IMG/VR virus record: IMGVR_UViG_3300044731_001110
Coordinates: 5,147 to 69,146 of that record
Strand: one strand, 5' to 3'
Length of the DNA stretch: 64,000 nucleotides
From: a virus
The position numbers and the translations under genes were made by a program. Position 1 is the first letter of the stretch. Each line of letters opens with the position of its first letter. The notes under the pieces were generated by a model. It was not told where the DNA came from. It made no database searches and worked only from the letters and a program-made list of their open reading frames with translations. Below, piece after piece: positions 1-64,000 of this stretch.

Positions 1-51
1 AAGGAAGAAATAATATGGTTTTTGAAAATACTCTTTGTTAAATTCAATCAT
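1..51 (-). CDS. 5' end of a hypothetical protein running off the window (MIEFNKEYFQKPYYFFL...)
   Basis: ATG on the minus strand at 51, open frame to the window edge, minus-strand TATTTAT at 68-74 upstream. Confidence 0.6.
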   Translation of the reverse strand, partial: MIEFNKEYFQKPYYFFL

Positions 52-67
52 AAAAATAGTTTTTAAT

Positions 68-94
68 ATAAATACTTTGATTTGTTGTATTTAT
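68..94. promoter_or_regulatory. Divergent pair of TATTTAT motifs (candidate phage late promoter); example of a motif seen about 20 times
   Basis: Minus copy at 68-74 and plus copy at 88-94, each oriented with its downstream gene. Confidence 0.65.
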
Positions 95-105
95 TAATAA
101 AAAGA

Positions 106-2997
106 ATGGCAGAGCAGAATATTAATCAATATGTTTATAAAAAATATAAACTTAATTTAGTTTCTGATAGTATGGATATGTCTTTAACTTCTGACGAAAA
201 AGACTATCAAGAAGAAGTAATATTTTCACCATATATTATTGCACAAACATATGGTAATAAGTTACCAATATATTTTGATATAAATAATCCATTAACAGCA
301 CAAGATTTAACATTAACCTATAAAAATTTTAACCCAAATAATGTTTTTGTTTCACAAAATTATTATAACCCAAAAAATAATAATTTTTGTAATTATACAG
401 CATCAACTGTTTGTGATATCGGTTTAACAGGAATTGATAATGGATTAACAGATAAGATGTATGACGAAGAGCTATATTTTACAAATGGTTTATTTGATGA
501 TAGTGTAAAATTTGATAGATTACACGTCGATAGAAGATTAAAATTAATACAAGTTACTGGACATACTGGTCAGAATAGTAAATTTTATGGAATACCGGAC
601 TACACATTATATGAGGTTGTCAGTAAAAATGACCCAATTGCTGGAAAATATCACGAATTATATGGTGGGTTTTATCAAGGTTTTTATAAATTATTTGGTT
701 ATGATTACGATGTTTTACCAGAAAGAATGAATAAAGGTTGGTCCGTTGAACTTGTTTTAAAACCAAGATTATGTGATCAATATGTACCAAATTCTGGTGA
801 AACCACATTAAATGATATTTATCCAAATAATAAAAACACATTTTTTTATTTTGGGACTAGAGCTGAAAATAAATTTTATCACTATGCCGATGGTTCACCA
901 AAATGTTTTACCGGTTATACAAGAGTAACAACACCATTATCTGGTTGTCTACAAACTTGTGCATGTTGTAATAAAACAGTAACAGATAGTAGATGTATAT
1001 ATGTGTATCCACCAAGACCCACTAATGGTAAATGGGATCCACACTCAAATTATGGATGTCCGGTTTGTGGTGGAGTTTCTGGTAGAAAACTTTCTTGTGG
1101 TTGTAATTGTGGTGAAGATGAATGTTTAGAATGTGGTTGGGAATGTTTTACACACCCTTGCCCCACAGTAATCCAACCGACACCAACACCGACACCAACA
1201 CCTAGCCCAACCCCAACTTGTGATTACATACCACCAGTTTGTACACCAACTTGTACTACTTGTTCTGGTTGTACAGAATGTGTTGATTGTATACCTAGTG
1301 GTTTTACATCTATTGAGGATACTTGTGAAAAAGACCCATTATTTGATTCTATGTCAAATAACATCTCATTTAAACTTTGTGGTGACCCAAAAAATCCAGG
1401 AATTGGTGTTAAAGTTTTAAGATTTACGGGTGAGTGTATCACAACTGGGACAACAACAACTGGGACCGGAACAACTTTTGTAACTGGATATACAATACAA
1501 GAATGGTGTACGCCACCAATTTATTCTTATTGTGAAAATGTAAATCCAGCATTTATAAATCAAGAACATTGGTTTTTACTTGATGTTGTTTGGGAAAGGT
1601 ACACATATTTAGATGAATGTGATTTATGGTATCGAGGTGGACTTGGTGATATTACAGAAAAAAAATATTTAGAATCATTAGCAAATAATACAGTTGTTTT
1701 AATTGCACCACCATATACTAATAATAAAAAAGAAAGTGAAAAAATTGATTTAGTTAATCTAAACTATAAATGGATTGAGGATAAAAATTTTAGAAATGGT
1801 AGATTAAAAATCTATGTTAATGGTAAAAAGATTTATACAATAGAGGATTTTGAGGAGGTTATACCAAGGGCTTTAAATACAGATAAAGAAAAACAATTAG
1901 GGGTTCCGTTTAATATTTCTTGGGGTGGCGGAACACAAGGTCTACACGAAAATTTAACTTTTTCATCCTGCTCTGCCTTAACATCAAATTATATTCAAGA
2001 CCCGGAGTGTTTTCCAACATCATTACTTAGTGGAACAACATTATCTGGTTTAACCACAAATATTTTACTTGAAAAAGAGTTTGGTGGTACTTTTGAAGGT
2101 GGGATTTCTCAATTTAGAATGTACGTTGAACCGATAACATCTTCTGAAATTAGACACAATTTTAATGTGTTAAAAAATAAATTTAGTTTATTTGATCCTT
2201 TTTGTCCTAATTGTAATACGGTTTTTTGTGAACCAAATGATTTTACATATATAATAGACGATGTTACAACAACTACAACAACTGAATTTCCTATAACAAC
2301 AACTACAACAAGTGGAGTTTTATTACCATTCCAATTAGGTAGGGTTTATATTAAAGATGAGAGAGATGGTAAATATTTAATAAAAAACAATCAACAATCC
2401 TTACAAAGATTAACAACACCACCAAAAGTATTGACCGAAAGATACTGGGATGCAAATGGTTGGTGGGGTGACCAAAGAAATACACCACAATGTGTTGGGT
2501 ACTCTTGGGCTCATTGGTTAGAAGATGGACCAGTACAACAATCTGGAATTCCACCAATTATAAAACCGATTGACATTTATAAAAACGCACAAAAATTAGA
2601 TGAATGGTATGGTGAAAACTATGATGGTACATCTGTTAGAGGTGCGGTAAAATACCTTAAAAATATTGGTAAGGTAAAATCATATTATTGGGCTTTTGAT
2701 TTGCAAACATTAATAGATACTGTAATGAAACTAGGACCGGTTGTTGTCGGTACTAATTGGTACAATGGGATGTTCTATCCAAATGGAAATGGTCTAATTA
2801 AAATTGGTGGAAGTTTAGTTGGTGGACATGCTTATGTAATTAATGGTGTTAACACAAAAACAAAACAATTTAGAATAAAAAATAGTTGGGGTAAAGCCTG
2901 GGGTAAAGGTGGTCACGCATTTATTTCATTTAATGATATGACTAGATTAATTAGAGAACAAGGTGAAATTTGTTTAGCAACAGAAATAGGCTCTTAA
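106..2997 (+). CDS. Large putative virion protein: Cys-rich region, PT linker, LamG-like segment, Thr-rich linker and C-terminal papain-like (C1A) cysteine peptidase domain
   Basis: C-terminal WWGDQRNTPQCVGYSW (Gln/Cys), GGHAYVING (His) and IKNSWGKAWG (Asn) motifs. ATG at 106 preferred over the track start at 82 because TATTTAT lies at 88-94. Confidence 0.7.
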   Translation: MAEQNINQYVYKKYKLNLVSDSMDMSLTSDEKDYQEEVIFSPYIIAQTYGNKLPIYFDINNPLTAQDLTLTYKNFNPNNVFVSQNYYNPKNNNFCNYTASTVCDIGLTGIDNGLTDKMYDEELYFTNGLFDDSVKFDRLHVDRRLKLIQVTGHTGQNSKFYGIPDYTLYEVVSKNDPIAGKYHELYGGFYQGFYKLFGYDYDVLPERMNKGWSVELVLKPRLCDQYVPNSGETTLNDIYPNNKNTFFYFGTRAENKFYHYADGSPKCFTGYTRVTTPLSGCLQTCACCNKTVTDSRCIYVYPPRPTNGKWDPHSNYGCPVCGGVSGRKLSCGCNCGEDECLECGWECFTHPCPTVIQPTPTPTPTPSPTPTCDYIPPVCTPTCTTCSGCTECVDCIPSGFTSIEDTCEKDPLFDSMSNNISFKLCGDPKNPGIGVKVLRFTGECITTGTTTTGTGTTFVTGYTIQEWCTPPIYSYCENVNPAFINQEHWFLLDVVWERYTYLDECDLWYRGGLGDITEKKYLESLANNTVVLIAPPYTNNKKESEKIDLVNLNYKWIEDKNFRNGRLKIYVNGKKIYTIEDFEEVIPRALNTDKEKQLGVPFNISWGGGTQGLHENLTFSSCSALTSNYIQDPECFPTSLLSGTTLSGLTTNILLEKEFGGTFEGGISQFRMYVEPITSSEIRHNFNVLKNKFSLFDPFCPNCNTVFCEPNDFTYIIDDVTTTTTTEFPITTTTTSGVLLPFQLGRVYIKDERDGKYLIKNNQQSLQRLTTPPKVLTERYWDANGWWGDQRNTPQCVGYSWAHWLEDGPVQQSGIPPIIKPIDIYKNAQKLDEWYGENYDGTSVRGAVKYLKNIGKVKSYYWAFDLQTLIDTVMKLGPVVVGTNWYNGMFYPNGNGLIKIGGSLVGGHAYVINGVNTKTKQFRIKNSWGKAWGKGGHAFISFNDMTRLIREQGEICLATEIGS

Positions 2998-3076
2998 TTT
3001 TTTTTTTCAAAAAAATAAATAATCAACAAACAACTTACTATTTATATAAAAATAAAAATTAAAAAAAAAATAAAAA

Positions 3077-6000
3077 ATGTCTTTTGTAATTATTAGTGAC
3101 TTATCTGGTGGTACGACATCAACAGTTAGGTGTGGGCAAAACAATCTTGCTGGTGCCGAATATTCAACAGTTTCCGGTGGTATTAAAAATACTGCGTCAG
3201 GAATTTATTCAAACGTAAGTGGTGGTTGGAAAAACACAGCGACCAATGTTGGTTCAACAATAAATGGTGGTACTTGTAATACTGCAACCGGAAGATTTTC
3301 TAGTATTTTAGGTGGATTTAAAAACAGAGCTTTAGATTGTAAATCTGTCGTTGTTGGTGGAGATAATGGATTGGCTAGGAGTGGATCAACAATTACCGGT
3401 GGCGATAACAATACTGCTTTAGGTTTTAATTCGTTTGTTGGTAATGGTTATTTTAACAAAGTTACTGGTAATTATTCTGGAATTATCGGTGGTAGTAACA
3501 ATGTTTTAATAGGATCAAATTCTGCAATTATAGGTGGGTCATTATTAACTGGTACGTCATCAAATACTGTTTATGTACCAAAATTAAATATTGATTTAGT
3601 AGGAACAACAACTTCGGTTAATAATTTAGGTATAGACGTTAATGGTAATGTTGTTACGGGTAATGATGTATATTTAAGTGCCGCAACATTAAATAATGTT
3701 GGTTTATTAACTTTAATAAACAGTAATGGTGTTACAGTATCTACAAGTGGTTTTATAACTTACGATAACTACGTAACTGGTGGTACTTTAGATTATTCAG
3801 CTGGAGCTCTTACTTTAGATTTAAGAGATGGTAGTAATGTTATTGTTCCTGGATTAGAAGATAAGTATTTTACTGGTGTAACATTTGATACGAATAGTTT
3901 TGATTTAACTATTGGAAGAAACGATGGCTTTACAGATACAATTAATCTTGGTGTTCTAGCAACTGACTTAGGTTTAACCGGTGGTACTTATGACGCTAAC
4001 ACTGGTGTTGTAACATTTATAAACACTTCAGGTCAAACAGTTCAAGTTTCTGGATTTACAACTGGATATACAGACACATATTTAACTGGAGGTACATTTA
4101 CCGCTGGCGATTTAACATTAATAAATACAGATGGATCAACAGTTTTAGTAACTGGGTTTACATCTATTGATACGTATGTTACTGGAGGTACGTATGATAA
4201 CTCAACTGGTAGTGCAACCTTTGAAAATAACCAGGGTGGTTCTTTTGTTGTAACTGGATTTACAACTGGGTTTACCGATGTATATGTAACAGGAATGACA
4301 TTTGATACTGGTAACTATGAGTTATCAATTGAAAGGAATGATGGATTTATTGATTCGGTTAATTTAGGAATATTATCTTCAGATTTAACAATTACTGGTG
4401 GTACATATGACTTAAACTCAGGTACCGCAACATTTACAAATAATAGTGGTGGAACATTTAGTGTTACTGGTTTCTTAACTGGTTATACAGATGTTTATGT
4501 TACTGGTGGATATTATACACCATCAACTGGGACTATAACAATCCAACAACAAAATGGTAATGTTAATATTTCTGGTATTGATGATGCTGTTATGGTACAA
4601 GGCGGTGGTTCCCAATCGACAGTTAGAAAAAATAATTTAAATAGTGCCACTGGACAAGCATCAACTGTTAGCGGTGGTTACAATAACTCTGCAACACAAT
4701 ACGGTGCAACAGTAGGTGGTGGTTCACTTAATAGAGCAATAAATTATAATGATACCGTTGCTGGTGGTTTTGTTAACTGTGCGACTGGTGCGTATTCATT
4801 TGTTGGTGGTGGTTACACAAACCAAGCAACAGGTTATATGTCAAGTATTGTTGGTGGTTGGGGTAATAGAACTTGTAACAATCAAGCCGTTGTTGGTGGT
4901 GGTTGTTTAAATACCGCTTTTGGATTACAAAGTGTTGTTGGTGGTGGTCATTTAAATACCGCAAATAATAGTTGCTCAACAGTAGTTGGTGGTTATGGAA
5001 ATATTTCTAATTGTTTTTATACATTTATTGGTGGTGGTTTTTTAAATACGGCAAATGGTTATATGGCAACAGCAACTGGTGGTAGATGTAATAGAGCAGT
5101 TGGTTGGTATTCGACAATTGGCGGAGGTCGAGAAAATACAGCATCTGGTCTTTATTCAATGATTTTAGGTGGTTACCAAAACGTAGCACTTGGTACTAGA
5201 ACAGCTGTTATTGGCGGACAAAATATTACAGGTGCAACAAATGATACTGTTTATGTACCACAATTAAATATACAAACTGTTGGAGCTACATCACCAGTTA
5301 TAAATTTAGGTTTAGATTCGTCTGGTAATGTTGTAACTGGAACAACACCTTCAGTTGATTATTATTTAACTGGATTAACTTTTGACAATGGTACTTTTGA
5401 CTTAACTGCTTCTGTTAACGATGGGAATGATTATACAGTAAATCTTGGTATTTTATCATCCGATATGACTGTAACTGGTGGTACTTATAACCCAACAACT
5501 GGTGATGCAACATTTGTTACAAATTCTGGAAATACATTTAGTGTTTCTGGATTCTTAACTGGATATACTGATGTTATATTAACTGGTGCAACAAAAGTTG
5601 GTGAAACATTAACATTAACAAATAGCGATGGCTCAATAGTTACTGCAACAGGATTTACTGATTATTATGTAACTGGAGGTACTTACGATGTTGGGGCTGG
5701 TGAAATCTACTTGGATAGACAAAATGGAACTGTTACAATAACAGGTATTTTTGACACCGATACTTATTTGACTGGTGGAACGTATAACTCGAATACAGGA
5801 CAGTTAACTTTAGGTCAAAACAATGGTCAACCAGACATTTCAGTTATTGGTTTCCAAACACAAAATACATTTGTTACTGGTGCAACATATTCTAATGGTA
5901 TATTAACATTAGGTAGAAACGATGGTGGTGTAGTAACAGCTTCAGGATTCATAAATAATGATTTCTTTGTAACTGGTGGTACATATAACAATGCTAATGG

Positions 6001-6748
6001 TCTAATAACATTAAATAGACAAAATGGTGTTGCGTCAGTTAGCGGTTTACCAGCAGGACTTGCATCAATACCGGCTCAAATTGTTTTAGCTGGTACAGGA
6101 GCAATTTCGACTCTTAGAACTGGTGCCTCAAACCTTGCTAGTGCACCTTGTGCTACTGTTTTTGGTAATGCTAACAATGCAGCTGGAACGGTTTCTGGTA
6201 TATTAGGTGGTATTTCAAGTTGTATCACAACTTTGGGTTATGGCTCAACAGTTGGTGGTGGTGCAACAAACACTATTACAAATTGTTATTCTAAAATTGG
6301 TGGTGGTCAATTTAACTGTGTTGCACAGCCTTGGTCAAGTATTCTTGGTGGTAAGAACAATGTTATTAATTCTTGTTCTAGTGCAATCGGTGGTGGTGAA
6401 AATAACGTAATTACAGCTAGTGTTCCTTGGTCAACAATAGCAGGTGGTTGTGGAAATAATATCGGTTCGTTAGCATCATATTCATCTGCCGTTGGTAGAT
6501 TAAATACTGTTTGTCTAAGTGACACACACGTATTGGGATGTAATATAACAACAGACCAATGTTTTACAACATTTGTAAATAACCTTACGGTTAATGGTGG
6601 TGGTATTCCTTCACCAAACACATGTTCAAGAGTTACATTAAAAAGTTTACCAACCGAATCTGAAATTGGTTCATTACCAAGTGGTACAGTTTATCGATGT
6701 ACAACAAGTGCGTCAGGTGGTGGTACTCAACTTTGGATTAAACTTTAA
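3077..6748 (+). CDS. Tail fibre/adhesin-like repeat protein (1223 aa) with 15-aa S(T/F)(V/I)xGGxxNxA beta-solenoid repeats and DxYVTGGTY repeats
   Basis: Translated repeats resemble trimeric-adhesin head repeats; paralog of 6816 and 25909. Confidence 0.7.
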   Translation: MSFVIISDLSGGTTSTVRCGQNNLAGAEYSTVSGGIKNTASGIYSNVSGGWKNTATNVGSTINGGTCNTATGRFSSILGGFKNRALDCKSVVVGGDNGLARSGSTITGGDNNTALGFNSFVGNGYFNKVTGNYSGIIGGSNNVLIGSNSAIIGGSLLTGTSSNTVYVPKLNIDLVGTTTSVNNLGIDVNGNVVTGNDVYLSAATLNNVGLLTLINSNGVTVSTSGFITYDNYVTGGTLDYSAGALTLDLRDGSNVIVPGLEDKYFTGVTFDTNSFDLTIGRNDGFTDTINLGVLATDLGLTGGTYDANTGVVTFINTSGQTVQVSGFTTGYTDTYLTGGTFTAGDLTLINTDGSTVLVTGFTSIDTYVTGGTYDNSTGSATFENNQGGSFVVTGFTTGFTDVYVTGMTFDTGNYELSIERNDGFIDSVNLGILSSDLTITGGTYDLNSGTATFTNNSGGTFSVTGFLTGYTDVYVTGGYYTPSTGTITIQQQNGNVNISGIDDAVMVQGGGSQSTVRKNNLNSATGQASTVSGGYNNSATQYGATVGGGSLNRAINYNDTVAGGFVNCATGAYSFVGGGYTNQATGYMSSIVGGWGNRTCNNQAVVGGGCLNTAFGLQSVVGGGHLNTANNSCSTVVGGYGNISNCFYTFIGGGFLNTANGYMATATGGRCNRAVGWYSTIGGGRENTASGLYSMILGGYQNVALGTRTAVIGGQNITGATNDTVYVPQLNIQTVGATSPVINLGLDSSGNVVTGTTPSVDYYLTGLTFDNGTFDLTASVNDGNDYTVNLGILSSDMTVTGGTYNPTTGDATFVTNSGNTFSVSGFLTGYTDVILTGATKVGETLTLTNSDGSIVTATGFTDYYVTGGTYDVGAGEIYLDRQNGTVTITGIFDTDTYLTGGTYNSNTGQLTLGQNNGQPDISVIGFQTQNTFVTGATYSNGILTLGRNDGGVVTASGFINNDFFVTGGTYNNANGLITLNRQNGVASVSGLPAGLASIPAQIVLAGTGAISTLRTGASNLASAPCATVFGNANNAAGTVSGILGGISSCITTLGYGSTVGGGATNTITNCYSKIGGGQFNCVAQPWSSILGGKNNVINSCSSAIGGGENNVITASVPWSTIAGGCGNNIGSLASYSSAVGRLNTVCLSDTHVLGCNITTDQCFTTFVNNLTVNGGGIPSPNTCSRVTLKSLPTESEIGSLPSGTVYRCTTSASGGGTQLWIKL

Positions 6749-6757
6749 TAAAAAAAC

Positions 6758-6786
6758 AAAACCCCCATTTAATAGTGGGGGTTTAA
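6758..6786 (+). terminator. Stem-loop between two fibre genes, possible terminator or processing hairpin
   Basis: AAACCCCCA(TTTAATAG)TGGGGGTTT inverted repeat; only a short U-tract on the + strand. Confidence 0.55.
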
Positions 6787-6815
6787 ACATAAATTAAAAA
6801 TAAAAAAAAATAAAA

Positions 6816-9800
6816 ATGGCATATGTTATTATAAATGATCCAAACGGTGGGTCAACCTCAACAGTAAGATGTGGTACTTTAAATTCTGCCGCATGTCCAT
6901 ATTCAGTTGTTACTGGTGGATATGCAAATAGTGCTAATTCTAGATTTGGGATTGTAACTGGTGGTTATTACAACACTACAACTGGTTGTATGGCAAATAT
7001 TTCTGGTGGTAGACAAAATAAATCATCTGGCTTTTATTCAACAGTTTCTGGTGGTAGACAAAATACAAATAACTCAATTTTTGGTGTAATTGCCGGTGGT
7101 TACTTAAACACAAATATTGGTGGTAATTCATCTATTGGTGGTGGTGTTTTAAATACAACAACTGGATCTGTTGCAACAATTGCTGGTGGTTGTGATAATT
7201 TAAGTTTAGGTGATTGTGGGTCAATAGTTGGTGGTTATAGAAATTCGGTAGAACAAATTTTTGGTACTGTTGGTGGTGGTTGTGAAAACTCAGCGTCTGG
7301 CGAATATTCATTTGTAGGTGGAGGAGCACAAAATACAGCTTCAAGTTATAACTCAACAATTTCCGGTGGTTTTTGTAACGTTGCAACTAATGCTTGTTCA
7401 ACAATTGCCGGTGGAGCACAAAATAGTGCAATAGGTGATTTTTCATTTATCGGTGGTGGTAGATTCAATACTGCAACAGATACAACTTCAACCATAGCTG
7501 GGGGTAATTCAAATATTGCCGACTGTGAATTTACAATTGTTGGTGGTGGTGAATATAATACAGTAGATTCTGTTTATAGTGCAATTCTTGGTGGATTTTG
7601 TAATACATCAATTGCAAACTTTTCTTCTGTTGTTGGTGGATGTAATAACGCAAATTTAGGTGCCGGATCATTTGTTGGTGGAGGGTGTTCAAATAGTGCA
7701 ATATCAAACATATCGGTAATTGCCGGTGGTGCTAGAAATCAAAACTTTGGGACTTACGCATCAATTCTTGGTGGATTATGTAACAAAACATATTTTGACG
7801 GTACAGTAATAGCTGGAGGTCAATTTAATACTGCAATTGGTTTTAATAGTAATATTGCTGGCGGTTATGGAAATACCGTCTCTGGATATTGTTCTGCAAT
7901 TGTTGGTGGTAATCAAAACTTAGTATTAGGTGACTGCTCAATGATATTTTCAAATAACTCAACTTTGGTTGCTGATAGAAGTGTTATTTTAGGAGGACAA
8001 AATATTTCTGGAACAACAGATGATACTGTTTATGTTCCTTATTTAAATATTCAAAATGTAACAACTGGTACATCGATTTCTAATTTGGGGATTGATTCTT
8101 CTGGTAATGTAATTTTTGGTCAAGATTTAACTGGTTCAACAGCACTTTATGAAGTTGGTTCTGGTACCGACTCAACACAAAGAATTGGTGTTAATTCTGA
8201 TGCTAGTGGTAATTGCTCTGTAGTTTCTGGTGGTTTAAATAATACAAGTAGTGGTTATTATTCTTTTATTGGTGGTGGTGGTGGAAACACTGCGAGTGGT
8301 AATACCTCAACTATTGCCGGTGGTGGACAAAACACAACAATATGTAATTATTCTTTTATTGGTGGTGGATCAGGCAATACTACGGAAGGTGAAAATTCAA
8401 CAATTGGTGGTGGAAATGTAAACTTAGCTATTGGTGACTATTCATTTATTGCTGGTGGAACTGCAAATACGGTTTCTGGTGATTATTCATCAATTATATC
8501 ATCAAATTCAATATTAACAGCAAATTATAGTATTATATTAGGTGGTAATGGACTTACTGGTACGTGTGATAATCACGCATATGTTCCTGGTTTGAACATT
8601 AACTTTTTAAGTAGTGGAACTTCAATCAACACTTTAGGTATTGATGTTAATGGTTATGTTGTTGCTACTGGAACTGGAAATACAGCAAGTGGATGTTATT
8701 CTTTTGTTGGTGGTGGTAAAGATAATACCGCAAGTGGTAATTATTCTTTTGTTGGTGGTGGTAGAGAGAATAAAGCGAGTAGTGATTTTACAACAATTGG
8801 TGGTGGTGAATGTAATAAAGCTGAGTTTACAAACTCAACCGTAAGTGGAGGAAGAAATAATACAGTAAGTAGTGTTTACGCTACAATAGGCGGTGGTCAA
8901 AGTAATTTTATAGATGGACTTCAATCAGTCATAGGTGGTGGTGCTGGTAACACATCAAGTGGTTATTACTCAACCGTAAGTGGTGGTGTTGGTAATGCGT
9001 CAAAAGGAGGTTGTTCAACCGTAAGTGGTGGTGTTGGTAACACAGCAAGTTGTAGATATTCAACCGTAAGTGGTGGTGTTGGTAACATGTCACGTAGCTG
9101 TGGTTCATCAATTGGTGGTGGTAAACAAAACGCTGCTGGTACGAGTGGAACTGTAAGTGCTTACTATGGATTAAGTACAAGTGGGTCAACAACAACAGGT
9201 ATTTTTCCTGGGGTTTCTTCTTCATTTACAGATAGTGTTAATGGTTCTGGTTCTTTGTTTCAATTTGATTTAACAGCAGGTGTTGTTAACAGTATTAATA
9301 TTACAAATGTAGGTCAAGATTATATTAATGGTGATTTTTTATTATTTGACGGAACATTGTTTGGTGGGACTTCTGGAACTGACGATATATCATTCCTTGT
9401 TTTAACATCTGATTATACGTTTGCAACCGTAAGTGGTGGTCAATGTAATACATCAAGTAATTGTTGGTCAACCGTAAGTGGTGGATATCTTAACACATCA
9501 AGTGGATATAATTCAACCGTAAGTGGTGGTCGTCAAAACACGTCAAGTGGTTGTTGGTCATTTATTGGTGGAGGATCGGTTAACACAGCAAGTGGAGACT
9601 ATTCAACTGTAAGTGGTGGTCGTCTTAATACATCAATAGGACCTGCTTCATTAATTGGTGGTGGTATATGTAATACATCAATATGTAATGCTGTAACAAT
9701 TGGTGGTGGTATATGTAATACAGTGTGTGGTGATTGTTCAACAATTAGTGGTGGTATAAACAATACGGTTAGTAGTAGTTACGGATTTATTGGTGGTGGT

Positions 9801-10520
9801 TTATATGGTGTTATAACACAATGTTTTGGAACTGTAAGCGGTGGATATAAAAACACCGTTCTAGGTTCTTGTGGAACTGTAAGTGGTGGTTATAGAAATA
9901 CTGCTTGTTTTTTATCAACAGTAAGTGGTGGTGAGTGTAACACATCAAGTGATTATGGATCAACTATTGGTGGTGGAAGTTTTAACACATCATCAGAATA
10001 TTATGCCTTTGTTGGTGGTGGTCTTTGTAATACGTCATCAAACTATTATTCAACAATTGTTGGTGGTCGTGAAAATACATCAAGTGGTTACAATTCATTT
10101 ATTGGTGGAGGTCTTCAAAATAAATCATTAAATCACTGTACAACTATTAGTGGTGGATTCCAAAATACAACACTTAATATTGGTGCCACAGTTGGTGGTG
10201 GTGGTCGTAATACGGCAGAAGGTATTTGTAGTACTGTAAGTGGTGGCTATCGCAATACTGTAAGCGGTGATACCTCAACAATTGCTGGCGGCCTTTGTAA
10301 TACAATTACAACATCATTCTCAAGTATTCTTGGTTGTAACAACAAAGTAGTTCACACGTCAGCACATATTATTGGTGATAGTATAACATCAACAGCTAAT
10401 TGTATGACTTTTGTAAATCAATTATCTGTTATGAATTTACAAGACGGTTCGGTTGGTTTACCATCTAAAGCTCTATATTATTGTTCAACAGACTCTAATA
10501 GAGTTTATTTTGTACCATAA
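6816..10520 (+). CDS. Tail fibre/adhesin-like repeat protein (1234 aa) with dozens of STVSGGxxNT repeats
   Basis: 15-aa periodic repeats; N-terminus paralogous to 3077 (GGxTSTVRCG). Confidence 0.7.
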   Translation: MAYVIINDPNGGSTSTVRCGTLNSAACPYSVVTGGYANSANSRFGIVTGGYYNTTTGCMANISGGRQNKSSGFYSTVSGGRQNTNNSIFGVIAGGYLNTNIGGNSSIGGGVLNTTTGSVATIAGGCDNLSLGDCGSIVGGYRNSVEQIFGTVGGGCENSASGEYSFVGGGAQNTASSYNSTISGGFCNVATNACSTIAGGAQNSAIGDFSFIGGGRFNTATDTTSTIAGGNSNIADCEFTIVGGGEYNTVDSVYSAILGGFCNTSIANFSSVVGGCNNANLGAGSFVGGGCSNSAISNISVIAGGARNQNFGTYASILGGLCNKTYFDGTVIAGGQFNTAIGFNSNIAGGYGNTVSGYCSAIVGGNQNLVLGDCSMIFSNNSTLVADRSVILGGQNISGTTDDTVYVPYLNIQNVTTGTSISNLGIDSSGNVIFGQDLTGSTALYEVGSGTDSTQRIGVNSDASGNCSVVSGGLNNTSSGYYSFIGGGGGNTASGNTSTIAGGGQNTTICNYSFIGGGSGNTTEGENSTIGGGNVNLAIGDYSFIAGGTANTVSGDYSSIISSNSILTANYSIILGGNGLTGTCDNHAYVPGLNINFLSSGTSINTLGIDVNGYVVATGTGNTASGCYSFVGGGKDNTASGNYSFVGGGRENKASSDFTTIGGGECNKAEFTNSTVSGGRNNTVSSVYATIGGGQSNFIDGLQSVIGGGAGNTSSGYYSTVSGGVGNASKGGCSTVSGGVGNTASCRYSTVSGGVGNMSRSCGSSIGGGKQNAAGTSGTVSAYYGLSTSGSTTTGIFPGVSSSFTDSVNGSGSLFQFDLTAGVVNSINITNVGQDYINGDFLLFDGTLFGGTSGTDDISFLVLTSDYTFATVSGGQCNTSSNCWSTVSGGYLNTSSGYNSTVSGGRQNTSSGCWSFIGGGSVNTASGDYSTVSGGRLNTSIGPASLIGGGICNTSICNAVTIGGGICNTVCGDCSTISGGINNTVSSSYGFIGGGLYGVITQCFGTVSGGYKNTVLGSCGTVSGGYRNTACFLSTVSGGECNTSSDYGSTIGGGSFNTSSEYYAFVGGGLCNTSSNYYSTIVGGRENTSSGYNSFIGGGLQNKSLNHCTTISGGFQNTTLNIGATVGGGGRNTAEGICSTVSGGYRNTVSGDTSTIAGGLCNTITTSFSSILGCNNKVVHTSAHIIGDSITSTANCMTFVNQLSVMNLQDGSVGLPSKALYYCSTDSNRVYFVP
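8970..9085 (+). repeat. Three exact 26-nt copies of TCAACCGTAAGTGGTGGTGTTGGTAA at 45-nt period (coding tandem repeat)
   Basis: Copies start at 8970, 9015 and 9060. Confidence 0.9.
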
Positions 10521-10541
10521 TAAAATAAAATTAATTTTTTT

Positions 10542-10577
10542 AATAACCCCAATCCAAAGTTGGGGTTATTTATTTTT
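10542..10577 (+). terminator. Intrinsic terminator
   Basis: AATAACCCCAA-loop-TTGGGGTTATT followed by a T-rich tract, just after the fibre gene stop. Confidence 0.75.
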
Positions 10578-10602
10578 GTAATTTTTATTTTATATTTTCA
10601 AT

Positions 10603-11346
10603 ATGTTTGTAACTGTATGTAATAAAGATTATCTCATAGGATTTGAGGTAATGTTAAAATCTTTAATTGATAACAACCCAAGAGTTATTAATGATAATTT
10701 ACCTTTTGTAATTATCACAAATGATATAAATCCGGAAGATTTAATCACCTCAAGAAAAATTTATAACAATATACACATAAAAAGATTTGATACTGAAAAA
10801 TATTCTGAAATTGATGAACTAAAGAAAAAACAAATGGCATTTGGTGATTATACTAAATATGAAATTTTTTCTTTGGTTGAGTTTAATAAAATCATATTTT
10901 TAGATTCTGATATTGTTGTATTAGGGAATATTGATTATTTAATTGACTTTGATGGTGATATTGGTGGTGTTAGAGATTTATATATTGATCAGTATAATAC
11001 TGGAGTTTTAGTAATCTCAAAAAAGTACTTATCAGAAAAAATTACAAATGATTTAATACATCTTACAACAATCTATGGTATTACAGAACATCTTGACCAA
11101 GACATAATAAATAATTATTTTTATGATGAAATAACTGAAATACCAGTTTCATATAATTATCTTAAAACATACTCAAAAGAAATTTTTCAAAACACAGGTC
11201 TTCCTAAACATATTAAAATTTTACATTATATTGTAAAAAAACCTTGGCAACAGAAACCATTGGTTTATTTAGAAGAAGGTACAATCTGGCAAGAAAGATA
11301 TTGGTTTGAATATTACTCTAAACTTTTAAAATATAAAAATGATTAA
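10603..11346 (+). CDS. Glycosyltransferase family 8 (glycogenin-like)
   Basis: KYEIF..., IIFLDSD (DxD), YNTGVLV, DQDIIN and ILHY..KPW motifs. Confidence 0.85.
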   Translation: MFVTVCNKDYLIGFEVMLKSLIDNNPRVINDNLPFVIITNDINPEDLITSRKIYNNIHIKRFDTEKYSEIDELKKKQMAFGDYTKYEIFSLVEFNKIIFLDSDIVVLGNIDYLIDFDGDIGGVRDLYIDQYNTGVLVISKKYLSEKITNDLIHLTTIYGITEHLDQDIINNYFYDEITEIPVSYNYLKTYSKEIFQNTGLPKHIKILHYIVKKPWQQKPLVYLEEGTIWQERYWFEYYSKLLKYKND

Positions 11347-12253
11347 AAGACATTATGATAATTCAGAGTTAATGAATTATAAAGAAAGAGAACCTAACTT
11401 AGAAAATTTTGAAGGAAAAGAATTATTATTACATTTTGATTCATTTTGTTTAGGCGATACAATTTGTTTTTCATCATTAATTGATGCTTTTATGGATTAT
11501 CACAAACCAAAATACGTTTGGATAACCACATTTTTTCCGCATTTATTAAAATCTCACAGACCGGATTATAAATTTATAAATGCAAATGAAAGTGGATTTA
11601 TTGAAATTGATAAACTTATTGATGTTGGTTATGATAAAAATAATATAGCCCACACACTTGGTGGAATGTTTTATGCCGCAAAAGACACAATGAGACTACC
11701 ACAGGAAACAAAACCAGGTAAATGTCCCGTAATACCAAAAGTAAGAATTATAAACCCAAAAAAGATTACAATTGGTCCAGAAACAATAAAAGAAATTTCA
11801 CAATGGAATTATGGTGGAACTAGTGGTTGGCAAGAAGTTGTTAATTCATTACATAATGGTGGGTATAATGTTTATAATATTTCTTATGAAAACACAATGA
11901 ATTTACAAAATGTAAAAGGATTTCACGGACACGACGATATAAATGTTGCAATTGACCATATTGTTAGTTCAAGATTTTTTGTTGGGTTATCATCTGGTCT
12001 TTCTTGGGTTGCCTGGGCTTATGGTGTCCCGGTAGTTATGATTTCAAACTTTACAAAAAAACAAAATGAATTTGATTGTTTCAGAGTTACAAACCCATAT
12101 GTTTGTAATGGATGTTTTAATATCTTCCCAAATATAAAAACTAAATGTCCAATATTTCTTGGTACCGATAGGGAAAGTGAATGTCATTTATCAATAACAC
12201 CAGATATGGTTATTGATGAAATAAACAAAGCAATCTTATTTACAAATAATTAA
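11339..12253 (+). CDS. Aah/TibC-like protein O-heptosyltransferase (autotransporter heptosyltransferase family)
   Basis: LGD motif, FVGLSSGLSWVAWAYGVPVVMISNFT, and a four-Cys iron-finger pattern CNGC...CP...ECHLSIT. Confidence 0.75.
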   Translation: MIKRHYDNSELMNYKEREPNLENFEGKELLLHFDSFCLGDTICFSSLIDAFMDYHKPKYVWITTFFPHLLKSHRPDYKFINANESGFIEIDKLIDVGYDKNNIAHTLGGMFYAAKDTMRLPQETKPGKCPVIPKVRIINPKKITIGPETIKEISQWNYGGTSGWQEVVNSLHNGGYNVYNISYENTMNLQNVKGFHGHDDINVAIDHIVSSRFFVGLSSGLSWVAWAYGVPVVMISNFTKKQNEFDCFRVTNPYVCNGCFNIFPNIKTKCPIFLGTDRESECHLSITPDMVIDEINKAILFTNN

Positions 12254-12272
12254 AATTTTATATAATAAAAGT

Positions 12273-13154
12273 ATGGAAAAAAAATATAGTATTTTTCACC
12301 TTGAGGGTGGTTTAGGAAAACACGTACTATCAACCGCTGTTGCAAAATGTATTAAAAACAATCACCCAGATAGAGAATTAATTATTGTTTGTGCATATCC
12401 GGAGGTATTTTTAAATTTAGATTTTGTTGACAGAGTTTATAGAATTGGTATGACACCATATTTTTATGATGATTATATTAAAAATAAAGAAAGTTTAATA
12501 TTTAAACACGAACCATATTTTACATCTGATCACATAAATAAAAAATTACCACTTATAATTAATTGGTGTAAATTACTTGGTCTTGATTATAATAATGAAC
12601 AACCGGTACTATCTTTTAATTTAAGACAACAACAAATTGCAAATGCAAAATGGAAAAGAGAAAAACCGGTAATGGTTATTCAAACAAATGGTGGACCACT
12701 ACAAGAACAACCATACCCATATTCTTGGACAAGAGATATTCCATATGATGTTGCACAAAACATTGTAAATCATTTTTCAAACTACTACCACATAATTCAA
12801 ATTTGTAGGGACCAATCAAATGTTTTACAAAATGTTGAGGCTCATTTTGAACCAATGTCAAATATGGAATTATTTTCATTATTAGCTTATGCACAAAAAA
12901 GGTTATTAATTGATTCTTGTTTACAGCATGCTGCAGCAGCAATGAAATTACCATCAACAGTATTATGGATTGGTACATCACCAGTTGTGTTTGGTTATAA
13001 TATGCACAATAATATTACTGCTGAATTACCAAATACAGTTAAATTACCAGATAGTTATTTATTTGACTATAACTTTAATGGTATGGTTCACGAGTGTCCT
13101 TTATTTGATACAAACATATTCAATATAAATGAAATAATAGAAAGTTTAAAATAA
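12273..13154 (+). CDS. GT9-like (heptosyltransferase fold) glycosyltransferase
   Basis: N-terminal GGLG and C-terminal IDSCLQHAAAAMKLPSTVLWIGT motif typical of GT9. Confidence 0.7.
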   Translation: MEKKYSIFHLEGGLGKHVLSTAVAKCIKNNHPDRELIIVCAYPEVFLNLDFVDRVYRIGMTPYFYDDYIKNKESLIFKHEPYFTSDHINKKLPLIINWCKLLGLDYNNEQPVLSFNLRQQQIANAKWKREKPVMVIQTNGGPLQEQPYPYSWTRDIPYDVAQNIVNHFSNYYHIIQICRDQSNVLQNVEAHFEPMSNMELFSLLAYAQKRLLIDSCLQHAAAAMKLPSTVLWIGTSPVVFGYNMHNNITAELPNTVKLPDSYLFDYNFNGMVHECPLFDTNIFNINEIIESLK

Positions 13155-13159
13155 TAATT

Positions 13160-13978
13160 ATGGTACAAAAAATCTTTTTTCAAAGCTCACTACCAAGAGC
13201 TGGTTCAACATTACTTCAAAACGTAATGGGACAAAACCCAGAATTTTATGTAACACCAACATCTGGGGTATTAGAATTGGTGTATGCCGCTAGAGCAAAT
13301 TACACATCATCACCGGAATTTAAAGCACAAAATCCAAATTTAATGAGAAACGGATTTTTAAATTTTTGTAAAGAAGGTATCTTTGGGTACTACAATGGAA
13401 TAACAGATAAACCTTACGTTTTAGATAAAAGTAGAGGTTGGGGTGTTCATTATGGATTTTTAAATTCTTTTTATCCAGAACCAAAAATTATTTGTATGGT
13501 TAGGGATTTAAGAGGAATTTTTGCATCAATGGAGAAAAACTTTAGAAAGAATCAAGATAAAGATTCTGGTCTTGTTAATCATGCACAAATGCAAGGAACA
13601 ACAACAGAAAAAAGAATTGATATCTGGGCTCAATCACAACCGGTTGGTATGGCAATTGAGAGATTATATCAAATACATAAAGAAGGCATTAATCAAAAGA
13701 TGTTATTTGTAAAATTTGAGGATTTTACATCGAATCCAAAAAAAGAAATGGAAAGAATTTACCAATACTTGGGTCTTCCTTATTTTGAACACGATTTTAA
13801 TAATGTAGAACAAATTACACAAGAGGATGATTCTGTATATGGTATATATGGTGACCACACAATAAAAAGTAAAATAGAACCAATTAAACCAGATTATAAA
13901 GAAGTTTTAGGTGTTAACGCATCTAACTGGGTTAAATCTAATTATCAATGGTTTTATGATCAATTCGGTTATTTTTGA
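13160..13978 (+). CDS. PAPS-dependent sulfotransferase
   Basis: 5'-PSB loop SLPRAGSTLL, LDKSR, 3'-PB IICMVRDLRGIFAS, VKFEDF. Confidence 0.85.
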   Translation: MVQKIFFQSSLPRAGSTLLQNVMGQNPEFYVTPTSGVLELVYAARANYTSSPEFKAQNPNLMRNGFLNFCKEGIFGYYNGITDKPYVLDKSRGWGVHYGFLNSFYPEPKIICMVRDLRGIFASMEKNFRKNQDKDSGLVNHAQMQGTTTEKRIDIWAQSQPVGMAIERLYQIHKEGINQKMLFVKFEDFTSNPKKEMERIYQYLGLPYFEHDFNNVEQITQEDDSVYGIYGDHTIKSKIEPIKPDYKEVLGVNASNWVKSNYQWFYDQFGYF

Positions 13979-13981
13979 TTT

Positions 13982-14437
13982 ATGAAAGAGAAAAAAATAT
14001 ATTGGTTTACCGGTCAACCAGGAGCAGGAAAAACGGTTTTAGCTTTAATGTTAAAAACAATTTTAGAAAAAGAATATGGAAATAATGTTTTTCATATTGA
14101 TGGTGATGAATTAAGAAGACTATTTAACAATCAAAAATACGGTAGAGAAGGTCGTGAAGAAAATATTAAACGAGCTCAAGATATTGCCAAGTTTCTTTTG
14201 GTACAAGGTTATGATGTTGTTGTTAGTCTTGTAGCACCTTATAAAGAATTAAGAGAAAGTTTTAAATATGATTTACAAAATTTATTAGTTGAATTTTATG
14301 TTCATACAACAGATGTTAGGGGTAGAGAACATTTTCATACTGATGAATATGAATCACCAACAGAAAACTTCATTGACATTGATACGACAAATATTGATCC
14401 GCAAGAATCATTAAATCAAATTATTAAATATATATGA
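13982..14437 (+). CDS. cysC: Adenylyl-sulfate (APS) kinase, short form
   Basis: WFTGQPGAGKT P-loop, IDGDELR, GREENIKR, VVVSLVAPY, YESP. Confidence 0.8.
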   Translation: MKEKKIYWFTGQPGAGKTVLALMLKTILEKEYGNNVFHIDGDELRRLFNNQKYGREGREENIKRAQDIAKFLLVQGYDVVVSLVAPYKELRESFKYDLQNLLVEFYVHTTDVRGREHFHTDEYESPTENFIDIDTTNIDPQESLNQIIKYI

Positions 14438-14898
14438 CTTGGTCTGTAAAAAATCACGGTGGATTCCCAACATCAAACACCGATAAAAAATATGCAATAT
14501 TTATAGGTAGATTCCAACCCTATCATTTAGGACATATCGAAATGGTACAACAAAAATTAAACGAAGGTATACCGGCATTAGTTATGGTTAGGGACATTGA
14601 ACCTGACGAGAAAAATCCTTTTACAACAGAACAAACAGTATCAATGATTGAAAAATATCATAAATCAAAAGGTGATGATGTAAAAGTTGTTATTATTCCA
14701 GATATAGAGTCTGTTAATTACGGTCGTGGTGTTGGTTATGAAATAAATGAGTTTACACCACCAAAAGACATTGGTGGTATTTCTGCAACCGGAATTAGAA
14801 ATTGTATTAAAAATAATGATGAATATTGGAAAAAATTGGTTGATGAGTCAATACAAGAAGATGTTGTAAACTATTTAAATTATGAAAACACAAAGTAA
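14434..14898 (+). CDS. HIGH-motif nucleotidyltransferase (NadM/cytidylyltransferase-like)
   Basis: FIGRFQPYHLGH, KNPFT and ISATGIR motifs. Confidence 0.8.
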   Translation: MTWSVKNHGGFPTSNTDKKYAIFIGRFQPYHLGHIEMVQQKLNEGIPALVMVRDIEPDEKNPFTTEQTVSMIEKYHKSKGDDVKVVIIPDIESVNYGRGVGYEINEFTPPKDIGGISATGIRNCIKNNDEYWKKLVDESIQEDVVNYLNYENTK

Positions 14899-15322
14899 AA
14901 CTTATCAAATTAGGTATAATACGATATCAAAAAACGATACCGAAAGATGGCGACTCATTGAGAATGGAAATGAAATTTTAGTTTCCGATATTATAATTGA
15001 TGGTCACACAAATACAACAAAAGACTGGATGCCAGAAATAAATGATTATAAATGGCATATAAGTTGTGTTGGTCATTGTGTTGTTAAAGACAATATTGCA
15101 TACATTACAACAATAAAGGAAGAGTCTGTTGTTGTTAGACATATTTTAAAAACATTAACATATAGATTTTTTGCTACTTTAACAACAATTACAACAGCTC
15201 TTTTACTTGGTGCGTCAGTTGAGGTTTCATCATTAATTGGTTTAGGTGAGTTATTAGTAAAACCAATTATTTATTTTTTACACGAAAGAGTGTGGTATAA
15301 ATTAATTAAAATTAAAAAATAA
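14882..15322 (+). CDS. Protein with C-terminal DUF2061-like membrane domain
   Basis: RHILKTLTYRFFAT...KPIIYFLHERVW pattern with two hydrophobic segments. Confidence 0.65.
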   Translation: MKTQSKTYQIRYNTISKNDTERWRLIENGNEILVSDIIIDGHTNTTKDWMPEINDYKWHISCVGHCVVKDNIAYITTIKEESVVVRHILKTLTYRFFATLTTITTALLLGASVEVSSLIGLGELLVKPIIYFLHERVWYKLIKIKK

Positions 15323-15353
15323 GTTTATTTCATTGTATTTATAAAAAAATACA

Positions 15354-16331
15354 ATGAGTCAAATAATTACAATACAAAGTATAAATTTTGATGGCGAAAT
15401 AGCTAATATTTTATTTAAGCCAGACAATTCGGATATCACAATAAATTTAGGTGATGTAACATTACCTTTTGTTTTTGATCCTAGTTTGTTAACACCATCA
15501 AGAGAGGTTTATGGTTTTTATACAATTTTGGTTGAGGGTTTAGATTGTCCAAATGTTTTGAATGTACCAAGACTCACACCAACACCTACGCCAACAAGTA
15601 CTCCTACAAGAACACCAACTCCGACTCCAACGACAACACCAACAAATACTCCGTCTAATACACCGACGAATACACCAACTCCTACACCAACAAATACTTC
15701 GACGGCAACACCGACGGCAACACCAACTCCTACACCAACTCCTACTTGGGATTTGTGTGTAACACCGTTGCCACCAAATTTTACTCCGTCTAATACACCA
15801 ACTAATACACCAACACCAACAAGGACACCAACTAATACACCAACACCAACAAGGACACCGGATTGTTACCCAACTCAAACAGCTACGGCAACACCTACTG
15901 CAACACCTACAAGGACTCCAACACCGACTCCTACAAGGACTCCAACACCGACTCCAACACCTGGTGTTACAGTAACTCCAACACCATCACCAGTTCCTGC
16001 ACCATCAAGAATTTACTATGGTAAATTCACCGGTTCAACAGTGACAAGTGGTGATATATTAACATTTAATGTTGTTGTTACAAATGACCCAACAAATTCA
16101 TATGTAACATTTAATACTGGTAGTGCGTATGGGTATATTTTAATACCAAATTCATTACCTCAACCATCTGAGTTTAGAGATAGTAATACTGGTTGTTCTG
16201 GTAGTAATATACCGATAAATAATATTGGTACAGTTGTAATTGTAGATGCAAATGGTTTTTCAATAACATATAACATATATAGGACATTCTTCAGTTTCTT
16301 TGGTCAAGTTGATTGCTGGATGTGCGTTTAA
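15354..16331 (+). CDS. Putative virion protein with a long mucin-like Pro/Thr (PT)n region
   Basis: About 140 aa of TPTPTxT repeats between two globular domains; TATTTAT at 15336-15342. Confidence 0.75.
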
Positions 16332-16342
16332 ATAAATAAATT

Positions 16343-19084
16343 ATGATGAGTTTTTATCTTTCTGGTGGGGTTGAGGTTCTTGGTTTTATATCACCAACAG
16401 AACCAACGGATGAATATCCGGTAATAGATCCTTTATATGGTATTGATGGTTTTAGAAACGTTAATACATTATCTGACTTAAACTCTATCCCAAATCTAAG
16501 AAGAAGAGCTGGGATGGTTGTTGGGGTTAGTGGTGGTGCCCAATATTATAAATTAAATCCTTCGCCATGGAATGGATCAATAACTGATTGGTCAATATTT
16601 AATTCTGGAAGTGGTGGTGGTGAAACATTCACTGGTGGTACCGTAACTGGTGATACAATATTTACACAAGGAGTTACAGCTACAACATTTTCAGCAGCGA
16701 CATATCTTGGATTACCTTTAGATGTTTATGTAACTGGTGGTACGTACTCAAACGGTATTTTAACTTTCACAAATAATAGTGGCGGAACATTTAATGTTAT
16801 TGGTTTAAACACAGGAACAACAATAAACTTAAGTGGTGGTACTGGTATTTCTGTAAGTGGAACAAGCCCAAACTTTATAGTTGAAAACACATTACCAGAC
16901 CAAATTGTAAATTTAAGTGGTGGGACTAATATAAATGTAACTGGCACGTACCCAAACTTTGGAATTGAATTTACTGGGGTTGCGTCTAGTTCTTTTACTG
17001 GTGGGACCGTTACTGGTGATACAATTTTTACTCAAGGAGTTACCGCAACAACAATTAGTGCTACAACATATCAAAATTTACCATTAGATGTTTATGTAAC
17101 TGGAGGTACATATTCAAATGGAGCAATTGTATTTACAAATAATAGTGGTAGTACATTTAATGTTACCGGTCTTTATACCGGTCAAACAAGTTATGTAAAC
17201 TCATTAACAACTGGTGTTGGCTTATCAGCCGATACAACAACTGGTAATATAACAATTATAAATACAGATCCGGACCAAACTGTAACATTAAGTGGTGGAA
17301 CCGGAATATTAACCGGGGGAACATATCCTAATTTTACAATAGAAAATAGTTTACCAGACCAAACAGTTGTTTTAAATAATGGGTCAAACATTAGTGTTAC
17401 CGGAACATACCCAAACTTTACAATTGATGTTACCGGTCTTACGGATAATGATATATACGTTACTGGTTTTACATATGATAATAATAACACTTTTACTATA
17501 AGTCAAAATTCTGGTACACCTTTAACTGCAACAATAAATGTTGTATCAGGTTTAACAGTTAATGGTGATTTAATTATTACTGGAAATACAACTTTAAATA
17601 CTTTATCAGCAACAACAATTGGTAGTAGTGGTGATTGTGTTAATGACATTTATGTGTCAAACATTCATTCTTGTTCACCGTTAAATATAAATCCATTAGA
17701 CGAAGGTAATGTATATTTTGGATCAACAAGTGGTGTTACAATTGATTTAACTAATACAAGAATTGGTATTGGAACAATAAGTCCTCAAGCTAAACTACAC
17801 GTAAGTGGTGATACATTAATTAGTGGTAACACTTCTACCGATATGTTACGTATAACCCAAACTGGAACAGGAAACGCGTTTGTTGTTGAAGATTCAACAA
17901 ATCCTGATACAACACCTTTCATAATAAATTCTGCGGGTACTACAAATATAGGTTCAACTAACGTTTATACCGACTCAACAAATTTAGCGGCAAAATTACA
18001 AGTATCTAATGGAGTGTTTGGTGGGTCATTGTCAGGATTAGCATCAAGTACAACGGCAATTATACAAGCTAATACAACAAACTCTTTAGGTTTATTATCG
18101 CCAAACGCAAATACATCAACATTATATTTAGGCACACCATCAGATGTTTATGGGTCAATAATGCAATGGCAATACACAAATAAAAGACTTTATTTTGGTA
18201 CTCAATCAAGTAATAGTCAAATAAGATTTACAACTGGTGCTGGGACTGAGAGAGTTATTTTTGATGAGAATGGTAATGTGGGTATTGGTACATTATCCCC
18301 AACTGAAAAACTACAAGTATCTGGTAACGCGTTAATATCAGGAAATTTAACTGCAACAACAATTAGTGCTACAACATATCAAAATTTACCAACAGATATT
18401 AGAGTTACTGGTGCTACATACTCAAATAATAATTTTACATTCACAAATAATACTGGTGGTACTTTTAATGTGTCATTTAATAGTGTAACAGGATTAACTG
18501 TTAATGGAAATTTAACTGTTACTGGTAATACAAATGTTAGAGCGGTAACAGGAACAACAGCATTATTTTCGGGTTCCGGACAAAATATTTTAACAGTAAT
18601 TGGTTCTGGTAATACAACATCATCACCATTATTTACAGTTCAAGGATCAAGTGGTGAATTATTTAGTGTTACAGATAGTTTAGTTGGTTCATTATATAGT
18701 GTTAATGATATATCCGGATTACCAATTTTGGAAGTATTTTCAGATAATACAATATTGATGGGGTCATATCAAGCACCATCATTAAATACAACAACAAAAG
18801 TTACAGCTACAACTGGAACAACAAATGTATACTCAATACCAACAAGTGCCTATACCGGAGCTTTCTTTGATTACATAGTAAGTGATGGTACAAATTTAAG
18901 AGCTGGAAATATTATGTCCATATGGAGTGGTTCATCAGTTAATTATACAGAAACACAAACAACAGATTTTGGTAATACATCTGGATTAACATTTAATATG
19001 GTTGTATCAAGTGGTAATGCAATTTTAAGAACTTCTGGTGTAACTGGTAACTGGACTGTTAAAACAATTGTAAGGAGTATATAA
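16343..19084 (+). CDS. Tail fibre-like protein (913 aa)
   Basis: N-terminal IPNLRRRAGMVV motif, VTGGTY repeats, IGIGT/GNVGIGT repeats and internal duplications. Confidence 0.7.
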   Translation: MMSFYLSGGVEVLGFISPTEPTDEYPVIDPLYGIDGFRNVNTLSDLNSIPNLRRRAGMVVGVSGGAQYYKLNPSPWNGSITDWSIFNSGSGGGETFTGGTVTGDTIFTQGVTATTFSAATYLGLPLDVYVTGGTYSNGILTFTNNSGGTFNVIGLNTGTTINLSGGTGISVSGTSPNFIVENTLPDQIVNLSGGTNINVTGTYPNFGIEFTGVASSSFTGGTVTGDTIFTQGVTATTISATTYQNLPLDVYVTGGTYSNGAIVFTNNSGSTFNVTGLYTGQTSYVNSLTTGVGLSADTTTGNITIINTDPDQTVTLSGGTGILTGGTYPNFTIENSLPDQTVVLNNGSNISVTGTYPNFTIDVTGLTDNDIYVTGFTYDNNNTFTISQNSGTPLTATINVVSGLTVNGDLIITGNTTLNTLSATTIGSSGDCVNDIYVSNIHSCSPLNINPLDEGNVYFGSTSGVTIDLTNTRIGIGTISPQAKLHVSGDTLISGNTSTDMLRITQTGTGNAFVVEDSTNPDTTPFIINSAGTTNIGSTNVYTDSTNLAAKLQVSNGVFGGSLSGLASSTTAIIQANTTNSLGLLSPNANTSTLYLGTPSDVYGSIMQWQYTNKRLYFGTQSSNSQIRFTTGAGTERVIFDENGNVGIGTLSPTEKLQVSGNALISGNLTATTISATTYQNLPTDIRVTGATYSNNNFTFTNNTGGTFNVSFNSVTGLTVNGNLTVTGNTNVRAVTGTTALFSGSGQNILTVIGSGNTTSSPLFTVQGSSGELFSVTDSLVGSLYSVNDISGLPILEVFSDNTILMGSYQAPSLNTTTKVTATTGTTNVYSIPTSAYTGAFFDYIVSDGTNLRAGNIMSIWSGSSVNYTETQTTDFGNTSGLTFNMVVSSGNAILRTSGVTGNWTVKTIVRSI
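17045..18391 (+). repeat. Exact 39-nt direct repeat within the fibre gene (17045-17083 and 18353-18391)
   Basis: GCAACAACAATTAGTGCTACAACATATCAAAATTTACCA read at both sites. Confidence 0.85.
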
Positions 19085-19086
19085 AA

Positions 19087-19758
19087 ATGGCACATAATTA
19101 TTCACCTAAAATAATAACTGAAGGTCTTGTATTATATCTTGATGGTGCAAATACTCGTTCATATCTTGGTAGTGGTACTGCTTGGGTGGATTTATCTCGC
19201 GGTGGAAATAATGGTACATTAACTAATGGCCCTACGTTTAATAGTGGAAATGGTGGAAATATTTTATTTGATGGTACGGATGATTATGTTAATATTGGCA
19301 CTCAAGATTTAGGAATAACAAGAGATTTTACAATAAGTTTCTGGGCAAACATAACAAAAAATGGTGTTGTTGAAATATTTAATAAAGGGTATAATATCCC
19401 GGATTATGGAATTTATTTAGCTAAAGTAACGTCAAATAAATTAACATTACAATCTTACCCATTTTTAAATCTAGATACTATTTCTACTGTATCATCTGGT
19501 ATTACATACTATACAGCGGTTAGAAGTAATACAAATTGTTATTGGTATATAAATGGGGTACAAGACAATAGTACCGTTATTGTTTCTACAAATATAAATC
19601 AATCTAATTTAAAACAATGGAGAATAGGTAGTAATTTTGATGTGGTAAGACCAACTTTTGGTGGTAATATATATTCTTTTAGTGTATATAATAAAGGTTT
19701 AACACAAACTGAAGTTTTACAAAACTATAACACAACTAAATCAAGATTTGGACTATAA
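19087..19758 (+). CDS. LamG/concanavalin A-like domain protein (1 of 3)
   Basis: GLVLYLDG..SY.G.G..W.DLS, FDGTDDYV, YINGV, YNKGL..EVLQNYN. Confidence 0.8.
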   Translation: MAHNYSPKIITEGLVLYLDGANTRSYLGSGTAWVDLSRGGNNGTLTNGPTFNSGNGGNILFDGTDDYVNIGTQDLGITRDFTISFWANITKNGVVEIFNKGYNIPDYGIYLAKVTSNKLTLQSYPFLNLDTISTVSSGITYYTAVRSNTNCYWYINGVQDNSTVIVSTNINQSNLKQWRIGSNFDVVRPTFGGNIYSFSVYNKGLTQTEVLQNYNTTKSRFGL

Positions 19759-20474
19759 TGGCTGGAAGAGTATCATATTACGGAAACATAGTAAAAGATG
19801 GTTTAGTGTTAGATTTAGATGCTGCTAAGTTACAATCATACCCAAGAACCGGAACATTATGGAATGATATAAGTGGATTTCAAAATAACGGCACATTAAC
19901 TAATGGACCGACATTTAATAGTGTAAATGGCGGTAGCATTGTTTTTGATGGGACAAATGATTATGTGGATTGTGGTAACGGATCCTCAACTATGTTAACA
20001 ACTAATGGAACATTATCTGTTTGGTGTAAAATTAACACATATACAGGGACAACACCATATTGGAGTATTGTTGGTAGGGGCGGTGAGGCCGGTTTTGATA
20101 CTAATGGTTATACCATTTGGTATTGGAATGAGTTTGGTAGGATATCGGGAACCATTGCAAATAGATCACCCATTGAAAGATTAAGTATAACAAATAGTTT
20201 TGGTACATCAGGTTCGGTAGGTAATAATATTACTAATTTTACAATGACTTGGGATATGACAAGTCTTAAAATATTTACTAATGGAGTTTTAATTTCAACT
20301 AACTTATATTCTTTTGGTGCTGGTGACACTACATCAACTTCTTTTTTTGTCGGTAAGGGACCTCTTAATCGTTACGCACCCGTCAATGTATATCAAACAT
20401 TGGTCTACAATAGAACATTATCTAACGCCGAAGTTTTACAAAACTATAATGCAACTAAAGGAAGATATTTATAA
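19758..20474 (+). CDS. LamG/concanavalin A-like domain protein (2 of 3)
   Basis: Same conserved termini as 19087; start overlaps the previous stop. Confidence 0.8.
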   Translation: MAGRVSYYGNIVKDGLVLDLDAAKLQSYPRTGTLWNDISGFQNNGTLTNGPTFNSVNGGSIVFDGTNDYVDCGNGSSTMLTTNGTLSVWCKINTYTGTTPYWSIVGRGGEAGFDTNGYTIWYWNEFGRISGTIANRSPIERLSITNSFGTSGSVGNNITNFTMTWDMTSLKIFTNGVLISTNLYSFGAGDTTSTSFFVGKGPLNRYAPVNVYQTLVYNRTLSNAEVLQNYNATKGRYL

Positions 20475-20477
20475 TAT

Positions 20478-20741
20478 ATGGAAACACAAGATTACGAACA
20501 AAGACAATTTATGATATTTAATGTATCAGAATTAACTAACATTGATTTTTCACAAGTATTAGAAACATCAATTGACACAGTTAGAAAAAGTATTGACGAA
20601 ACTAAAACATTTGTAAAATGGGATGGTGATACAATTCCGTCAAGTGTTGATAGTTTAACAACAAAAGAAGGTCCTTATACCTATCAAGAAATTATTGATA
20701 TTTTAAATACACCAGAGTGGACATCAAATGAAATGATATGA
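20478..20741 (+). CDS. Small acidic hypothetical protein within the LamG cluster
   Basis: 87-aa ORF tightly packed between LamG genes; TATTTAT at 20466-20472. Confidence 0.7.
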   Translation: METQDYEQRQFMIFNVSELTNIDFSQVLETSIDTVRKSIDETKTFVKWDGDTIPSSVDSLTTKEGPYTYQEIIDILNTPEWTSNEMI

Positions 20742-21466
20742 GTACGGTACAAGGAGGTTGGCGAGGACCAAACATTACAAAGGATGGTTTATTAATATAT
20801 CTGGACCCAAGTTCACCAAATTCGTACTATCAATTACAAGGAGGAACAACCTTAAAAGATATTTCTGGCGGTGGAAGAAATGGTTCATTAGTTAATACTC
20901 CAACATTTAGTACGACGGTTGGTGGTATGTTTACATTTAATGGTACAAATCAATACATTAATTGTGGTAACTCAGCTGCCTTACAAATTACTCAAGGAAC
21001 AATTAGTGCTTGGGTTAGAGCTACAAGTGGTAATAGTAGTTTTAGGGGTATTGTTGTAAAACAAAATGCTTGGGGACTTTTTTTAAATAGTAATGTATTA
21101 ATTGCTTTTGATTGGGGTAACTATTATGCTAGTGGATTTGATATAAATCAAGGAATTAGAAGTACCGGAATAAATCTTGGAACAAATACTTGGACAAATG
21201 TTACAATGACCTTCTCCCAAACAGTAGGTGTTGCAACACCAGGACCACCAAATAATAATGTGATTATTTATGTAAACGGTTTACCAGTATTAACAACAAC
21301 AACTTTACACCTTGATCACACAGCACCAATCCAACTTGCTTGGGCTAATTTTGCTGGACAATATTTAATAGGTGATATTGCACAAGGATTGGTATATACC
21401 AAAGTTTTAACAGCAACAGAAGTTTTACAAAACTTTAATGCAACTAAATCAAGATTTGGTTTGTAG
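20738..21466 (+). CDS. LamG/concanavalin A-like domain protein (3 of 3)
   Basis: DGLLIYLD, FNGTNQYI, TISAWV, IYVNG, EVLQNFNATKSRFGL. Confidence 0.8.
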   Translation: MSTVQGGWRGPNITKDGLLIYLDPSSPNSYYQLQGGTTLKDISGGGRNGSLVNTPTFSTTVGGMFTFNGTNQYINCGNSAALQITQGTISAWVRATSGNSSFRGIVVKQNAWGLFLNSNVLIAFDWGNYYASGFDINQGIRSTGINLGTNTWTNVTMTFSQTVGVATPGPPNNNVIIYVNGLPVLTTTTLHLDHTAPIQLAWANFAGQYLIGDIAQGLVYTKVLTATEVLQNFNATKSRFGL

Positions 21467-21479
21467 TATACTTATCAAT

Positions 21480-21698
21480 ATGTCACATCAACTAACAATA
21501 TCTGGAACTACTGGTACGCCACCATACGATGTGTATGTTTGTGATATTACAAACACTTATTGTTATTTAGTTTCTGGTGGAACATACATATCCGTATATA
21601 CCTTTGAGGTCCCACAACCATTAAATAACGTTGGTTCACTACTTGTAAAACTTATCGATTCAAACAGTTGTGAAATATTTAATTTTTATGAGTGTTAG
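21480..21698 (+). CDS. Small beta-rich hypothetical protein
   Basis: ATG at 21480 in frame with track ORF 21438; GTPPYDVYVCD motif. Confidence 0.6.
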   Translation: MSHQLTISGTTGTPPYDVYVCDITNTYCYLVSGGTYISVYTFEVPQPLNNVGSLLVKLIDSNSCEIFNFYEC

Positions 21699-21714
21699 TT
21701 ATTTTTAACTAACT

Positions 21715-22959
21715 ATGACAATATTTGTACAAATCGCATCTTATAGAGACCCCCAGTTTATACCAACAATTAAAGATATGTTGGATAAAGCAAAATACCC
21801 AGAAAATTTAAGATTAGGTATTGCTAGACAATTTCACCCAGATGATAAGTTTGATGATTTAAGTGAATATGAAAATGATGAACGTTTTAGAATTTTAAAT
21901 ATCCCTTACACAGAATCAACAGGAGTTTGTTGGGCAAGACATCAAGTACAACAGTTATATAGTGGTGAAACATATACATTACAGTTGGATTCACATATGC
22001 GTTTTGAAAAAAACTGGGATGAAGAGTTAATTAATATGTTAGTTGACTTACAAATTGACGGTTATCAAAAACCGTTATTGACTGGTTATGTGTCGTCTTT
22101 TGATCCAGAGAATGACCCAGAAGGTAGAGTAACAGAACCGTGGAGAATGGTATTTGATAGATTTACACCAGAAGGTGTTGTTTTCTTTTTACCAGAAGTA
22201 ATACCAGGATGGCAAGAATTACAAAAACCAATTCCCTCAAGATTTTATTCGGCACACTTTTGTTTTACATTAGGTGAGTTTTCAGTTGAGGTCCAACACG
22301 ACCCGGAATATTATTTTCACGGAGAAGAAATATCAATTGCTGTTCGAGCTTATACACACGGATATGATTTATTCCATCCACATAAAATTGTAATTTATCA
22401 CGAATACACAAGAAAGAATAGAACAAAACAGTGGGATGATAATAAAGAATGGTGGAAAAAAAATAATTCATCACACGAAAAAAATAGAAAAGTTTTAGGG
22501 GTTGATGGTGAAAAATATAAAGGTAAATTAAAATATGGTTTTGGGAAAATTAGAACAATCAAAGACTATGAAAAATATGCAGGAATTAGATTTAAAAATA
22601 GATCTGTACAACAATATACAATAGATAAAAATTACCCACCAAATCCACATAACTTTAAAAATGAAAAGGAATGGGAAGAATCTTTTTTACAAATTTTTAA
22701 ACATTGTATTGATTTACCACTAGATAAAATCCCATATGGTGATTATGAATTTTTTGTTGTTGCATTTCATGATAAAAATGATGAAACGTTGTATAGAAGA
22801 GATGCACAACCAGATGAAATTAAAACCATAAAAAGTGATCCAGATGGTTATGGAAAGATATGGCGAGAATTTAACACAAAAGAAAAACCAAAATATTGGG
22901 TTGTGTGGCCATATTCAAAATCAAAAGGATGGTGTGATAGATTAGTTGGTGATTTATGA
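21715..22959 (+). CDS. GT60-like polypeptide/hydroxyproline N-acetylglucosaminyltransferase
   Basis: TIFVQIASYRD, GVCWAR, LQLDSHMRF (DSH), FHGEE and YTHGYD motifs of the Gnt1/GT60 family. Confidence 0.8.
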   Translation: MTIFVQIASYRDPQFIPTIKDMLDKAKYPENLRLGIARQFHPDDKFDDLSEYENDERFRILNIPYTESTGVCWARHQVQQLYSGETYTLQLDSHMRFEKNWDEELINMLVDLQIDGYQKPLLTGYVSSFDPENDPEGRVTEPWRMVFDRFTPEGVVFFLPEVIPGWQELQKPIPSRFYSAHFCFTLGEFSVEVQHDPEYYFHGEEISIAVRAYTHGYDLFHPHKIVIYHEYTRKNRTKQWDDNKEWWKKNNSSHEKNRKVLGVDGEKYKGKLKYGFGKIRTIKDYEKYAGIRFKNRSVQQYTIDKNYPPNPHNFKNEKEWEESFLQIFKHCIDLPLDKIPYGDYEFFVVAFHDKNDETLYRRDAQPDEIKTIKSDPDGYGKIWREFNTKEKPKYWVVWPYSKSKGWCDRLVGDL

Positions 22960-24620
22960 TTACGTTAGTAACCGGTCTTTGGGATATTGGTAGAGGATCC
23001 TTAAATGAAGGATGGAATAGATCTTTTAACTATTATTTAGAAAAATTTAATGAATTATTAAAAATTGATTGTAACTTAATTATTTTTGGTGATGACAACC
23101 TTGAGACTTTTGTTAAAGAAAGAAGGAATATGTCAAAAACAAAATTTATTAAAAGAAGTTTAGATTGGTTTAAAAATAATGAATTTTATAATAAAATACA
23201 AGAAATAAGAACTAACCCCGATTGGTATAATCAAGTTGGTTGGTTAAAAGAATCCACACAAGCGAGATTAGAATTTTATAATCCACTTGTTATGTCTAAA
23301 ATGTTTTTATTACACGACGCATTACTTTTGGACCCATTTAACTCCGAAAAATTGTATTGGATTGATGCTGGAATATCAAACACAGTTAATATCGGTTATT
23401 TTACACACGACAATGTTTTAGAAAAAATTGATAACTTATTTGATAAGTTTTCTTTTATTGTTTTTCCATATGAAGCAAACACAGAAGTTCACGGATTCAA
23501 TCATTCAAAAATGTGTGATTACGCAAAAGAAAAAACTGAATTTGTTGCAAGAGGTGGATTTTTTGGTGGCACCAAAGAAACAATAAAAGAAATGAATAGT
23601 TTATATTATTTTCTTTTAAAAGACACATTAAAAAATAACTTAATGGGTACCGAAGAAAGTATATTCACAATTATGACTTATTTGCATCCGTCTCTAATTG
23701 ATTATACTAAAATAAACTCCGATGGTCTTTTATACAAATTTTTTGAAGACGTAAAAAATAATAATGTTATTATTGAGACAAACCAAAAAATAATAAAACA
23801 AAATTATGGTTCCGGAGTTGGTTTGTATGTTATTACATTTAATTCGCCAAATCAATTTGAAACTCTGATTAAATCAATGTTGGGTTATGATCCAGACTTT
23901 ATTTATAAAACAAAAAAGTTTCTATTAAATAATTCAACCGATTATAATACAACACCTAGGTATTTGGAGTTATGTGAAAAATACGGTTTTGAACATATAA
24001 AGAAAAATAACATTGGTATTACTGGTGGTAGACAATTTATTGCGGAACATTTTAATGAACAAGAAGATTTAGGTTATTATTACTTTTTTGAGGATGATAT
24101 GTTTTTTACTAACCCAAATTCTGGAGTTTGTAAAAACGGTTTTAATCGAAACGTTAATAATTTATTTTCAAATTCTTTAACAATATTGAAAAAAGAAAAT
24201 TTTGATTTTTTAAAATTAAACTTCACAGAATTTTTTGGTAGTAATAATACACAGTGGGCTTGGTATAATGTCCCACAAGACTTTAGAGAAAAACATTGGT
24301 CAAATAAACCAAGCTTACCAAGTGAAGGTTATGATCCGGATGCACCAAAAACAAATTTTAAAAATATAAATTCATATAATGGAATCCCATACACAAATGG
24401 TGAAATATATTTATGTAATTGGCCGATATTATTATCAAAAGAAGGAAATTACAAGTGTTATTTAAAACAAAAATTTCAATTTCCATACGAACAAACTTTG
24501 ATGTCATACAATTTCCAAGAAACAATAAAGGGAAATTTAAATCCTGGATTACTTTTAATTACACCAACTGAACATAATAGATTTGAATTTTATGACGCTT
24601 CATTAAGAAAAGAATGTTGA
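22956..24620 (+). CDS. HtrL/YibB-like domain fused to a C-terminal GT-A-like domain
   Basis: ITLVTGLWDIGR, YWIDAG, GGFFGG in the N-half; YVITFN, NIGITGGR, FFEDD in the C-half. Confidence 0.65.
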   Translation: MITLVTGLWDIGRGSLNEGWNRSFNYYLEKFNELLKIDCNLIIFGDDNLETFVKERRNMSKTKFIKRSLDWFKNNEFYNKIQEIRTNPDWYNQVGWLKESTQARLEFYNPLVMSKMFLLHDALLLDPFNSEKLYWIDAGISNTVNIGYFTHDNVLEKIDNLFDKFSFIVFPYEANTEVHGFNHSKMCDYAKEKTEFVARGGFFGGTKETIKEMNSLYYFLLKDTLKNNLMGTEESIFTIMTYLHPSLIDYTKINSDGLLYKFFEDVKNNNVIIETNQKIIKQNYGSGVGLYVITFNSPNQFETLIKSMLGYDPDFIYKTKKFLLNNSTDYNTTPRYLELCEKYGFEHIKKNNIGITGGRQFIAEHFNEQEDLGYYYFFEDDMFFTNPNSGVCKNGFNRNVNNLFSNSLTILKKENFDFLKLNFTEFFGSNNTQWAWYNVPQDFREKHWSNKPSLPSEGYDPDAPKTNFKNINSYNGIPYTNGEIYLCNWPILLSKEGNYKCYLKQKFQFPYEQTLMSYNFQETIKGNLNPGLLLITPTEHNRFEFYDASLRKEC

Positions 24621-24647
24621 TTGGTATATTTATAGTAAAAACTATTG

Positions 24648-25880
24648 ATGGAATTTTTTATTAAAAAAAATGCCACACTTCCTCTTTTAAAAATGCAAGT
24701 CGTAAAAGACGGGAGAAGTGACTATAATAATATGATGGATCTTATTGAGGAATCTTCAATCTTCTTTTCGATGGTTGATGTTGAAACTGGGATTCCAAGA
24801 ATAAGTACAAGACCAGCGGGTTATGTAAATAAAATATTACTAGACCCAAATGCGGAACCTGAATATTATGTATACTACCAATTTTCAAATTTTGATACAA
24901 GAAAAGTCGGTAGATATGAAGGTCAATTTTTATTTGTTAATGACCAAGGTACTTTAATTTTACCAATAAGGGATAAGTTATTTATTAATATCCAAGAAAG
25001 TTTTATTGGTGATGGTTTGACATACGATAATAATTGTTATGTGATTGATTATCCTTGTTGTAATCCTTCACCACCAGTTACTGCAACAACAACTACAATT
25101 TGTTATGTACCACCAACACCAACACCTTCACCAATTCCATTAGTAATAACATTAACAACAGTTGTAACTCCTGGTTCAATCGTTATTGATTATTACTTAA
25201 CAGCAAATAAAGTTGTTGACCAAAATGTTGATTTATTTTTTGACCACGTTTTAGGTGTTTATACCGGAAGTCCAATAACAATATCAACTGGTGTTACAAT
25301 AAATCAAGGTGGAACAACTGGAACAACACAAGTTATATTACCAGATAATTTTGATAATTTAACAAGAAATGATCAATACCAAAATGTAACAACAATTCCT
25401 AGTGGAATAACATATATAATTTCTGGAGACACATTCCCAGTAACACCAACCCCAACACCGAGTCCAACTCCAACACCGAGTCCAACTCCGGAAATAATAC
25501 AAAATGCAATTCTAACAAATAATAATGAGTATATTGGTATTGGGACAAATGAGTATTTAAGTTATGTTGATGTAACTTATTTTGTTGAGACAAATATTCA
25601 AAGCGGGTCAACAATTACAACTTTTTCAGTAACCGGTTCGACACCATATAGTAGTGATGTGATTATACCTTTAAGTGTTGTATTAGATTTAACAACCGGT
25701 GGTACAATAACAATAAGTGATTCTGTAACAATACCACAAGGTGAAATAGTTGGTACTAAAACAAATACAAACCCATTAAACTATAATAGTTTAAATAAAA
25801 ATGCGGAATTAAGAATACAACAACCAAATAATACATTTGTTAATTGTTTATTTTTAGCTTACCCAATAAATTTTGAATAA
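24648..25880 (+). CDS. Putative structural protein, BppU-like N-terminal domain, PT/T linkers and two similar beta domains
   Basis: FFIKKNATLP start; TATTTTI and PTPTPSP linkers; TATTTAT at 24627-24633. Confidence 0.55.
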   Translation: MEFFIKKNATLPLLKMQVVKDGRSDYNNMMDLIEESSIFFSMVDVETGIPRISTRPAGYVNKILLDPNAEPEYYVYYQFSNFDTRKVGRYEGQFLFVNDQGTLILPIRDKLFINIQESFIGDGLTYDNNCYVIDYPCCNPSPPVTATTTTICYVPPTPTPSPIPLVITLTTVVTPGSIVIDYYLTANKVVDQNVDLFFDHVLGVYTGSPITISTGVTINQGGTTGTTQVILPDNFDNLTRNDQYQNVTTIPSGITYIISGDTFPVTPTPTPSPTPTPSPTPEIIQNAILTNNNEYIGIGTNEYLSYVDVTYFVETNIQSGSTITTFSVTGSTPYSSDVIIPLSVVLDLTTGGTITISDSVTIPQGEIVGTKTNTNPLNYNSLNKNAELRIQQPNNTFVNCLFLAYPINFE

Positions 25881-25908
25881 TAAAAAGTATTTATAAATAA
25901 AAAATAAT

Positions 25909-28900
25909 ATGGCAACTTTAACAGGAAAAACAATTGGTGAATTAACACTTCTAACTGGAATTACAAATAATACATTATTTCCGGTAGAATATAATTTAAC
26001 AACATATCATATTCCATACTCCGGTATTAGTAATTTCCTAACCGGAGGTACCTATTCAAATGGTTCAATAACATTTACAAATAATCAAGGAAGTAGTTTT
26101 GTTGTATCTGGTTTATACACTGGATCAACAGATTTTTATGTTACTGGTGGTACATACTCAAATGGTACAATTACTTTAGACAGACAAAATGGTTCTGTAT
26201 CAATTACTGGTTTATATACTGGTTCTACCGATGTATTTGTTACTGGTGGTACCTATGATAACACAACTGGTACATTAACTCTAGAAGATAATAACGGAAC
26301 GTCATTTGGTGTAACTGGATTTACAACTGGTGGTACTGGGACTTCTTTATATGAAGTTGGTTCTGGAACTGACTCAACACAAAGGGTTGGTGTTAACTCG
26401 GCAGCATTAGGTAATATTTCAATTATTGCTGGAGGTTCTGGAAATACCGCAAGTGGTTATGTTTCAGTTATTAGTGGTGGTATACTTAACACATCGTTAG
26501 GTGACTGTTCTGTTATTGGTGGTGGTTCTTGTAATACATCCGGAATTAATGGTATTGTTGATTCGATATATAACCAAACTTTTACCGGTAATATTCCATC
26601 TAGTGGTTTTTATGGTTCATTTTCACCATCATCAACACTTTCTGGTCTTGGTACTGGTTCAACTTTTTCTTTTTACTTTTCATCTCCAACAACTTTAAGT
26701 AATGTTTATATTGGTAATCAAGGTAGTGGATATGTTAGTGGTGACACTTTAACATTTAACGGAACAATATTTGGTGGTGCTGTACCACAAGATAATGTTA
26801 CACTACAAATCACAACAACAAATGGCGGTTCAAACATTGTTGTTGGTGGTGGTTGTAGAAATACAGCAAATAGAAACTCATCAACAATCAGTGGTGGGAT
26901 TTTAAATAAAAGTAACGCAAACTGCTCAACAATCGGTGGCGGTTGTTGTAATATTATCACAAAAGACTCTTGTTACTCAACAATTAGTGGTGGTAGAAGA
27001 AATACTGGATACGGTTGTTACGGAGTAATTAGTGGTGGTCGTTGTAACGAAGCTGGTGCTTACGGTACAATAACTGGAACATATAATCAAGTATATACTG
27101 GTGGTACCTTAAACGGAACTTTTTCTGGTGGGTACGGCCCAACATCAACAACATCTGTTTATGGTGATGATGCCTTATTTGGTTTTGTCTTTAATTCTGG
27201 AACTTTATCTAGTGTTAAAATTGTTAATGGTGGTAATCTATATAGTGGAAATGATACTTTATTTTTTAATGGTAATATATTTCCTGGTGGAACAACTGGT
27301 ATTGATGATGTAACATTTCAAGTTAGTACATCAATAAATAACTATGCAACAGTAGCTGGTGGATGTTGTAATACTGCATCTGGTGAATACTCAACAATTA
27401 GTGGTGGGTATGAAAATACAGTATCCGGTGATTATTCAACTATTGGTGGGGGTTCTTGTAACACAATTAATACTAATTCGTGCTATTCAACTATTGGTGG
27501 TGGTGACGATAATACAATCCTTCAAGGTGATGTTGCAACAATTAGTGGTGGTGAAAATAATACGATAAGTGGTGATTATTCATTTATTGGCGGTGGTTAT
27601 GATAATATAATAACAAGTTCTTGTGCTACAATTAGTGGTGGATTTAACAATACCGCTAGTGGTTACAATTCATTTATTGGTGGTGGAGAAAATAACGTTT
27701 CTGGGCGAAATAATTTTGTTGACGGAATAAATAGTTCTGTATATACTGGTGGTACTTTGAATAATACTTACGGTGGTATCTCACCAACATCAACATCAAG
27801 TGGTACTGGGTCTGGAGCATTATTTAGTTTTGATTTTGTTCTTGGTGTATTACAAACCATCCAAATACAAAACGGAGGTTCTGGTTATTCTAATGGTGAA
27901 ACACTATATTTTAACGGTGGATTATTTGGTGGTGGTTCATCTCCTTTAGATGATGTTTGGTTAAACATCAATACAAACAATAGTACACATACAACAATAA
28001 GTGGTGGTCGTCAAAATACATCAAGTAATTTTTATTCAACAGTAAGTGGTGGTAGACAAAATACAGCAAGTGGAAATTCTTCAACCGTAAGTGGTGGTCT
28101 TGAAAATACAGCAAGTTGTTTTGGATCAACAGTAAGTGGTGGTGTCCTTAACACATCAAGTAACAATTATTCAACAATAAGTGGTGGATTTAGAAACACA
28201 TCAAGTGGTTATAATTCAACCGTAAGTGGTGGTTATCGTAACACATCAAGTAATTATTTTTCAACCGTAAGTGGTGGTCGTAATAATGTTTCCGAAAACC
28301 AATTTGATACAATTGGTGGTGGGTGTTGTAATACAACAATATTAAGTGGTGGCGCAACGGGTGCTGCAACAATAAGTGGTGGTGAGTGTAACACATCAGG
28401 AAATTACTACACATTTAATGGTGGTGGTTGTAGAAACGTTACACTAGGTGAATTTTCAACAATAGGAGGTGGATTAGGAAATACAAATTATGGTGGTTTT
28501 GTAACCTCAATTAGTTTTAATTCTGGTAGTTTATCTGGAATCACAGATAACACATATACAGTTAATCCAACTAGTTTAGTTGGTTATGGTTCAAACTTAC
28601 AATTTAGTTTTGATGTTAGTGGTGGTGTTGTTAGTAACATTATAATCATAAATCCAGGTGTAAGATATGAACAAGGAGAACAAGTTTTAGTTTCTGGTAA
28701 TACTATTGGTGGTTCATCACCAGCAAATGATTTAACCTTTAATTTAGATGATGTTGTAACTTCAGAATTTTCTTTTATTGGTGGTGGTGGGTGTAACACC
28801 TCAATAGGTTTTGCATCATCAATTCTTGGTGGGCTTTCTAATACTGCAAGTGGTGATTACTCAACAGTTGGTGGTGGTGGATCATCATCTGGATATAATG

Positions 28901-30858
28901 GAAATTTAGCATTAGGTGATTATTCTGTAATTGGTGGTGGTAATCAAAACACATCTCAAAATGATTTTGCGGCAGTTTTTGCTGGTTCTGGTAACACTTC
29001 GTCAGGTTATTATAGCATTATTGGTGGTGGAATAAGAAATACAAATACAAACGATCTTGGTTTTCTTGGTGGTGGTTTTTGTAATACATCAAGTGGTTAT
29101 GATGGAGTACTTGGTGGTGGTGGATGTAATACATTAAATAATTTACTTGGTGGTGTAATTGCCGGTGGTAGATTAAATACTGTTGTTGGTATATTCACAA
29201 ACACAATTGGGGGTGGTTTTGGAAATAACGTATCTACATTTGGTGCTGCAACAATTAGCGGTGGATATTTTAATACAACAAATAGTGACTACTCAACAAT
29301 AGGTGGTGGTTCATCAAATACTATAGATTCAATAACAACACAATCTGGCTATTATGTTCTTGGGTCAACAATAGGTGGGGGTTCTTTTAATACAATTTCA
29401 TCATATAGTTCATATTACGATTCTAATGGTAACACAATTGCCGGAGGAAATGGTAATACAACAGTATCATCTTATTATAATGGACAAACAATTGGTGGAG
29501 GTAGTAGGAACATTACATTTAATGATTATACAACAGTTAGTGGTGGTTTTAACAATACATCAAGTGGTTGTTTTTCAACCGTAAGTGGTGGTCGTCAAAA
29601 TACAGCAAGTTGTAATTATTCAAATGTAAGTGGTGGTCGTCAAAATACATCAAGTGGATATCTTTCAACCGTAAGTGGTGGTCGTTTAAACATATCAAGT
29701 GATAATTCTTCAACCGTAAGTGGTGGTTATTGTAACACATCAAGTAATTTGTATTCAACAGTAAGTGGGGGACGTAGAAACACATCAAGTGGTCAATATT
29801 CAACAATAAGTGGTGGGTACCGTAACCTATCATTAAATGATGGATCATTTATAGGTGGTGGTTTTTGTAACACATCAAGTGGTCAATATTCAACAATAAG
29901 TGGTGGTTATTATAACACCGCTAACGGTAATAATTCATTAGTTTCAGGAGGATTTTCAAATATAATACTTACATCAACAATTTCTAATTATATTAATTAC
30001 GGATCGGTAATTGCTGGTGGTAATAATAACTTTATTACTTGTATGGACACAAATAGCGCATATTGTATATATGGTCAAACTATTGGTGGTGGTTCTTTTA
30101 ATACAATATCTAATTATTATGTGGGTGGAACTAATAATATAAACTCTAGCACTATTGCGGGTGGTAATTGTAATTTGATTAATAGTGGTATTGGTGGTAA
30201 TGTTATTAGTGGAGGTATTAATAACACATCAAGTGGTCAATATTCAACCGTAAGTGGTGGTTTTTGTAACACGTCAAGTGGTTCTAATTCAACCGTAAGT
30301 GGTGGTGGTGAAAACACATCAAGTGGTGGTGATTCAACTATTGGAGGTGGTCGTAATAACATAACATTGTGTAATTTCGCAACTGTAAGTGGTGGTTATC
30401 GTAACACATCAAATAGTTGTTGTGGTTCAGTTGGAGGAGGTTCTTGGAACACAATTAGTGGTGCTAGATCCGTTATTGCTGGAGGTGGGGGTTCTTGTGC
30501 CGCATTAGGAAATAGAGCAATATGTGATTTTACCTCAGTACTCGGTGGTTCCGCAAATTTAGCTTGTTGTTCTTATGCTACTGTCGGTGGTGGTTTTTGT
30601 AACACATCAATTGGGACTCGTTCAACCGTAAGTGGTGGATATCGTAACACAGTAATAAATGGTTGTTCTGCAATACTTGGGGGTCAATGTAATACAACCC
30701 AACACGATTGTTCATTTATAGTTGGTAGTGGAATATGTAGTACTGCCGCAAACACAACTCACGTAAACTGTCTACACTTTAGTAATATACCAACAAGTTC
30801 AGCAGGTCTTGCACCAGGAACAGTATGGAATAATGGTGGTGTACTAAACATAGCATAA
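25909..30858 (+). CDS. Tail fibre/adhesin-like repeat protein (1649 aa) with STVSGG repeats and four inserted GSGY-type domains
   Basis: Translated repeats; shares modules with 6816 and 16343. Confidence 0.7.
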   Translation: MATLTGKTIGELTLLTGITNNTLFPVEYNLTTYHIPYSGISNFLTGGTYSNGSITFTNNQGSSFVVSGLYTGSTDFYVTGGTYSNGTITLDRQNGSVSITGLYTGSTDVFVTGGTYDNTTGTLTLEDNNGTSFGVTGFTTGGTGTSLYEVGSGTDSTQRVGVNSAALGNISIIAGGSGNTASGYVSVISGGILNTSLGDCSVIGGGSCNTSGINGIVDSIYNQTFTGNIPSSGFYGSFSPSSTLSGLGTGSTFSFYFSSPTTLSNVYIGNQGSGYVSGDTLTFNGTIFGGAVPQDNVTLQITTTNGGSNIVVGGGCRNTANRNSSTISGGILNKSNANCSTIGGGCCNIITKDSCYSTISGGRRNTGYGCYGVISGGRCNEAGAYGTITGTYNQVYTGGTLNGTFSGGYGPTSTTSVYGDDALFGFVFNSGTLSSVKIVNGGNLYSGNDTLFFNGNIFPGGTTGIDDVTFQVSTSINNYATVAGGCCNTASGEYSTISGGYENTVSGDYSTIGGGSCNTINTNSCYSTIGGGDDNTILQGDVATISGGENNTISGDYSFIGGGYDNIITSSCATISGGFNNTASGYNSFIGGGENNVSGRNNFVDGINSSVYTGGTLNNTYGGISPTSTSSGTGSGALFSFDFVLGVLQTIQIQNGGSGYSNGETLYFNGGLFGGGSSPLDDVWLNINTNNSTHTTISGGRQNTSSNFYSTVSGGRQNTASGNSSTVSGGLENTASCFGSTVSGGVLNTSSNNYSTISGGFRNTSSGYNSTVSGGYRNTSSNYFSTVSGGRNNVSENQFDTIGGGCCNTTILSGGATGAATISGGECNTSGNYYTFNGGGCRNVTLGEFSTIGGGLGNTNYGGFVTSISFNSGSLSGITDNTYTVNPTSLVGYGSNLQFSFDVSGGVVSNIIIINPGVRYEQGEQVLVSGNTIGGSSPANDLTFNLDDVVTSEFSFIGGGGCNTSIGFASSILGGLSNTASGDYSTVGGGGSSSGYNGNLALGDYSVIGGGNQNTSQNDFAAVFAGSGNTSSGYYSIIGGGIRNTNTNDLGFLGGGFCNTSSGYDGVLGGGGCNTLNNLLGGVIAGGRLNTVVGIFTNTIGGGFGNNVSTFGAATISGGYFNTTNSDYSTIGGGSSNTIDSITTQSGYYVLGSTIGGGSFNTISSYSSYYDSNGNTIAGGNGNTTVSSYYNGQTIGGGSRNITFNDYTTVSGGFNNTSSGCFSTVSGGRQNTASCNYSNVSGGRQNTSSGYLSTVSGGRLNISSDNSSTVSGGYCNTSSNLYSTVSGGRRNTSSGQYSTISGGYRNLSLNDGSFIGGGFCNTSSGQYSTISGGYYNTANGNNSLVSGGFSNIILTSTISNYINYGSVIAGGNNNFITCMDTNSAYCIYGQTIGGGSFNTISNYYVGGTNNINSSTIAGGNCNLINSGIGGNVISGGINNTSSGQYSTVSGGFCNTSSGSNSTVSGGGENTSSGGDSTIGGGRNNITLCNFATVSGGYRNTSNSCCGSVGGGSWNTISGARSVIAGGGGSCAALGNRAICDFTSVLGGSANLACCSYATVGGGFCNTSIGTRSTVSGGYRNTVINGCSAILGGQCNTTQHDCSFIVGSGICSTAANTTHVNCLHFSNIPTSSAGLAPGTVWNNGGVLNIA

Positions 30859-30875
30859 AATTAAATAAATTTAAA

Positions 30876-31397
30876 ATGAAAAAAGTATTTAAAGATTTTT
30901 TAAACAAATATTATAAAGAAAGTTTAGTCAGAAAAAAAGATAAAAATCAAAAAGATTTTGGGTCAAAAGTTAATGATTGTATAGTACAAGTCTACAATAA
31001 ACATTCTGATAAACAAATAACAAGTAAAGACGTTATTTTACCGTCAGGTTGTTACTCAATGATGTTAGAAACTGAAGATGAAAATGTATTTACAAAATGT
31101 TTGTCTGTTTTACCAAATGTGAACGATATAATTGTGAGTCAAATTAAATCTTGTATAAAAGGTCAAAACGTTACTTGTATTAATGGTGTTGGTTTCACAA
31201 TAGAAAAAGCAGGTGATATGACATATACGGATTGTTGTGGTCAAACTAATACAAATTTTTACAATGAAAATAAATATTTTCTTGATATTTGTATAAAGAG
31301 TGATTCACTTTTACCTTATGATAAAAAAGGTAGACCGGCTAGCATTGTTAATATAGAATATGGTAACCAAAAATGTATTTGTAATAGTAAACAATAA
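30876..31397 (+). CDS. Cys-rich hypothetical protein
   Basis: 173-aa ORF directly after the fibre gene with an A-rich leader. Confidence 0.6.
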   Translation: MKKVFKDFLNKYYKESLVRKKDKNQKDFGSKVNDCIVQVYNKHSDKQITSKDVILPSGCYSMMLETEDENVFTKCLSVLPNVNDIIVSQIKSCIKGQNVTCINGVGFTIEKAGDMTYTDCCGQTNTNFYNENKYFLDICIKSDSLLPYDKKGRPASIVNIEYGNQKCICNSKQ

Positions 31398-31416
31398 ATC
31401 AAAAATAAAAACAAAA

Positions 31417-31599
31417 ATGGAAATTAAATTATTATTTAAGTATGAAGAACCAAAAACAATTGGTGAACACAAGGTAATTGCAATCAGACAAGTACCAAGA
31501 GGAATTAGATTTAGAACTGAAAATGGACCAGTCCTTAAAGAAGTTGCATTTAAAGAAACTTGGACCGAAGAAGAATTGCACGCATTATTATTAAATTAA
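31417..31599 (+). CDS. Small hypothetical protein
   Basis: ATG at 31417 after an A-rich leader, in frame with track ORF 31360. Confidence 0.55.
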   Translation: MEIKLLFKYEEPKTIGEHKVIAIRQVPRGIRFRTENGPVLKEVAFKETWTEEELHALLLN

Positions 31600-31605
31600 T
31601 AAATT

Positions 31606-31640
31606 AAAGCCCTCCCCAAAATAAAGGAGGGTTTTTTATT
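31606..31640 (+). terminator. Intrinsic terminator closing the fibre region
   Basis: AAAGCCCTCC-loop-GGAGGGTTTTTTATT. Confidence 0.8.
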
Positions 31641-31671
31641 TGACATTAGTTGGTTAAATCAATATATTTAT
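31640..31671 (+). promoter_or_regulatory. sigma70-like promoter for DNA polymerase, overlapping a TATTTAT motif
   Basis: TTGACA (31640-45), 17-bp spacer, TATATT (31663-68); TATTTAT at 31665-71. Confidence 0.6.
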
Positions 31672-31732
31672 TTAGGTAAGGTAAATTTCGTAAACTACGA
31701 AAGCAAATAAACCACTCAAAAAAAATATATTT

Positions 31733-34525
31733 ATGATTACAGCAGAGGAAATTAAATCCTTTCTGGAAGGGAATGATCCAGAAGAACACATTGTGGCGAT
31801 AGAATTTGACTATCAAAAAGACCACATTTATAAAATCAAAGAAGTACCGGGAAAAGGAAAATCAATCGTTAGGGATAGTCTAATTGCATTTGCGTGGGTT
31901 GGTGACCTACGTGGTCTTAATTTTTATCAAGGATCAAAAGCTTTACAAAAAGAAGCGATGTCTAAATACGGTATCGTAATTGAAAAATTAAGAACAGATG
32001 GTAATGAACAGTTAGAGAACGGATTAACGTTTCTTGTTAAATCGTTAAAAGGGTATAGAGCTCTTTCACAATTTTTCCGTGACGGTGGTATTGATCCTTG
32101 GGGTGAAAAAGCAAAAGACAAGTTTTTAATGTTAACCCCAACAGAACAATTTCTAATATCAAAAGAAAAAAGATTATTTAAAGGATTTGATGAATACAAT
32201 GATATTACAAGACTTGTATTTGACCTTGAGACGACCTCTTTAGAACCAAAGGATGGTCGTATCTTTATGATTGGAATTAAAACAAATAAAGGTTACAGAA
32301 AAGTAATTGAGTGTTCAAACGAAGATGAAGAAAGACGGGGTCTTGTTGAGTTCTTTAAAATTATAGACGAGATAAAACCTTCAATTGTTTCCGGGTACAA
32401 TTCAGCAAACTTTGACTGGTATTGGATTTACGAAAGATGTAAGATGTTAAATCTTGACATTAAAAAAATTGCAAAGTCACTTCACGGAGAAAGGTCAATA
32501 ACACAAAAAGATTCAATGTTAAAACTTGGTAATGAGGTTGAGAAATTCACTCAAACACAAATGTGGGGATATAACATTATTGATATTATACATTCAGTTC
32601 GTAGGGCTCAAGCAATTAATTCATCAATAAAAGAAGCGGGTCTTAAATACATTACAAAATTTATTGATGCTGAAGCTGATGACCGGGTGTATATTGATCA
32701 CGACAAAATTGGGTCAATGTATAGAGAAAAGAATTTATATTGGTTAAATATTGAAAATGGTAAATATAAAAAGGTCGGTGTTGATGAAAAAATAGATGAG
32801 ATATGTTCAAGAAGAACTGATATCTATATTCAAACAACTGGTGATGACATTGTAGAGCGTTATCTTGACGATGACTTAGAAGAAACCCTACTTGTTGACG
32901 AAGAGTTCAACCAAGGTTCATTTCTTCTTGCATCACTCCTTCCAACGACATACGAAAGAGTCTCAACAATGGGAACCGCAACAATCTGGAAACTTGTAAT
33001 GCTTGCTTGGTCCTATAAGAATGGTCTTGCAATTCCTGCTAAAAAAGAAAAAAGAGGTTTTGTTGGGGGGTTGTCAAGATTGTTGAGGGTTGGGTATTCT
33101 AAAAACATTTTAAAACTGGATTATTCGTCACTTTATCCTTCTATTCAGTTGGTTCATAATGTATTCCCAGAATCGGATATAACAGGTGTTATGAAGGGTC
33201 TATTATCCTATTTTAGGAATACCCGAATTATGTATAAAAATTTGGCTGAAGAATACAGTAAAGTTGACCCAAAAAAATCAAAATCTTTTGATACTAAGCA
33301 GTTACCAATTAAGATATTCATAAATTCACTTTTTGGTGCTTTATCCGCACCACAGGTTTTTCCTTGGGGAGATATGGATAAAGGGGAAATGATTACCAGT
33401 ACTGGTAGACAATATTTACGAATGATGATAAATTTTTTTGGTGAAAGAGGATATTCTGCGACCGTGATGGATACAGATGGGGTTAATTTTTCAGTTCCGG
33501 ATGGTGTTGAAAATAGAAGATACATTGGTAAAGGTTTAAATTGGAAAGTAAAAAAAGGTAAAGAGTATTTTGGTGAGGAGGCAGATGTTATGGAATTTAA
33601 TGATTTAGCAATGAAAGGTGAAATGGCTCTTGATACGGATGGTCAATGGCCAGCATGTATTAACCTTGCTCGTAAAAATTATGCGTTAATAACAGAAAAA
33701 GGTAAAATTAAATTAACAGGTAATTCAATTAAATCTAAAAAAATGCCAAAATATATTGAGTTATTTTTAGATAAAGCAATTAAATTACTTCTTAATGGTG
33801 ATGGACAGGGTTTTGTTGAGTGGTATTATGAATATCTACAAAGAATATTTGACCAAAAAATCCCCCTTATTGATATAGCAAACAAAGCAAAGGTTAAACA
33901 AACAATTGATGACTATATTAAACGAAGTAAGACAACAACAAAGGCTGGTTCTTTAATGTCAAGACAGGCACATATGGAGCTTGTGATTAAAGAAAATCTA
34001 AATGTTAGTCTTGGTGATGTTATTTACTATGTGAATAATGGAACAAAAGCGTCTCACGGTGATGTTCAAAAAGTTAATAAACCAAAAAAAGGGTGGAATG
34101 AAGAACAATTAAACACCTTCTTTTCAAATACAAAAATAAATCCGGATACAATAGAATCTGTAATCCAACTTAATTGTTATAGAATTGACCCACAAGAATT
34201 AGAAAGTAACCCAGGATTAACCGGTGAATATAATATCCAAAGAGCAATTACTACTTTTAATAAAAGGGTGGAACCGTTACTTGTTTGTTTCAAAGAAGAG
34301 GTTAGAGATGGACTACTTGTCAAAAACCCAGAAGAAAGGCCTTTATTCACTAAAGATCAGTGTGAACTAATAAATGGTGTTCCGTTTGAGGAGGAGGATC
34401 AAGATAAATTAGAAGATGTTATGACAATATCCGATGAAGAATTAAAATTTTGGGAAAGTATTAATACATCACCTTACCATATGTATGAGGGTATTGATCC
34501 ATATATGCAAAAATTTATTTCATAA
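31733..34525 (+). CDS. polB: Family B DNA polymerase with 3'-5' exonuclease
   Basis: FDLET (ExoI), GYNSANFD (ExoII), DYSSLYPS (motif A), KIFINSLFG (motif B), DTDG (motif C), KNYA. Confidence 0.93.
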   Translation: MITAEEIKSFLEGNDPEEHIVAIEFDYQKDHIYKIKEVPGKGKSIVRDSLIAFAWVGDLRGLNFYQGSKALQKEAMSKYGIVIEKLRTDGNEQLENGLTFLVKSLKGYRALSQFFRDGGIDPWGEKAKDKFLMLTPTEQFLISKEKRLFKGFDEYNDITRLVFDLETTSLEPKDGRIFMIGIKTNKGYRKVIECSNEDEERRGLVEFFKIIDEIKPSIVSGYNSANFDWYWIYERCKMLNLDIKKIAKSLHGERSITQKDSMLKLGNEVEKFTQTQMWGYNIIDIIHSVRRAQAINSSIKEAGLKYITKFIDAEADDRVYIDHDKIGSMYREKNLYWLNIENGKYKKVGVDEKIDEICSRRTDIYIQTTGDDIVERYLDDDLEETLLVDEEFNQGSFLLASLLPTTYERVSTMGTATIWKLVMLAWSYKNGLAIPAKKEKRGFVGGLSRLLRVGYSKNILKLDYSSLYPSIQLVHNVFPESDITGVMKGLLSYFRNTRIMYKNLAEEYSKVDPKKSKSFDTKQLPIKIFINSLFGALSAPQVFPWGDMDKGEMITSTGRQYLRMMINFFGERGYSATVMDTDGVNFSVPDGVENRRYIGKGLNWKVKKGKEYFGEEADVMEFNDLAMKGEMALDTDGQWPACINLARKNYALITEKGKIKLTGNSIKSKKMPKYIELFLDKAIKLLLNGDGQGFVEWYYEYLQRIFDQKIPLIDIANKAKVKQTIDDYIKRSKTTTKAGSLMSRQAHMELVIKENLNVSLGDVIYYVNNGTKASHGDVQKVNKPKKGWNEEQLNTFFSNTKINPDTIESVIQLNCYRIDPQELESNPGLTGEYNIQRAITTFNKRVEPLLVCFKEEVRDGLLVKNPEERPLFTKDQCELINGVPFEEEDQDKLEDVMTISDEELKFWESINTSPYHMYEGIDPYMQKFIS

Positions 34526-34572
34526 CTTTTTAATAAAAGTGAAACTTTAATAAACTAATAGATATTTATATT

Positions 34573-34728
34573 ATGGGGAGACCAAAGATTAAACAAGAGG
34601 ATAAGAAAATAAAATTTGGTATAAGTTTAGATCCTAAATTATACCAAAAAATAAAAGAAGATGGTCATAAAGTCTCCACATTACTTGAAAAATTAGTTAG
34701 GGAGTATTATGGAAACAAAGATTTGTAG
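34573..34728 (+). CDS. 51-aa ribbon-helix-helix-like DNA-binding protein, missing from the ORF track
   Basis: Hand translation MGRPKIKQEDKKIKFGISLDPKLYQKIKEDGHKVSTLLEKLVREYYGNKDL*; TATTTAT at 34563-69. Confidence 0.7.
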   Translation: MGRPKIKQEDKKIKFGISLDPKLYQKIKEDGHKVSTLLEKLVREYYGNKDL

Positions 34729-35359
34729 TAAATGTAAAGAAGAAAAAGAATTATGTTTTTTTGGTGTTGACAAAAAAAGAAATGATGGTTTAAGATTACA
34801 TTGTAATGATTGTAGGAAAATAGAAAGTCTTGAATACAGAAAAAGAAATCCGGAGAAAAGAAAAGAAACCATAAAAAAATATTATGAAAATAATAAAGAA
34901 AAAACAAAAGAAAAAGATAAAGTTAGGTTTTTAGAAAATCCAGAAAAAATTAGGGCTATTAAATTAAAATCTTATCATAAAAATAAAACTAAAGATGAAC
35001 AAATTGATAGAAGGAGGAAGTATCGTAAGTACAAACGGAAAACCGACGAAAAATATAAATTGGCTGATACTATTAGAAGTAGAATAAAATTTTACTTACA
35101 AAGGAACAATATAACAAAAAAAAATAAAACTTTTGACATTGTCGGTTGTTCACCGGAATTTTTAAAAGAACATATAGAAAAACAATTTAAAGACGGAATG
35201 ACCTGGGAAAATTATGGTTTTTATGGGTGGCACATTGATCATATAATACCATTATCTTCCGCTAAAACCGATGAAGAATTATATAAGTTGTGCCACTATT
35301 CAAACCTACAACCATTGTGGGCTAATGAAAATTTAAGTAAAGGTTCTAAAATCTTATGA
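34709..35359 (+). CDS. HNH endonuclease (probable homing endonuclease) with N-terminal Zn ribbon
   Basis: KICSKC...CNDC; WHIDHIIPL...HYSNLQPLWANENLSK. Confidence 0.85.
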   Translation: METKICSKCKEEKELCFFGVDKKRNDGLRLHCNDCRKIESLEYRKRNPEKRKETIKKYYENNKEKTKEKDKVRFLENPEKIRAIKLKSYHKNKTKDEQIDRRRKYRKYKRKTDEKYKLADTIRSRIKFYLQRNNITKKNKTFDIVGCSPEFLKEHIEKQFKDGMTWENYGFYGWHIDHIIPLSSAKTDEELYKLCHYSNLQPLWANENLSKGSKIL

Positions 35360-35725
35360 CATTTTAATACCGTCGGATGAGACGATATACCAATTACCCT
35401 CAACAAATTTAAACTTAACACAAGCTCCTTTTTCTAAAAGGAGCTCATCCCACTCTTCATCTATTAACCCAACATCAGACTTAACTAAAGTTTTTGTAAG
35501 AGATTTTACTGTAATTTTTTTTACAATAGTAGAATTTAAAGTAACTTCTGAATAATCAACGTCTTTAACAATTAAGAATGTCTCATCATTAGTTGTATAA
35601 ACTGGTTCGGAAATTACCTTATGAATTTCTTTTGGTTTCTCAATGGTAATCTTTGGTTCAACAACGGCTTGTGTTTGATATCGAACTATATTTTTTCTCG
35701 GTGTTATATTTTCTACCCTTATCAT
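35354..35725 (-). CDS. Hypothetical protein, possibly structural
   Basis: 123-aa ORF coupled to the neck gene by overlapping stop/start. Confidence 0.65.
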   Translation of the reverse strand: MIRVENITPRKNIVRYQTQAVVEPKITIEKPKEIHKVISEPVYTTNDETFLIVKDVDYSEVTLNSTIVKKITVKSLTKTLVKSDVGLIDEEWDELLLEKGACVKFKFVEGNWYIVSSDGIKMS

Positions 35726-36852
35726 ATTACATAAATTTGTCTAGGCATAGCCCTAAACTTTAATTGTTTATTTAAGTTTTCTGCTAATAAAGCTTCCCTT
35801 TCCATAACCTTTTCTGGTTTTAACCTAGTGAGTCTACCTTCGGCACCAATAAGCTCGTCAATTAGTTTTGTCTTCTCATCTTTAGCTTCAGTTGCAAGTG
35901 ATGTGTAATCCATTGTAAGATCACCACCTTCACCAGTTTTTAAATTACCACTAAATTTACCACGAACTCTTGATAGTGTTTCTTTACAATATGCAATAAA
36001 CCACCTTCTAACCCAAACTTGTGCTGGATTATTTAAATCTAACCAACTCATCTTATCAAATGGAACATCTGATGGTAATTTTATAATATCCGGATTATTT
36101 GCTAAACATTTATCTCTATCTCCAGGACCAACATCATAGTACCAATACCAAACTTTACCTTTTGTTAAACTTGCATTACCCCAGTCAAATTTACCACCTG
36201 GTGTGTTCATTAAATGAATTGCTTTTTTACCATCAGGTAGTGCGGTAATTCTATATGTTAAATCACCAACAATAATTCTTCTTTGGATATTAATTTCTTG
36301 CATTCTAAGTAACATATCAAAAGCCGGCATCATAAAATAACTACCACCCATACTACCCATTTGAGCAAGTCCACCTCCACCACCTAGACCACCACCTAGT
36401 CCTAAAGCACCAAAAGACCAAGGGTCAAACATAGTATTATTTAAAGTTGGTGGTGTAAACCAAAGTAATTCATTAATTTCTCTATTTGCTGGAATTTCAT
36501 ATATTTGTTGGTTTGGTACCAACTGAATATAGTCTTTTTTTAATTCCCATTCACCACCAGCTTGTAAACCTACAATTTTTGAATAGGCATAAGTATATCT
36601 TGTTTCATAATCTAAACTTCTTGTTGTAAAAGCTTTTGTTAATGATTGAGTATCTAAATTTAGATTATTAAGTGCTGTCCATTGAGATTCAATTAACCAA
36701 TCTTGTACATATTGTGAATACTCGTCAATTGAAAATTCAAGTAATGTGTCCATTTGTTCGTCTTCTAATTCGACAGAACGTAATGGTGCACCAAGTAAAT
36801 GTCTTACTTTTGTGTATAATTTACTTCTTTCTGGTTCGTCAATAATTGCCAT
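35722..36852 (-). CDS. Neck/head-completion protein (T4 gp13-like)
   Basis: LGAPLRSVELEDEQ N-terminal motif and WVRRWFIAYCKETLSRVRGKF C-terminal motif. Confidence 0.7.
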   Translation of the reverse strand: MAIIDEPERSKLYTKVRHLLGAPLRSVELEDEQMDTLLEFSIDEYSQYVQDWLIESQWTALNNLNLDTQSLTKAFTTRSLDYETRYTYAYSKIVGLQAGGEWELKKDYIQLVPNQQIYEIPANREINELLWFTPPTLNNTMFDPWSFGALGLGGGLGGGGGLAQMGSMGGSYFMMPAFDMLLRMQEINIQRRIIVGDLTYRITALPDGKKAIHLMNTPGGKFDWGNASLTKGKVWYWYYDVGPGDRDKCLANNPDIIKLPSDVPFDKMSWLDLNNPAQVWVRRWFIAYCKETLSRVRGKFSGNLKTGEGGDLTMDYTSLATEAKDEKTKLIDELIGAEGRLTRLKPEKVMEREALLAENLNKQLKFRAMPRQIYVI

Positions 36853-36872
36853 ATTGTTTTTTTATATAAATA

Positions 36873-38966
36873 TCAAGATTTTGGTATTACTAATCTTTTA
36901 AGGTCAAATTTAAATCTTTCATTTTTTGATAAATCCCTAATAATATCTTGTGGTATGTTGTCACCAAGTCTTGGTACACCATATCTTTCACCTAACGAAT
37001 TAAATAAACTAACAACCTCTTTAGTTTTTTCATCACCAACTAAAAATTCTCTATACTGGTCTACTGTAACATTTGGGAATTTGATAGCACCGACCATTGT
37101 TTTATCCATTTTCAATACTTTTGTTGATAGTGATATTGTTTGTGCTTCTCTAGTTCTTCCAGATTTTAACAAGTTTGGTGTTTTAATAAGTTCAATAATT
37201 CTATTTTTATCATAATAATATAAATCAACACTCATATTTTGTTGGTTTGGTACACCAACAAGTAAACCTGTAATATCTGTTAGTAAAAAATTTAATAAAT
37301 CTTCAGCTTGATTTTTTAAATCTTGATTCTCACTTTTAAGTAGTAATTCAAGAAAATTTGGGTACTGACTCAACTCTATTAATTTATTTTTATTTTCTTG
37401 AGAACCATTATATCTTGATACAAATTCACCAACAGATTTTCTAATACTTTTAAGTGAAATTCTTTCACCAGTATTTCTAATAATCTTACATGAAAGTTTA
37501 TCACCATTTTTTGTTAATACGTCAAATGGTGAAGACAAACTAGTTGCTAAAGTCCCATCAAGAAAACCAGTAACCATACCTTCAAAATCAAAACCCCTTG
37601 TTTTACTTTTAACAAATCTTTGGAAATAATTATTAAATCTATACCTTGATCTTTCAGAAACATTATTTAAATCAAGTGACATTAACTCTTGTAAAGTTCT
37701 ATTAAAATTTATGGTACCTCTCTCGATTTCAGCACTTATAATATTATTTATAGCTTCAGCCGCGGCTTCAGCATCTAAAGGAATAAGACGAATTTTTTGT
37801 AATTCTCTAGACATAATCTTTTTAATGTCCGGATCAAGTTCCTCATTCTCAACAATCAATCTTGCTATTGATTCTGATAATTTTTTTCTAGATTTTGAAA
37901 CAAACAAATCATTTACAAAATCCCAATTAATATGATTCCAAAAATTTTTAATATATTCGTCTCTTTTATTTCTGTATCTTAAATAATAAGCATGTTCCCA
38001 CAAATCAAGACCAAGTAATGGATAGCCACCATCTTTAATAATATTCATTAAAGGGTTATCTTGATTTGGTGTTGACATTATTTTTAATCTATTTGTTTTT
38101 GTTAACACTAACCAAACCCAACCAGACCCAAATCTTTCTTTGGCAACCTCATTAAATTCGTCTTTCATTTTTTTAATGTTGCCATATTGTTTTGTAATCT
38201 TTTCAAAAATTTCACCTTTTGGTATTTGTTTTTTTGGTGATAACATTTTCCAAAATAAGGCATGATTAAAAGCTCCACCGGCATTATTTCTAACACTTGT
38301 ATCAAATTTACTTATTGATTTAATAATATCTTCAAGGTCTTCATATTTTAAAGTTGTATTACTTAGCGCCTTGTTTAATTTTTTAACATATCCTTTATAA
38401 TGTTTGTTATAATGAATATTCATAGTTTCAGTACCAACAAATTTGTTTAGTGCTGAATATGCGTATGGAAGTTTTTCAATACCAATTTTTTTCATTTCAA
38501 GAAGTAGATTGTTTTTAATCTCTTCTTTTTCGGTTAATAATATTTGTTCGTTTAATAATTTAATTTTTTTATTAAAACTTTCATACATCATCTCTTCTTT
38601 ATCTGGATTGTCTTTTTCAAATTGTTTAATCAAAGAACCAGCTTTTGCATTTGCCTCATCTTCTAGTGGTCCACCTATATCTTGTCCTGGTTTTTTTCCT
38701 TGTAAATTTATTTGTTTTTCGTGAATCCATTCGTGTGCCAATGTTCTGGCAATATCACGATTCATTCTTCCTTTTGTAAGAATTTTAAGTTCTGAATCTT
38801 TTGTTCTACTTCCAGAGGACATTGTACCATATCTCTCACCGGTAAAAATAATTGTGATATCATCTTTTAATGGATGTTTTTTTTGTAAAAACTTAATAAA
38901 ATTATTCATAAGTTCTCTGTCTTTTTCAGACATATCACATTTGATGTGTTTAACTTTTACTTTCAT
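36873..38966 (-). CDS. Three-domain fusion: HExxH metallopeptidase-like, Fe/Mn superoxide dismutase, PD-(D/E)xK-like domain
   Basis: LAHEWIH...EDEAN; LPYAYSAL, HYNKH, NH, FGSGW, NQD, DLWEHAYY; GFDFE...PFDV...LSCK. Confidence 0.8.
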   Translation of the reverse strand: MKVKVKHIKCDMSEKDRELMNNFIKFLQKKHPLKDDITIIFTGERYGTMSSGSRTKDSELKILTKGRMNRDIARTLAHEWIHEKQINLQGKKPGQDIGGPLEDEANAKAGSLIKQFEKDNPDKEEMMYESFNKKIKLLNEQILLTEKEEIKNNLLLEMKKIGIEKLPYAYSALNKFVGTETMNIHYNKHYKGYVKKLNKALSNTTLKYEDLEDIIKSISKFDTSVRNNAGGAFNHALFWKMLSPKKQIPKGEIFEKITKQYGNIKKMKDEFNEVAKERFGSGWVWLVLTKTNRLKIMSTPNQDNPLMNIIKDGGYPLLGLDLWEHAYYLRYRNKRDEYIKNFWNHINWDFVNDLFVSKSRKKLSESIARLIVENEELDPDIKKIMSRELQKIRLIPLDAEAAAEAINNIISAEIERGTINFNRTLQELMSLDLNNVSERSRYRFNNYFQRFVKSKTRGFDFEGMVTGFLDGTLATSLSSPFDVLTKNGDKLSCKIIRNTGERISLKSIRKSVGEFVSRYNGSQENKNKLIELSQYPNFLELLLKSENQDLKNQAEDLLNFLLTDITGLLVGVPNQQNMSVDLYYYDKNRIIELIKTPNLLKSGRTREAQTISLSTKVLKMDKTMVGAIKFPNVTVDQYREFLVGDEKTKEVVSLFNSLGERYGVPRLGDNIPQDIIRDLSKNERFKFDLKRLVIPKS

Positions 38967-38984
38967 CTTTTATAAATACTTTAT

Positions 38985-39015
38985 AAAATAAAAAACCCAC
39001 AATAGTGTGGGTTTT
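38985..39015 (-). terminator. Intrinsic terminator on the minus strand
   Basis: AAAACCCACA-loop-TGTGGGTTTT with an A-tract on the left (U-tract on minus). Confidence 0.7.
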
Positions 39016-39036
39016 ACAAAATTAAATTAATATTAT

Positions 39037-39384
39037 TTAAACACCCTGTGTTACTTTTGTAAATATACAAGTAGCAATAGCTAATGCTTTATCTTTTGCT
39101 CCGGCAGCAACTAATTCTTGACCACATTTTTTATATCTCTGTTCTGGATCTGGCATTGGCGGTAATTTCTGATTTGTTACAATTTCAGAAAATAAACTAA
39201 TACAAGCCGGTATTTTTGTTAAGTCAGTAATTTCAACGTTATTGTTAATACATTCTTTAACTGTTTCTGGTATTGATTCTACATTTTCGTTTAATTTCAT
39301 TTTTGAATTTAAATATCTTTGTTCGGAAAGAATATTTAACATTTCCATCTTTCTTATTTTAGTTTGACTTCTACTATTTAACAT
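39037..39384 (-). CDS. Hypothetical protein
   Basis: 115-aa ORF with an A-rich leader. Confidence 0.65.
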   Translation of the reverse strand: MLNSRSQTKIRKMEMLNILSEQRYLNSKMKLNENVESIPETVKECINNNVEITDLTKIPACISLFSEIVTNQKLPPMPDPEQRYKKCGQELVAAGAKDKALAIATCIFTKVTQGV

Positions 39385-39408
39385 AATTTTTATTTTTAAT
39401 TTAATTTA

Positions 39409-39741
39409 TTAATATCTTCTATAACTTCTTTTATATTTTCTAGACTCTGTCATAGATGGTAAATCCATAGGAGTTGTTGGAATTTCTGTTTTTGTAAGCC
39501 CGGCAACTTCTTGGTACTTTGGAAAAAATTCTTTAACAAAAACATTAAATGGTACAGTCTCCATAGCTTTTGAAAGACATAAACTAGGGTTAAAACCGTC
39601 TTTTTTACATTCAGTTATTGATTGTACACCTTCTATGTTTGATAATTTATCCATAGCTGTAAAATCCATATTTTCTTCTTCTTTAATTATTCTTGAAATT
39701 AAACGACTAAGTTCTCTTTCGGATAGTTTAATTCTTTTCAT
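39409..39741 (-). CDS. Hypothetical protein with N-terminal KLSERELSRLISRIIKEE helix
   Basis: 110-aa ORF; minus-strand TATTTAT at 39757-63. Confidence 0.7.
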   Translation of the reverse strand: MKRIKLSERELSRLISRIIKEEENMDFTAMDKLSNIEGVQSITECKKDGFNPSLCLSKAMETVPFNVFVKEFFPKYQEVAGLTKTEIPTTPMDLPSMTESRKYKRSYRRY

Positions 39742-39781
39742 ATTATTAGTTTCCTAATAAATATACCAACATTTAAAAAAA

Positions 39782-41542
39782 CTAATTTCTTTTATTAATT
39801 AGTTTAAGTATTTCTTCTACAACATCTACAGATTCAGAAACCTCATCACCCATAACGGTGCCAATGATTTTCTTTTTGGTGTTTAAGATATCATAGATAA
39901 CACCCTCAATTGTGTTTTCAAAAATTGGGTAATAAACAAGAACATTATTTTTTTGTCCGTATCTGTAAGCTCTATCTTCTGCTTGTGCGTGTTCTGCCGG
40001 GACAAAAGATAAATCATTCATAATTACAACTTCAGCTGAAGTTAATGTAAGACCAACACCGGCAGCTTTTAAATTCCCAACAAAAACTTTTATTTTTTCA
40101 TTATCCTGGAATTGGTCAACAGCGTGTTGTCTTTGTACTTTATTACAACTACCATCTAAATAAACAGATTGTTTTCCAAAATGATTATGAATAAGTTGTA
40201 GTGTATCTGTAAAATTTGTAAAAATAATAACTTTCTTTCCTTGTTCGATAATATTTTCAGCAAACTCAATTGTTTGTTTCACTTTTTCATTTGCAATTAC
40301 TTTTCTTACTTTCATTAGTTTTGAAAACTGAACGGTAAGTGATGACGACTCTTCTTTTTTATTTTCTAACCATTCATAATATTCACCCATTAAATCTTTA
40401 TATTCTTTTGATGAGGTTCTTAAATAAACCGGTGTAATAATTTTATCTGGTAAATCTAAAACATCTTCTTTTAATCTACGAAGAATTTGACCTGATGTTC
40501 TATCTCTTAACTCTTCCAAGTTTGACGCACCAGTAACATTCCACACTTTTCTATTTCCAGCTCTAAATTGATAACCTTGACAATAACGAATTGCGTAAGC
40601 CATCCAATTTTGGGCTACCGGACTTTCTATTATGTTTAATAAGTTATAATAATTCATTGGACGAGATGTCATTGGAGTTCCGGTTAATAACCAAACTCTT
40701 TTAACATCTTTTACAAAATTGTTTATAATTTTTGTTCTTTGGGCTTGAGCATTTGAAATCATATGAGCCTCATCTAAAATCACTAATTCAAACCCTGATT
40801 TAACAAGTAATGAATTTTCTTTATCCTTTGGGTCGTGAAAGTTTTTTAATATATCATAGTTTACAATAACAAAATCGTGTTCAGTTGAAAATTTCTTACC
40901 TTCAGCAATATATACGGTTCTATCCGAATAATTTGCAATTTCTCTTTCCCAATTTATTTTAAGTGATGCCGGACAAATAATTAAAATCTTTTTTGCTCCG
41001 GTCTCAAGTGCTGCAATAATTGTTGAGGTCGTTTTACCAAGACCCATATCATCAGCTAATATAAATCTTTTTGAACCGACAAGTTTCTCAACAGCATCTT
41101 TTTGATGTGATAGTGGTGGTCTATGTTCGTATTTTGAATAATCAATCTCAACTTTTTCAACCGAGTGTGTTTTAATTAAAGATGATTTTGGAACCCAAAA
41201 TTCAGATAAATTATCTTTCTCAAAAAATTTTCCCCAGATATGATATGATTTATCTTTCTCAACTAATAATTTCTCAATATAAACTTTTTGTGGTGTTTCA
41301 AACAAATATCTTTCTTGTGCAAACTTTTTAGCAAAATAAGTATCAAGAAAAACCCACTTACGAGCAACCTTTGGTTTTGTATCAAAATAATTAACAATAT
41401 AATCAGCTTGAGTCCTTGTTGGAAAAAACTTTTTGTTTGTTTCCATTTTGGATTTCATATATAGAATATAGTTGTTGGCACCACTATATGACTCCAACAA
41501 TTCTAATGCCTTGTGTTCTATTAATTGTTTTTGAATTTCCAA
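39782..41542 (-). CDS. SNF2-family (SMARCAL1/HARP-like) helicase/translocase
   Basis: LADDMGLGKT, DEAH, LTGTP, GVGLTL, QAEDRAYRYGQ. Confidence 0.92.
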   Translation of the reverse strand: MEIQKQLIEHKALELLESYSGANNYILYMKSKMETNKKFFPTRTQADYIVNYFDTKPKVARKWVFLDTYFAKKFAQERYLFETPQKVYIEKLLVEKDKSYHIWGKFFEKDNLSEFWVPKSSLIKTHSVEKVEIDYSKYEHRPPLSHQKDAVEKLVGSKRFILADDMGLGKTTSTIIAALETGAKKILIICPASLKINWEREIANYSDRTVYIAEGKKFSTEHDFVIVNYDILKNFHDPKDKENSLLVKSGFELVILDEAHMISNAQAQRTKIINNFVKDVKRVWLLTGTPMTSRPMNYYNLLNIIESPVAQNWMAYAIRYCQGYQFRAGNRKVWNVTGASNLEELRDRTSGQILRRLKEDVLDLPDKIITPVYLRTSSKEYKDLMGEYYEWLENKKEESSSLTVQFSKLMKVRKVIANEKVKQTIEFAENIIEQGKKVIIFTNFTDTLQLIHNHFGKQSVYLDGSCNKVQRQHAVDQFQDNEKIKVFVGNLKAAGVGLTLTSAEVVIMNDLSFVPAEHAQAEDRAYRYGQKNNVLVYYPIFENTIEGVIYDILNTKKKIIGTVMGDEVSESVDVVEEILKLINKRN

Positions 41543-41601
41543 AATTAATACTTATATATAAAAATAACAATAAAAAGAATATTTATCAATAAATAACTAT
41601 T

Positions 41602-42114
41602 ATGGATAATAGAGTTCCTATAACAAGACTTGGTAAATTTTTTGGAGACAATGACTTTAGTCTTGAAATTGAGATGGGTCAAGAGTGGTTAATTGGTGAT
41701 ATGAACTTTACTTGTGTTTTATATAAGGTTGATAAAACTAAAACAAAAACTGATGATGTTTACGGTGAAACTGTTTCGGATGGTATTAAATTCTTAGCTC
41801 CGGTTGAATTTAACGCATTTGTTCAAATTGCAACACCAGAAAATAAAAATGTTGGGTCAACTAAAAATGCACAAATAGAACCTGGAAATATTACAATTTC
41901 TGTTTATTTAAAAACATTGGAAGAATTAGATATTGATATTGATTACGGTGATTACGTTGGTTATTATGATACCGAAAATTTTGTAAGATATTATACCGTT
42001 GTAAATGATGGTAGGGTATTGTCAGATTTTAAACACACATATAAAGGATATCGTCCTTTTTACAAGACAATAATTGCGGCTCCGGTTGGGCCAAACGAAT
42101 TTAGAGCATTATAA
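41602..42114 (+). CDS. Putative head-tail connector/neck protein (gp14-like)
   Basis: Position before tail terminator and sheath; DDVYGE motif; beta-rich. Confidence 0.5.
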   Translation: MDNRVPITRLGKFFGDNDFSLEIEMGQEWLIGDMNFTCVLYKVDKTKTKTDDVYGETVSDGIKFLAPVEFNAFVQIATPENKNVGSTKNAQIEPGNITISVYLKTLEELDIDIDYGDYVGYYDTENFVRYYTVVNDGRVLSDFKHTYKGYRPFYKTIIAAPVGPNEFRAL

Positions 42115-43151
42115 TGGGTTTACCAAAAAAAATTAAAAAATATATTCCACTTACGGAAGAAAAAACACTTCTACCAAGAAGACGTGAACTTCGTGATCAA
42201 ATCGAAGCTGATGGTACTTTTTTACCTAAAAGTTTATTACACGCAGATCTTGACCGTGGATTTTTAGATTTTGTTCGTGATGAGTTAAAGTGTGTTGTTG
42301 AAGGTAAAACAATTCCTATGATTGATATTTTAATCACAACACAAAACTGGGCACAGTTTGTTGAGACTTGGGATTTCCAAAACATTGATAAAAACAGCGA
42401 ACCACCATTTATTACTGTAATTAGAACTCCGGAAGTAAAGTATGGTAATAACCCATCTATTATTTATAACATACCAAATAGGAGATTATATTTTTACGCT
42501 AAGGTACCAACTTGGGACGGTAATAAAAATGGTTACGACATTTATAAAATACCTCAACCGGTTCCAGTTGATATTACATATACTGTTGCAATTATTTGTA
42601 ATAGAATGAGAGAAGTTAATAAATTTAATCAAATCGTTCTTGAAAAATTCGCATCACTACAAGCGTATCAAGTTATTAAAGGACATTATATTCCAATTAA
42701 AATGAATAGTATTACGGATGAATCTGTTATGGAATTAGAAAAAAGAAAATACTACATTCAAAAATATGAATTTACAATGAATGGATTTTTAATTGATGAG
42801 GATCAGTTTGAAGTTAGTCCTGCAATAACAAGAACATTTCAAATTTTTGAAACCGAAACAAAATATAAGAAGAATAAATATCGAGGTAAAGTTCCTCCGG
42901 AACCAGCAACATTTGATTTTGTGTTTCCAACAACAAGTGATGAGGTTGAGGAATTATTTAACTATACTTTAAATTTAAATTTAACTTTTTCAGATAATGT
43001 TAGTTCATTTCAAGTTTATATAAATGGTGATTACTATGGTGGTGATTTGGATAAAATCCAAGTTAATACAAACGACACTATTCTATTTACAATAGTTAGA
43101 CTAGACGCAACAAAAGACGCTAAATTAGTTTATACACAGTCACTAGTCTAA
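42114..43151 (+). CDS. Putative tail terminator/sheath stabiliser (T4 gp15-like)
   Basis: PVPVDITYTV motif; position upstream of the sheath gene. Confidence 0.55.
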   Translation: MGLPKKIKKYIPLTEEKTLLPRRRELRDQIEADGTFLPKSLLHADLDRGFLDFVRDELKCVVEGKTIPMIDILITTQNWAQFVETWDFQNIDKNSEPPFITVIRTPEVKYGNNPSIIYNIPNRRLYFYAKVPTWDGNKNGYDIYKIPQPVPVDITYTVAIICNRMREVNKFNQIVLEKFASLQAYQVIKGHYIPIKMNSITDESVMELEKRKYYIQKYEFTMNGFLIDEDQFEVSPAITRTFQIFETETKYKKNKYRGKVPPEPATFDFVFPTTSDEVEELFNYTLNLNLTFSDNVSSFQVYINGDYYGGDLDKIQVNTNDTILFTIVRLDATKDAKLVYTQSLV

Positions 43152-43312
43152 TCTTCACCGTAAATATCTTTCTTTTCTTTACATTTCTCAATAATAAGAC
43201 TTTCCAAGAACTTATACATTTTAAGTCCTCGTTTATCACAATACTTTTTTAAAATGTTGTGAACATCTTTATCAATCTTTAAATTTTTAATGTTTTTAGG
43301 TTCTTTATCCAT
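43148..43312 (-). CDS. Small ribbon-helix-helix-like regulator
   Basis: MDKEPKNIKNLKIDKDVHNILKKYCDKRGLKMYKFLESLI; ATG at 43312; minus-strand TATTTAT at 43349-55. Confidence 0.7.
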   Translation of the reverse strand: MDKEPKNIKNLKIDKDVHNILKKYCDKRGLKMYKFLESLIIEKCKEKKDIYGED

Positions 43313-43334
43313 AGGTAGAAAAAAGGTAGAAAAA
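43313..43334. repeat. Tandem 11-bp direct repeat AGGTAGAAAAA x2, candidate operator
   Basis: 43313-43323 and 43324-43334, abutting the RHH start codon. Confidence 0.6.
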
Positions 43335-43348
43335 AATCTCACCAAAAT

Positions 43349-43398
43349 ATAAATAGTTTATAATAAGTAAAGTTTTTACTAAAAACACTAATATTTAT
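43349..43398. promoter_or_regulatory. Divergent TATTTAT motifs for the RHH gene and the sheath gene, flanking an AGTAAA-N3-TTTACT inverted repeat
   Basis: Minus copy at 43349-55, inverted repeat at 43366-80, plus copy at 43392-98. Confidence 0.6.
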
Positions 43399-43432
43399 TA
43401 TAAAAATAAATTTATAAAACATTAAAAAAACA

Positions 43433-46400
43433 ATGGCTACTAATAGTAAAGTTTTCGTATCCCCAGGTGTTTATACATCAGAAGTTGATTTAAGTTTCGT
43501 AGCACAAAGTGTTGGTGTAACAACATTAGGTATTGTAGGTGAAACAATTAAAGGACCTGCATTTGAACCAATCTTTGTTAGAAACTATGATGAATTTCAG
43601 GCATATTTTGGGGGAACACTACCAGAAAAATTCGTAGGAACTCAAATTCCTAAATATGAAGCACCGTATATTGCAAAGGCGTATTTACAACAATCAAATC
43701 AATTATTTGTAACTAGAATTTTAGGACTATCTGGTTATGACGCTGGACCATCTTGGTCTATACTAACTAAAGCAAATCTTGACCCAGCAACATTAGATTA
43801 CTGGTGTTTAAGCGGTTCTGTTGTTAATTGTGAACCGGTTTGTGTTGTTAAAAAAGAAAAAACTTTTGCTTTTGATTTTAGTGCTTGTACTAATGGGAAT
43901 GTCTTGTATTTAGACAATACACAAATACCAAGTGAAATTTTTAACATATTTACATCACAATATGAACAATTTAATGGAAATGTGTCAACATTGCAAGATG
44001 ATATTGATGGAATTATATTAGACGTTGTTCAAGACCCTAATCCTTATATGGCTGAAGATGAGAATATCAAATATTTTGGTTCAATACCAAAAGTAGATTA
44101 TGATTATTTAACTATTACTGGATATACAGCATCAACAAATGTTTTTAATGTTGATAATGTTTCTTTTGAAGACTCTAATCCAGCATCAGGTTTTAACGAC
44201 CCGTGGTATTATGCTTTATTTGAAAATATTGGTAATGGTGCGTATTCTGGTTTTTCATTTTTTACAACAATTACTGGTATTACTTATTTAAACCCAGTAA
44301 CAACAAGTACAACTACAATTGTACCAACAACCACAACCACAACTACAAATCCTTGTGTTACCCCAACACCTATCACCACAACTACAACAACAACACCTTT
44401 AATTGTTGATTGTTATTCTGGAACCGTAGTTGGTGTTATCTATTATTACACAGGTACTTCATTTACTGAATATGATGATTTAGTTGTATGCACTTTAAGA
44501 TCAAGAGGTTTATCAACATATAGTGATGGTATTAACCCAATTTATGAAGTTACTGGTACAACACAAGTAACATATGATATGTCTGGAGAATACAGTGGAG
44601 TATTAAAAAATCCTTATTTACCTTTTGCGATTAATGCTGTAAATAATGATGGTACAACATTTAACTTCCAAGTATCAATGAGTAACTCCGATGCTAATAA
44701 CATTAATAAAGTATTTGGTAGAGGTAATTTTGAAAAACCAAGAACACAAGTTCCATTAATGGTTGAGGAGTCTTATAATACTTTATTAAATTATGCTTGG
44801 AATAAGGGATATATTAGAGGTTTAAATCCTATTGTAGTCTCTTCTGAGGGTGCACAAGGAAATGACCAACAAACTATCGGTTGGTACCTAGATAAATTCC
44901 AATCACCAAGTTCACCTTGGGTTGTATCTGAATTAAGAGGTACAAAAGTTTATAACTTATTTAAGTTTTATACAATATCCGATGGTAATACCGCAAACTC
45001 TGAAGTTAAAATATCGTTAGCGGACCTTTCATTTAACAATGAAACATTCACAGTATTAGTTAGAGATTATTTTGATAATGATGCAAACCCAGTTGTACTT
45101 GAGAAATATACTAACTGTTCTATGAATCCATCTGAAAATAATTATATCGCTAAAAAAATAGGAACATTAGATGGTGAATATGAATTAAAATCTAAATACA
45201 TAATGGTTGAAATTAATGAGGATGCACCGGTAGATGCAATCCCTTGCGGTTTCCAAGGTTATACATTTAGAGAATATCCAGATGGAAAATCACCATTCCC
45301 AATTTATAAAACAAAATATTTCTTACCTGGTGAGCAAGTGTTTAATCCTCCTTTCGGAACCTCAACTGGTCAAGACGATGCTTTTGTAAGTGGTGGTGAC
45401 AATATAAGAAGAACTTATTTAGGATTAGGTTCGTATTGGGGTTATGATGGTGACTTCTTCCAATATAAAGGAAAAGTTAAACCATTTGATTTATGTAATG
45501 GTGAAGGTACAGAATGGAATTTTAGAACAAAAGGTTTCCATATGGACCAATTTGCAAGTGGTATTACAATATCTAGTTCATTTGCATCAAGTGGTACACC
45601 AGCATATGAAGTTGGTGTAACATCATTCTCATCTGAACCAGATAATCCTGAAAATCCTTATTACCGATTGAATGCTAGAAAATTCACATTATTTGTATAT
45701 GGTGGATTTGATGGTTGGGATATATATAGAGAATTTAGAACAAATGCTGACAAGTACGCACTTGGTAGAAGTGGATTCTTAAATGGAGCTTGTTCATCAA
45801 CAAGATATCCAAAAGGTAAAGGAAATGGATTGTTTAAACAAATTGCAATTGGTGATGGAAGTATTGAATTTGGAAATACAGATTACTACGCATATTTGTT
45901 AGGTCAAAGAACGTTTGCAAATCCTGAAGCTGTCAATATAAATGTATTTACAACACCTGGTATTGATATTCAAAACAATTCAGATTTAGTTGAAAGAGCA
46001 ATTAATATGATTGAAACTGAAAGAGCAGATTCATTATATATTGCAACAATGGCGGATTACAATATGTTTGTAGCATCAACAACTGAAGGTGATAATTTAA
46101 TTTACCCGCAAGAAGCTGTTGATATTGTTGAGGAAACTGGAATTGATTCTAACTATACTGCAACATATTATCCTTGGGTGTTAACAAGAGATAGTGTAAA
46201 CAATACACAAATCTATATTCCAGCAACTGCTGAAGTAACAAGAAACTTGGCATTAACCGATAATATTGCATTCCCTTGGTTTGCGGCAGCTGGTTATACT
46301 CGTGGTATTGTAAATTCAATTAAAGCTCGTAAGAAGTTAACACAAGAAGACAGAGACGTTCTTTATCTTGGTAGAATTAACCCTATTGCAACATTTGCTG

Positions 46401-46768
46401 ATGTAGGTACCGTAATTTGGGGTAACAAAACACTTCAAGTTAGAGAGTCAGCACTTGATAGAATTAACGTAAGAAGATTGTTATTACAAGCAAGAAAATT
46501 AATTTCTGCGGTTTCTGTAAGATTGTTGTTTGATCAAAACGACCAACAAGTAAGACAAGACTTCTTAAATGCTGTTAATCCAATCTTGGACGCAATTAGA
46601 AGAGATAGAGGTCTATATGACTTCCGAGTAACTGTTTCAAGTGATACGGAAGATTTAGATAAAAACCAATTAGTTGGTAAAATCTATATTAAACCAACAA
46701 GATCTCTTGAATTCATTGACATTACATTCTACATTACACCAACAGGTGCGTCGTTTGATGATGTATAA
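43433..46768 (+). CDS. Contractile tail sheath protein
   Basis: FVSPGVYTSEVDLS, GPAFEP, YYPWV, PWFAAAGYTRG, INPI, WGNKTL, RINVRRLL, KPTRSLEFI. Confidence 0.95.
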   Translation: MATNSKVFVSPGVYTSEVDLSFVAQSVGVTTLGIVGETIKGPAFEPIFVRNYDEFQAYFGGTLPEKFVGTQIPKYEAPYIAKAYLQQSNQLFVTRILGLSGYDAGPSWSILTKANLDPATLDYWCLSGSVVNCEPVCVVKKEKTFAFDFSACTNGNVLYLDNTQIPSEIFNIFTSQYEQFNGNVSTLQDDIDGIILDVVQDPNPYMAEDENIKYFGSIPKVDYDYLTITGYTASTNVFNVDNVSFEDSNPASGFNDPWYYALFENIGNGAYSGFSFFTTITGITYLNPVTTSTTTIVPTTTTTTTNPCVTPTPITTTTTTTPLIVDCYSGTVVGVIYYYTGTSFTEYDDLVVCTLRSRGLSTYSDGINPIYEVTGTTQVTYDMSGEYSGVLKNPYLPFAINAVNNDGTTFNFQVSMSNSDANNINKVFGRGNFEKPRTQVPLMVEESYNTLLNYAWNKGYIRGLNPIVVSSEGAQGNDQQTIGWYLDKFQSPSSPWVVSELRGTKVYNLFKFYTISDGNTANSEVKISLADLSFNNETFTVLVRDYFDNDANPVVLEKYTNCSMNPSENNYIAKKIGTLDGEYELKSKYIMVEINEDAPVDAIPCGFQGYTFREYPDGKSPFPIYKTKYFLPGEQVFNPPFGTSTGQDDAFVSGGDNIRRTYLGLGSYWGYDGDFFQYKGKVKPFDLCNGEGTEWNFRTKGFHMDQFASGITISSSFASSGTPAYEVGVTSFSSEPDNPENPYYRLNARKFTLFVYGGFDGWDIYREFRTNADKYALGRSGFLNGACSSTRYPKGKGNGLFKQIAIGDGSIEFGNTDYYAYLLGQRTFANPEAVNINVFTTPGIDIQNNSDLVERAINMIETERADSLYIATMADYNMFVASTTEGDNLIYPQEAVDIVEETGIDSNYTATYYPWVLTRDSVNNTQIYIPATAEVTRNLALTDNIAFPWFAAAGYTRGIVNSIKARKKLTQEDRDVLYLGRINPIATFADVGTVIWGNKTLQVRESALDRINVRRLLLQARKLISAVSVRLLFDQNDQQVRQDFLNAVNPILDAIRRDRGLYDFRVTVSSDTEDLDKNQLVGKIYIKPTRSLEFIDITFYITPTGASFDDV

Positions 46769-46785
46769 TAAAATAAAAGAAAATA

Positions 46786-46815
46786 AGAGGGGAGCAATAG
46801 TTCCCCTTTTTTTAT
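46786..46815 (+). terminator. Intrinsic terminator after the sheath gene
   Basis: AGGGGAGC-AATA-GTTCCCCT followed by a T run. Confidence 0.8.
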
Positions 46816-46835
46816 TTTAACAAGTATTTATTAAT

Positions 46836-47669
46836 ATGAATTACAAAGTTTTAGTTAGACAAATCATTAATGAAATAATTGATGAGAAACATACACCGGT
46901 AATGAAGTACTACTCATTTGATTGGGATGATAATCTTATGTTTATGCCAACAAAAATTTATTTAAAAGATAATAACGGAAAATCTGTTGGTATGTCAACG
47001 GAAGATTTTGCTGAACATAGGACACAGATTGGTAAAGACGAGTTTGAATATGAGGGACATACAATCATTGGTTTTGACGAAAATCCTTTTAGGGACTTTA
47101 GTGTTGCCGGAGATAAGAAATTCTTAACAGATGCTATGAAAGCACCAACTGGACCAGCTTGGTCTGATTTTGTGGAAGCAATTAATAACGGGTCAATATT
47201 CTCAATCGTTACTGCAAGAGGACATACACCATCAATTTTAAAACAAGCAGTTTATAATCTAATTAAAAAAAATATGCACGGAATTGATTCAAACCAATTA
47301 GCAAAAAATTTACTTAAATATAGGAATCTTGCTGATGAAGATAAATTAACAAAAGATCAGTTAATTAGAACTTATCTTGATATGTGTAGATTTTACCCAG
47401 TTTCATTTGGTGAAGGTTCTGCTACAAATCCGGAACAAGGAAAAATAATTGCTATGGAGGAATTTGTTAATTACGTTAAACAAATGTCATATCAACTACA
47501 AACAAAAGCTTTAATGAAAAATAAAATAAGTAATTATTTTACACCATTTATTGGTTTTTCAGATGATGATGTAAGAAATGTAGAATCTATGAAAAAACAT
47601 TTTGATAAAAAAGATGATAATATTTTACAGACTTATTTAACAGCAGGAGGAGAAAAAAGAAAATATTAA
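46836..47669 (+). CDS. HAD-superfamily hydrolase-like protein
   Basis: FDWDDNL (motif I), IVTARGH (motif II), K, GFSDDD (motif IV). Confidence 0.65.
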   Translation: MNYKVLVRQIINEIIDEKHTPVMKYYSFDWDDNLMFMPTKIYLKDNNGKSVGMSTEDFAEHRTQIGKDEFEYEGHTIIGFDENPFRDFSVAGDKKFLTDAMKAPTGPAWSDFVEAINNGSIFSIVTARGHTPSILKQAVYNLIKKNMHGIDSNQLAKNLLKYRNLADEDKLTKDQLIRTYLDMCRFYPVSFGEGSATNPEQGKIIAMEEFVNYVKQMSYQLQTKALMKNKISNYFTPFIGFSDDDVRNVESMKKHFDKKDDNILQTYLTAGGEKRKY

Positions 47670-47795
47670 ATAATTAATTAAGTAACTTACTATATAAGTA
47701 TATTTTGAAAATAATTTGAAGTAAATAGAAAAATTTTTCATAAGGATATATTTATCAAATAAAGAAAATAAACAATTAAAAAAAATTAAATAATT

Positions 47796-48284
47796 ATGGC
47801 TGATTTATTAATGAAAATGCCAGTTCCGTATGAACCGAAAAGACAGAACAGGTGGATTTTGAGATTTCCTTCTTCTTTAGGTATCAATGAATGGTATGTA
47901 GAATCAACATCAAGACCAAGTTTAACAATCGGTTCTACTGAAATTCAGTTTTTAAATACCTCAACATATGTTGCTGGTAGATTTACTTGGGGTGAATTAC
48001 CGGTTACTTTCCGTGACCCAATTGGGCCATCAGCATCACAAGCATTAATGGAGTGGATTCGTTTATGTGCTGAGTCAGTTACCGGTCGTATGGGTTATGC
48101 TGCAGGATACAAAAAGAATGTAGACCTTGAAATGCTGGATCCAACCGGAGTGGTTGTTGAGAAATGGATTTTAGAAGGAACATTCTTAACTAAATTTGAC
48201 GGTGGACAGTTAAGTTATAGTCAAGATGGTATTGCAACAATTTCATCTTCTTTGAGAATGGACCGTTGTATATTAGTATACTAA
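47796..48284 (+). CDS. Tail tube protein (T4 gp19-like)
   Basis: YEPKRQNRW, ALMEW, GYKKNV.LEMLDP.G.VVEKW; follows the sheath gene. Confidence 0.85.
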   Translation: MADLLMKMPVPYEPKRQNRWILRFPSSLGINEWYVESTSRPSLTIGSTEIQFLNTSTYVAGRFTWGELPVTFRDPIGPSASQALMEWIRLCAESVTGRMGYAAGYKKNVDLEMLDPTGVVVEKWILEGTFLTKFDGGQLSYSQDGIATISSSLRMDRCILVY

Positions 48285-48311
48285 ATTTTTATTCAAAATA
48301 TATTTTATTTT

Positions 48312-48348
48312 AAACCTATATGTTTTAGAACGTATAGGTTTTTTATTT
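48312..48348 (+). terminator. Intrinsic terminator after the tube gene
   Basis: AAACCTATATGTT-loop-AACGTATAGGTTT plus T tract. Confidence 0.75.
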
Positions 48349-48391
48349 ACAAAAAACATAAGTGAAGTATTTTTATAATAAAAAGAAAACT

Positions 48392-49156
48392 ATGGAACCA
48401 AATGTAAATGAATATGGACAAATCAATTTTAATTTACCACACGATATTGTACCACTACCATCCGGAGGTATATTTTATCCAAGTAAGAAAAAAAGTGTAA
48501 AAGTTGGTTATCTTACAGCGGCTGATGAAAACATTTTAATAAATTTTAATCCAAATAAAACAATAAAGGAAAGTATTATCTTACCATTATTAAGACAAAA
48601 ACTTTATGAACCAGATTTAAGGCCTGAAGAACTGCTTGATGGTGATATTGAAGCCATTTTAATATTTTTAAGAAATACATCATTTGGTCCTGAATATAAT
48701 ATTACATTAACTGACCCAAAAACACAAAATCAATTTGTTGCAAAAATTATATTAGATGAATTAAATATTAAAAAAAATAAAATTGAACCGGATAATAATG
48801 GTACATATACAACAGTATTACCAAAAAGTAATGTATCTGTTAAAGTAAAACCATTAACAATGCGTGATACAATTGAAATTGAAAATATTCTTGATAAATA
48901 CCCACAAGGTAGGGTAGCACCTATTGTTACATTACGATTAAGTAAAATGATTGTCGAAGTTAATGGAAACAACGACAAAGGTGAAATAGCAAAATTTATT
49001 GAATCAATGCCTATTGGGGATTCAAAATATCTAAGAAACTTCATTAACGAAAATGAACCAAAATTAGATTTAAACCGCGAAGTTATAGCCCCGTCTGGAG
49101 AAAAGGTGAATGTACAAATCACCTTTGGGGTGGAATTTTTTCGGCCTTTCTTCTGA
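48392..49156 (+). CDS. Tail/baseplate assembly chaperone (T4 gp26-like)
   Basis: LPSGGIFY, LTAADENIL, DIEAILIFLR, C-terminal FF; between tube and tape measure; ATG at 48392 preferred. Confidence 0.65.
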   Translation: MEPNVNEYGQINFNLPHDIVPLPSGGIFYPSKKKSVKVGYLTAADENILINFNPNKTIKESIILPLLRQKLYEPDLRPEELLDGDIEAILIFLRNTSFGPEYNITLTDPKTQNQFVAKIILDELNIKKNKIEPDNNGTYTTVLPKSNVSVKVKPLTMRDTIEIENILDKYPQGRVAPIVTLRLSKMIVEVNGNNDKGEIAKFIESMPIGDSKYLRNFINENEPKLDLNREVIAPSGEKVNVQITFGVEFFRPFF

Positions 49157-49295
49157 TTATAGGACATATCTTTTAGACGAATACATTTTTTTAGCTAGGA
49201 CTTTACGTATGTCGTATTCCGATTTTAGAATACTACCAACATATGAAAGGAAATATATTATTGATAAAGTAATAGAACAAAATAAAAAAGATTAA
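49137..49295 (+). CDS. Overlapping +1-frame ORF, probable frameshift extension of the chaperone
   Basis: Open +1 frame FFGLSSDYRTYLLDEYIFLARTLRMSYSDFRILPTYERKYII overlapping TTT TTT CGG. Confidence 0.6.
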   Translation, partial: FFGLSSDYRTYLLDEYIFLARTLRMSYSDFRILPTYERKYIIDKVIEQNKKD

Positions 49296-49319
49296 TCTAG
49301 CTATTTATAAAATAAAAAA

Positions 49320-51341
49320 ATGACTGATGATAGTAATGTCTCTGATGCTGGTGTTGCAGCTGAAAGGTTAAAACTAGAAAATGCTGCCGCCGAAAAAGTT
49401 GGTAGAAAAATTGGTGAGGGTTTTGTTGACGCCGCAATGGGAGGTATTGGTGATGAACAAGGGGGTCTTACAAAATATTTTAAAGATTTAGCCAATGATT
49501 TATTAAGCCCTAAAGCTTACTTAAATAGGGCTATGGATCTAGAAACACAAGCCACAAAATTAAGAAATACTTTAGGTTTAGGTGTCGAAAAATCAAGGGA
49601 GTTTTCACAAGCTATTGCCGATAACGCAGGAAAGTTTAAAGAATATGGTTTTGACCTTGAGGATGTTGTCGATACATATGATGATTTATTTAAGACATTT
49701 AAAACAAATGTATCGGTCTCAAATGAGGAATTATTAGAATTAAAAACAACAGCAGCAGTAACTGGTGTTCAGGTTGATAATTTAGCTGGAAGTTTTAGAG
49801 GTGTTGGAATTTCAATTACTGAAGTTGGGGACAATATGTTAGAAGTTGTTAATATTGCTAAAGATGCTGGTGTTGCCGTAAGTTCCGTTTCAAAAGAAGT
49901 TGTTGGTAATTTAGATAAAATGAATCTTTATAACTTTGAAGGTGGTGTTAAAGGTTTAGCAAAAATGTCAGCTCAAGCTGTAAGACTTAATATTGATATG
50001 AGTAAAATGTTTTCTATTGTAGAAAACGCAATGGACCCTGAAAAAGCAATAAATTATGCTGCTAGCTTACAAAGATTAGGTGTACAAACAAGTGCATTAT
50101 TAGATCCTCTTAGAATGATGGATATGGCACAAAATGACCCAGCAGAATTACAAAATCAAATTGTTAATATGACAAAAGATTTTGTTAGATTTAACAAAGA
50201 ACTTGGTCAATTTGAAATTATGCCAGGAGAAAAAAGAAGGTTAAAAGAAATTGGTGATGAATTAGGTATGGCTAGTGGTGAATTACAAAAAATGGCATTA
50301 AATGCGGCAAATCTGGATTTTAAAATGAAACAGATAAGATTCCCAAGTTCTATCGCATCTAAAGAAGATAGAGAGTTAATAGCAACTTTAGCCACAGTAA
50401 ATAAACAAGGTGTTGCTGAGGTTAAAGTAAAAAAAGTTGACGCGCAAGGTAAACCAACTGGTGAATTTGATATGGTTGCGGTTGAAAATTTAACGGACGC
50501 TCAAATCCAAGGTCTTAAAGAACAACAATCACAAGGTCAAACAATGGAAGAAATTGCTAAAGAGCAATTAACGGAACAACAAAGACTTAATTATTTAATT
50601 GAATCTGTATTCACTTCAATTGGTTACGGTGTTGCCGGCTCTAAACCTGTTAGAGGTGTTATGGAACTTGTAACAAAAGATGTTAGACAAAATTTGTTTC
50701 AAGAAACTGGAAGAAAAGAAGGTGAACCAAAAGGTCTTATTGGTGAAGAATTTAGAAATTCTGAAATTTATAGAAAATTTACAAACACCGGGTATGAAAC
50801 AGCAAAAACTTATGTTACAGAACTTATGAAACAAATGGGTTTACCAACAGATATGAAAGACATTAAAGAATTAGTTTTAAATAAAGTTTCTGACTTAATA
50901 CCAGATATGTCATCAATAGAAGACTACTTACCAGATATATCATCAATAACAGATTTATTTAAAAATGTTATACCTATGGGTGGTTCTGAAACTGACCCCC
51001 TTTCAAATTTCCAAACAATAACGAAAAGTTTAAATACAATAACTGAAAATACTAATACACAAATAAACCAAATATCGAACTTTAGTAGTATGGAGTTTAA
51101 ACCATTAGAAATTAAAGAGGATATGAAAGTTTCTTTAGATGTTAAATTAGATCCTGATTCTAAAAATCAAGCGCTCACACAACTTATGACAACAGCTTTA
51201 GAAATGTTTTTCCAAGGTGGCGGAAATAAAGATAATGTTAATATGGTATTAGAAGAATTAAATAAACTTAAAACAAATCAAGGTTTGACGTTAAATCAAA
51301 CAAAAGAAAGTTTAGTTAATATGCCTGGTAAAAAAGAATAA
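49320..51341 (+). CDS. Tape measure-like protein
   Basis: Helical Ala/Leu/Gln/Met-rich sequence directly after the tube and chaperone genes. Confidence 0.65.
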   Translation: MTDDSNVSDAGVAAERLKLENAAAEKVGRKIGEGFVDAAMGGIGDEQGGLTKYFKDLANDLLSPKAYLNRAMDLETQATKLRNTLGLGVEKSREFSQAIADNAGKFKEYGFDLEDVVDTYDDLFKTFKTNVSVSNEELLELKTTAAVTGVQVDNLAGSFRGVGISITEVGDNMLEVVNIAKDAGVAVSSVSKEVVGNLDKMNLYNFEGGVKGLAKMSAQAVRLNIDMSKMFSIVENAMDPEKAINYAASLQRLGVQTSALLDPLRMMDMAQNDPAELQNQIVNMTKDFVRFNKELGQFEIMPGEKRRLKEIGDELGMASGELQKMALNAANLDFKMKQIRFPSSIASKEDRELIATLATVNKQGVAEVKVKKVDAQGKPTGEFDMVAVENLTDAQIQGLKEQQSQGQTMEEIAKEQLTEQQRLNYLIESVFTSIGYGVAGSKPVRGVMELVTKDVRQNLFQETGRKEGEPKGLIGEEFRNSEIYRKFTNTGYETAKTYVTELMKQMGLPTDMKDIKELVLNKVSDLIPDMSSIEDYLPDISSITDLFKNVIPMGGSETDPLSNFQTITKSLNTITENTNTQINQISNFSSMEFKPLEIKEDMKVSLDVKLDPDSKNQALTQLMTTALEMFFQGGGNKDNVNMVLEELNKLKTNQGLTLNQTKESLVNMPGKKE

Positions 51342-51400
51342 ATCCTAAATTCATTTATAAAAATTAGATATTATCTATTTATTATAAAAAGAAACAATAG

Positions 51401-54400
51401 ATGTCAGATAGTTTTTTATCATTTAACGCCAGTTCTTCATTTAGGAATAATTTAATGGGTAGAAATTTAGCCCCTTATAATGTTCCTGGAGCATATAGCC
51501 CACCATCTGGAAATGTGAATTATGAGGTATCACCATTAAATGATAGTCCTATTGTTGACTCACCAAATGATTTAATTGGTACAACAGTTCAAGCAAACCA
51601 ATTATATCCATTAAACGAATATGGTCCAGATGGTGGTTATAATAATATTATATCAACAAATGGTCCACCATTACCAGTAGACTCAAATCAAGGAGAATAT
51701 GGTCAAGATGATGCCCAATTAGATTTAGTCAACGAATTTTTTATTGACAACGCTTATATTAAAAATATTTTTGGACCAGAGGGTGGTTACAAAGATTTGG
51801 TTATTGTGACTGATATAATATCAAATTCACAATATTTTTTACCTTATTCGGATAATTCAGGATTTCCTTTAATATTCAGCCCATCAACATATACACCCTT
51901 TCAAATCCTAATCGAAGACAACCCAACCGGTTCTAATGGACCGTTATCGCAAGATTCAGAACTAGCACAAAGAGCGGCTCTAGCCTTACGAGAAGAATTC
52001 CAAAGAAGGATTGAATTAGAAACACAACAATTAGTTTCTAGTGTTTTTCAGTTAGACCAATTGGAAGACCCTTTTGAAGCATCATTAGTTGCTACCGGTC
52101 AACAACCTTTAATTGGTAAAAATTGGAAAATTACAGTTCCAGAAAATCCGGTATTAGCGGCAGTTTCATTTGCAAATAGAATTACTGGTACATATTTTCC
52201 AGTATCACCAATACCTGGTGATTATTTTAATGAGACAAACCAAGTATTACCGGGACAAACTGAAGGTGCATTAAATGTTATAAATAATCTAACTGGAGGT
52301 TTATTAGGTCCAATATTAAACAAATATAGAAACCCTTCAGAGGTTTTTGTTGAAAATACTGGTTATGGACAAAAATCAGTATTATTTAAAAGCTTAGACT
52401 ATAACATATATAGACCAAAATACAATAAAGGTTTAGTATTAGGTGTTACAGATTTTATATCAAATTTATTAGGTGCTAATGATGATAAAGGTGGTGGTTA
52501 TTATGTTGGTAGTGATCAAGCTGAACCCTCAACAATTAATACACCGGCAAATGAAATACCTGTTGATAGATTTGGTAAACAACAACCAAGTCCGGTATAT
52601 GGTCCATCTGATTTAGCTAAATTATATGAAGGTAATGTAGACCAAATAAAATTTGGTTTAGCAGCAAGTTCTTATACAAATCAAGGTGGTGTTGCGGGAC
52701 AATTTGTTTGGTTATCACCAAAATATAAAGATAATTTAGGTTTTAAAGTAAAACCAGGCGGCGATCCAGTACAACCACAAGACCAACAATTTGATGCGGT
52801 TAAATTTGAATTTAATCAAAGTACACAATCAACAGATTTTAAATTTAAAGGAGGCTCAATACTTGATAATACACAAAGATTAATAGAATCAGCAGATAAT
52901 GTAACTGGAGCCAAAAGATTAGAGCATGTTGGTAATGCAATTAATCAAGTTTCAAAAGTTTTTAATGATGGTTATAAAGAATTAACAAAAGGTTCAAGAG
53001 TTATTGCGTACTATGATAGTGTTACAAATTCACAAACAATGTCAATTGATGGAACTGAAGTTGGTAGTGAATATTGTAGGATTTTTCAAAAAGATACACC
53101 GTATTTAACATATGCCGATTTACAAAAAACAGATGGTATCACAACTTCTGGTCGAAAATTTTCATATTCAGTTTTTGATAATACATATAATTTAAATATT
53201 GCTCCTTTAAGAAATCCTGGATCAACAAATATTATTGACGGAAAAGTTAAAAAATATATGTTTTCTTTAGAAAACTTAGCTTGGAGAACATCTAGCGAAC
53301 CTGGATTTACATACGATGATTTACCAATCTGTGAAAGAGGACCAAATGGTGGTAGAATTATGTGGTTTCCTCCATATAATTTAACATTTAGTGATTCATC
53401 AACCGCTAGTTGGAACTCAACATCATTTTTAGGTAGACCAGAACCAATATATACATACAAGGATACAAAAAGATCCGGATCAATTGGTTGGACAATTGTT
53501 GTTGATTCACCAGCATCTATGAACACAATTGTTGAAAAACAATTGGCAAATATGTCACCAGAACAAGTGGACTCAATTATGGATTCATTTTTTGCTGGTT
53601 GTGTTAAATACGACTTATATGATTTAGCGGTTAAATTTAATCAAATCCCAATTAATGAGTTATATACTTATCAAGAAATTTTACAAAACCCAAGATTAAC
53701 TGACGAAGAAAAATTTGGTGTTTTAAAAGAAATCCCAATTAATGAAGGAACTACAACTAATGGTGCAAATACTGTACAAGAAGGTGGTGGTGATGGTAAA
53801 CAAGGTGTTGATAACACAAATAGTAATACAACAAATGGTAGTAATACCACAATATCTAGTGATATTGATATTGAATGTCTAAAAGAAGATATACAAGGGT
53901 ATGTTGGTTATGCTTTTTACTTTCATAACGACTGTCCAGAATGTGTTGGTAGTACATCTGTAACATCTAGTCAACCATATAGTTATTGGTATGATTCATA
54001 TATTAACACATACAAACCATTATATGCTGATAAAGCACCAGCAAATGTAACAACTGGACTTAATGGTGAAAGTTTTAGTAGTAATGGTATACCACAATTT
54101 TTTTCTAGTGTTATTGAAGGAAACTTTAGTGCAATTAAAAGTGATTTCTTACCTGTCAAATTAAAACAAGTTTTAGTTGATTTACAAGGTAAAGTTACTA
54201 TAGAATTAAGAGGTTCAGCTTCAGCACCAGCATCAGAGGATTATAACGTTAACCTATCAAAAAGAAGAAATAACTCTGTTGAACAATGGTTATTAAAACA
54301 AACTGTTGGTGACAAAACATTGGCTGTTTGGAAAACAGAAGGAAAATTTAAGATAACATATGTATCAAGTGGTGAGGGTGCTGTTTTACCTAAAAATTCT

Positions 54401-56677
54401 GAACAAGAAAGTGAAACCGGCGACCCAGGTGTACAAGGTTATAATTTAACTAATAGGATATCATGTACAAAAAATATTTATAATACGGCATCACAAACAG
54501 TAACATCTAGATCACAAATATATAGTATTCCGGCAATGGCTTGTAGACGTGTTGCGATTGATAAAATAACTATTTCTGATATTGTACCACCACCAACGAC
54601 AACAACGACAACAACAGTAAAACCACCATTAAAATGGAAATGTTTACCAGCGCCTAGTGGTTGTACCGAAACTGAAGGTCCTGATGGTTATTTAACGCAA
54701 GCCGAATGTCTTAGTGCTTGTAGTCAAACACAACAAATTAAATATGCTTGTGTTAATGGTAAATGTCAAGAAGCCGCAGATGGTCGATTTTTAAGTGAAC
54801 AAGAATGTATTGATGATGGTTGTGGTGGCGATACACCAACACCACCTAGAATTGATCCAGTACCAGACATTAAAAAATCAATTAAAGAGGGAATATCTAA
54901 AAAAATATTAAGAAGGTTATTTTCGGAATGTGATTATTTTGAAGTAATAAAAGAATCTAACCCAATGGTATATGCTAGTCTAAAAGATAAAATAAAATAT
55001 TTTAGTCCAACCTTCCATTCAATGACGCCAGAAGGTTTAAACGCCAGATTAACATTTCTTAATCAATGCGTTAGACCTGGACAAACAATTCCGGTTATTG
55101 GGCCAGACGGAAAACCAAAATACAATGATGCTAGAAATACTTCATTTGGTGCACCACCAGTATTGGTGTTAAGAATTGGTGACTTTTATCATACTAAAAT
55201 TATTCCTAATCAATTATCAATACAATATGAACCATTAATATATGACATCAATCCAGAAGGAATTGGTATACAACCTATGTTAGCAAAAATAACATTAGGT
55301 TTTGATTTTATTGGTGGTCACGGTTTGGCGGGTCCTGTTGCACAATTACAAAACGCACTTTCATTTAACTATTATGCGAACACAGAAATTTACGATGAAA
55401 GAGCCATAGCAACAGAAAGTACGAAAGAAAGAGATGAACAAATTGTTGCAAAAATTATTGATAGACAAGGATCTCAAGCTCCTGTACAAACACCAATAAA
55501 TAATCAACCAATACCAGAAAGTGGCGGCGCAACAATAGGAACTATTTTAACTACAGAAACTTTTGAAGATGGAACTGTCCAAACAGGTACAACAGAGTTT
55601 AAAAGTATATTTAAAGAACTATCAGACAAAACAAATAATTATTTCAAAACAATTGTAAATCAATTAAAAACACTAAACGAAACAACAAACTTACCAATAA
55701 CACAACTTGTTGTTCTTGATAGATATTTTAAAGATGGTAATTTAAATAATCATAGTCAAAATTCAAAACAACAAACAGAGTTATTTGGTAAAGCTGAAAA
55801 AGTTGAAGATAAAATTGCTAGATTAATTGATAAGTCAATATTAGATGTTGAACAGAAAAAAAACCCAATAATTTTAGCAATTGAAAATGCTAATGGTGGT
55901 TGGTCTTCGGCAACAAGACGAGATGTTATAAATACATTAGTACAAATAATAACAGATAAAGAAAATGAAATTAACAATACTGTTATTGGACCTTTAAATG
56001 AGATTACAAAATATCAAGAAGGTTATGTACAAACATTTAGAAAGTTAGATTTAGTATCAATTAAAGTTGATGGTTATAAACTAGATACTGGTGAGTATAA
56101 AGTTTATAATTTATTAAGTCCACAAAATGTTTTTGATGATTTTACTTTAAAATATTCTAATGAAACGGCAAAAATATTAAAAGAATTTAATAGTGAATTA
56201 AAAGAGTCACAGTATAAAATATTAAGACCAGAAATTTTAACAGAAAATAACACAAGCTTTAAACCATTAACTACTTTGTTTTCAACAACAGAGGAAACAA
56301 GAAGGTTTTATTTTGTAATGTCAGATGTATTTACAAATGATAATAAATATAACGAATTTGTTAGTAAATTATTAACAGAAAGGGTAAAAGGAAATTCAGA
56401 TTTGGTAAAACTAATTGAATCAACTTGTAACAATTTAAAAATAGAATTTACTAGAGAATACGACTTAGAAAAAAAATTATTTGTAGACTTCCAAGCAGCA
56501 GCAAGTTATCAAAAATTTGTCAATTATAAAATTAACGAATTTGAAACAACTGTCACATACACAACTAAAAAAGACGATGACAATAACAAAAATAAAAAAT
56601 TATTAAGACAAACTTATAGTGATTTAAACATAAATAATGATAGGAAAACATTTAACGATAAAATAACATTTAATTAA
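51401..56677 (+). CDS. Giant baseplate/tail-associated protein (1758 aa) with an internal OmpA-like domain
   Basis: IELRGSAS...YNVNLSKRR...CRRV motif; position after the tape measure gene. Confidence 0.6.
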   Translation: MSDSFLSFNASSSFRNNLMGRNLAPYNVPGAYSPPSGNVNYEVSPLNDSPIVDSPNDLIGTTVQANQLYPLNEYGPDGGYNNIISTNGPPLPVDSNQGEYGQDDAQLDLVNEFFIDNAYIKNIFGPEGGYKDLVIVTDIISNSQYFLPYSDNSGFPLIFSPSTYTPFQILIEDNPTGSNGPLSQDSELAQRAALALREEFQRRIELETQQLVSSVFQLDQLEDPFEASLVATGQQPLIGKNWKITVPENPVLAAVSFANRITGTYFPVSPIPGDYFNETNQVLPGQTEGALNVINNLTGGLLGPILNKYRNPSEVFVENTGYGQKSVLFKSLDYNIYRPKYNKGLVLGVTDFISNLLGANDDKGGGYYVGSDQAEPSTINTPANEIPVDRFGKQQPSPVYGPSDLAKLYEGNVDQIKFGLAASSYTNQGGVAGQFVWLSPKYKDNLGFKVKPGGDPVQPQDQQFDAVKFEFNQSTQSTDFKFKGGSILDNTQRLIESADNVTGAKRLEHVGNAINQVSKVFNDGYKELTKGSRVIAYYDSVTNSQTMSIDGTEVGSEYCRIFQKDTPYLTYADLQKTDGITTSGRKFSYSVFDNTYNLNIAPLRNPGSTNIIDGKVKKYMFSLENLAWRTSSEPGFTYDDLPICERGPNGGRIMWFPPYNLTFSDSSTASWNSTSFLGRPEPIYTYKDTKRSGSIGWTIVVDSPASMNTIVEKQLANMSPEQVDSIMDSFFAGCVKYDLYDLAVKFNQIPINELYTYQEILQNPRLTDEEKFGVLKEIPINEGTTTNGANTVQEGGGDGKQGVDNTNSNTTNGSNTTISSDIDIECLKEDIQGYVGYAFYFHNDCPECVGSTSVTSSQPYSYWYDSYINTYKPLYADKAPANVTTGLNGESFSSNGIPQFFSSVIEGNFSAIKSDFLPVKLKQVLVDLQGKVTIELRGSASAPASEDYNVNLSKRRNNSVEQWLLKQTVGDKTLAVWKTEGKFKITYVSSGEGAVLPKNSEQESETGDPGVQGYNLTNRISCTKNIYNTASQTVTSRSQIYSIPAMACRRVAIDKITISDIVPPPTTTTTTTVKPPLKWKCLPAPSGCTETEGPDGYLTQAECLSACSQTQQIKYACVNGKCQEAADGRFLSEQECIDDGCGGDTPTPPRIDPVPDIKKSIKEGISKKILRRLFSECDYFEVIKESNPMVYASLKDKIKYFSPTFHSMTPEGLNARLTFLNQCVRPGQTIPVIGPDGKPKYNDARNTSFGAPPVLVLRIGDFYHTKIIPNQLSIQYEPLIYDINPEGIGIQPMLAKITLGFDFIGGHGLAGPVAQLQNALSFNYYANTEIYDERAIATESTKERDEQIVAKIIDRQGSQAPVQTPINNQPIPESGGATIGTILTTETFEDGTVQTGTTEFKSIFKELSDKTNNYFKTIVNQLKTLNETTNLPITQLVVLDRYFKDGNLNNHSQNSKQQTELFGKAEKVEDKIARLIDKSILDVEQKKNPIILAIENANGGWSSATRRDVINTLVQIITDKENEINNTVIGPLNEITKYQEGYVQTFRKLDLVSIKVDGYKLDTGEYKVYNLLSPQNVFDDFTLKYSNETAKILKEFNSELKESQYKILRPEILTENNTSFKPLTTLFSTTEETRRFYFVMSDVFTNDNKYNEFVSKLLTERVKGNSDLVKLIESTCNNLKIEFTREYDLEKKLFVDFQAAASYQKFVNYKINEFETTVTYTTKKDDDNNKNKKLLRQTYSDLNINNDRKTFNDKITFN

Positions 56678-56678
56678 T

Positions 56679-57002
56679 ATGGCATTACAATATTATAATA
56701 GATATAGTATGTTTTTGGATAATGGAAAACAAAGAGTTGTTCCTTATGTTACATTACCTATAAAACCAACAGATAAAAAATATATTTATAAAATTGGTCA
56801 ATCAAGACTAGATAAAATATCACAACAATATTATGGTTCGCCATTTTTTGGTTGGTTAATACAACAAGCAAATCCTGGTTATACGGGACTTGAAGCAAAC
56901 ATACCTGATGGTGCTATATTGACAATTCCATTTCCATTACTAACTTCATTACAAGACTATAAATCAACATTAGATAATCATTTCCTATACTATGGTAAAT
57001 AA
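56679..57002 (+). CDS. LysM-like baseplate wedge/tail X protein (gp53-like)
   Basis: RLDKISQQYYG...WLI..ANP...IPDGAILTIP. Confidence 0.7.
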   Translation: MALQYYNRYSMFLDNGKQRVVPYVTLPIKPTDKKYIYKIGQSRLDKISQQYYGSPFFGWLIQQANPGYTGLEANIPDGAILTIPFPLLTSLQDYKSTLDNHFLYYGK

Positions 57003-60000
57003 TTCAGAAAATATTTTAGTAGAATTTGACTACCAGAACATATCAGTAATAGACCCAAACAAAGTAATAACAACTGATGGCCAAATAAAAGAAAGACTTA
57101 TTAATCATGAGGACTTGGTTTATTATGCTAATTTAGAATGTACTGTAACACCAAGAACAAAATTGGCAATTGGTGTACCACAAGATCAGTCAATACAAAC
57201 AGTTTCTGTTGGTAAAATAAATTTTTTAAACCCAGGTTTTAAAAAGTTTTTAGACACAAATTGGTCAGATGAATTAACAGGAAAAGGAACGTTACAAGGT
57301 AAAGGTGTTAATCAACCAAAAATTACTGTAACAAAAAATCCAGATGTTAGTGACGATTATTATATTAGCCAAACATTAATGTCTAATGGTACACCCGGTG
57401 CTGTTGATAATGGACTTTTAGGTATAACACAAATTAATATAAGTTATGGTTTAGATTTTTTACCAGAAATTAACATAACTATGGAGGATGTTAAAGGTAG
57501 AGCACTATTTGAAGCGGGTAACAGTTCACCATACGCCGCCTTTTTTAATTTACCATACCCATTGTTTTATTTAACAATTAAAGGTTATTTAGGTAAAGCC
57601 GTTAGGTTACCATTAATGTTACAAACTTTTAACGCGTCTTTTGATCCGTCTTCACATAATTTTAGAATACAATGTAAGTTTTATACATACAAATATACGA
57701 TAATGTCTAATGTAACGTGGAGTCAAATTATGGCAGTACCACAAATGTTTAGAATTAAAATTGATAGTACTGATACAATCACTAACAACACAACAAATAA
57801 TAAAGCCACAACAACAACAAAATATAGTAGTGGTGGATATCAAAAAATGAGAGAGTTATATGCCGAATATAAATCTAAAGGTTTAATTGATGACAATTTT
57901 CCAGAGATTACAATTTTAGAATTAAAAAAAAGACTTGGATTATTAATTACAAATATTATAGATAATTTTAAAAAAAAGAATTTAAATAAATTAAATGACT
58001 TAAATAAGTATTCGGAAGTTTTAGGAAACTTCTCAACAGAAGTTTATGTTGGGGCCAGTTTAAAAACCTGGTCTAGAAAATGGTTAGACTATGAAAACAT
58101 TTTTATACAAAACGACACAAATAAAACAACATTATATATTTTTAAAAAAGAATTTAGTGACCCAAATAAACAAAATGAAGCAATAACTGAATTAGAGGGT
58201 ATAATAAAAGAAAAGATTACATTATTAGAAAAAAATCCTATTGTTGGAAAAAATATTTCAGTACCGGTTAAGGTTGATACTTTTTTTAAAAAAGTTACAA
58301 TAAACAATATTAATGTCGGTGAAACATTATTTAAAAGAACTGGAAAACAATTAGAACTTGGTACAAAAGAATATGAAGAATCAAAAAAAATATTAGTAAA
58401 AGAAATTATTGAGGGAAATTCTTTAGCAAAATATCCTGGACTTATATTTTTTAGTGGACCAAACTCTTTTGAATCAATAATTAAACAAGCAGATGAGAAA
58501 TTTTTAGTTGAAAAACAAAGAATTGAAACCGAATTAACAAAAGAAATAAGTGATCAATTTGCCGACAAAAACAATGGACTAGGGTTCCAACCAACAATTA
58601 GGAATGTTATGGCGGTATTTTTTGCCCAAGGTGAAGCCTTTTTAAGATTAATGGATGATGTACACACAAAAGCTTGGGATTTAAGAGATGATGATAATAG
58701 AAGAAGGGCAATCATTAATGAATCGTCAACTGTTAAAAGTGTTGATGTTAAATATAGTGAGGTTGACCAACCAGTATATCCTTGGCCACAACTTATTGTT
58801 GAAAATTTAGTTGATGGTAAAGAAAAATATGAATTAAAATATCCTGGTGACTACACTGTCGCAAATAAAATAAATGCTTTTGTACCCGAAATTTGGCCTG
58901 AAGTAGAATTTGTTGAAGAATTTATTAGAGCGTATACTGAAAGAGAAAATCCAGTATTTGATTTTGGTGACGGAAGTAACGATATTACAAAACCAGAAAG
59001 ATTTAGTTTTAATGCAACTGAATTTACAATTGGAAATGATGTATATAGAAATACTGAAGAGGTTAAGTTTTTTTATGAAATATATGAAAGAATGTACCTA
59101 AGTTCTTTCTATTCAAAATTAAATAGAGATTCTGTTAAAAAAAACAATATACAAACTTATGTTTCTGAATCCGAAACAACAAATTTATTACAAGCCTTAG
59201 GATCATCTAACCCACTATTAGCTAAAAAATTAAAAGAATATAATATTACTTCTCAAATTTATCCAGCATTTTTAAGACATATATCAAATAATGGTGAAGG
59301 TTTAGCTTGGCAAAATTTCATAAGAGGTATTTTTAATTCCGCATATATTAAAAATGATACAGACGTATCATTTATGTTGTATAAATCAGATATTTTAACT
59401 AATAATCTTGCATTACCAAACGTTGGTTTAGAAAACGACACACAAGTTAAATCTTATTTTGGTGGTGATATTATTAATGATGATTTTGATTTAACTGATT
59501 TATACCCATTAACTGATATTGATTGGTGTAAAAAATATTTAGCAAATGGTAGTGGTTTACAATCAAAAACAGACGTGTTTAAAACAAGTGATACATTACA
59601 ATACGATTCATCAATTAAAACAATTAGAAATAAAAGCGAAATATTTCCAATAACAAACTTTAATTATAAACCAAGTGTGTTTGATCAAACATTAAATTTA
59701 TCAAACCTAAATACTTTTTATAAAAATAGAGATATTAAGGATCAATATACCACTGAAGGTAGTTTAATTTTTAAAAATTATAACGGTAATTTAACTGATG
59801 AACAAACAACATCAATTTTTAATACACCATATTTTGCGAATGCAATACAAAAAGGTGTTTATGATTTTAGATATAGTTTAGTAGAAAAATCACCATATAA
59901 AGCCGCTGCTTATTTATTTTTAAATAGCTTACCTCTTGCAACATTAAGAGACAAATATAAACTTTTTAATAATGATGGTAGTGTTAATAATTTAAGTTAT

Positions 60001-63000
60001 ATTTTACCTTCATTAAAAAAGTTTGGAGCAATACACGAAATGCCATACGCCTGGGTTTTAAAGTACGGGTCAATTTGGCATCGGTATAAAAATTTCCAAT
60101 TAAACGGTGTTGATTTTTTAGATGATGTTTGGAAAGATACTGATTATATTGGTAATTTTGATCCATTTTATTCGGCAACAACAACTCAATACCAAGTAAA
60201 TGTAAATGGACAAACCTATAATCTTGCATTAGATGCAAATACAACCATTGGTACAAGTACTCAAAATAGAATAACAACTGGATTTTATCCAAAGTTGATT
60301 GATGATTTTAATGTTTTCCTACAAGGTACAAAAATTTTTAAAGAAGTTAATGAAATAAGCGGGACCGCATATGTTTCAGGAAATACAATGGAGGTTGTAT
60401 CAATTAACTATAATCAATTAGGTTCTGGAATTGTCGTTTCCGGTTCAAACTTAAATTTGAATACAACAATCATTAGTCAAATTTCTGGTACAACGGGTGG
60501 AATTGGTTTATATTTAGTAGAACCAGTACAAGTTTCGGAATTTGTTAGTCCAAGTGTGTCCACAAAACCTTTTGTTGTTACAAATAAAACTGTTGGTGGG
60601 TTCTCAAGTCAAAATATACAAAACGGACTAAATGATAAATTTAGAATGGTATTAAGTAATTCCGCAATAATAACAAAGGGTCAAGGATTTGATAATTCAA
60701 ATAGTAATCGATCACTTTCTGTCGTACCTTGGAGTTGTTATTCATTAACACCAGACTCAACAGAATTATATGTATTACCATCATTAGGTTCAAACATAAA
60801 CCAAGTAAGTGATGAATGTTTTAATAATAGTGGTAATAAAAAAATAGAAGTTAGTAACAATCCGGCAGTACATAATGGTTCTTTAAGAATTTTTTGGAAA
60901 GCACCTAATTATGGATATTTTGACAATAATTGGGTAACAAAACCACAACCGGATGAATATATGAGGGAAATTTTTAATAATAAAGAAGAACAACAAAATT
61001 TTGCATTATATGGTGACCAATCAAAATATTCTAAAATTAGTGAATTGTTCACAACTTTTACACCTGAAATTTTAGACCAATTTGAACAACATTTTTTACA
61101 ATTTAGTAAATCAATATATGATTTTGAAAGTATTTTATCACCAAGAAAAGAAGACTCATCAATTGAAGAAAGAAATGAAAATTTCCAAGGACTTATGCGT
61201 GAGATGTTTAAAGTACCGATTGTTAGTAATTTAAGCGGTTCGGCATTAATTGATAAAATAACTGAAGATCAAAAAACAAACATACAAAAAGTTTTGGACG
61301 AATTTATGAACTATAAAATGGTTTTTAAATACGGTAACCCATCTAGTTTTGATAAAAAATTATTTTATACGTTTTCAACAGATTTTATTGAGGATCCATA
61401 CATTTGGGGTGGATATGTTCAGAATTCACCAAACGCATTACCAACCGCCGGTGGAACAATTACTTTAGCACAATCAAAAACACAATATCCACAAACTTGG
61501 AAAACCTTAGAAACATATGTTGGGTTTTCAGAAATTCCAAAATTAGTCTATAGTGATAATGGTTCATATATTACAGATTTCTTTATTGATATGGATATGG
61601 AATTTAGTGAAAATAACATAAAGTTTTACGCACCAATGATAAAACTTTATGCTACTCAAAAATTAAATGACCCAACACTTAATATGAATAAATTTTTGGG
61701 TTTAATGAATGAATATATTACTAAAGGTGAAAGTTATTTAAATTTAATCCTTGACGATACATTAATTAAAACAAGAGCAAAGTTAGGAAATATTAATGTT
61801 ACAAGTCAAAATACCGGTGTAAAATATACTGAATTTGAAGGTGAACAAACAAGATTAGAAATTTGGGAAACATTAAAAGGTTTGAATGATAAATGGATTT
61901 CTGGTGGTGATTTTAAGTCAAAAACTTTATTTGAAGATATGTTATTAGTTGATAGGGCAAGTCGAGATATTGGACAAAAAATTTATATAGATATTTTCAA
62001 AGTTAAAGACATGATTGAGTATATGAATTATAACAATAATATGTTAGGTATTATTGAAACAATATTAGTTAATAACAGATTTAAATCATTCATATTACCA
62101 TCATATGCAAATTTTTATAATGTCCAGGACGCTAGTAAAAACCCAAATCCAAGACCAGAAGGTACTTTAGAATTTGCAAACTCATTATTTGGTACATTTT
62201 TGAGTGTTGATTATAGAGACACAACATCAAAATATTTATCAATTTATTCTTACGTACCTAGTACACATTTAGCGATGAATGAGAATGTTGATTATAGGTT
62301 TAGAGACGACGCATTTGATTTAAGAAGAGCATCAGACAATCCTTTACTTGAAAATCAAGAAGGTAAAACAGATTGGGACAAATCTAATAAAGTTGTCGGA
62401 TTTAATGTTGATTTTGGACCACAGAATCAACAAATTTTTAAACAGATAGACATATCACAAGATCCAGGAAAACCAACTGCAGAATCTTTAGAGATGTTAA
62501 ATCAAATGGCAAATCAAAACAGAAACAGAGGTGGGGCAACACAAAGTGTTTCACTATACAATGTTTACAAAAATAGAAGTTATAGATGTAGTATTGATAT
62601 GATGGGTAATGCTATGATACAACCAACGATGTATTTTAATTTAAGAAATATACCAATGTTTAGTGGTCCCTATATGATTACAAATATTTCACATAGAATT
62701 AGTGATAATGGTTTTGATACAACATTTGAAGGACAAAGACAACCTTTTTATAGTATTCCAGCAATTGATTCTTTATTGCAAGCACTAACTTCTAAAATTT
62801 TAGAAACAATTAAAGAAAAAATAGAAGAACAAGATAAGGAAATTAACGAAAAAAATAACATACTACAACAAAAATCTGATGCAATTAATAGGGGTGATTC
62901 TTCTAAAAATATTTTAACAACAAACCAAAATTGTTCATCAAATTTAAATAGTAGTTTTTCAGAATATACAAATACAACACCAACACAAACAAAAGTTACA

Positions 63001-63504
63001 TTTGATGAAGCAACAAAAATAATAGAAAATAAAATACAACCTAGAAGTTTAACACAAGATAGAAAAAATAAATTATTTGATTTTATTTTAGCAACAATGT
63101 ATATTGAAACTGGATCTGGTAAATCATTTGTTTCTTATGACCATAATTACGCTTCAGTTGGTTTAAATATTAATCCATGGGGTGGATCACAAAGTTATTT
63201 TAACAAAAAATATTTTTGTGTTAATAGAGGTAATAAAAATAATATTCCATTAGTATCATTTAATTCTTTTGAAACATTTGTTGATTTTTTCATATCTAAA
63301 TTTGAAGGTAAAGAAAGTGTTATACAAGCTTATGATGATTATACTGATGGTACATATAAAGAAAAATTAGCAAAAGCAAATGTTGTACATTGGCCGGTAA
63401 CTGTCGAAAATAAAGTTTGGGACGATTTACCACAAACAGATAAAGACAAAATTAAAAATAAAGTTAAAGAACCAATAGAATACTTAATTTCAAAGTATAC
63501 TTAA
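56992..63504 (+). CDS. Giant baseplate hub-like protein (2170 aa)
   Basis: Hub-like segment CSIDMMGNAMIQP...SGPYMITNISHRI; follows the LysM gene. Confidence 0.55.
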   Translation: MVNNSENILVEFDYQNISVIDPNKVITTDGQIKERLINHEDLVYYANLECTVTPRTKLAIGVPQDQSIQTVSVGKINFLNPGFKKFLDTNWSDELTGKGTLQGKGVNQPKITVTKNPDVSDDYYISQTLMSNGTPGAVDNGLLGITQINISYGLDFLPEINITMEDVKGRALFEAGNSSPYAAFFNLPYPLFYLTIKGYLGKAVRLPLMLQTFNASFDPSSHNFRIQCKFYTYKYTIMSNVTWSQIMAVPQMFRIKIDSTDTITNNTTNNKATTTTKYSSGGYQKMRELYAEYKSKGLIDDNFPEITILELKKRLGLLITNIIDNFKKKNLNKLNDLNKYSEVLGNFSTEVYVGASLKTWSRKWLDYENIFIQNDTNKTTLYIFKKEFSDPNKQNEAITELEGIIKEKITLLEKNPIVGKNISVPVKVDTFFKKVTINNINVGETLFKRTGKQLELGTKEYEESKKILVKEIIEGNSLAKYPGLIFFSGPNSFESIIKQADEKFLVEKQRIETELTKEISDQFADKNNGLGFQPTIRNVMAVFFAQGEAFLRLMDDVHTKAWDLRDDDNRRRAIINESSTVKSVDVKYSEVDQPVYPWPQLIVENLVDGKEKYELKYPGDYTVANKINAFVPEIWPEVEFVEEFIRAYTERENPVFDFGDGSNDITKPERFSFNATEFTIGNDVYRNTEEVKFFYEIYERMYLSSFYSKLNRDSVKKNNIQTYVSESETTNLLQALGSSNPLLAKKLKEYNITSQIYPAFLRHISNNGEGLAWQNFIRGIFNSAYIKNDTDVSFMLYKSDILTNNLALPNVGLENDTQVKSYFGGDIINDDFDLTDLYPLTDIDWCKKYLANGSGLQSKTDVFKTSDTLQYDSSIKTIRNKSEIFPITNFNYKPSVFDQTLNLSNLNTFYKNRDIKDQYTTEGSLIFKNYNGNLTDEQTTSIFNTPYFANAIQKGVYDFRYSLVEKSPYKAAAYLFLNSLPLATLRDKYKLFNNDGSVNNLSYILPSLKKFGAIHEMPYAWVLKYGSIWHRYKNFQLNGVDFLDDVWKDTDYIGNFDPFYSATTTQYQVNVNGQTYNLALDANTTIGTSTQNRITTGFYPKLIDDFNVFLQGTKIFKEVNEISGTAYVSGNTMEVVSINYNQLGSGIVVSGSNLNLNTTIISQISGTTGGIGLYLVEPVQVSEFVSPSVSTKPFVVTNKTVGGFSSQNIQNGLNDKFRMVLSNSAIITKGQGFDNSNSNRSLSVVPWSCYSLTPDSTELYVLPSLGSNINQVSDECFNNSGNKKIEVSNNPAVHNGSLRIFWKAPNYGYFDNNWVTKPQPDEYMREIFNNKEEQQNFALYGDQSKYSKISELFTTFTPEILDQFEQHFLQFSKSIYDFESILSPRKEDSSIEERNENFQGLMREMFKVPIVSNLSGSALIDKITEDQKTNIQKVLDEFMNYKMVFKYGNPSSFDKKLFYTFSTDFIEDPYIWGGYVQNSPNALPTAGGTITLAQSKTQYPQTWKTLETYVGFSEIPKLVYSDNGSYITDFFIDMDMEFSENNIKFYAPMIKLYATQKLNDPTLNMNKFLGLMNEYITKGESYLNLILDDTLIKTRAKLGNINVTSQNTGVKYTEFEGEQTRLEIWETLKGLNDKWISGGDFKSKTLFEDMLLVDRASRDIGQKIYIDIFKVKDMIEYMNYNNNMLGIIETILVNNRFKSFILPSYANFYNVQDASKNPNPRPEGTLEFANSLFGTFLSVDYRDTTSKYLSIYSYVPSTHLAMNENVDYRFRDDAFDLRRASDNPLLENQEGKTDWDKSNKVVGFNVDFGPQNQQIFKQIDISQDPGKPTAESLEMLNQMANQNRNRGGATQSVSLYNVYKNRSYRCSIDMMGNAMIQPTMYFNLRNIPMFSGPYMITNISHRISDNGFDTTFEGQRQPFYSIPAIDSLLQALTSKILETIKEKIEEQDKEINEKNNILQQKSDAINRGDSSKNILTTNQNCSSNLNSSFSEYTNTTPTQTKVTFDEATKIIENKIQPRSLTQDRKNKLFDFILATMYIETGSGKSFVSYDHNYASVGLNINPWGGSQSYFNKKYFCVNRGNKNNIPLVSFNSFETFVDFFISKFEGKESVIQAYDDYTDGTYKEKLAKANVVHWPVTVENKVWDDLPQTDKDKIKNKVKEPIEYLISKYT

Positions 63505-63546
63505 TAATTTTTTTAAACATTAGGATATTTATAAATAAAATAAAAT

Positions 63547-63771
63547 ATGAATACAAAATTAATATTAGATAATTATCTAGGAAAAAGTACTAGAGTATCG
63601 GAAAAAGATATGGGCAATGGTACAAAACAAGTTTGCGACCTTGATACAAATGAATGTTATGTTGTTAGAATGAAAGACGGTTTAATTGAACGAGTTGACA
63701 ACACGATGAAACAATTTAAAAAAGTTCAGGTTGAAACAAAATCTGGAATAAAAACATTATTAAATGGGTAA
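63547..63771 (+). CDS. Hypothetical protein
   Basis: 74-aa ORF; TATTTAT at 63526-32. Confidence 0.7.
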   Translation: MNTKLILDNYLGKSTRVSEKDMGNGTKQVCDLDTNECYVVRMKDGLIERVDNTMKQFKKVQVETKSGIKTLLNG

Positions 63772-63772
63772 T

Positions 63773-64000
63773 ATGAGTATAGATAAAAAAATTTTAGAAG
63801 AAATTAAAAGATATCAAAGTATCAATAACTATATTATGGAACAAGCTCCACCAGTACCGGGAGGAGACTTACCATTACCAGGTGGAGATGTTCCACCACC
63901 ACCGGGAGGAGCGCCGCCGGCACCAGAAGGAGATGTTCCACCACCACCGGGAGGAACACCAGCTCCAACAGGAGCAACACCAGTTGATATTGCACAAGAT
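63773..64000 (+). CDS. 5' part of a Pro/Gly-rich protein running off the window
   Basis: MSIDKKILEEIKRYQSINNYIMEQAPPVPGGDLPLPGGDVPPPPGG...; exact 27-nt repeat at 63884-63910 and 63929-63955. Confidence 0.75.
   Translation, partial: MSIDKKILEEIKRYQSINNYIMEQAPPVPGGDLPLPGGDVPPPPGGAPPAPEGDVPPPPGGTPAPTGATPVDIAQD

Follow-up and report, generated by a model that had tools for sequence, protein, structure and literature searches.

Glycosyltransferase and sulfotransferase genes interleaved with giant fibre genes in a large tailed phage: a candidate module for decorating its own appendages

Enzymes of the TibC/Aah family heptosylate autotransporter proteins (PMC4358343, as far as the available part of that source describes them), and GT60 enzymes are presented in the accessible text of another report as polypeptide alpha-GlcNAc transferases (PMC8724618), in line with the initial annotation of the present locus, which had both families acting on protein. 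In the accessible parts of the phage literature, glycosyltransferases are often interpreted as DNA-modifying (PMC12619734; 10.1101/2023.12.21.572611), and the 13 glycosyltransferases of a cyanomyovirus are taken to modify the host cell wall (PMC12801897). A literature search yielded no description of a phage sulfotransferase. The window analyzed here, a stretch of 64,000 nucleotides, is phage DNA, as profile searches found a tail sheath, tube, baseplate hub and PolB; its source is an uncultured large tailed phage, and the contig is that of a myovirus. Five glycosyltransferases, a sulfotransferase/APS-kinase module, four giant fibre genes and Pro-Thr-rich (PT) proteins had been annotated in one block of this window, and all were confirmed in place, with enzyme assignments far beyond chance. 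On genomic evidence, we regard it as fairly probable that this block is a module with which the phage modifies appendage proteins of its own.

Layout of the block and its giant fibres

The block comprises 22 genes at 82-31397, all reading in the + direction; no gap exceeds 82 nt, and seven overlaps appear in the list of open reading frames. Overlapping sets include the GT8 and TibC-like genes (by 8 nt), the kinase, nucleotidyltransferase and DUF2061 genes, and the GT60 and HtrL genes. The run ends with a 173-aa Cys-rich protein (30876..31397), followed by a 335-nt gap and PolB; the sheath, tube and baseplate genes lie farther along the window, beyond PolB and a reverse-strand gene block. A GC-rich, terminator-like palindrome between the genes for fibres A and B (6759..6784) is a weak assignment, and a hairpin of 12 pairs with a T run (10542..10570, + strand) lies 3' of fibre B, directly ahead of the enzyme genes; terminator-like hairpins show no excess in total (10, against 8.1 in shuffles). 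Across 14 related loci, the order of the enzymes is constant and their identity 62-93%, whereas the interleaved fibres are only 30-75% identical and vary in length.

All four giant Ser/Thr-rich fibres of the initial annotation are present, each with G+S+T+N of about 51-59%, but one of them carries no SGG array. Fibre A (1223 aa; 3077..6748) has 29 [GS]G..N motifs, 16 at exact 15-residue spacing, and consists of three blocks of 15-residue SGG coils with ~33-residue "VTGGTY" repeats and TVYVPxLNI neck motifs between them; its relatives, at 32-75% identity, are much more divergent than the enzymes. The array of fibre B (1234 aa; 6816..10520) contains 61 motifs, 50 of them exactly spaced, with the coil consensus Y-S-T-[IV]-[GS]-G-G-x-x-N-T-[AS]-S-G-x. 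In the SGG fibres each coil has three to four Ser/Thr residues and in many cases a single Tyr. These coils resemble the head of the Moraxella adhesin UspA1 (PDB 3pr7, E 1.5e-19; 3ntn, E 3.1e-06), and fibre B also matches, over a short stretch, a cyanophage Cy-LDV1 protein annotated as a tail fibre. The Thr/Gly/Ser-rich fibre C (913 aa; 16343..19084) is the exception, with 3 motifs and 0 exact spacings, and parts of it match proteins of cyanophage S-TIM5 and of Flavobacterium phages that are annotated as tail fibres or virion structural proteins. The longest SGG array belongs to fibre D (1649 aa; 25909..30858; 77 motifs, 37 exactly spaced), which has a weak match to the beta-roll family PF21300 (E 3.4e-06).

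Three ConA-like (Laminin_G_3) proteins of 223-242 aa and an 87-aa open reading frame follow fibre C (19087..21466; PF13385, E 1e-10 to 2e-14; phrog_8510, "virion structural protein"). Together with the nucleotidyltransferase, the DUF2061 protein and the peptidase described below, these proteins are additions to the initial annotation. A Cys-containing 86-aa protein (21438..21698) is 61-89% identical in 8 of the 14 related loci and accompanies PT1-like proteins in other lineages, where it lies between the sulfotransferase and PT1 in L261-L263.

Enzymes, sulfate supply and Pro-Thr proteins

The enzyme genes begin with a 247-aa GT8 glycosyltransferase (10603..11346; DSD at 101-103), which matches PF01501 at E 1.2e-25 (91 bits; cut-off 24.3) and is found at 73-93% identity in 14/14 related loci. 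The TibC/Aah-like GT9-fold enzyme that follows (304 aa; 11339..12253) matches TIGR04414 over profile positions 79-373 of 374 (E 5.4e-35; 121 bits, under the equivalog cut-off of 200), and the only two PDB sequences matching at E<=1 are both TibC (4rap; E 5.6e-17); its family profile matches TibC at E 2.1e-93. Compared with TibC, the N-terminal beta-barrel is gone and the thumb is shortened, and the catalytic Asp40 and the four iron-finger cysteines are retained; across the family G39, C256, C259, C270 and C282 are invariant and D40 nearly so. Because the enzyme is a stripped form in which three of the four sugar-binding residues of TibC fail to align, heptose is not secure as its sugar. In other lineages, 14/15 scanned proteins join the TibC-like domain to a GT4 domain, an architecture that fits an initiator-plus-extender pair. 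GT9b (293 aa; 12273..13154), the second GT9-fold glycosyltransferase, reaches just 18.6 bits against the PF01075 cut-off of 22, and its predicted fold is clearly GT9, with WaaC and WaaF among the nearest folds.

The sulfotransferase (272 aa; 13160..13978) carries PRAGST and RD...S PAPS-binding motifs and matches PF13469 at E 1.9e-20. Among named NCBIfam entries it matches the Nod-factor enzyme NoeE best (E 1.7e-07). In both profile and predicted fold it is closest to the tyrosylprotein sulfotransferases (TPSTs), with TPST1 the best match of the 31-member family profile (E 1.3e-08) and TPSTs filling the first 13 listed Foldseek ranks. Downstream lie a trimmed 151-aa APS kinase (13982..14437) with a GQPGAGKT P-loop and a DGD motif (PF01583, E 1.4e-18; NCBIfam APS-kinase models at E 1e-19 to 1e-20, under their cut-offs) and a 154-aa nucleotidyltransferase (14434..14898) with YHLGH and ISATGIR motifs (PF01467, E 5.4e-07), whose closest named matches are archaeal NMN adenylyltransferases. 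The two match the two halves of a single 230-position phage family, phrog_10255. Among 80 sulfotransferase-anchored loci both occur in 29, the kinase alone in 4, the nucleotidyltransferase alone in 1 and neither in 46, and they are 1-2 genes apart in 28/28 loci where both could be placed; the nucleotidyltransferase may be a minimal ATP sulfurylase. The adjoining 146-aa DUF2061 protein (14882..15322; PF09834, E 4.2e-14), with a hydrophobic C-terminal part, was present in 21/33 of these loci with the APS kinase versus 0/47 without it. By Kyte-Doolittle analysis it alone in the block has a 19-residue window above 1.6, and all other block enzymes have no hydrophobic segment.

The GT60 enzyme (414 aa; 21715..22959; DSH at 92-94) is assigned strongly by PF11397 (E 2.1e-70) and phrog_24687 (E 6.7e-162), has no membrane segment and is 43-49% identical to genes in 4 cultured jumbo-phage records; 7094/8000 scored candidates reach E<=1e-5. 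A 554-aa two-part enzyme follows (22956..24620), in which PF09612 (HtrL/YibB) covers residues 2-250 only (E 7.3e-21). Profile and structure searches agree with the initial annotation on the enzyme families except for the "GT-A" C-terminal half of this protein, which had no Pfam match; a language-model atlas leads from it to GT2-bearing phage clusters, and a YVITFN...EDD pattern makes GT-A possible. A 546-aa full-length homologue (E 1.5e-144) lies four genes past GT60 in Xanthomonas phage Xoo-sp13.

Three proteins of the block carry Pro-Thr stretches. PT1 (325 aa; 15354..16331) is 23.6% Thr and 16.9% Pro, with nearly pure Thr-Pro repeats at residues ~74-215 between folded N- and C-terminal ends; in its relatives the ends are conserved and the tract varies in length (102-578 aa). 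PT2 (411 aa; 24645..25880) has two Pro-Thr/Ser linkers (156-163 and 267-282). At the head of the block, a 971-aa protein (82..2997; likely start at the ATG 24 nt in) combines a 14-residue Pro-Thr linker, Thr runs, a Cys-rich middle and a C-terminal papain-like (C1) peptidase domain at residues 751-967 (PF00112, E 5.9e-05; phrog_16701, E 2.1e-54), and occupies the same position at 65-81% identity in 12/14 related loci.

Recurring partners in other phages

The initial annotation proposed two substrate classes, SGG beta-solenoids and Thr/Pro linkers, and both pairings recur in co-occurrence tests, though with different SGG partners than the TibC-like and GT8 enzymes. A first sample used the sulfotransferase as anchor: 199 matched stretches contained 193 relatives, of which the best 80 supplied the loci; these 80 loci are non-independent and include many near-duplicates. 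In the sample's 54 loci of at least 15 kb, GT9b was present in 49, a fibre-B homologue in 43, a protein with 10 or more SGG units in 41 and a protein of 300 aa or more with G+S+T+N at or above 45% in 52, versus only 16 for the TibC-like gene and 12 for GT8. GT9b lies no more than 2 genes from the sulfotransferase in 61/61 loci containing both, and by our reading of gene orders the succession fibre, GT9b, sulfotransferase recurs across about ten distinct arrangements. In 16 whole contigs chosen solely through the TibC-like gene, SGG arrays occurred in 4/4 contigs with GT9b and the sulfotransferase versus 0/12 others; the four represent 3 lineages and include a complete phage of 114.6 kb, whose TibC-like gene is a different, fused one. 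Of 49 contig groups anchored on the fibre neck motif, those with an SGG array contained GT9b in 5/7 cases, versus 1/42 without. Across phages, GT9b and the sulfotransferase accompany the SGG fibres most steadily, a pairing that extends outside this lineage, and the TibC-like and GT8 genes are an insert specific to it.

The SGG pairing has exceptions. SGG arrays occur without GT9b in reach in L296 (20 kb of a 194-kb contig) and L335 (a truncated locus), a sister clade with GT8, TibC-like, GT9b and fibre genes has no sulfotransferase in a 160-kb contig, and in about ten Planctomycetota loci the sulfotransferase, 46-49% identical, is accompanied by neither GT9b nor repeat proteins. For the TibC-like gene, the nearest Gly/Ser/Thr/Asn-rich giant protein is at most 7 genes away in 10/14 independent whole contigs (combined P = 0.014), missing in 3 and 209 genes distant in 1.

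GT60 pairs with Pro-Thr-tract proteins, also in phages outside this lineage. Among 99 locus groups, all chosen through anchors other than GT60 and Pro-Thr tracts, the tracts were found in 6/7 groups with GT60 versus 7/92 without (Fisher P = 1e-05), and in 3/4 versus 7/80 when only groups outside this lineage are counted. In four of the outside loci (L025, L031, L037 and L040) GT60 directly adjoins the tract protein.

What the enzymes modify

As the sulfotransferase is nearest to TPSTs, it could sulfate fibre tyrosines directly instead of glycans, and the earlier statement that it sulfates the glycans becomes one of two options; tyrosine and sugar are held about equally likely as the sulfate site. 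A possible though doubtful alternative goes further, with the enzyme, fed by the phage PAPS genes, sulfating SGG-fibre tyrosines with no sugar needed, much as RaxST acts on RaxX in Xanthomonas. Besides the TPST-like profile and fold, this agrees with Tyr being more frequent than any other residue at coil position 1 (28% of 2158 units in 65 fibres beside a sulfotransferase) and with a mild enrichment of [DE]-Tyr (9 seen versus 2.3 expected in fibre B, or 3.9x; 8 versus 3.3 in fibre D, or 2.4x). However, the Tyr share in fibres without a sulfotransferase is not clearly different (18% of 65, 11% of 27 and 25% of 16 units), the position-1 Tyr may be buried inside the beta-roll, a shared fold leaves the acceptor unfixed, and the constant proximity of GT9b fits addition of a sugar first and of sulfate after. 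TPST-type enzymes act on unfolded peptide, a preference that sits uneasily with a tightly folded beta-roll fibre.

It is unlikely that the infecting phage instead uses the enzymes on the host envelope (LPS core, capsule or another glycan), for superinfection block, envelope loosening or sulfated glycan synthesis, with fibre adjacency reflecting a shared variable tail-fibre island. GT8, GT9 and HtrL are classic lipopolysaccharide-core families, which together with the NoeE match counts against self-decoration; the best NCBIfam match of GT8 is an LPS galactosyltransferase, and the WaaC and WaaF folds near GT9b and the published cyanomyovirus interpretation point the same way. Fibre genes and variable island genes also often cluster in large phages without shared function, and within +-10 kb the TibC-like gene is no nearer fibre-like genes than random genes (P = 0.28 and 0.08). 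On the other side, the repeated specific pairings of GT9b and sulfotransferase with SGG arrays, and of GT60 with Pro-Thr tracts, are unexpected from island hitch-hiking alone, the sulfotransferase fold is predicted to be nearest protein-tyrosine enzymes, and the enzymes are conserved whereas the fibres diverge. The GT60 and BAHT enzymes characterized to date modify proteins, as far as the available portions of the sources describe them.

Addition of sugars to modified bases of the phage genome, evading restriction, is a frequent reading of phage glycosyltransferases but is highly improbable here, as no cytosine methyltransferase, TET-type dioxygenase or hydroxymethylase family matched among 40 ORFs scanned, the glycosyltransferase families of the block to our knowledge differ from those familiar from DNA glycosylation, and the sulfotransferase and Pro-Thr partners have no role in such a scheme.

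In the favored reading, self-decoration of the fibres, modification would take place in the host cytoplasm during infection, either ahead of assembly or as it proceeds. GT9b and the TPST-like sulfotransferase would act on the 15-residue-coil fibres, with the stripped TibC-like enzyme and GT8, inserted in this lineage between fibre and GT9b, probably adding and extending a second sugar. The APS kinase, the nucleotidyltransferase, taken as the APS maker, and the small DUF2061 membrane protein would feed the sulfotransferase. In a mucin-type arrangement, PT1, PT2 and the peptidase protein would receive a first sugar from the soluble GT60, probably GlcNAc, at Thr residues of their Pro-Thr stalks, and the two-part HtrL enzyme would extend this sugar. 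We infer the fibres as acceptors, as we do any purpose of the resulting coat, and the initial interpretation as a whole is partly supported. In total, the enzyme-fibre pairing across many phages suggests that the phage decorates its own fibres.

A fibre and enzyme gene block in a contractile-tailed phage

The window covers 64 kb of a viral contig 69,146 bp long, has a G+C content of about 30% and comes from a contractile-tailed phage. Its genes code for the sheath (43433-46768) and tube of the tail, for a baseplate hub, for an SNF2 helicase and for a DNA polymerase of family B. As a 115-kb contig carrying a relative, with a TibC-like protein 92% identical, is rated 39% complete, the phage is probably of jumbo size. 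The tail sheath protein is 1111 aa long, with the sheath domains in its last ~290 residues and ~820 N-terminal residues without an assigned family, and the baseplate region holds two more giant proteins, at 51401-56677 (1758 aa) and 56992-63504 (2170 aa), for which only faint matches were found (OmpA-like, E 2.8e-04; tail protein phrog_52, E 3.3e-05). On the minus strand at 36873-38966, also among phage genes, a 697-aa protein includes, at residues 164-353, an entire Fe/Mn superoxide dismutase (PF00081, PF02777) flanked by N- and C-terminal parts without a family match.

The fibre and enzyme block lies in a plus-strand run of 22 genes (82-31397) with gaps of at most 82 nt and seven overlaps; the genes upstream are oriented oppositely, and a 335-nt gap separates the block from the DNA polymerase gene. 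Terminator-like and promoter-like elements were no more numerous in the window than in shuffled sequences, and the operon claim is limited to spacing. The initial annotation had proposed that the phage glycosylates and sulfates its own SGG fibres and Thr/Pro linkers, and all of the elements it named were located: the giant fibres A (3077-6748), B (6816-10520), C (16343-19084) and D (25909-30858); a GT8 enzyme (10603-11346), a TibC-like enzyme (11339-12253) and GT9b, a second GT9-fold enzyme (12273-13154); a sulfotransferase (13160-13978) and an APS kinase (13982-14437); and GT60 (21715-22959) and an HtrL two-part protein (22956-24620). The APS kinase gene is followed by genes for a nucleotidyltransferase (14434-14898) and a DUF2061 protein (14882-15322), the latter being the sole member of the block with a membrane-like segment. 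Pro-Thr tracts are carried by the proteins PT1 (15354-16331) and PT2 (24645-25880) and by a peptidase protein (82-2997).

The same block was found in 14 loci of the viral collection, with the enzymes 62-93% identical and their order kept, and with the intervening fibres 30-75% identical and variable in length. Among cultured phages, a megablast search with 22 kb of this block gave zero matches. One sister clade, also present on a 160-kb contig, is without the sulfation genes and retains GT8, the TibC-like enzyme, GT9b and the fibres, and another related clade has two copies of the sulfotransferase and no kinase within reach. In 12 of the 14 relatives the first gene of the fibre block is that of the peptidase protein, whose 971 residues include Pro-Thr linkers and, at ~290-420, a region dense in Cys, and terminate in a papain-like peptidase domain.

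SGG fibres, GT9b and the sulfotransferase

Fibres A, B and D contain arrays of a 15-residue unit, Y-S-T-[IV]-[GS]-G-G-x-x-N-T-[AS]-S-G-x, and among 2158 units pooled from 65 fibres, positions 2, 3, 11 and 13 are mostly Ser/Thr and position 1 is Tyr in 28%. Fibre C is a Thr/Gly/Ser-rich protein without an SGG array, and segments of it match proteins annotated as tail-fibre or virion components in cultured phages, namely cyanophages and phages of Flavobacterium. The head of the trimeric adhesin UspA1 is matched by fibre B (3pr7; E 1.5e-19), whose coil is of the GG..N..G kind found in the beta-roll heads of trimeric autotransporter adhesins of the UspA1 and YadA type. In contrast to these, fibre B has a period of 15 residues, is phage-encoded and lies in the same-strand run as the tail-fibre-like fibre C, and unlike the trimeric autotransporters, the SGG fibres have no C-terminal membrane anchor or translocator (Pfam, none at E<=0.01). 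By these comparisons, the SGG fibres are head-like fibres and not autotransporters. A single-protein search with fibre B recovered only four loci, all close relatives, and the fibre-side sample was anchored instead on a back-translated neck motif; most fibres recovered in this way have the neck but no SGG array.

GT9b has a predicted GT-B fold nearest to heptosyltransferases (model pLDDT 90.8). By sequence it fails PF01075 (18.6 bits, cut-off 22), a PDB sequence search with a profile of 31 members yielded nothing at E<=1, and PDB sequence searches for GT9b, GT60 and HtrL gave nothing meaningful.

Relatives of the sulfotransferase occur in 193 of 199 matched stretches, and the best 80 of these 193 (62-90% identical) were used. 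Among the 54 of those 80 loci with a length of at least 15 kb, GT9b is present in 49, a fibre-B homologue in 43 and an array of at least 10 SGG units in 41, compared with 26 for the APS kinase, 25 for the nucleotidyltransferase, 16 for the TibC-like enzyme, 12 for GT8 and 9 for GT60; as many loci are near-duplicates, percentages from these counts overstate the number of independent events. In the 61 loci where both are present, GT9b and the sulfotransferase are one gene apart in 47 and two genes apart in 14. The sequence of genes fibre, GT9b, sulfotransferase was met in about ten different gene neighbourhoods (gene orders read by eye). When 16 whole contigs were picked through the TibC-like enzyme only, SGG arrays were present in exactly the four with GT9b and sulfotransferase and in none of the 12 others. 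In the neck-motif contig groups, GT9b was found in 5 of 7 with an SGG array and 1 of 42 without, with all five belonging to the window's lineage and two SGG arrays having no GT9b in reach. Co-occurrence with SGG arrays, a check proposed in the initial annotation, was borne out for GT9b and the sulfotransferase, with the TibC-like enzyme and GT8 less steady companions. The steady core is an SGG fibre, GT9b and the sulfotransferase, with the PAPS kit optional; to this the window's lineage has added two modules in the same block, one of the TibC-like enzyme and GT8, the other of GT60 and HtrL.

The sulfotransferase motifs PRAGST (12-17) and RD...S (115-123), which we take to be the 5'-PSB and 3'-PB PAPS-binding motifs, are invariant in 31 sequences. 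Its nearest relatives, by profile (E 1.3e-08) and by fold, are the tyrosylprotein sulfotransferases TPST1/2, with an identity of 15-17% across aligned residues, and the invariant E39 and K90 are candidate TPST-type catalytic residues. Bacterial RaxST comes with the PAPS genes RaxP/RaxQ, and the window resembles that system in having a PAPS supply gene dedicated to the transferase and adjoining it. In contrast to both TPST and RaxST, the candidate substrate here is a giant repeat fibre and not a short secreted peptide, and a GT9-fold enzyme is the constant neighbour. The acceptor of the sulfate may be either a sugar or tyrosine itself: the TPST-like fold favours sulfation of protein, the constant GT9b neighbour favours sugar first and then sulfate, and two tyrosine-acceptor tests (enrichment of [DE]-Tyr, and a comparison of how often position 1 is Tyr in fibres with the sulfotransferase and in those lacking it) were too weak to discriminate.

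The APS kinase is a short form of 151 aa that scores well above the PF01583 cut-off (67.9 vs 21.1) and below all NCBIfam cut-offs (e.g. TIGR00455, 68.8 vs 138.7). For the nucleotidyltransferase (154 aa), no sulfurylase family (Sat, CysD) was among 21 NCBIfam matches or the Pfam matches, and the named relatives among its best matches are NMN adenylyltransferases. Of the 80 sulfotransferase loci, 29 hold both genes, 5 hold just one of them and 46 lack both, and the two proteins share one phage family profile, phrog_10255. This linkage with the kinase, together with the shared profile, suggests that the nucleotidyltransferase makes APS.

The sulfotransferase family has another context in Planctomycetota, where relatives 46-49% identical were found in about ten loci on high-GC contigs of genome bins (L405-L413 and L416). 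GT9b, the kinase and repeat proteins are all absent from the 10 kb around them, and this carriage of the enzyme apart from repeat proteins speaks against fibre decoration. Several low-GC matches in bacterial bins look like binned phage. In a Verrucomicrobial bin, a 55% identical sulfotransferase (L403, ~10001-10816 of a 592-kb contig) adjoins a 2107-aa Gly/Ser/Thr/Asn-rich protein. The contig is bacterial and high in GC (0.55), GT9b is absent, and the locus could represent a prophage or a bacterial use of the fibre and sulfotransferase pairing.

TibC-like and GT60 modules

The TibC-like protein falls below the curated cut-off of TIGR04414 (121 bits vs 200). A profile of the window protein and 27 relatives nevertheless matches TibC almost full length (E 2.1e-93), and TibC is the sole solved protein matched by the window protein. 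The residue roles and numbering of TibC used here, including the iron-finger cysteines 339, 342, 358 and 370, are from PMC4358343. The catalytic base Asp110 (LGD, 108-110) is kept as D40 in FCLGDTIC, a nearly invariant column; C256, C259, C270 and C282 are invariant in 28 sequences and align with the four iron-finger cysteines; and the sugar-binding Trp305 is kept as W223. Thr226, Lys230 and Arg286 correspond to Ile, Ser and Ala in the pairwise alignment, with a Thr and a Lys 1-3 residues off, and a shifted alignment is possible. With 304 aa compared to 406 for TibC, the protein has no N-terminal beta-barrel (TibC 1-97), its TIGR04414 match beginning at profile position 79 of 374 and protein residue 23, and the thumb, a beta-hairpin with Phe265/Val266 that serves ring assembly, is shortened, the query having two gaps of 4 residues each opposite TibC ~263-266 and 269-272. 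Judged by these alignments, the gene encodes a true but stripped TibC relative. BLASTP detected no similarity between it and GT9b (E 0.56).

In the TibC-TibA and Aah-AIDA-I systems of E. coli (BAHT; TIGR04414; PDB 4rap, 4rb4), as in the window, the enzyme adjoins a Ser-rich repeat beta-solenoid adhesin, and protein heptosylation by TibC is described in PMC4358343. Both the barrel and the thumb serve dodecamer assembly in TibC, according to the same source, and as the window enzyme has lost the barrel and has a thumb 8 residues shorter, its assembly probably differs. The candidate substrate differs as well, being a 15-residue UspA1-head-like roll in contrast to the 19-residue helix of the AIDA type. 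No gene for ADP-heptose synthesis was seen among 40 ORFs scanned.

The TibC-like family is large, with 974 representatives at E<=0.001 in a clustered library and at least 591 stretches in viral contigs. Of 75 further loci, 47 encode a protein that is 300 aa or longer and has a G+S+T+N content of 45% or more. Adjacency to fibre-like proteins within +-10 kb was not significant by permutation when loci were collapsed to 22 clusters (P = 0.28, 0.08). Among 14 independent whole contigs, tested with 15 whole contigs as background, the nearest Gly/Ser/Thr/Asn-rich giant protein was at most seven genes away in 10, absent in 3 and far in 1 (combined P = 0.014). The link of the TibC-like enzyme to fibre-like proteins is real but loose. 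Of 15 proteins from other lineages, 14 have the TibC-like domain fused to a GT4 domain that precedes it. In the cultured cyanophage Mel-JY01 of Microcystis (4750-8430), a 1226-aa protein with the annotation FkbM methyltransferase has the TibC-like domain as its C-terminal part, and a 'cytidylyltransferase like protein' gene is found 3 kb downstream.

The family assignments of GT8 and GT60 were upheld, both exceeding their Pfam cut-offs by wide margins (GT60, 238.4 bits against PF11397, cut-off 21). That of HtrL holds for the first 250 residues of the 554-residue protein, and the GT-A nature of the C-terminal half is a lead; Pfam at E<=10 returned zero families for this half, PT1 and PT2. The expected co-occurrence of GT60 with PT-rich genes was found in 99 locus groups, none of which was anchored on GT60 or Pro-Thr tracts: of 7 groups with GT60, 6 have the tracts, compared with 7 of the 92 groups that lack it (P = 1e-05). 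Outside the window's lineage the corresponding counts are 3 of 4 and 7 of 80, and in four loci the two genes are immediate neighbours. The cultured Xanthomonas phage Xoo-sp13 has GT60 four genes away from an HtrL homologue of full length, near a giant protein with 15 Pro or Thr in its richest 20-residue stretch.

The GT60 family is described as initiating mucin-type O-glycans (PMC8724618). The phage enzyme resembles the protist GT60 enzymes of CAZy (the mucin-type initiators of Dictyostelium and Trypanosoma cruzi, and the Skp1 hydroxyproline enzyme) in its strong PF11397 match and in having no lectin domain, and it adjoins Thr/Pro-rich mucin-like tracts as would suit a mucin-type initiator. 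It differs from them in being phage-encoded and without a membrane anchor. As no prolyl hydroxylase was seen in the window, Thr and not hydroxyproline is the likely acceptor.

Two further proteins lie beside PT1-like genes. An 86-aa Cys-containing protein (21438-21698) recurs beside PT1-like proteins in lineages of different gene order (L261-L263). Directly after PT1 in two other loci (L008 and L010, 14940-20903) is an open frame of at least 1988 aa with 87% Gly+Ser+Thr+Asn, a composition far more extreme than that of every fibre of the window.

Proposed decoration of fibres and stalks

Because of the steady core of SGG fibre, GT9b and sulfotransferase, with further modules stacked upon it, we favour, with some reserve, the reading that the phage would decorate its own fibres and stalks. 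The main rival, that the enzymes act on the host envelope, draws on the fact that these enzyme families are also those of LPS-core synthesis, and we consider it improbable. A more far-reaching form of the favoured reading is offered tentatively, as one that may well prove wrong: tailed phages of many lineages would sulfate their own fibres with a phage-only TPST-like sulfotransferase and a GT9-fold glycosyltransferase, fed by a self-contained PAPS route starting with a new minimal (~150-residue) ATP sulfurylase, making adhesin-like beta-roll fibres into sulfated, sugar-coated polyanions. If true, this would be the first case of a sulfated virion component among bacterial viruses, and sulfate activation would gain a new class of enzyme.

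Mimivirus and its relatives coat their own surface fibrils with a virus-encoded glycosylation kit. Those viruses infect eukaryotes and use other enzyme families, and their nucleotide-sugar pathways are absent here. In mycobacteriophages, phage-encoded glycosyltransferases decorate the phage's own structural proteins, the targets being the C-termini of capsid and tail-tube subunits (Freeman et al. 2023, as cited in PMC12619734). The likeness is that a phage's own structural proteins are the targets of its glycosyltransferases, here as candidates. In the window, which is from a low-GC myovirus, the candidate targets are Pro-Thr stalks and giant fibres, the enzymes belong to other families, and there is a sulfation module besides. 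In a literature search with subscription journals and supplements outside its scope, no published description of a phage TibC-like enzyme or phage sulfotransferase was found, nor any report of a viral sulfotransferase or sulfated virion.

The block offers compact, soluble candidate enzymes to glycosylate and sulfate repeat proteins, and the nucleotidyltransferase is a concrete candidate for a minimal ATP sulfurylase. Phage attachment range is set by fibres, and if these are densely coated with sugar and sulfate, fibre sequence alone cannot give host range, stability or recognition. The genes are common: the viral collection contains at least 193 loci for the sulfotransferase and at least 591 for the TibC-like enzyme, and the scored candidates include more than 7000 GT60 relatives. 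The question therefore concerns a large part of the large phages of aquatic habitats that are uncultured.

Follow-up and report, generated by a model that had tools for sequence, protein, structure and literature searches.

A minimal TibC-like transferase in a candidate glycosylation and sulfation island of phage fibres

We examined a 64,000-nucleotide stretch (the window) of the viral record IMGVR_UViG_3300044731_001110, which comes from a large uncultured phage with a contractile tail, and report the features of its fibre module in Table 1. The module holds a putative protein-decoration island, made up of five glycosyltransferase-type genes, a sulfotransferase, an APS kinase and an adenylyltransferase. 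The end of the GT8 gene overlaps the start of the TibC-like gene (ORF 11339, protein P0001) by 8 nt, all on one strand, and the genes that follow are tightly packed, with gaps of 19, 5 and 3 nt between successive same-strand genes. Besides its beta-roll units, fibre F0 carries an N-terminal module (MSFVIISD..GG..STVRC) and blocks of ~33-residue 'YVTGGTY...' repeats. The fibre-like ORF 16343 contains 'YVTGGTYSNG..TFTNNSGGTFNVTG' repeats and gave no match in the family scan.

Table 1. Features of the fibre module, in window coordinates.
Feature	Position	Strand	Length (aa)	Repeats or family matches
Fibre F0	3077..6748	+	1223	23 UspA1-type 15-residue beta-roll units
Fibre F1	6816..10520	+	1234	56 units of 15-residue repeat
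GT8 retaining glycosyltransferase	10603..11346	+	247	Pfam PF01501, E 1.2e-25
TibC/Aah-like iron-finger glycosyltransferase, minimal form (P0001)	11339..12253	+	304	
GT9-like/TibC-related GT-B protein without iron finger (P0005)	12273..13154	+	293	
Sulfotransferase	13160..13978	+	272	PF13469, E 1.9e-20
APS (adenylyl-sulfate) kinase-like protein	13982..14437	+	151	PF01583, E 1.4e-18
HxGH nucleotidyl(adenylyl)transferase (P0275)	14434..14898	+	154	PF01467
Additional fibre-like protein (ORF 16343)	16343..19084	+	913	S+T 28%
Three LamG/concanavalin-like virion-type proteins and one small ORF	19087..21466	+		PF13385; LamG-type ORFs at 19087-19758, 19758-20474 and 20738-21466; PHROG 8510 'virion structural protein'
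GlcNAc-transferase family protein	21715..22959	+	414	PF11397, E 2.1e-70; PHROG 24687 glycosyltransferase, E 6.7e-162
HtrL/YibB-family protein	22956..24620	+	554	PF09612, E 7.3e-21
Fibre F2	25909..30858	+	1649	61 units of 15-residue repeat, four inserts

The original prediction described F1 and F2 as rich in SGG-containing units that resemble the acceptor repeats of AIDA-I and TibA. The richness was confirmed: both fibres are real open frames, and the exact motif S[TS][VI]SGG was present 12 times in F1 and 18 times in F2, against means of 0.03 and 0.06 in 1000 shuffles per fibre. The looser motif [ST][VI][SGA]GG was found 30 and 42 times, respectively (shuffle means 0.64 and 0.85). Repeat units were counted with the anchor [VILFTA]xGG..N, whose commonest spacing was 15 residues, and the unit of F1 reads G-x-[YF]-S-T-[IV]-[SGA]-G-G-x-x-N-T-[SA]-S. 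Outside the repeats, F1 has one ~100-residue non-repeat insert and a C-terminal non-repeat domain, while the inserts of F2 are globular and of ~70-100 residues; Ser/Thr-rich non-repeat stretches were present in both. Ser and Thr make up 24-27% of the fibres and charged residues only 6-8%. The upstream fibre F0, which was missing from the original prediction, contains further units.

The likeness to AIDA-I and TibA did not hold. The repeat is a 15-residue beta-roll of the UspA1 type and not the AIDA-type helix, whose period is about 19 residues. The PDB sequence match of F1 was the UspA1 head (3pr7, E 1.5e-19), and in a VIA-align comparison of the F1 model (AF2, last 300 residues, pLDDT 80.1) UspA1 was again the best match (Z 20.4), while TibA (4q1q, Z 15.0) was level with unrelated tailspikes. 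The 15-residue unit agrees with the 14-15-residue layers of trimeric autotransporter heads, as does its Gly at position 8, invariant in those heads, while Gly at position 9 is as in UspA1. Together with the sequence and predicted fold matches, these features indicate that the fibres are built like heads of the UspA1/YadA type, as a left-handed parallel beta-roll. They share the 15-residue unit, G8/G9, T5 and the Asn ladder with those heads (PDB 3PR7, 7O23, 1P9H), but differ from the whole adhesins: no Pfam families for a neck, a coiled-coil stalk or a C-terminal membrane anchor were found on the fibres, which have phage modules at the N- and C-termini instead, the latter being phage fibre modules. 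In addition, according to the alignment, the fibres have Thr, Ser and Cys at solvent positions where the UspA1 head carries charged residues. F2 also gave a weak match to the grass antifreeze beta-roll PF21300 (27.5 bits, below the cut-off).

We then focused on ORF 11339, for which an enzyme of the Aah/TibC type had been proposed, and this assignment stood. The 304-residue translation contains the expected FVGLSSGLSWVAWAYGVPVVMISNFT and the cluster C256-x2-C259-x10-C270-x11-C282, and TibC was the best match in both sequence and fold, with the iron-finger Cys and the catalytic Asp kept. The profile TIGR04414 matched P0001 over positions 79-373 of 374 (E 5.4e-35), with a score of 121 bits that is below the curated cut-off of 200 bits; 15 out of 20 scanned database representatives scored 255-330 bits. 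TibC was the only PDB sequence match (E 5.6e-17), and the alignment pairs each of the four Cys. The AF2 model of P0001 reached a pLDDT of 94.8, and Foldseek gave a TM score of 0.79-0.80 for TibC (E 1.5e-20) versus 0.60 for WaaF and 0.53 for WaaC. An ordinary LPS GT9 enzyme is not the best match in either sequence or fold.

At the residue level, C256, C259, C270 and C282 align with C339, C342, C358 and C370 of TibC and are invariant in alignments of 21 and 48 sequences. D40 (in CLGDT) aligns, via P0241, with the LGD of TibC that holds the catalytic base D110, and its conservation is at least 90% in both alignments. W223, the counterpart of the heptose-contacting W305 of TibC, does not vary among the 21 sequences, and in the larger set of 48 its conservation is at least 90%; S218 is noted as well, alongside D40, W223 and the four Cys. 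Three other TibC columns that contact ADP-heptose, T226, K230 and R286, hold I150, S154 and A204. A Lys three residues upstream (K151) is common to P0001 and 4 out of the 5 most similar aligned representatives. Among representatives that exceed the TIGR04414 cut-off, only about half have Arg in the R286 column. The N-terminal beta-barrel is missing, with P0001 starting at profile position 79 and giving no PF21129 match, and so is the thumb beta-hairpin (F265/V266 in TibC), which is also missing from several representatives above the cut-off. In TibC the beta-barrel comprises residues 1-97, and its deletion abolishes activity (PMC4358343, in part).

The family of P0001 comprises 366 proteins, the best 120 of which have 55-100% identity. 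A length of ~300 residues is kept in nearly all of these 120, so P0001 is not a truncation, and the loss of both the beta-barrel and the thumb makes it a minimal TibC variant, in which the dodecameric (twelve-subunit) ring of TibC is probably absent. Sequence and model place ORF 11339 in the TibC/Aah (BAHT) fold family as such a minimal member. Like TibC and Aah (TIGR04414; PDB 4RAP/4RB4), it has the GT-B core, the four-Cys iron finger, the Asp and the Trp, and its gene lies beside that of a Ser-rich beta-solenoid surface protein; it also has a Ser at the Aah-type selectivity position. Unlike them, it is viral, is accompanied by a GT8 partner, has 304 rather than ~400 residues and a Cys2-Cys3 loop 5 residues shorter, and the fibre encoded next to it is a left-handed beta-roll with 15-residue repeats instead of a 19-residue right-handed autotransporter helix. 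In the wider family, TibC-like domains often occur in fusions with GT4, GT2 and FkbM domains, an architecture that is also typical of polysaccharide synthesis.

Another parallel is BimC/BimA of Burkholderia, where a BAHT-family iron-finger protein adjoins a trimeric and not a monomeric autotransporter. BimC is full length and reportedly acts by binding the membrane domain of BimA through its iron finger, and not by glycosylation of a head (PMC11499645). ORF 11339 could likewise be a non-catalytic factor that binds the fibres for their assembly or targeting, given the three altered donor-contact columns and the loss of beta-barrel and thumb, which TibC needs for activity. We find this improbable, as the Asp, the sugar-pocket motif GLSSGLSW and W223 are conserved in the family (best 120 of 366), as expected of an enzyme.

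The proximity of enzyme and fibre, also part of the original prediction, is real in the window and conserved in close phage relatives. All 14 close viral loci have a trio of 247-, ~303- and ~294-residue ORFs, judged from ORF size and order, with the same spacing as the GT8, TibC-like and GT9-like genes of the window. Among loci with the short-form enzyme, 18 out of 23 have a UspA1-type fibre, usually 0.8-1.5 kb upstream, and a giant fibre lies within 2-6 kb in 9 out of 66 loci with longer, mostly multi-domain forms. Common descent or near-identity links many of the loci, so these counts, and those anchored on the fibre below, do not represent independent events. When the search was anchored on the fibre (75 loci), the GT9-like gene was present in 39, the sulfotransferase in 36, the APS kinase in 30 and the adenylyltransferase in 29, and the TibC-like/GT8 pair in 8. 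The TibC-like enzyme is thus an add-on and not the main partner of the fibres, the GT9-like, sulfotransferase and APS kinase genes being far more widespread. Gene order is sometimes rearranged in these loci, with the linkage preserved. Finally, the trio adjoins a different fibre in L013-L015, three related loci, and one of these records showed UspA1-type fibres ~74 kb from the trio.

This linkage bears on two further readings of the transferases. The GT8, TibC-like and GT9-like enzymes might remodel host envelope glycans during infection (LPS core, capsule or surface-protein glycans, e.g. to block superinfection or to keep progeny from sticking to debris), the fibres being mere neighbours. GT9 and GT8 are, by their Pfam names, classic LPS-core families, the fusions to GT4/GT2/FkbM are of polysaccharide type, and in a study of huge phages a phage-borne heptosyltransferase is interpreted as an auxiliary gene for LPS (PMC10747093, in part). 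We nevertheless regard envelope remodelling as quite unlikely: the fold is far nearer to TibC than to WaaC or WaaF, the genes form one tight same-strand array within the fibre module, their link to the fibre survives rearrangement of the locus, and family scans of the window ORFs found no lipid-carrier or export genes. Glycosylation of phage DNA (hypermodification) appears highly improbable, even though phage glycosyltransferases that act on DNA bases are known (bioRxiv 10.1101/2023.12.21.572611, in part), since no base-hydroxymethylating enzyme was found beside the transferases, the setting is a fibre module and the fold family is protein-directed.

Regarding the residue that could be modified, the Ser of SGG corresponds to repeat position 7, which in the window is Ser in 41%, Gly in 38% and Ala in 14% of the units, and also Val or Ile in relatives. 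Positions 5 and 7 face the trimer core in solved heads (PMC9543794, in part). All residues at position 7 are small or hydrophobic, and Tyr/Phe at position 3 and Thr/Phe/Val at position 5 share its face. The original prediction would be refuted if its repeat Ser faced the solenoid core, and this is partly the case, with position 7 a probable core position by homology to those heads. Furthermore, position-7 Ser does not track the enzyme (26% of 878 units in loci with it and 27% of 968 units without it). By the same register, T13 and S15 would lie on the solvent side, and S15 followed by G1 would form an exposed Ser-Gly turn once per repeat.

The core-like position 7 and its indifference to the enzyme suggest another reading, in which virion proteins are decorated but the TibC-like acceptor is something other than the beta-roll repeat Ser: Ser/Thr-rich linkers or inserts, other proteins of the fibre module (ORF 16343, the LamG proteins), or a sugar that another transferase has already attached. 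The Ser/Thr-rich non-repeat stretches of the fibres, the trio of L013-L015 lying between a fibre with different repeats and Pro/Thr-rich proteins, and the add-on status of the enzyme are in line with it. The predicted Ser-Gly turn in every repeat speaks against it, as does the TibC family, whose only known activity is direct transfer to protein Ser in beta-solenoids (PMC4358343). We judge such an acceptor unlikely, although it keeps some weight.

A TibC-like gene inside a sugar and sulfate cluster, among fibres resembling adhesin heads, probably serves to decorate the phage's own fibres. We give about an even chance to an island for fibre glycosylation and sulfation in which the minimal TibC-like enzyme acts on the beta-roll fibres. 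The viral enzyme-adhesin pair proposed originally is retained for the TibC-type enzyme and its adjacency to the fibre, and is replaced by UspA1-type repeats for the adhesin. In mycobacteriophages and in giant-virus fibrils, structural proteins of the virus are likewise decorated by transferases from its own genome, with enzyme families and acceptors different from those of this island; we know of no BAHT-type enzyme or sulfation genes in those systems.

In the fibre decoration that we favour, ORF 11339 would take its sugar from a nucleotide sugar that the host makes and attach it to hydroxyl residues of the beta-roll fibres, in the cytoplasm of the infected cell, before or during fibre assembly. 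TibC offers a precedent: it is a cytoplasmic enzyme whose substrate, the product of the adjacent gene, is a beta-solenoid that has already folded, and the modified Ser of TibA are S313 in NSGGAV and S322 in NTSAAV (PMC4358343, in part). ADP-heptose is one candidate donor; no gmhA was found in five phage records, including one that is 96% complete, and a weak PfkB kinase match was all that they gave, so a heptose donor, if any, must be supplied by the host. The overlapping GT8 partner may extend the sugar placed by ORF 11339. Its best PDB matches were glycogenin-2, the Skp1 alpha-galactosyltransferase 6mw5 and the GT8 entry 5gvv. Glycogenin, the Skp1 enzyme and the GlcNAc transferases of PF11397 are the protein-glycosylating enzymes that the transferases neighbouring ORF 11339 match best. 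The GT9-like enzyme and the sulfation genes would add a more general fibre decoration. P0005, with 4012 homologues, matched Pfam GT9 below the cut-off (18.6 bits) and the TibC-like profile in hhalign (96.1%, E 3.3e-9), and has an invariant GGLGK in place of the LGD of GT9 enzymes. All NCBIfam adenylyl-sulfate kinase models were below their cut-offs for ORF 13982, and the top PDB entry for the sulfotransferase, protein-tyrosine sulfotransferase 1, matched weakly (E 0.003). Finally, P0275 matched NMN adenylyltransferase in the PDB (E 1.9e-7) and is a possible candidate for the sulfate-activating step.

We found in the 304-aa translation of P0001, the TibC-like glycosyltransferase of the window, both the motif and the C-x2-C-x10-C-x11-C cluster that the original prediction had reported for an Aah/TibC-type enzyme. 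The NCBIfam profile of Aah and TibC (TIGR04414) matched this protein with an E-value of 5.4e-35 and 121 bits against a cut-off of 200 bits, in an alignment starting from profile position 79, and Pfam GT9 gave 18 bits, also under its cut-off. TibC was the sole solved protein retrieved by the sequence (E 5.6e-17). The AlphaFold2 model, based on a 48-sequence alignment, had a pLDDT of 94.8, and its top Foldseek matches were all TibC chains (TM 0.79–0.80, E 1.5e-20), ranked above WaaF (0.60) and WaaC (0.53), which argues against an ordinary LPS GT9. Sequence and fold thus agree on an Aah/TibC-type enzyme, in the form of a minimal variant and not of a TibC equivalog.

We transferred the TibC residues named in the accessible part of PMC4358343 to P0001 through alignments. 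Next to the changed phosphate contacts, K151, three residues upstream of S154, was common to 4 of the 5 most similar aligned representatives, and among the above-cut-off representatives only about one in two had Arg in the R286 column. The form of about 300 aa is not a truncated one, because nearly all of the best 120 listed homologues (of 366) share that length. P0001 would show the smallest working TibC-type core, without barrel, without thumb and probably without ring.

TibC residues and elements named in the accessible part of PMC4358343 and their counterparts in P0001 by alignment
Element	TibC	P0001	State
Catalytic base	D110	D40	kept
Heptose O4 contact	W305	W223	kept
Stereoselectivity site	P300 (Ser in Aah)	S218	Aah-like
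Iron finger	C339/342/358/370	C256/259/270/282	invariant
Beta-phosphate contacts	T226, K230	I150, S154	changed
Adenine contact	R286	A204	changed
Beta-barrel	residues 1-97	none	absent; its deletion abolished TibC activity
Thumb hairpin	F265/V266	none	absent; builds the TibC dodecamer

The wider TibC-like family comprised 974 representatives at E <= 0.001, and at least 579 IMG/VR stretches carried a TibC-like domain; such domains are common in viral contigs, and the question therefore reaches many phages. The viral domains analysed were mostly the C-terminal part of 600–1450-aa proteins, and multi-domain database representatives carried GT4, GT2 and FkbM methyltransferase domains. Only four phage records were retrieved by tblastn of P0001, namely three metagenomic ones (484–735 kb class) and Microcystis phage Mel-JY01. 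In the latter, a 1226-aa 'methyltransferase FkbM' (PP395634.1 4750-8430) had a C-terminal TibC-like domain with 30% identity to P0001, and a 'structural protein' adjoined it. A literature search for Mel-JY01 found no paper; literature searches aimed at phages, subscription journals excepted, gave no report of a TibC/Aah-type enzyme paired with phage fibres, and those on phage fibre glycosylation nothing relevant. The existing automatic JGI label on these TibC-like proteins is "autotransporter strand-loop-strand O-heptosyltransferase".

The abundance of SGG-type units in the two larger repeat fibres was also confirmed: the exact pattern S[TS][VI]SGG occurred 12 times in F1 and 18 times in F2, and a looser one 30 and 42 times, with shuffle means below 1. 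We counted 56 units of 15 residues in F1, 61 in F2 and 23 in the third, upstream fibre (F0), with the profile G1 x2 [YF]3 S4 T5 [IV]6 [S/G/A]7 G8 G9 x10 x11 N12 T13 [S/A/V/I]14 S15. By sequence, the fibre matched the UspA1 head (3PR7) with an E-value of 1.5e-19. The model made for the final 300 residues (pLDDT 80.1) had two strands per turn, at positions 3–7 and 11–14; in VIA-align UspA1 was its best match (Z 20.4, 33% identity), followed by the BpaC head (Z 19.4), and TibA (Z 15.0) was level with unrelated tailspikes. Foldseek of this model against the PDB gave no match at E <= 0.001.

According to the available portion of PMC9543794, G8 is invariant in the left-handed beta-roll, UspA1 has an additional G9 and T5, and the trimer core is formed by positions 5 and 7; in the register of those heads, the "SGG" Ser falls on position 7, and the solvent side comprises x2, x10/11, T13 and S15. 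The trimer state and residue burial of our fibres are taken from homology. Position 7 was occupied by S (41%), G (38%) and A (14%) in the window fibres, and by G (42–61%) and S (12–27%), plus V, A and I, in 122 related fibres, an occupancy typical of a packed position; this face is shared by Y/F at position 3 and T/F/V at position 5. The proposed likeness of the repeat to the AIDA-I/TibA acceptor was not supported, with UspA1 ahead, TibA only level with tailspikes and the SGG Ser at a core position by homology. The fibres are adhesin-head-like, of the trimeric type.

We then compared repeat units between loci with the short enzyme (878 units) and loci with only the GT9-like gene (968 units), bearing in mind that the enzyme-less loci, as contig fragments, may have the genes in another place: Ser at position 7 reached 26% and 27%, Ser at position 15 32% and 49%, and Thr at position 13 55% and 38%, respectively. 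Neither Ser position tracked the enzyme, and Thr 13 is unsuited, TibC modifying only Ser according to the accessible part of PMC4358343; therefore, none of the repeat positions speaks for a specific acceptor. Fibre Cys content did not track the enzyme either, being similar in loci with and without transferases.

As for the donor, a phage-encoded ADP-heptose pathway was rejected: gmhA was found in none of five phage records (all fragments but one), and rfaE domain I/PfkB gave a weak match in one of the five (107 bits against a 345-bit cut-off). The GLSSGLSW pocket and W223 of P0001 resemble those found in bacterial autotransporter heptosyltransferases (BAHT), and host ADP-heptose may be a possible donor.

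A trio of ORFs of 247, ~303 and ~294 aa (GT8, TibC-like and GT9-like) recurred with the same spacing in 14 out of 14 close viral loci, by ORF size and order. A UspA1-type fibre was present in 18 of the 23 short-form enzyme loci. The other five were L008, cut 1.6 kb upstream, L029, and L013–L015, whose neighbours were a fibre with a different, 18-residue NIAxG repeat and Pro/Thr-rich proteins; UspA1-type fibres lay ~74 kb off in the one L013–L015 record showing any. In L013–L015 (e.g. L013:12732-13517 and L013:4510-6747) the trio was flanked by this fibre and by proteins having long Pro/Thr runs (TPTPTPT...), a classic O-glycosylation-type linker. Among the loci with longer, mostly multi-domain enzyme forms, a giant fibre of up to 72 units was found 2–6 kb away in 9 out of 66.

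Linkage looked different when approached from the fibre. We retrieved 75 loci by the fibre C-terminal motif: 39 had the GT9-like gene, 36 the sulfotransferase, 30 the APS kinase, 29 the adenylyltransferase, 8 the TibC-like gene and 7 the GT8, counts that describe conservation and not independent events, since many of these loci share descent or are almost identical. The TibC-like/GT8 pair, where it occurred, had the fibre on one side and the GT9-like gene on the other.

Coordinates of the features in the window
Feature	Coordinates (nt)	Remark
Papain-like protein	82-2997	971 aa; Peptidase C1 domain (PHROG 16701) at C-terminus; immediately upstream of fibre genes
Fibre F0	3077-6748
Fibre F1	6816-10520	one insert (~aa 780-870)
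F1 C-terminal module	10300-10517
GT8	10603-11346
TibC-like P0001	11339-12253
GT9-like P0005	12273-13154	293 aa
Sulfotransferase, APS kinase, HxGH adenylyltransferase	13160-14898	tight array recurring beside fibres
GlcNAc-transferase family protein	21715-22959	PF11397
HtrL/YibB-like protein	22956-24620
Fibre F2	25909-30858	four inserts
F2 C-terminal module	30650-30855
Giant ORFs	51401-56677; 56992-63504	1758 and 2170 aa; downstream of baseplate hub; no PHROG match, zero 15-residue units

The family of the GT9-like protein P0005 was larger than that of the TibC-like protein (4012 versus 366 homologues), to which it is distantly related (hhalign 96.1%); it lacks the iron finger and has GGLGK in place of LGD. 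Its profile found no solved structure, and tblastn of P0005 retrieved one record, an uncultured marine virus. G12, G13, G15, K16, R154, D155, D214, S215 and H219 were invariant, no Asp occupied the usual GT9 catalytic position, and the family's cluster in the ESM Atlas contained viruses only. GT8 was closest to glycogenin and the Skp1 galactosyltransferase, and the best PDB match of the sulfotransferase was weak (protein-tyrosine sulfotransferase 1, E 0.003). Protein acceptors are favoured over lipid ones because the better-scoring GT8 and PF11397 proteins resemble protein-acting transferases, a matter of resemblance only. The small adenylyltransferase might replace ATP sulfurylase in a phage-made sulfate donor pathway.

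The source record, of which the window spans bases 5147-69146, is a 69 kb IMG/VR virus, 23% complete according to CheckV, and a related record of 197 kb was rated 96% complete. The window, with a G+C content of ~30%, encodes a helicase and a DNA polymerase as well as tail sheath, tube and baseplate hub, and therefore comes from a large contractile-tailed phage. Its closest cultured phage by sheath protein was Mel-JY01 (31% identity). A tRNA search of the window found none, and megablast of 10500-14000 gave no match in phage records.

The best reading, on which we are evenly divided, is an island for fibre glycosylation and sulfation. More tentatively, and with doubt prevailing, large aquatic phages of a widespread group would bear sulfated O-glycans on their adhesin-head-like beta-roll fibres, made by a dedicated island whose ring-less, barrel-less TibC relative starts the chains directly on fibre Ser. 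If true, it would be the first known case of a BAHT enzyme that acts on a structural protein of a virus, and of a sulfated glycan in a phage virion. Phage host range is decided by tail fibres; if phage enzymes add sugars and sulfate to them, host range, protease resistance and debris stickiness would hang on chemistry hidden from the fibre sequence.

Finally, Cys in F1, F2 and related fibres (L002–L174) clustered at the variable positions 1–3, 10 and 11 (up to 20% at 11) and was almost missing from positions 4–9, 12 and 14; fibre Cys content was 1.8–3.4% (group medians), versus 0.7–1.3% in the remaining long ORFs of these loci. Stacked on adjacent turns, these Cys could form disulfide ladders. 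Inserts of ~70–100 residues break the beta-roll and share the pattern ..LFxFxF..G.L..V.I.N.G.GY..GD.L.F.G..FGG....DDV.F..; they had no family match and probably form small globular domains that stick out from the fibre. The C-terminal module of F1 and F2 (..HDCSFIVG..I.S...NTTHVNCL...N[IL]P.SS.GL..G.V...) was common to fibres of unequal length, and other fibres had unrelated C-terminal domains instead, in a comparison that took in L026, L028, L031 and L032. Such swapping suggests modular exchange of receptor-binding tips.
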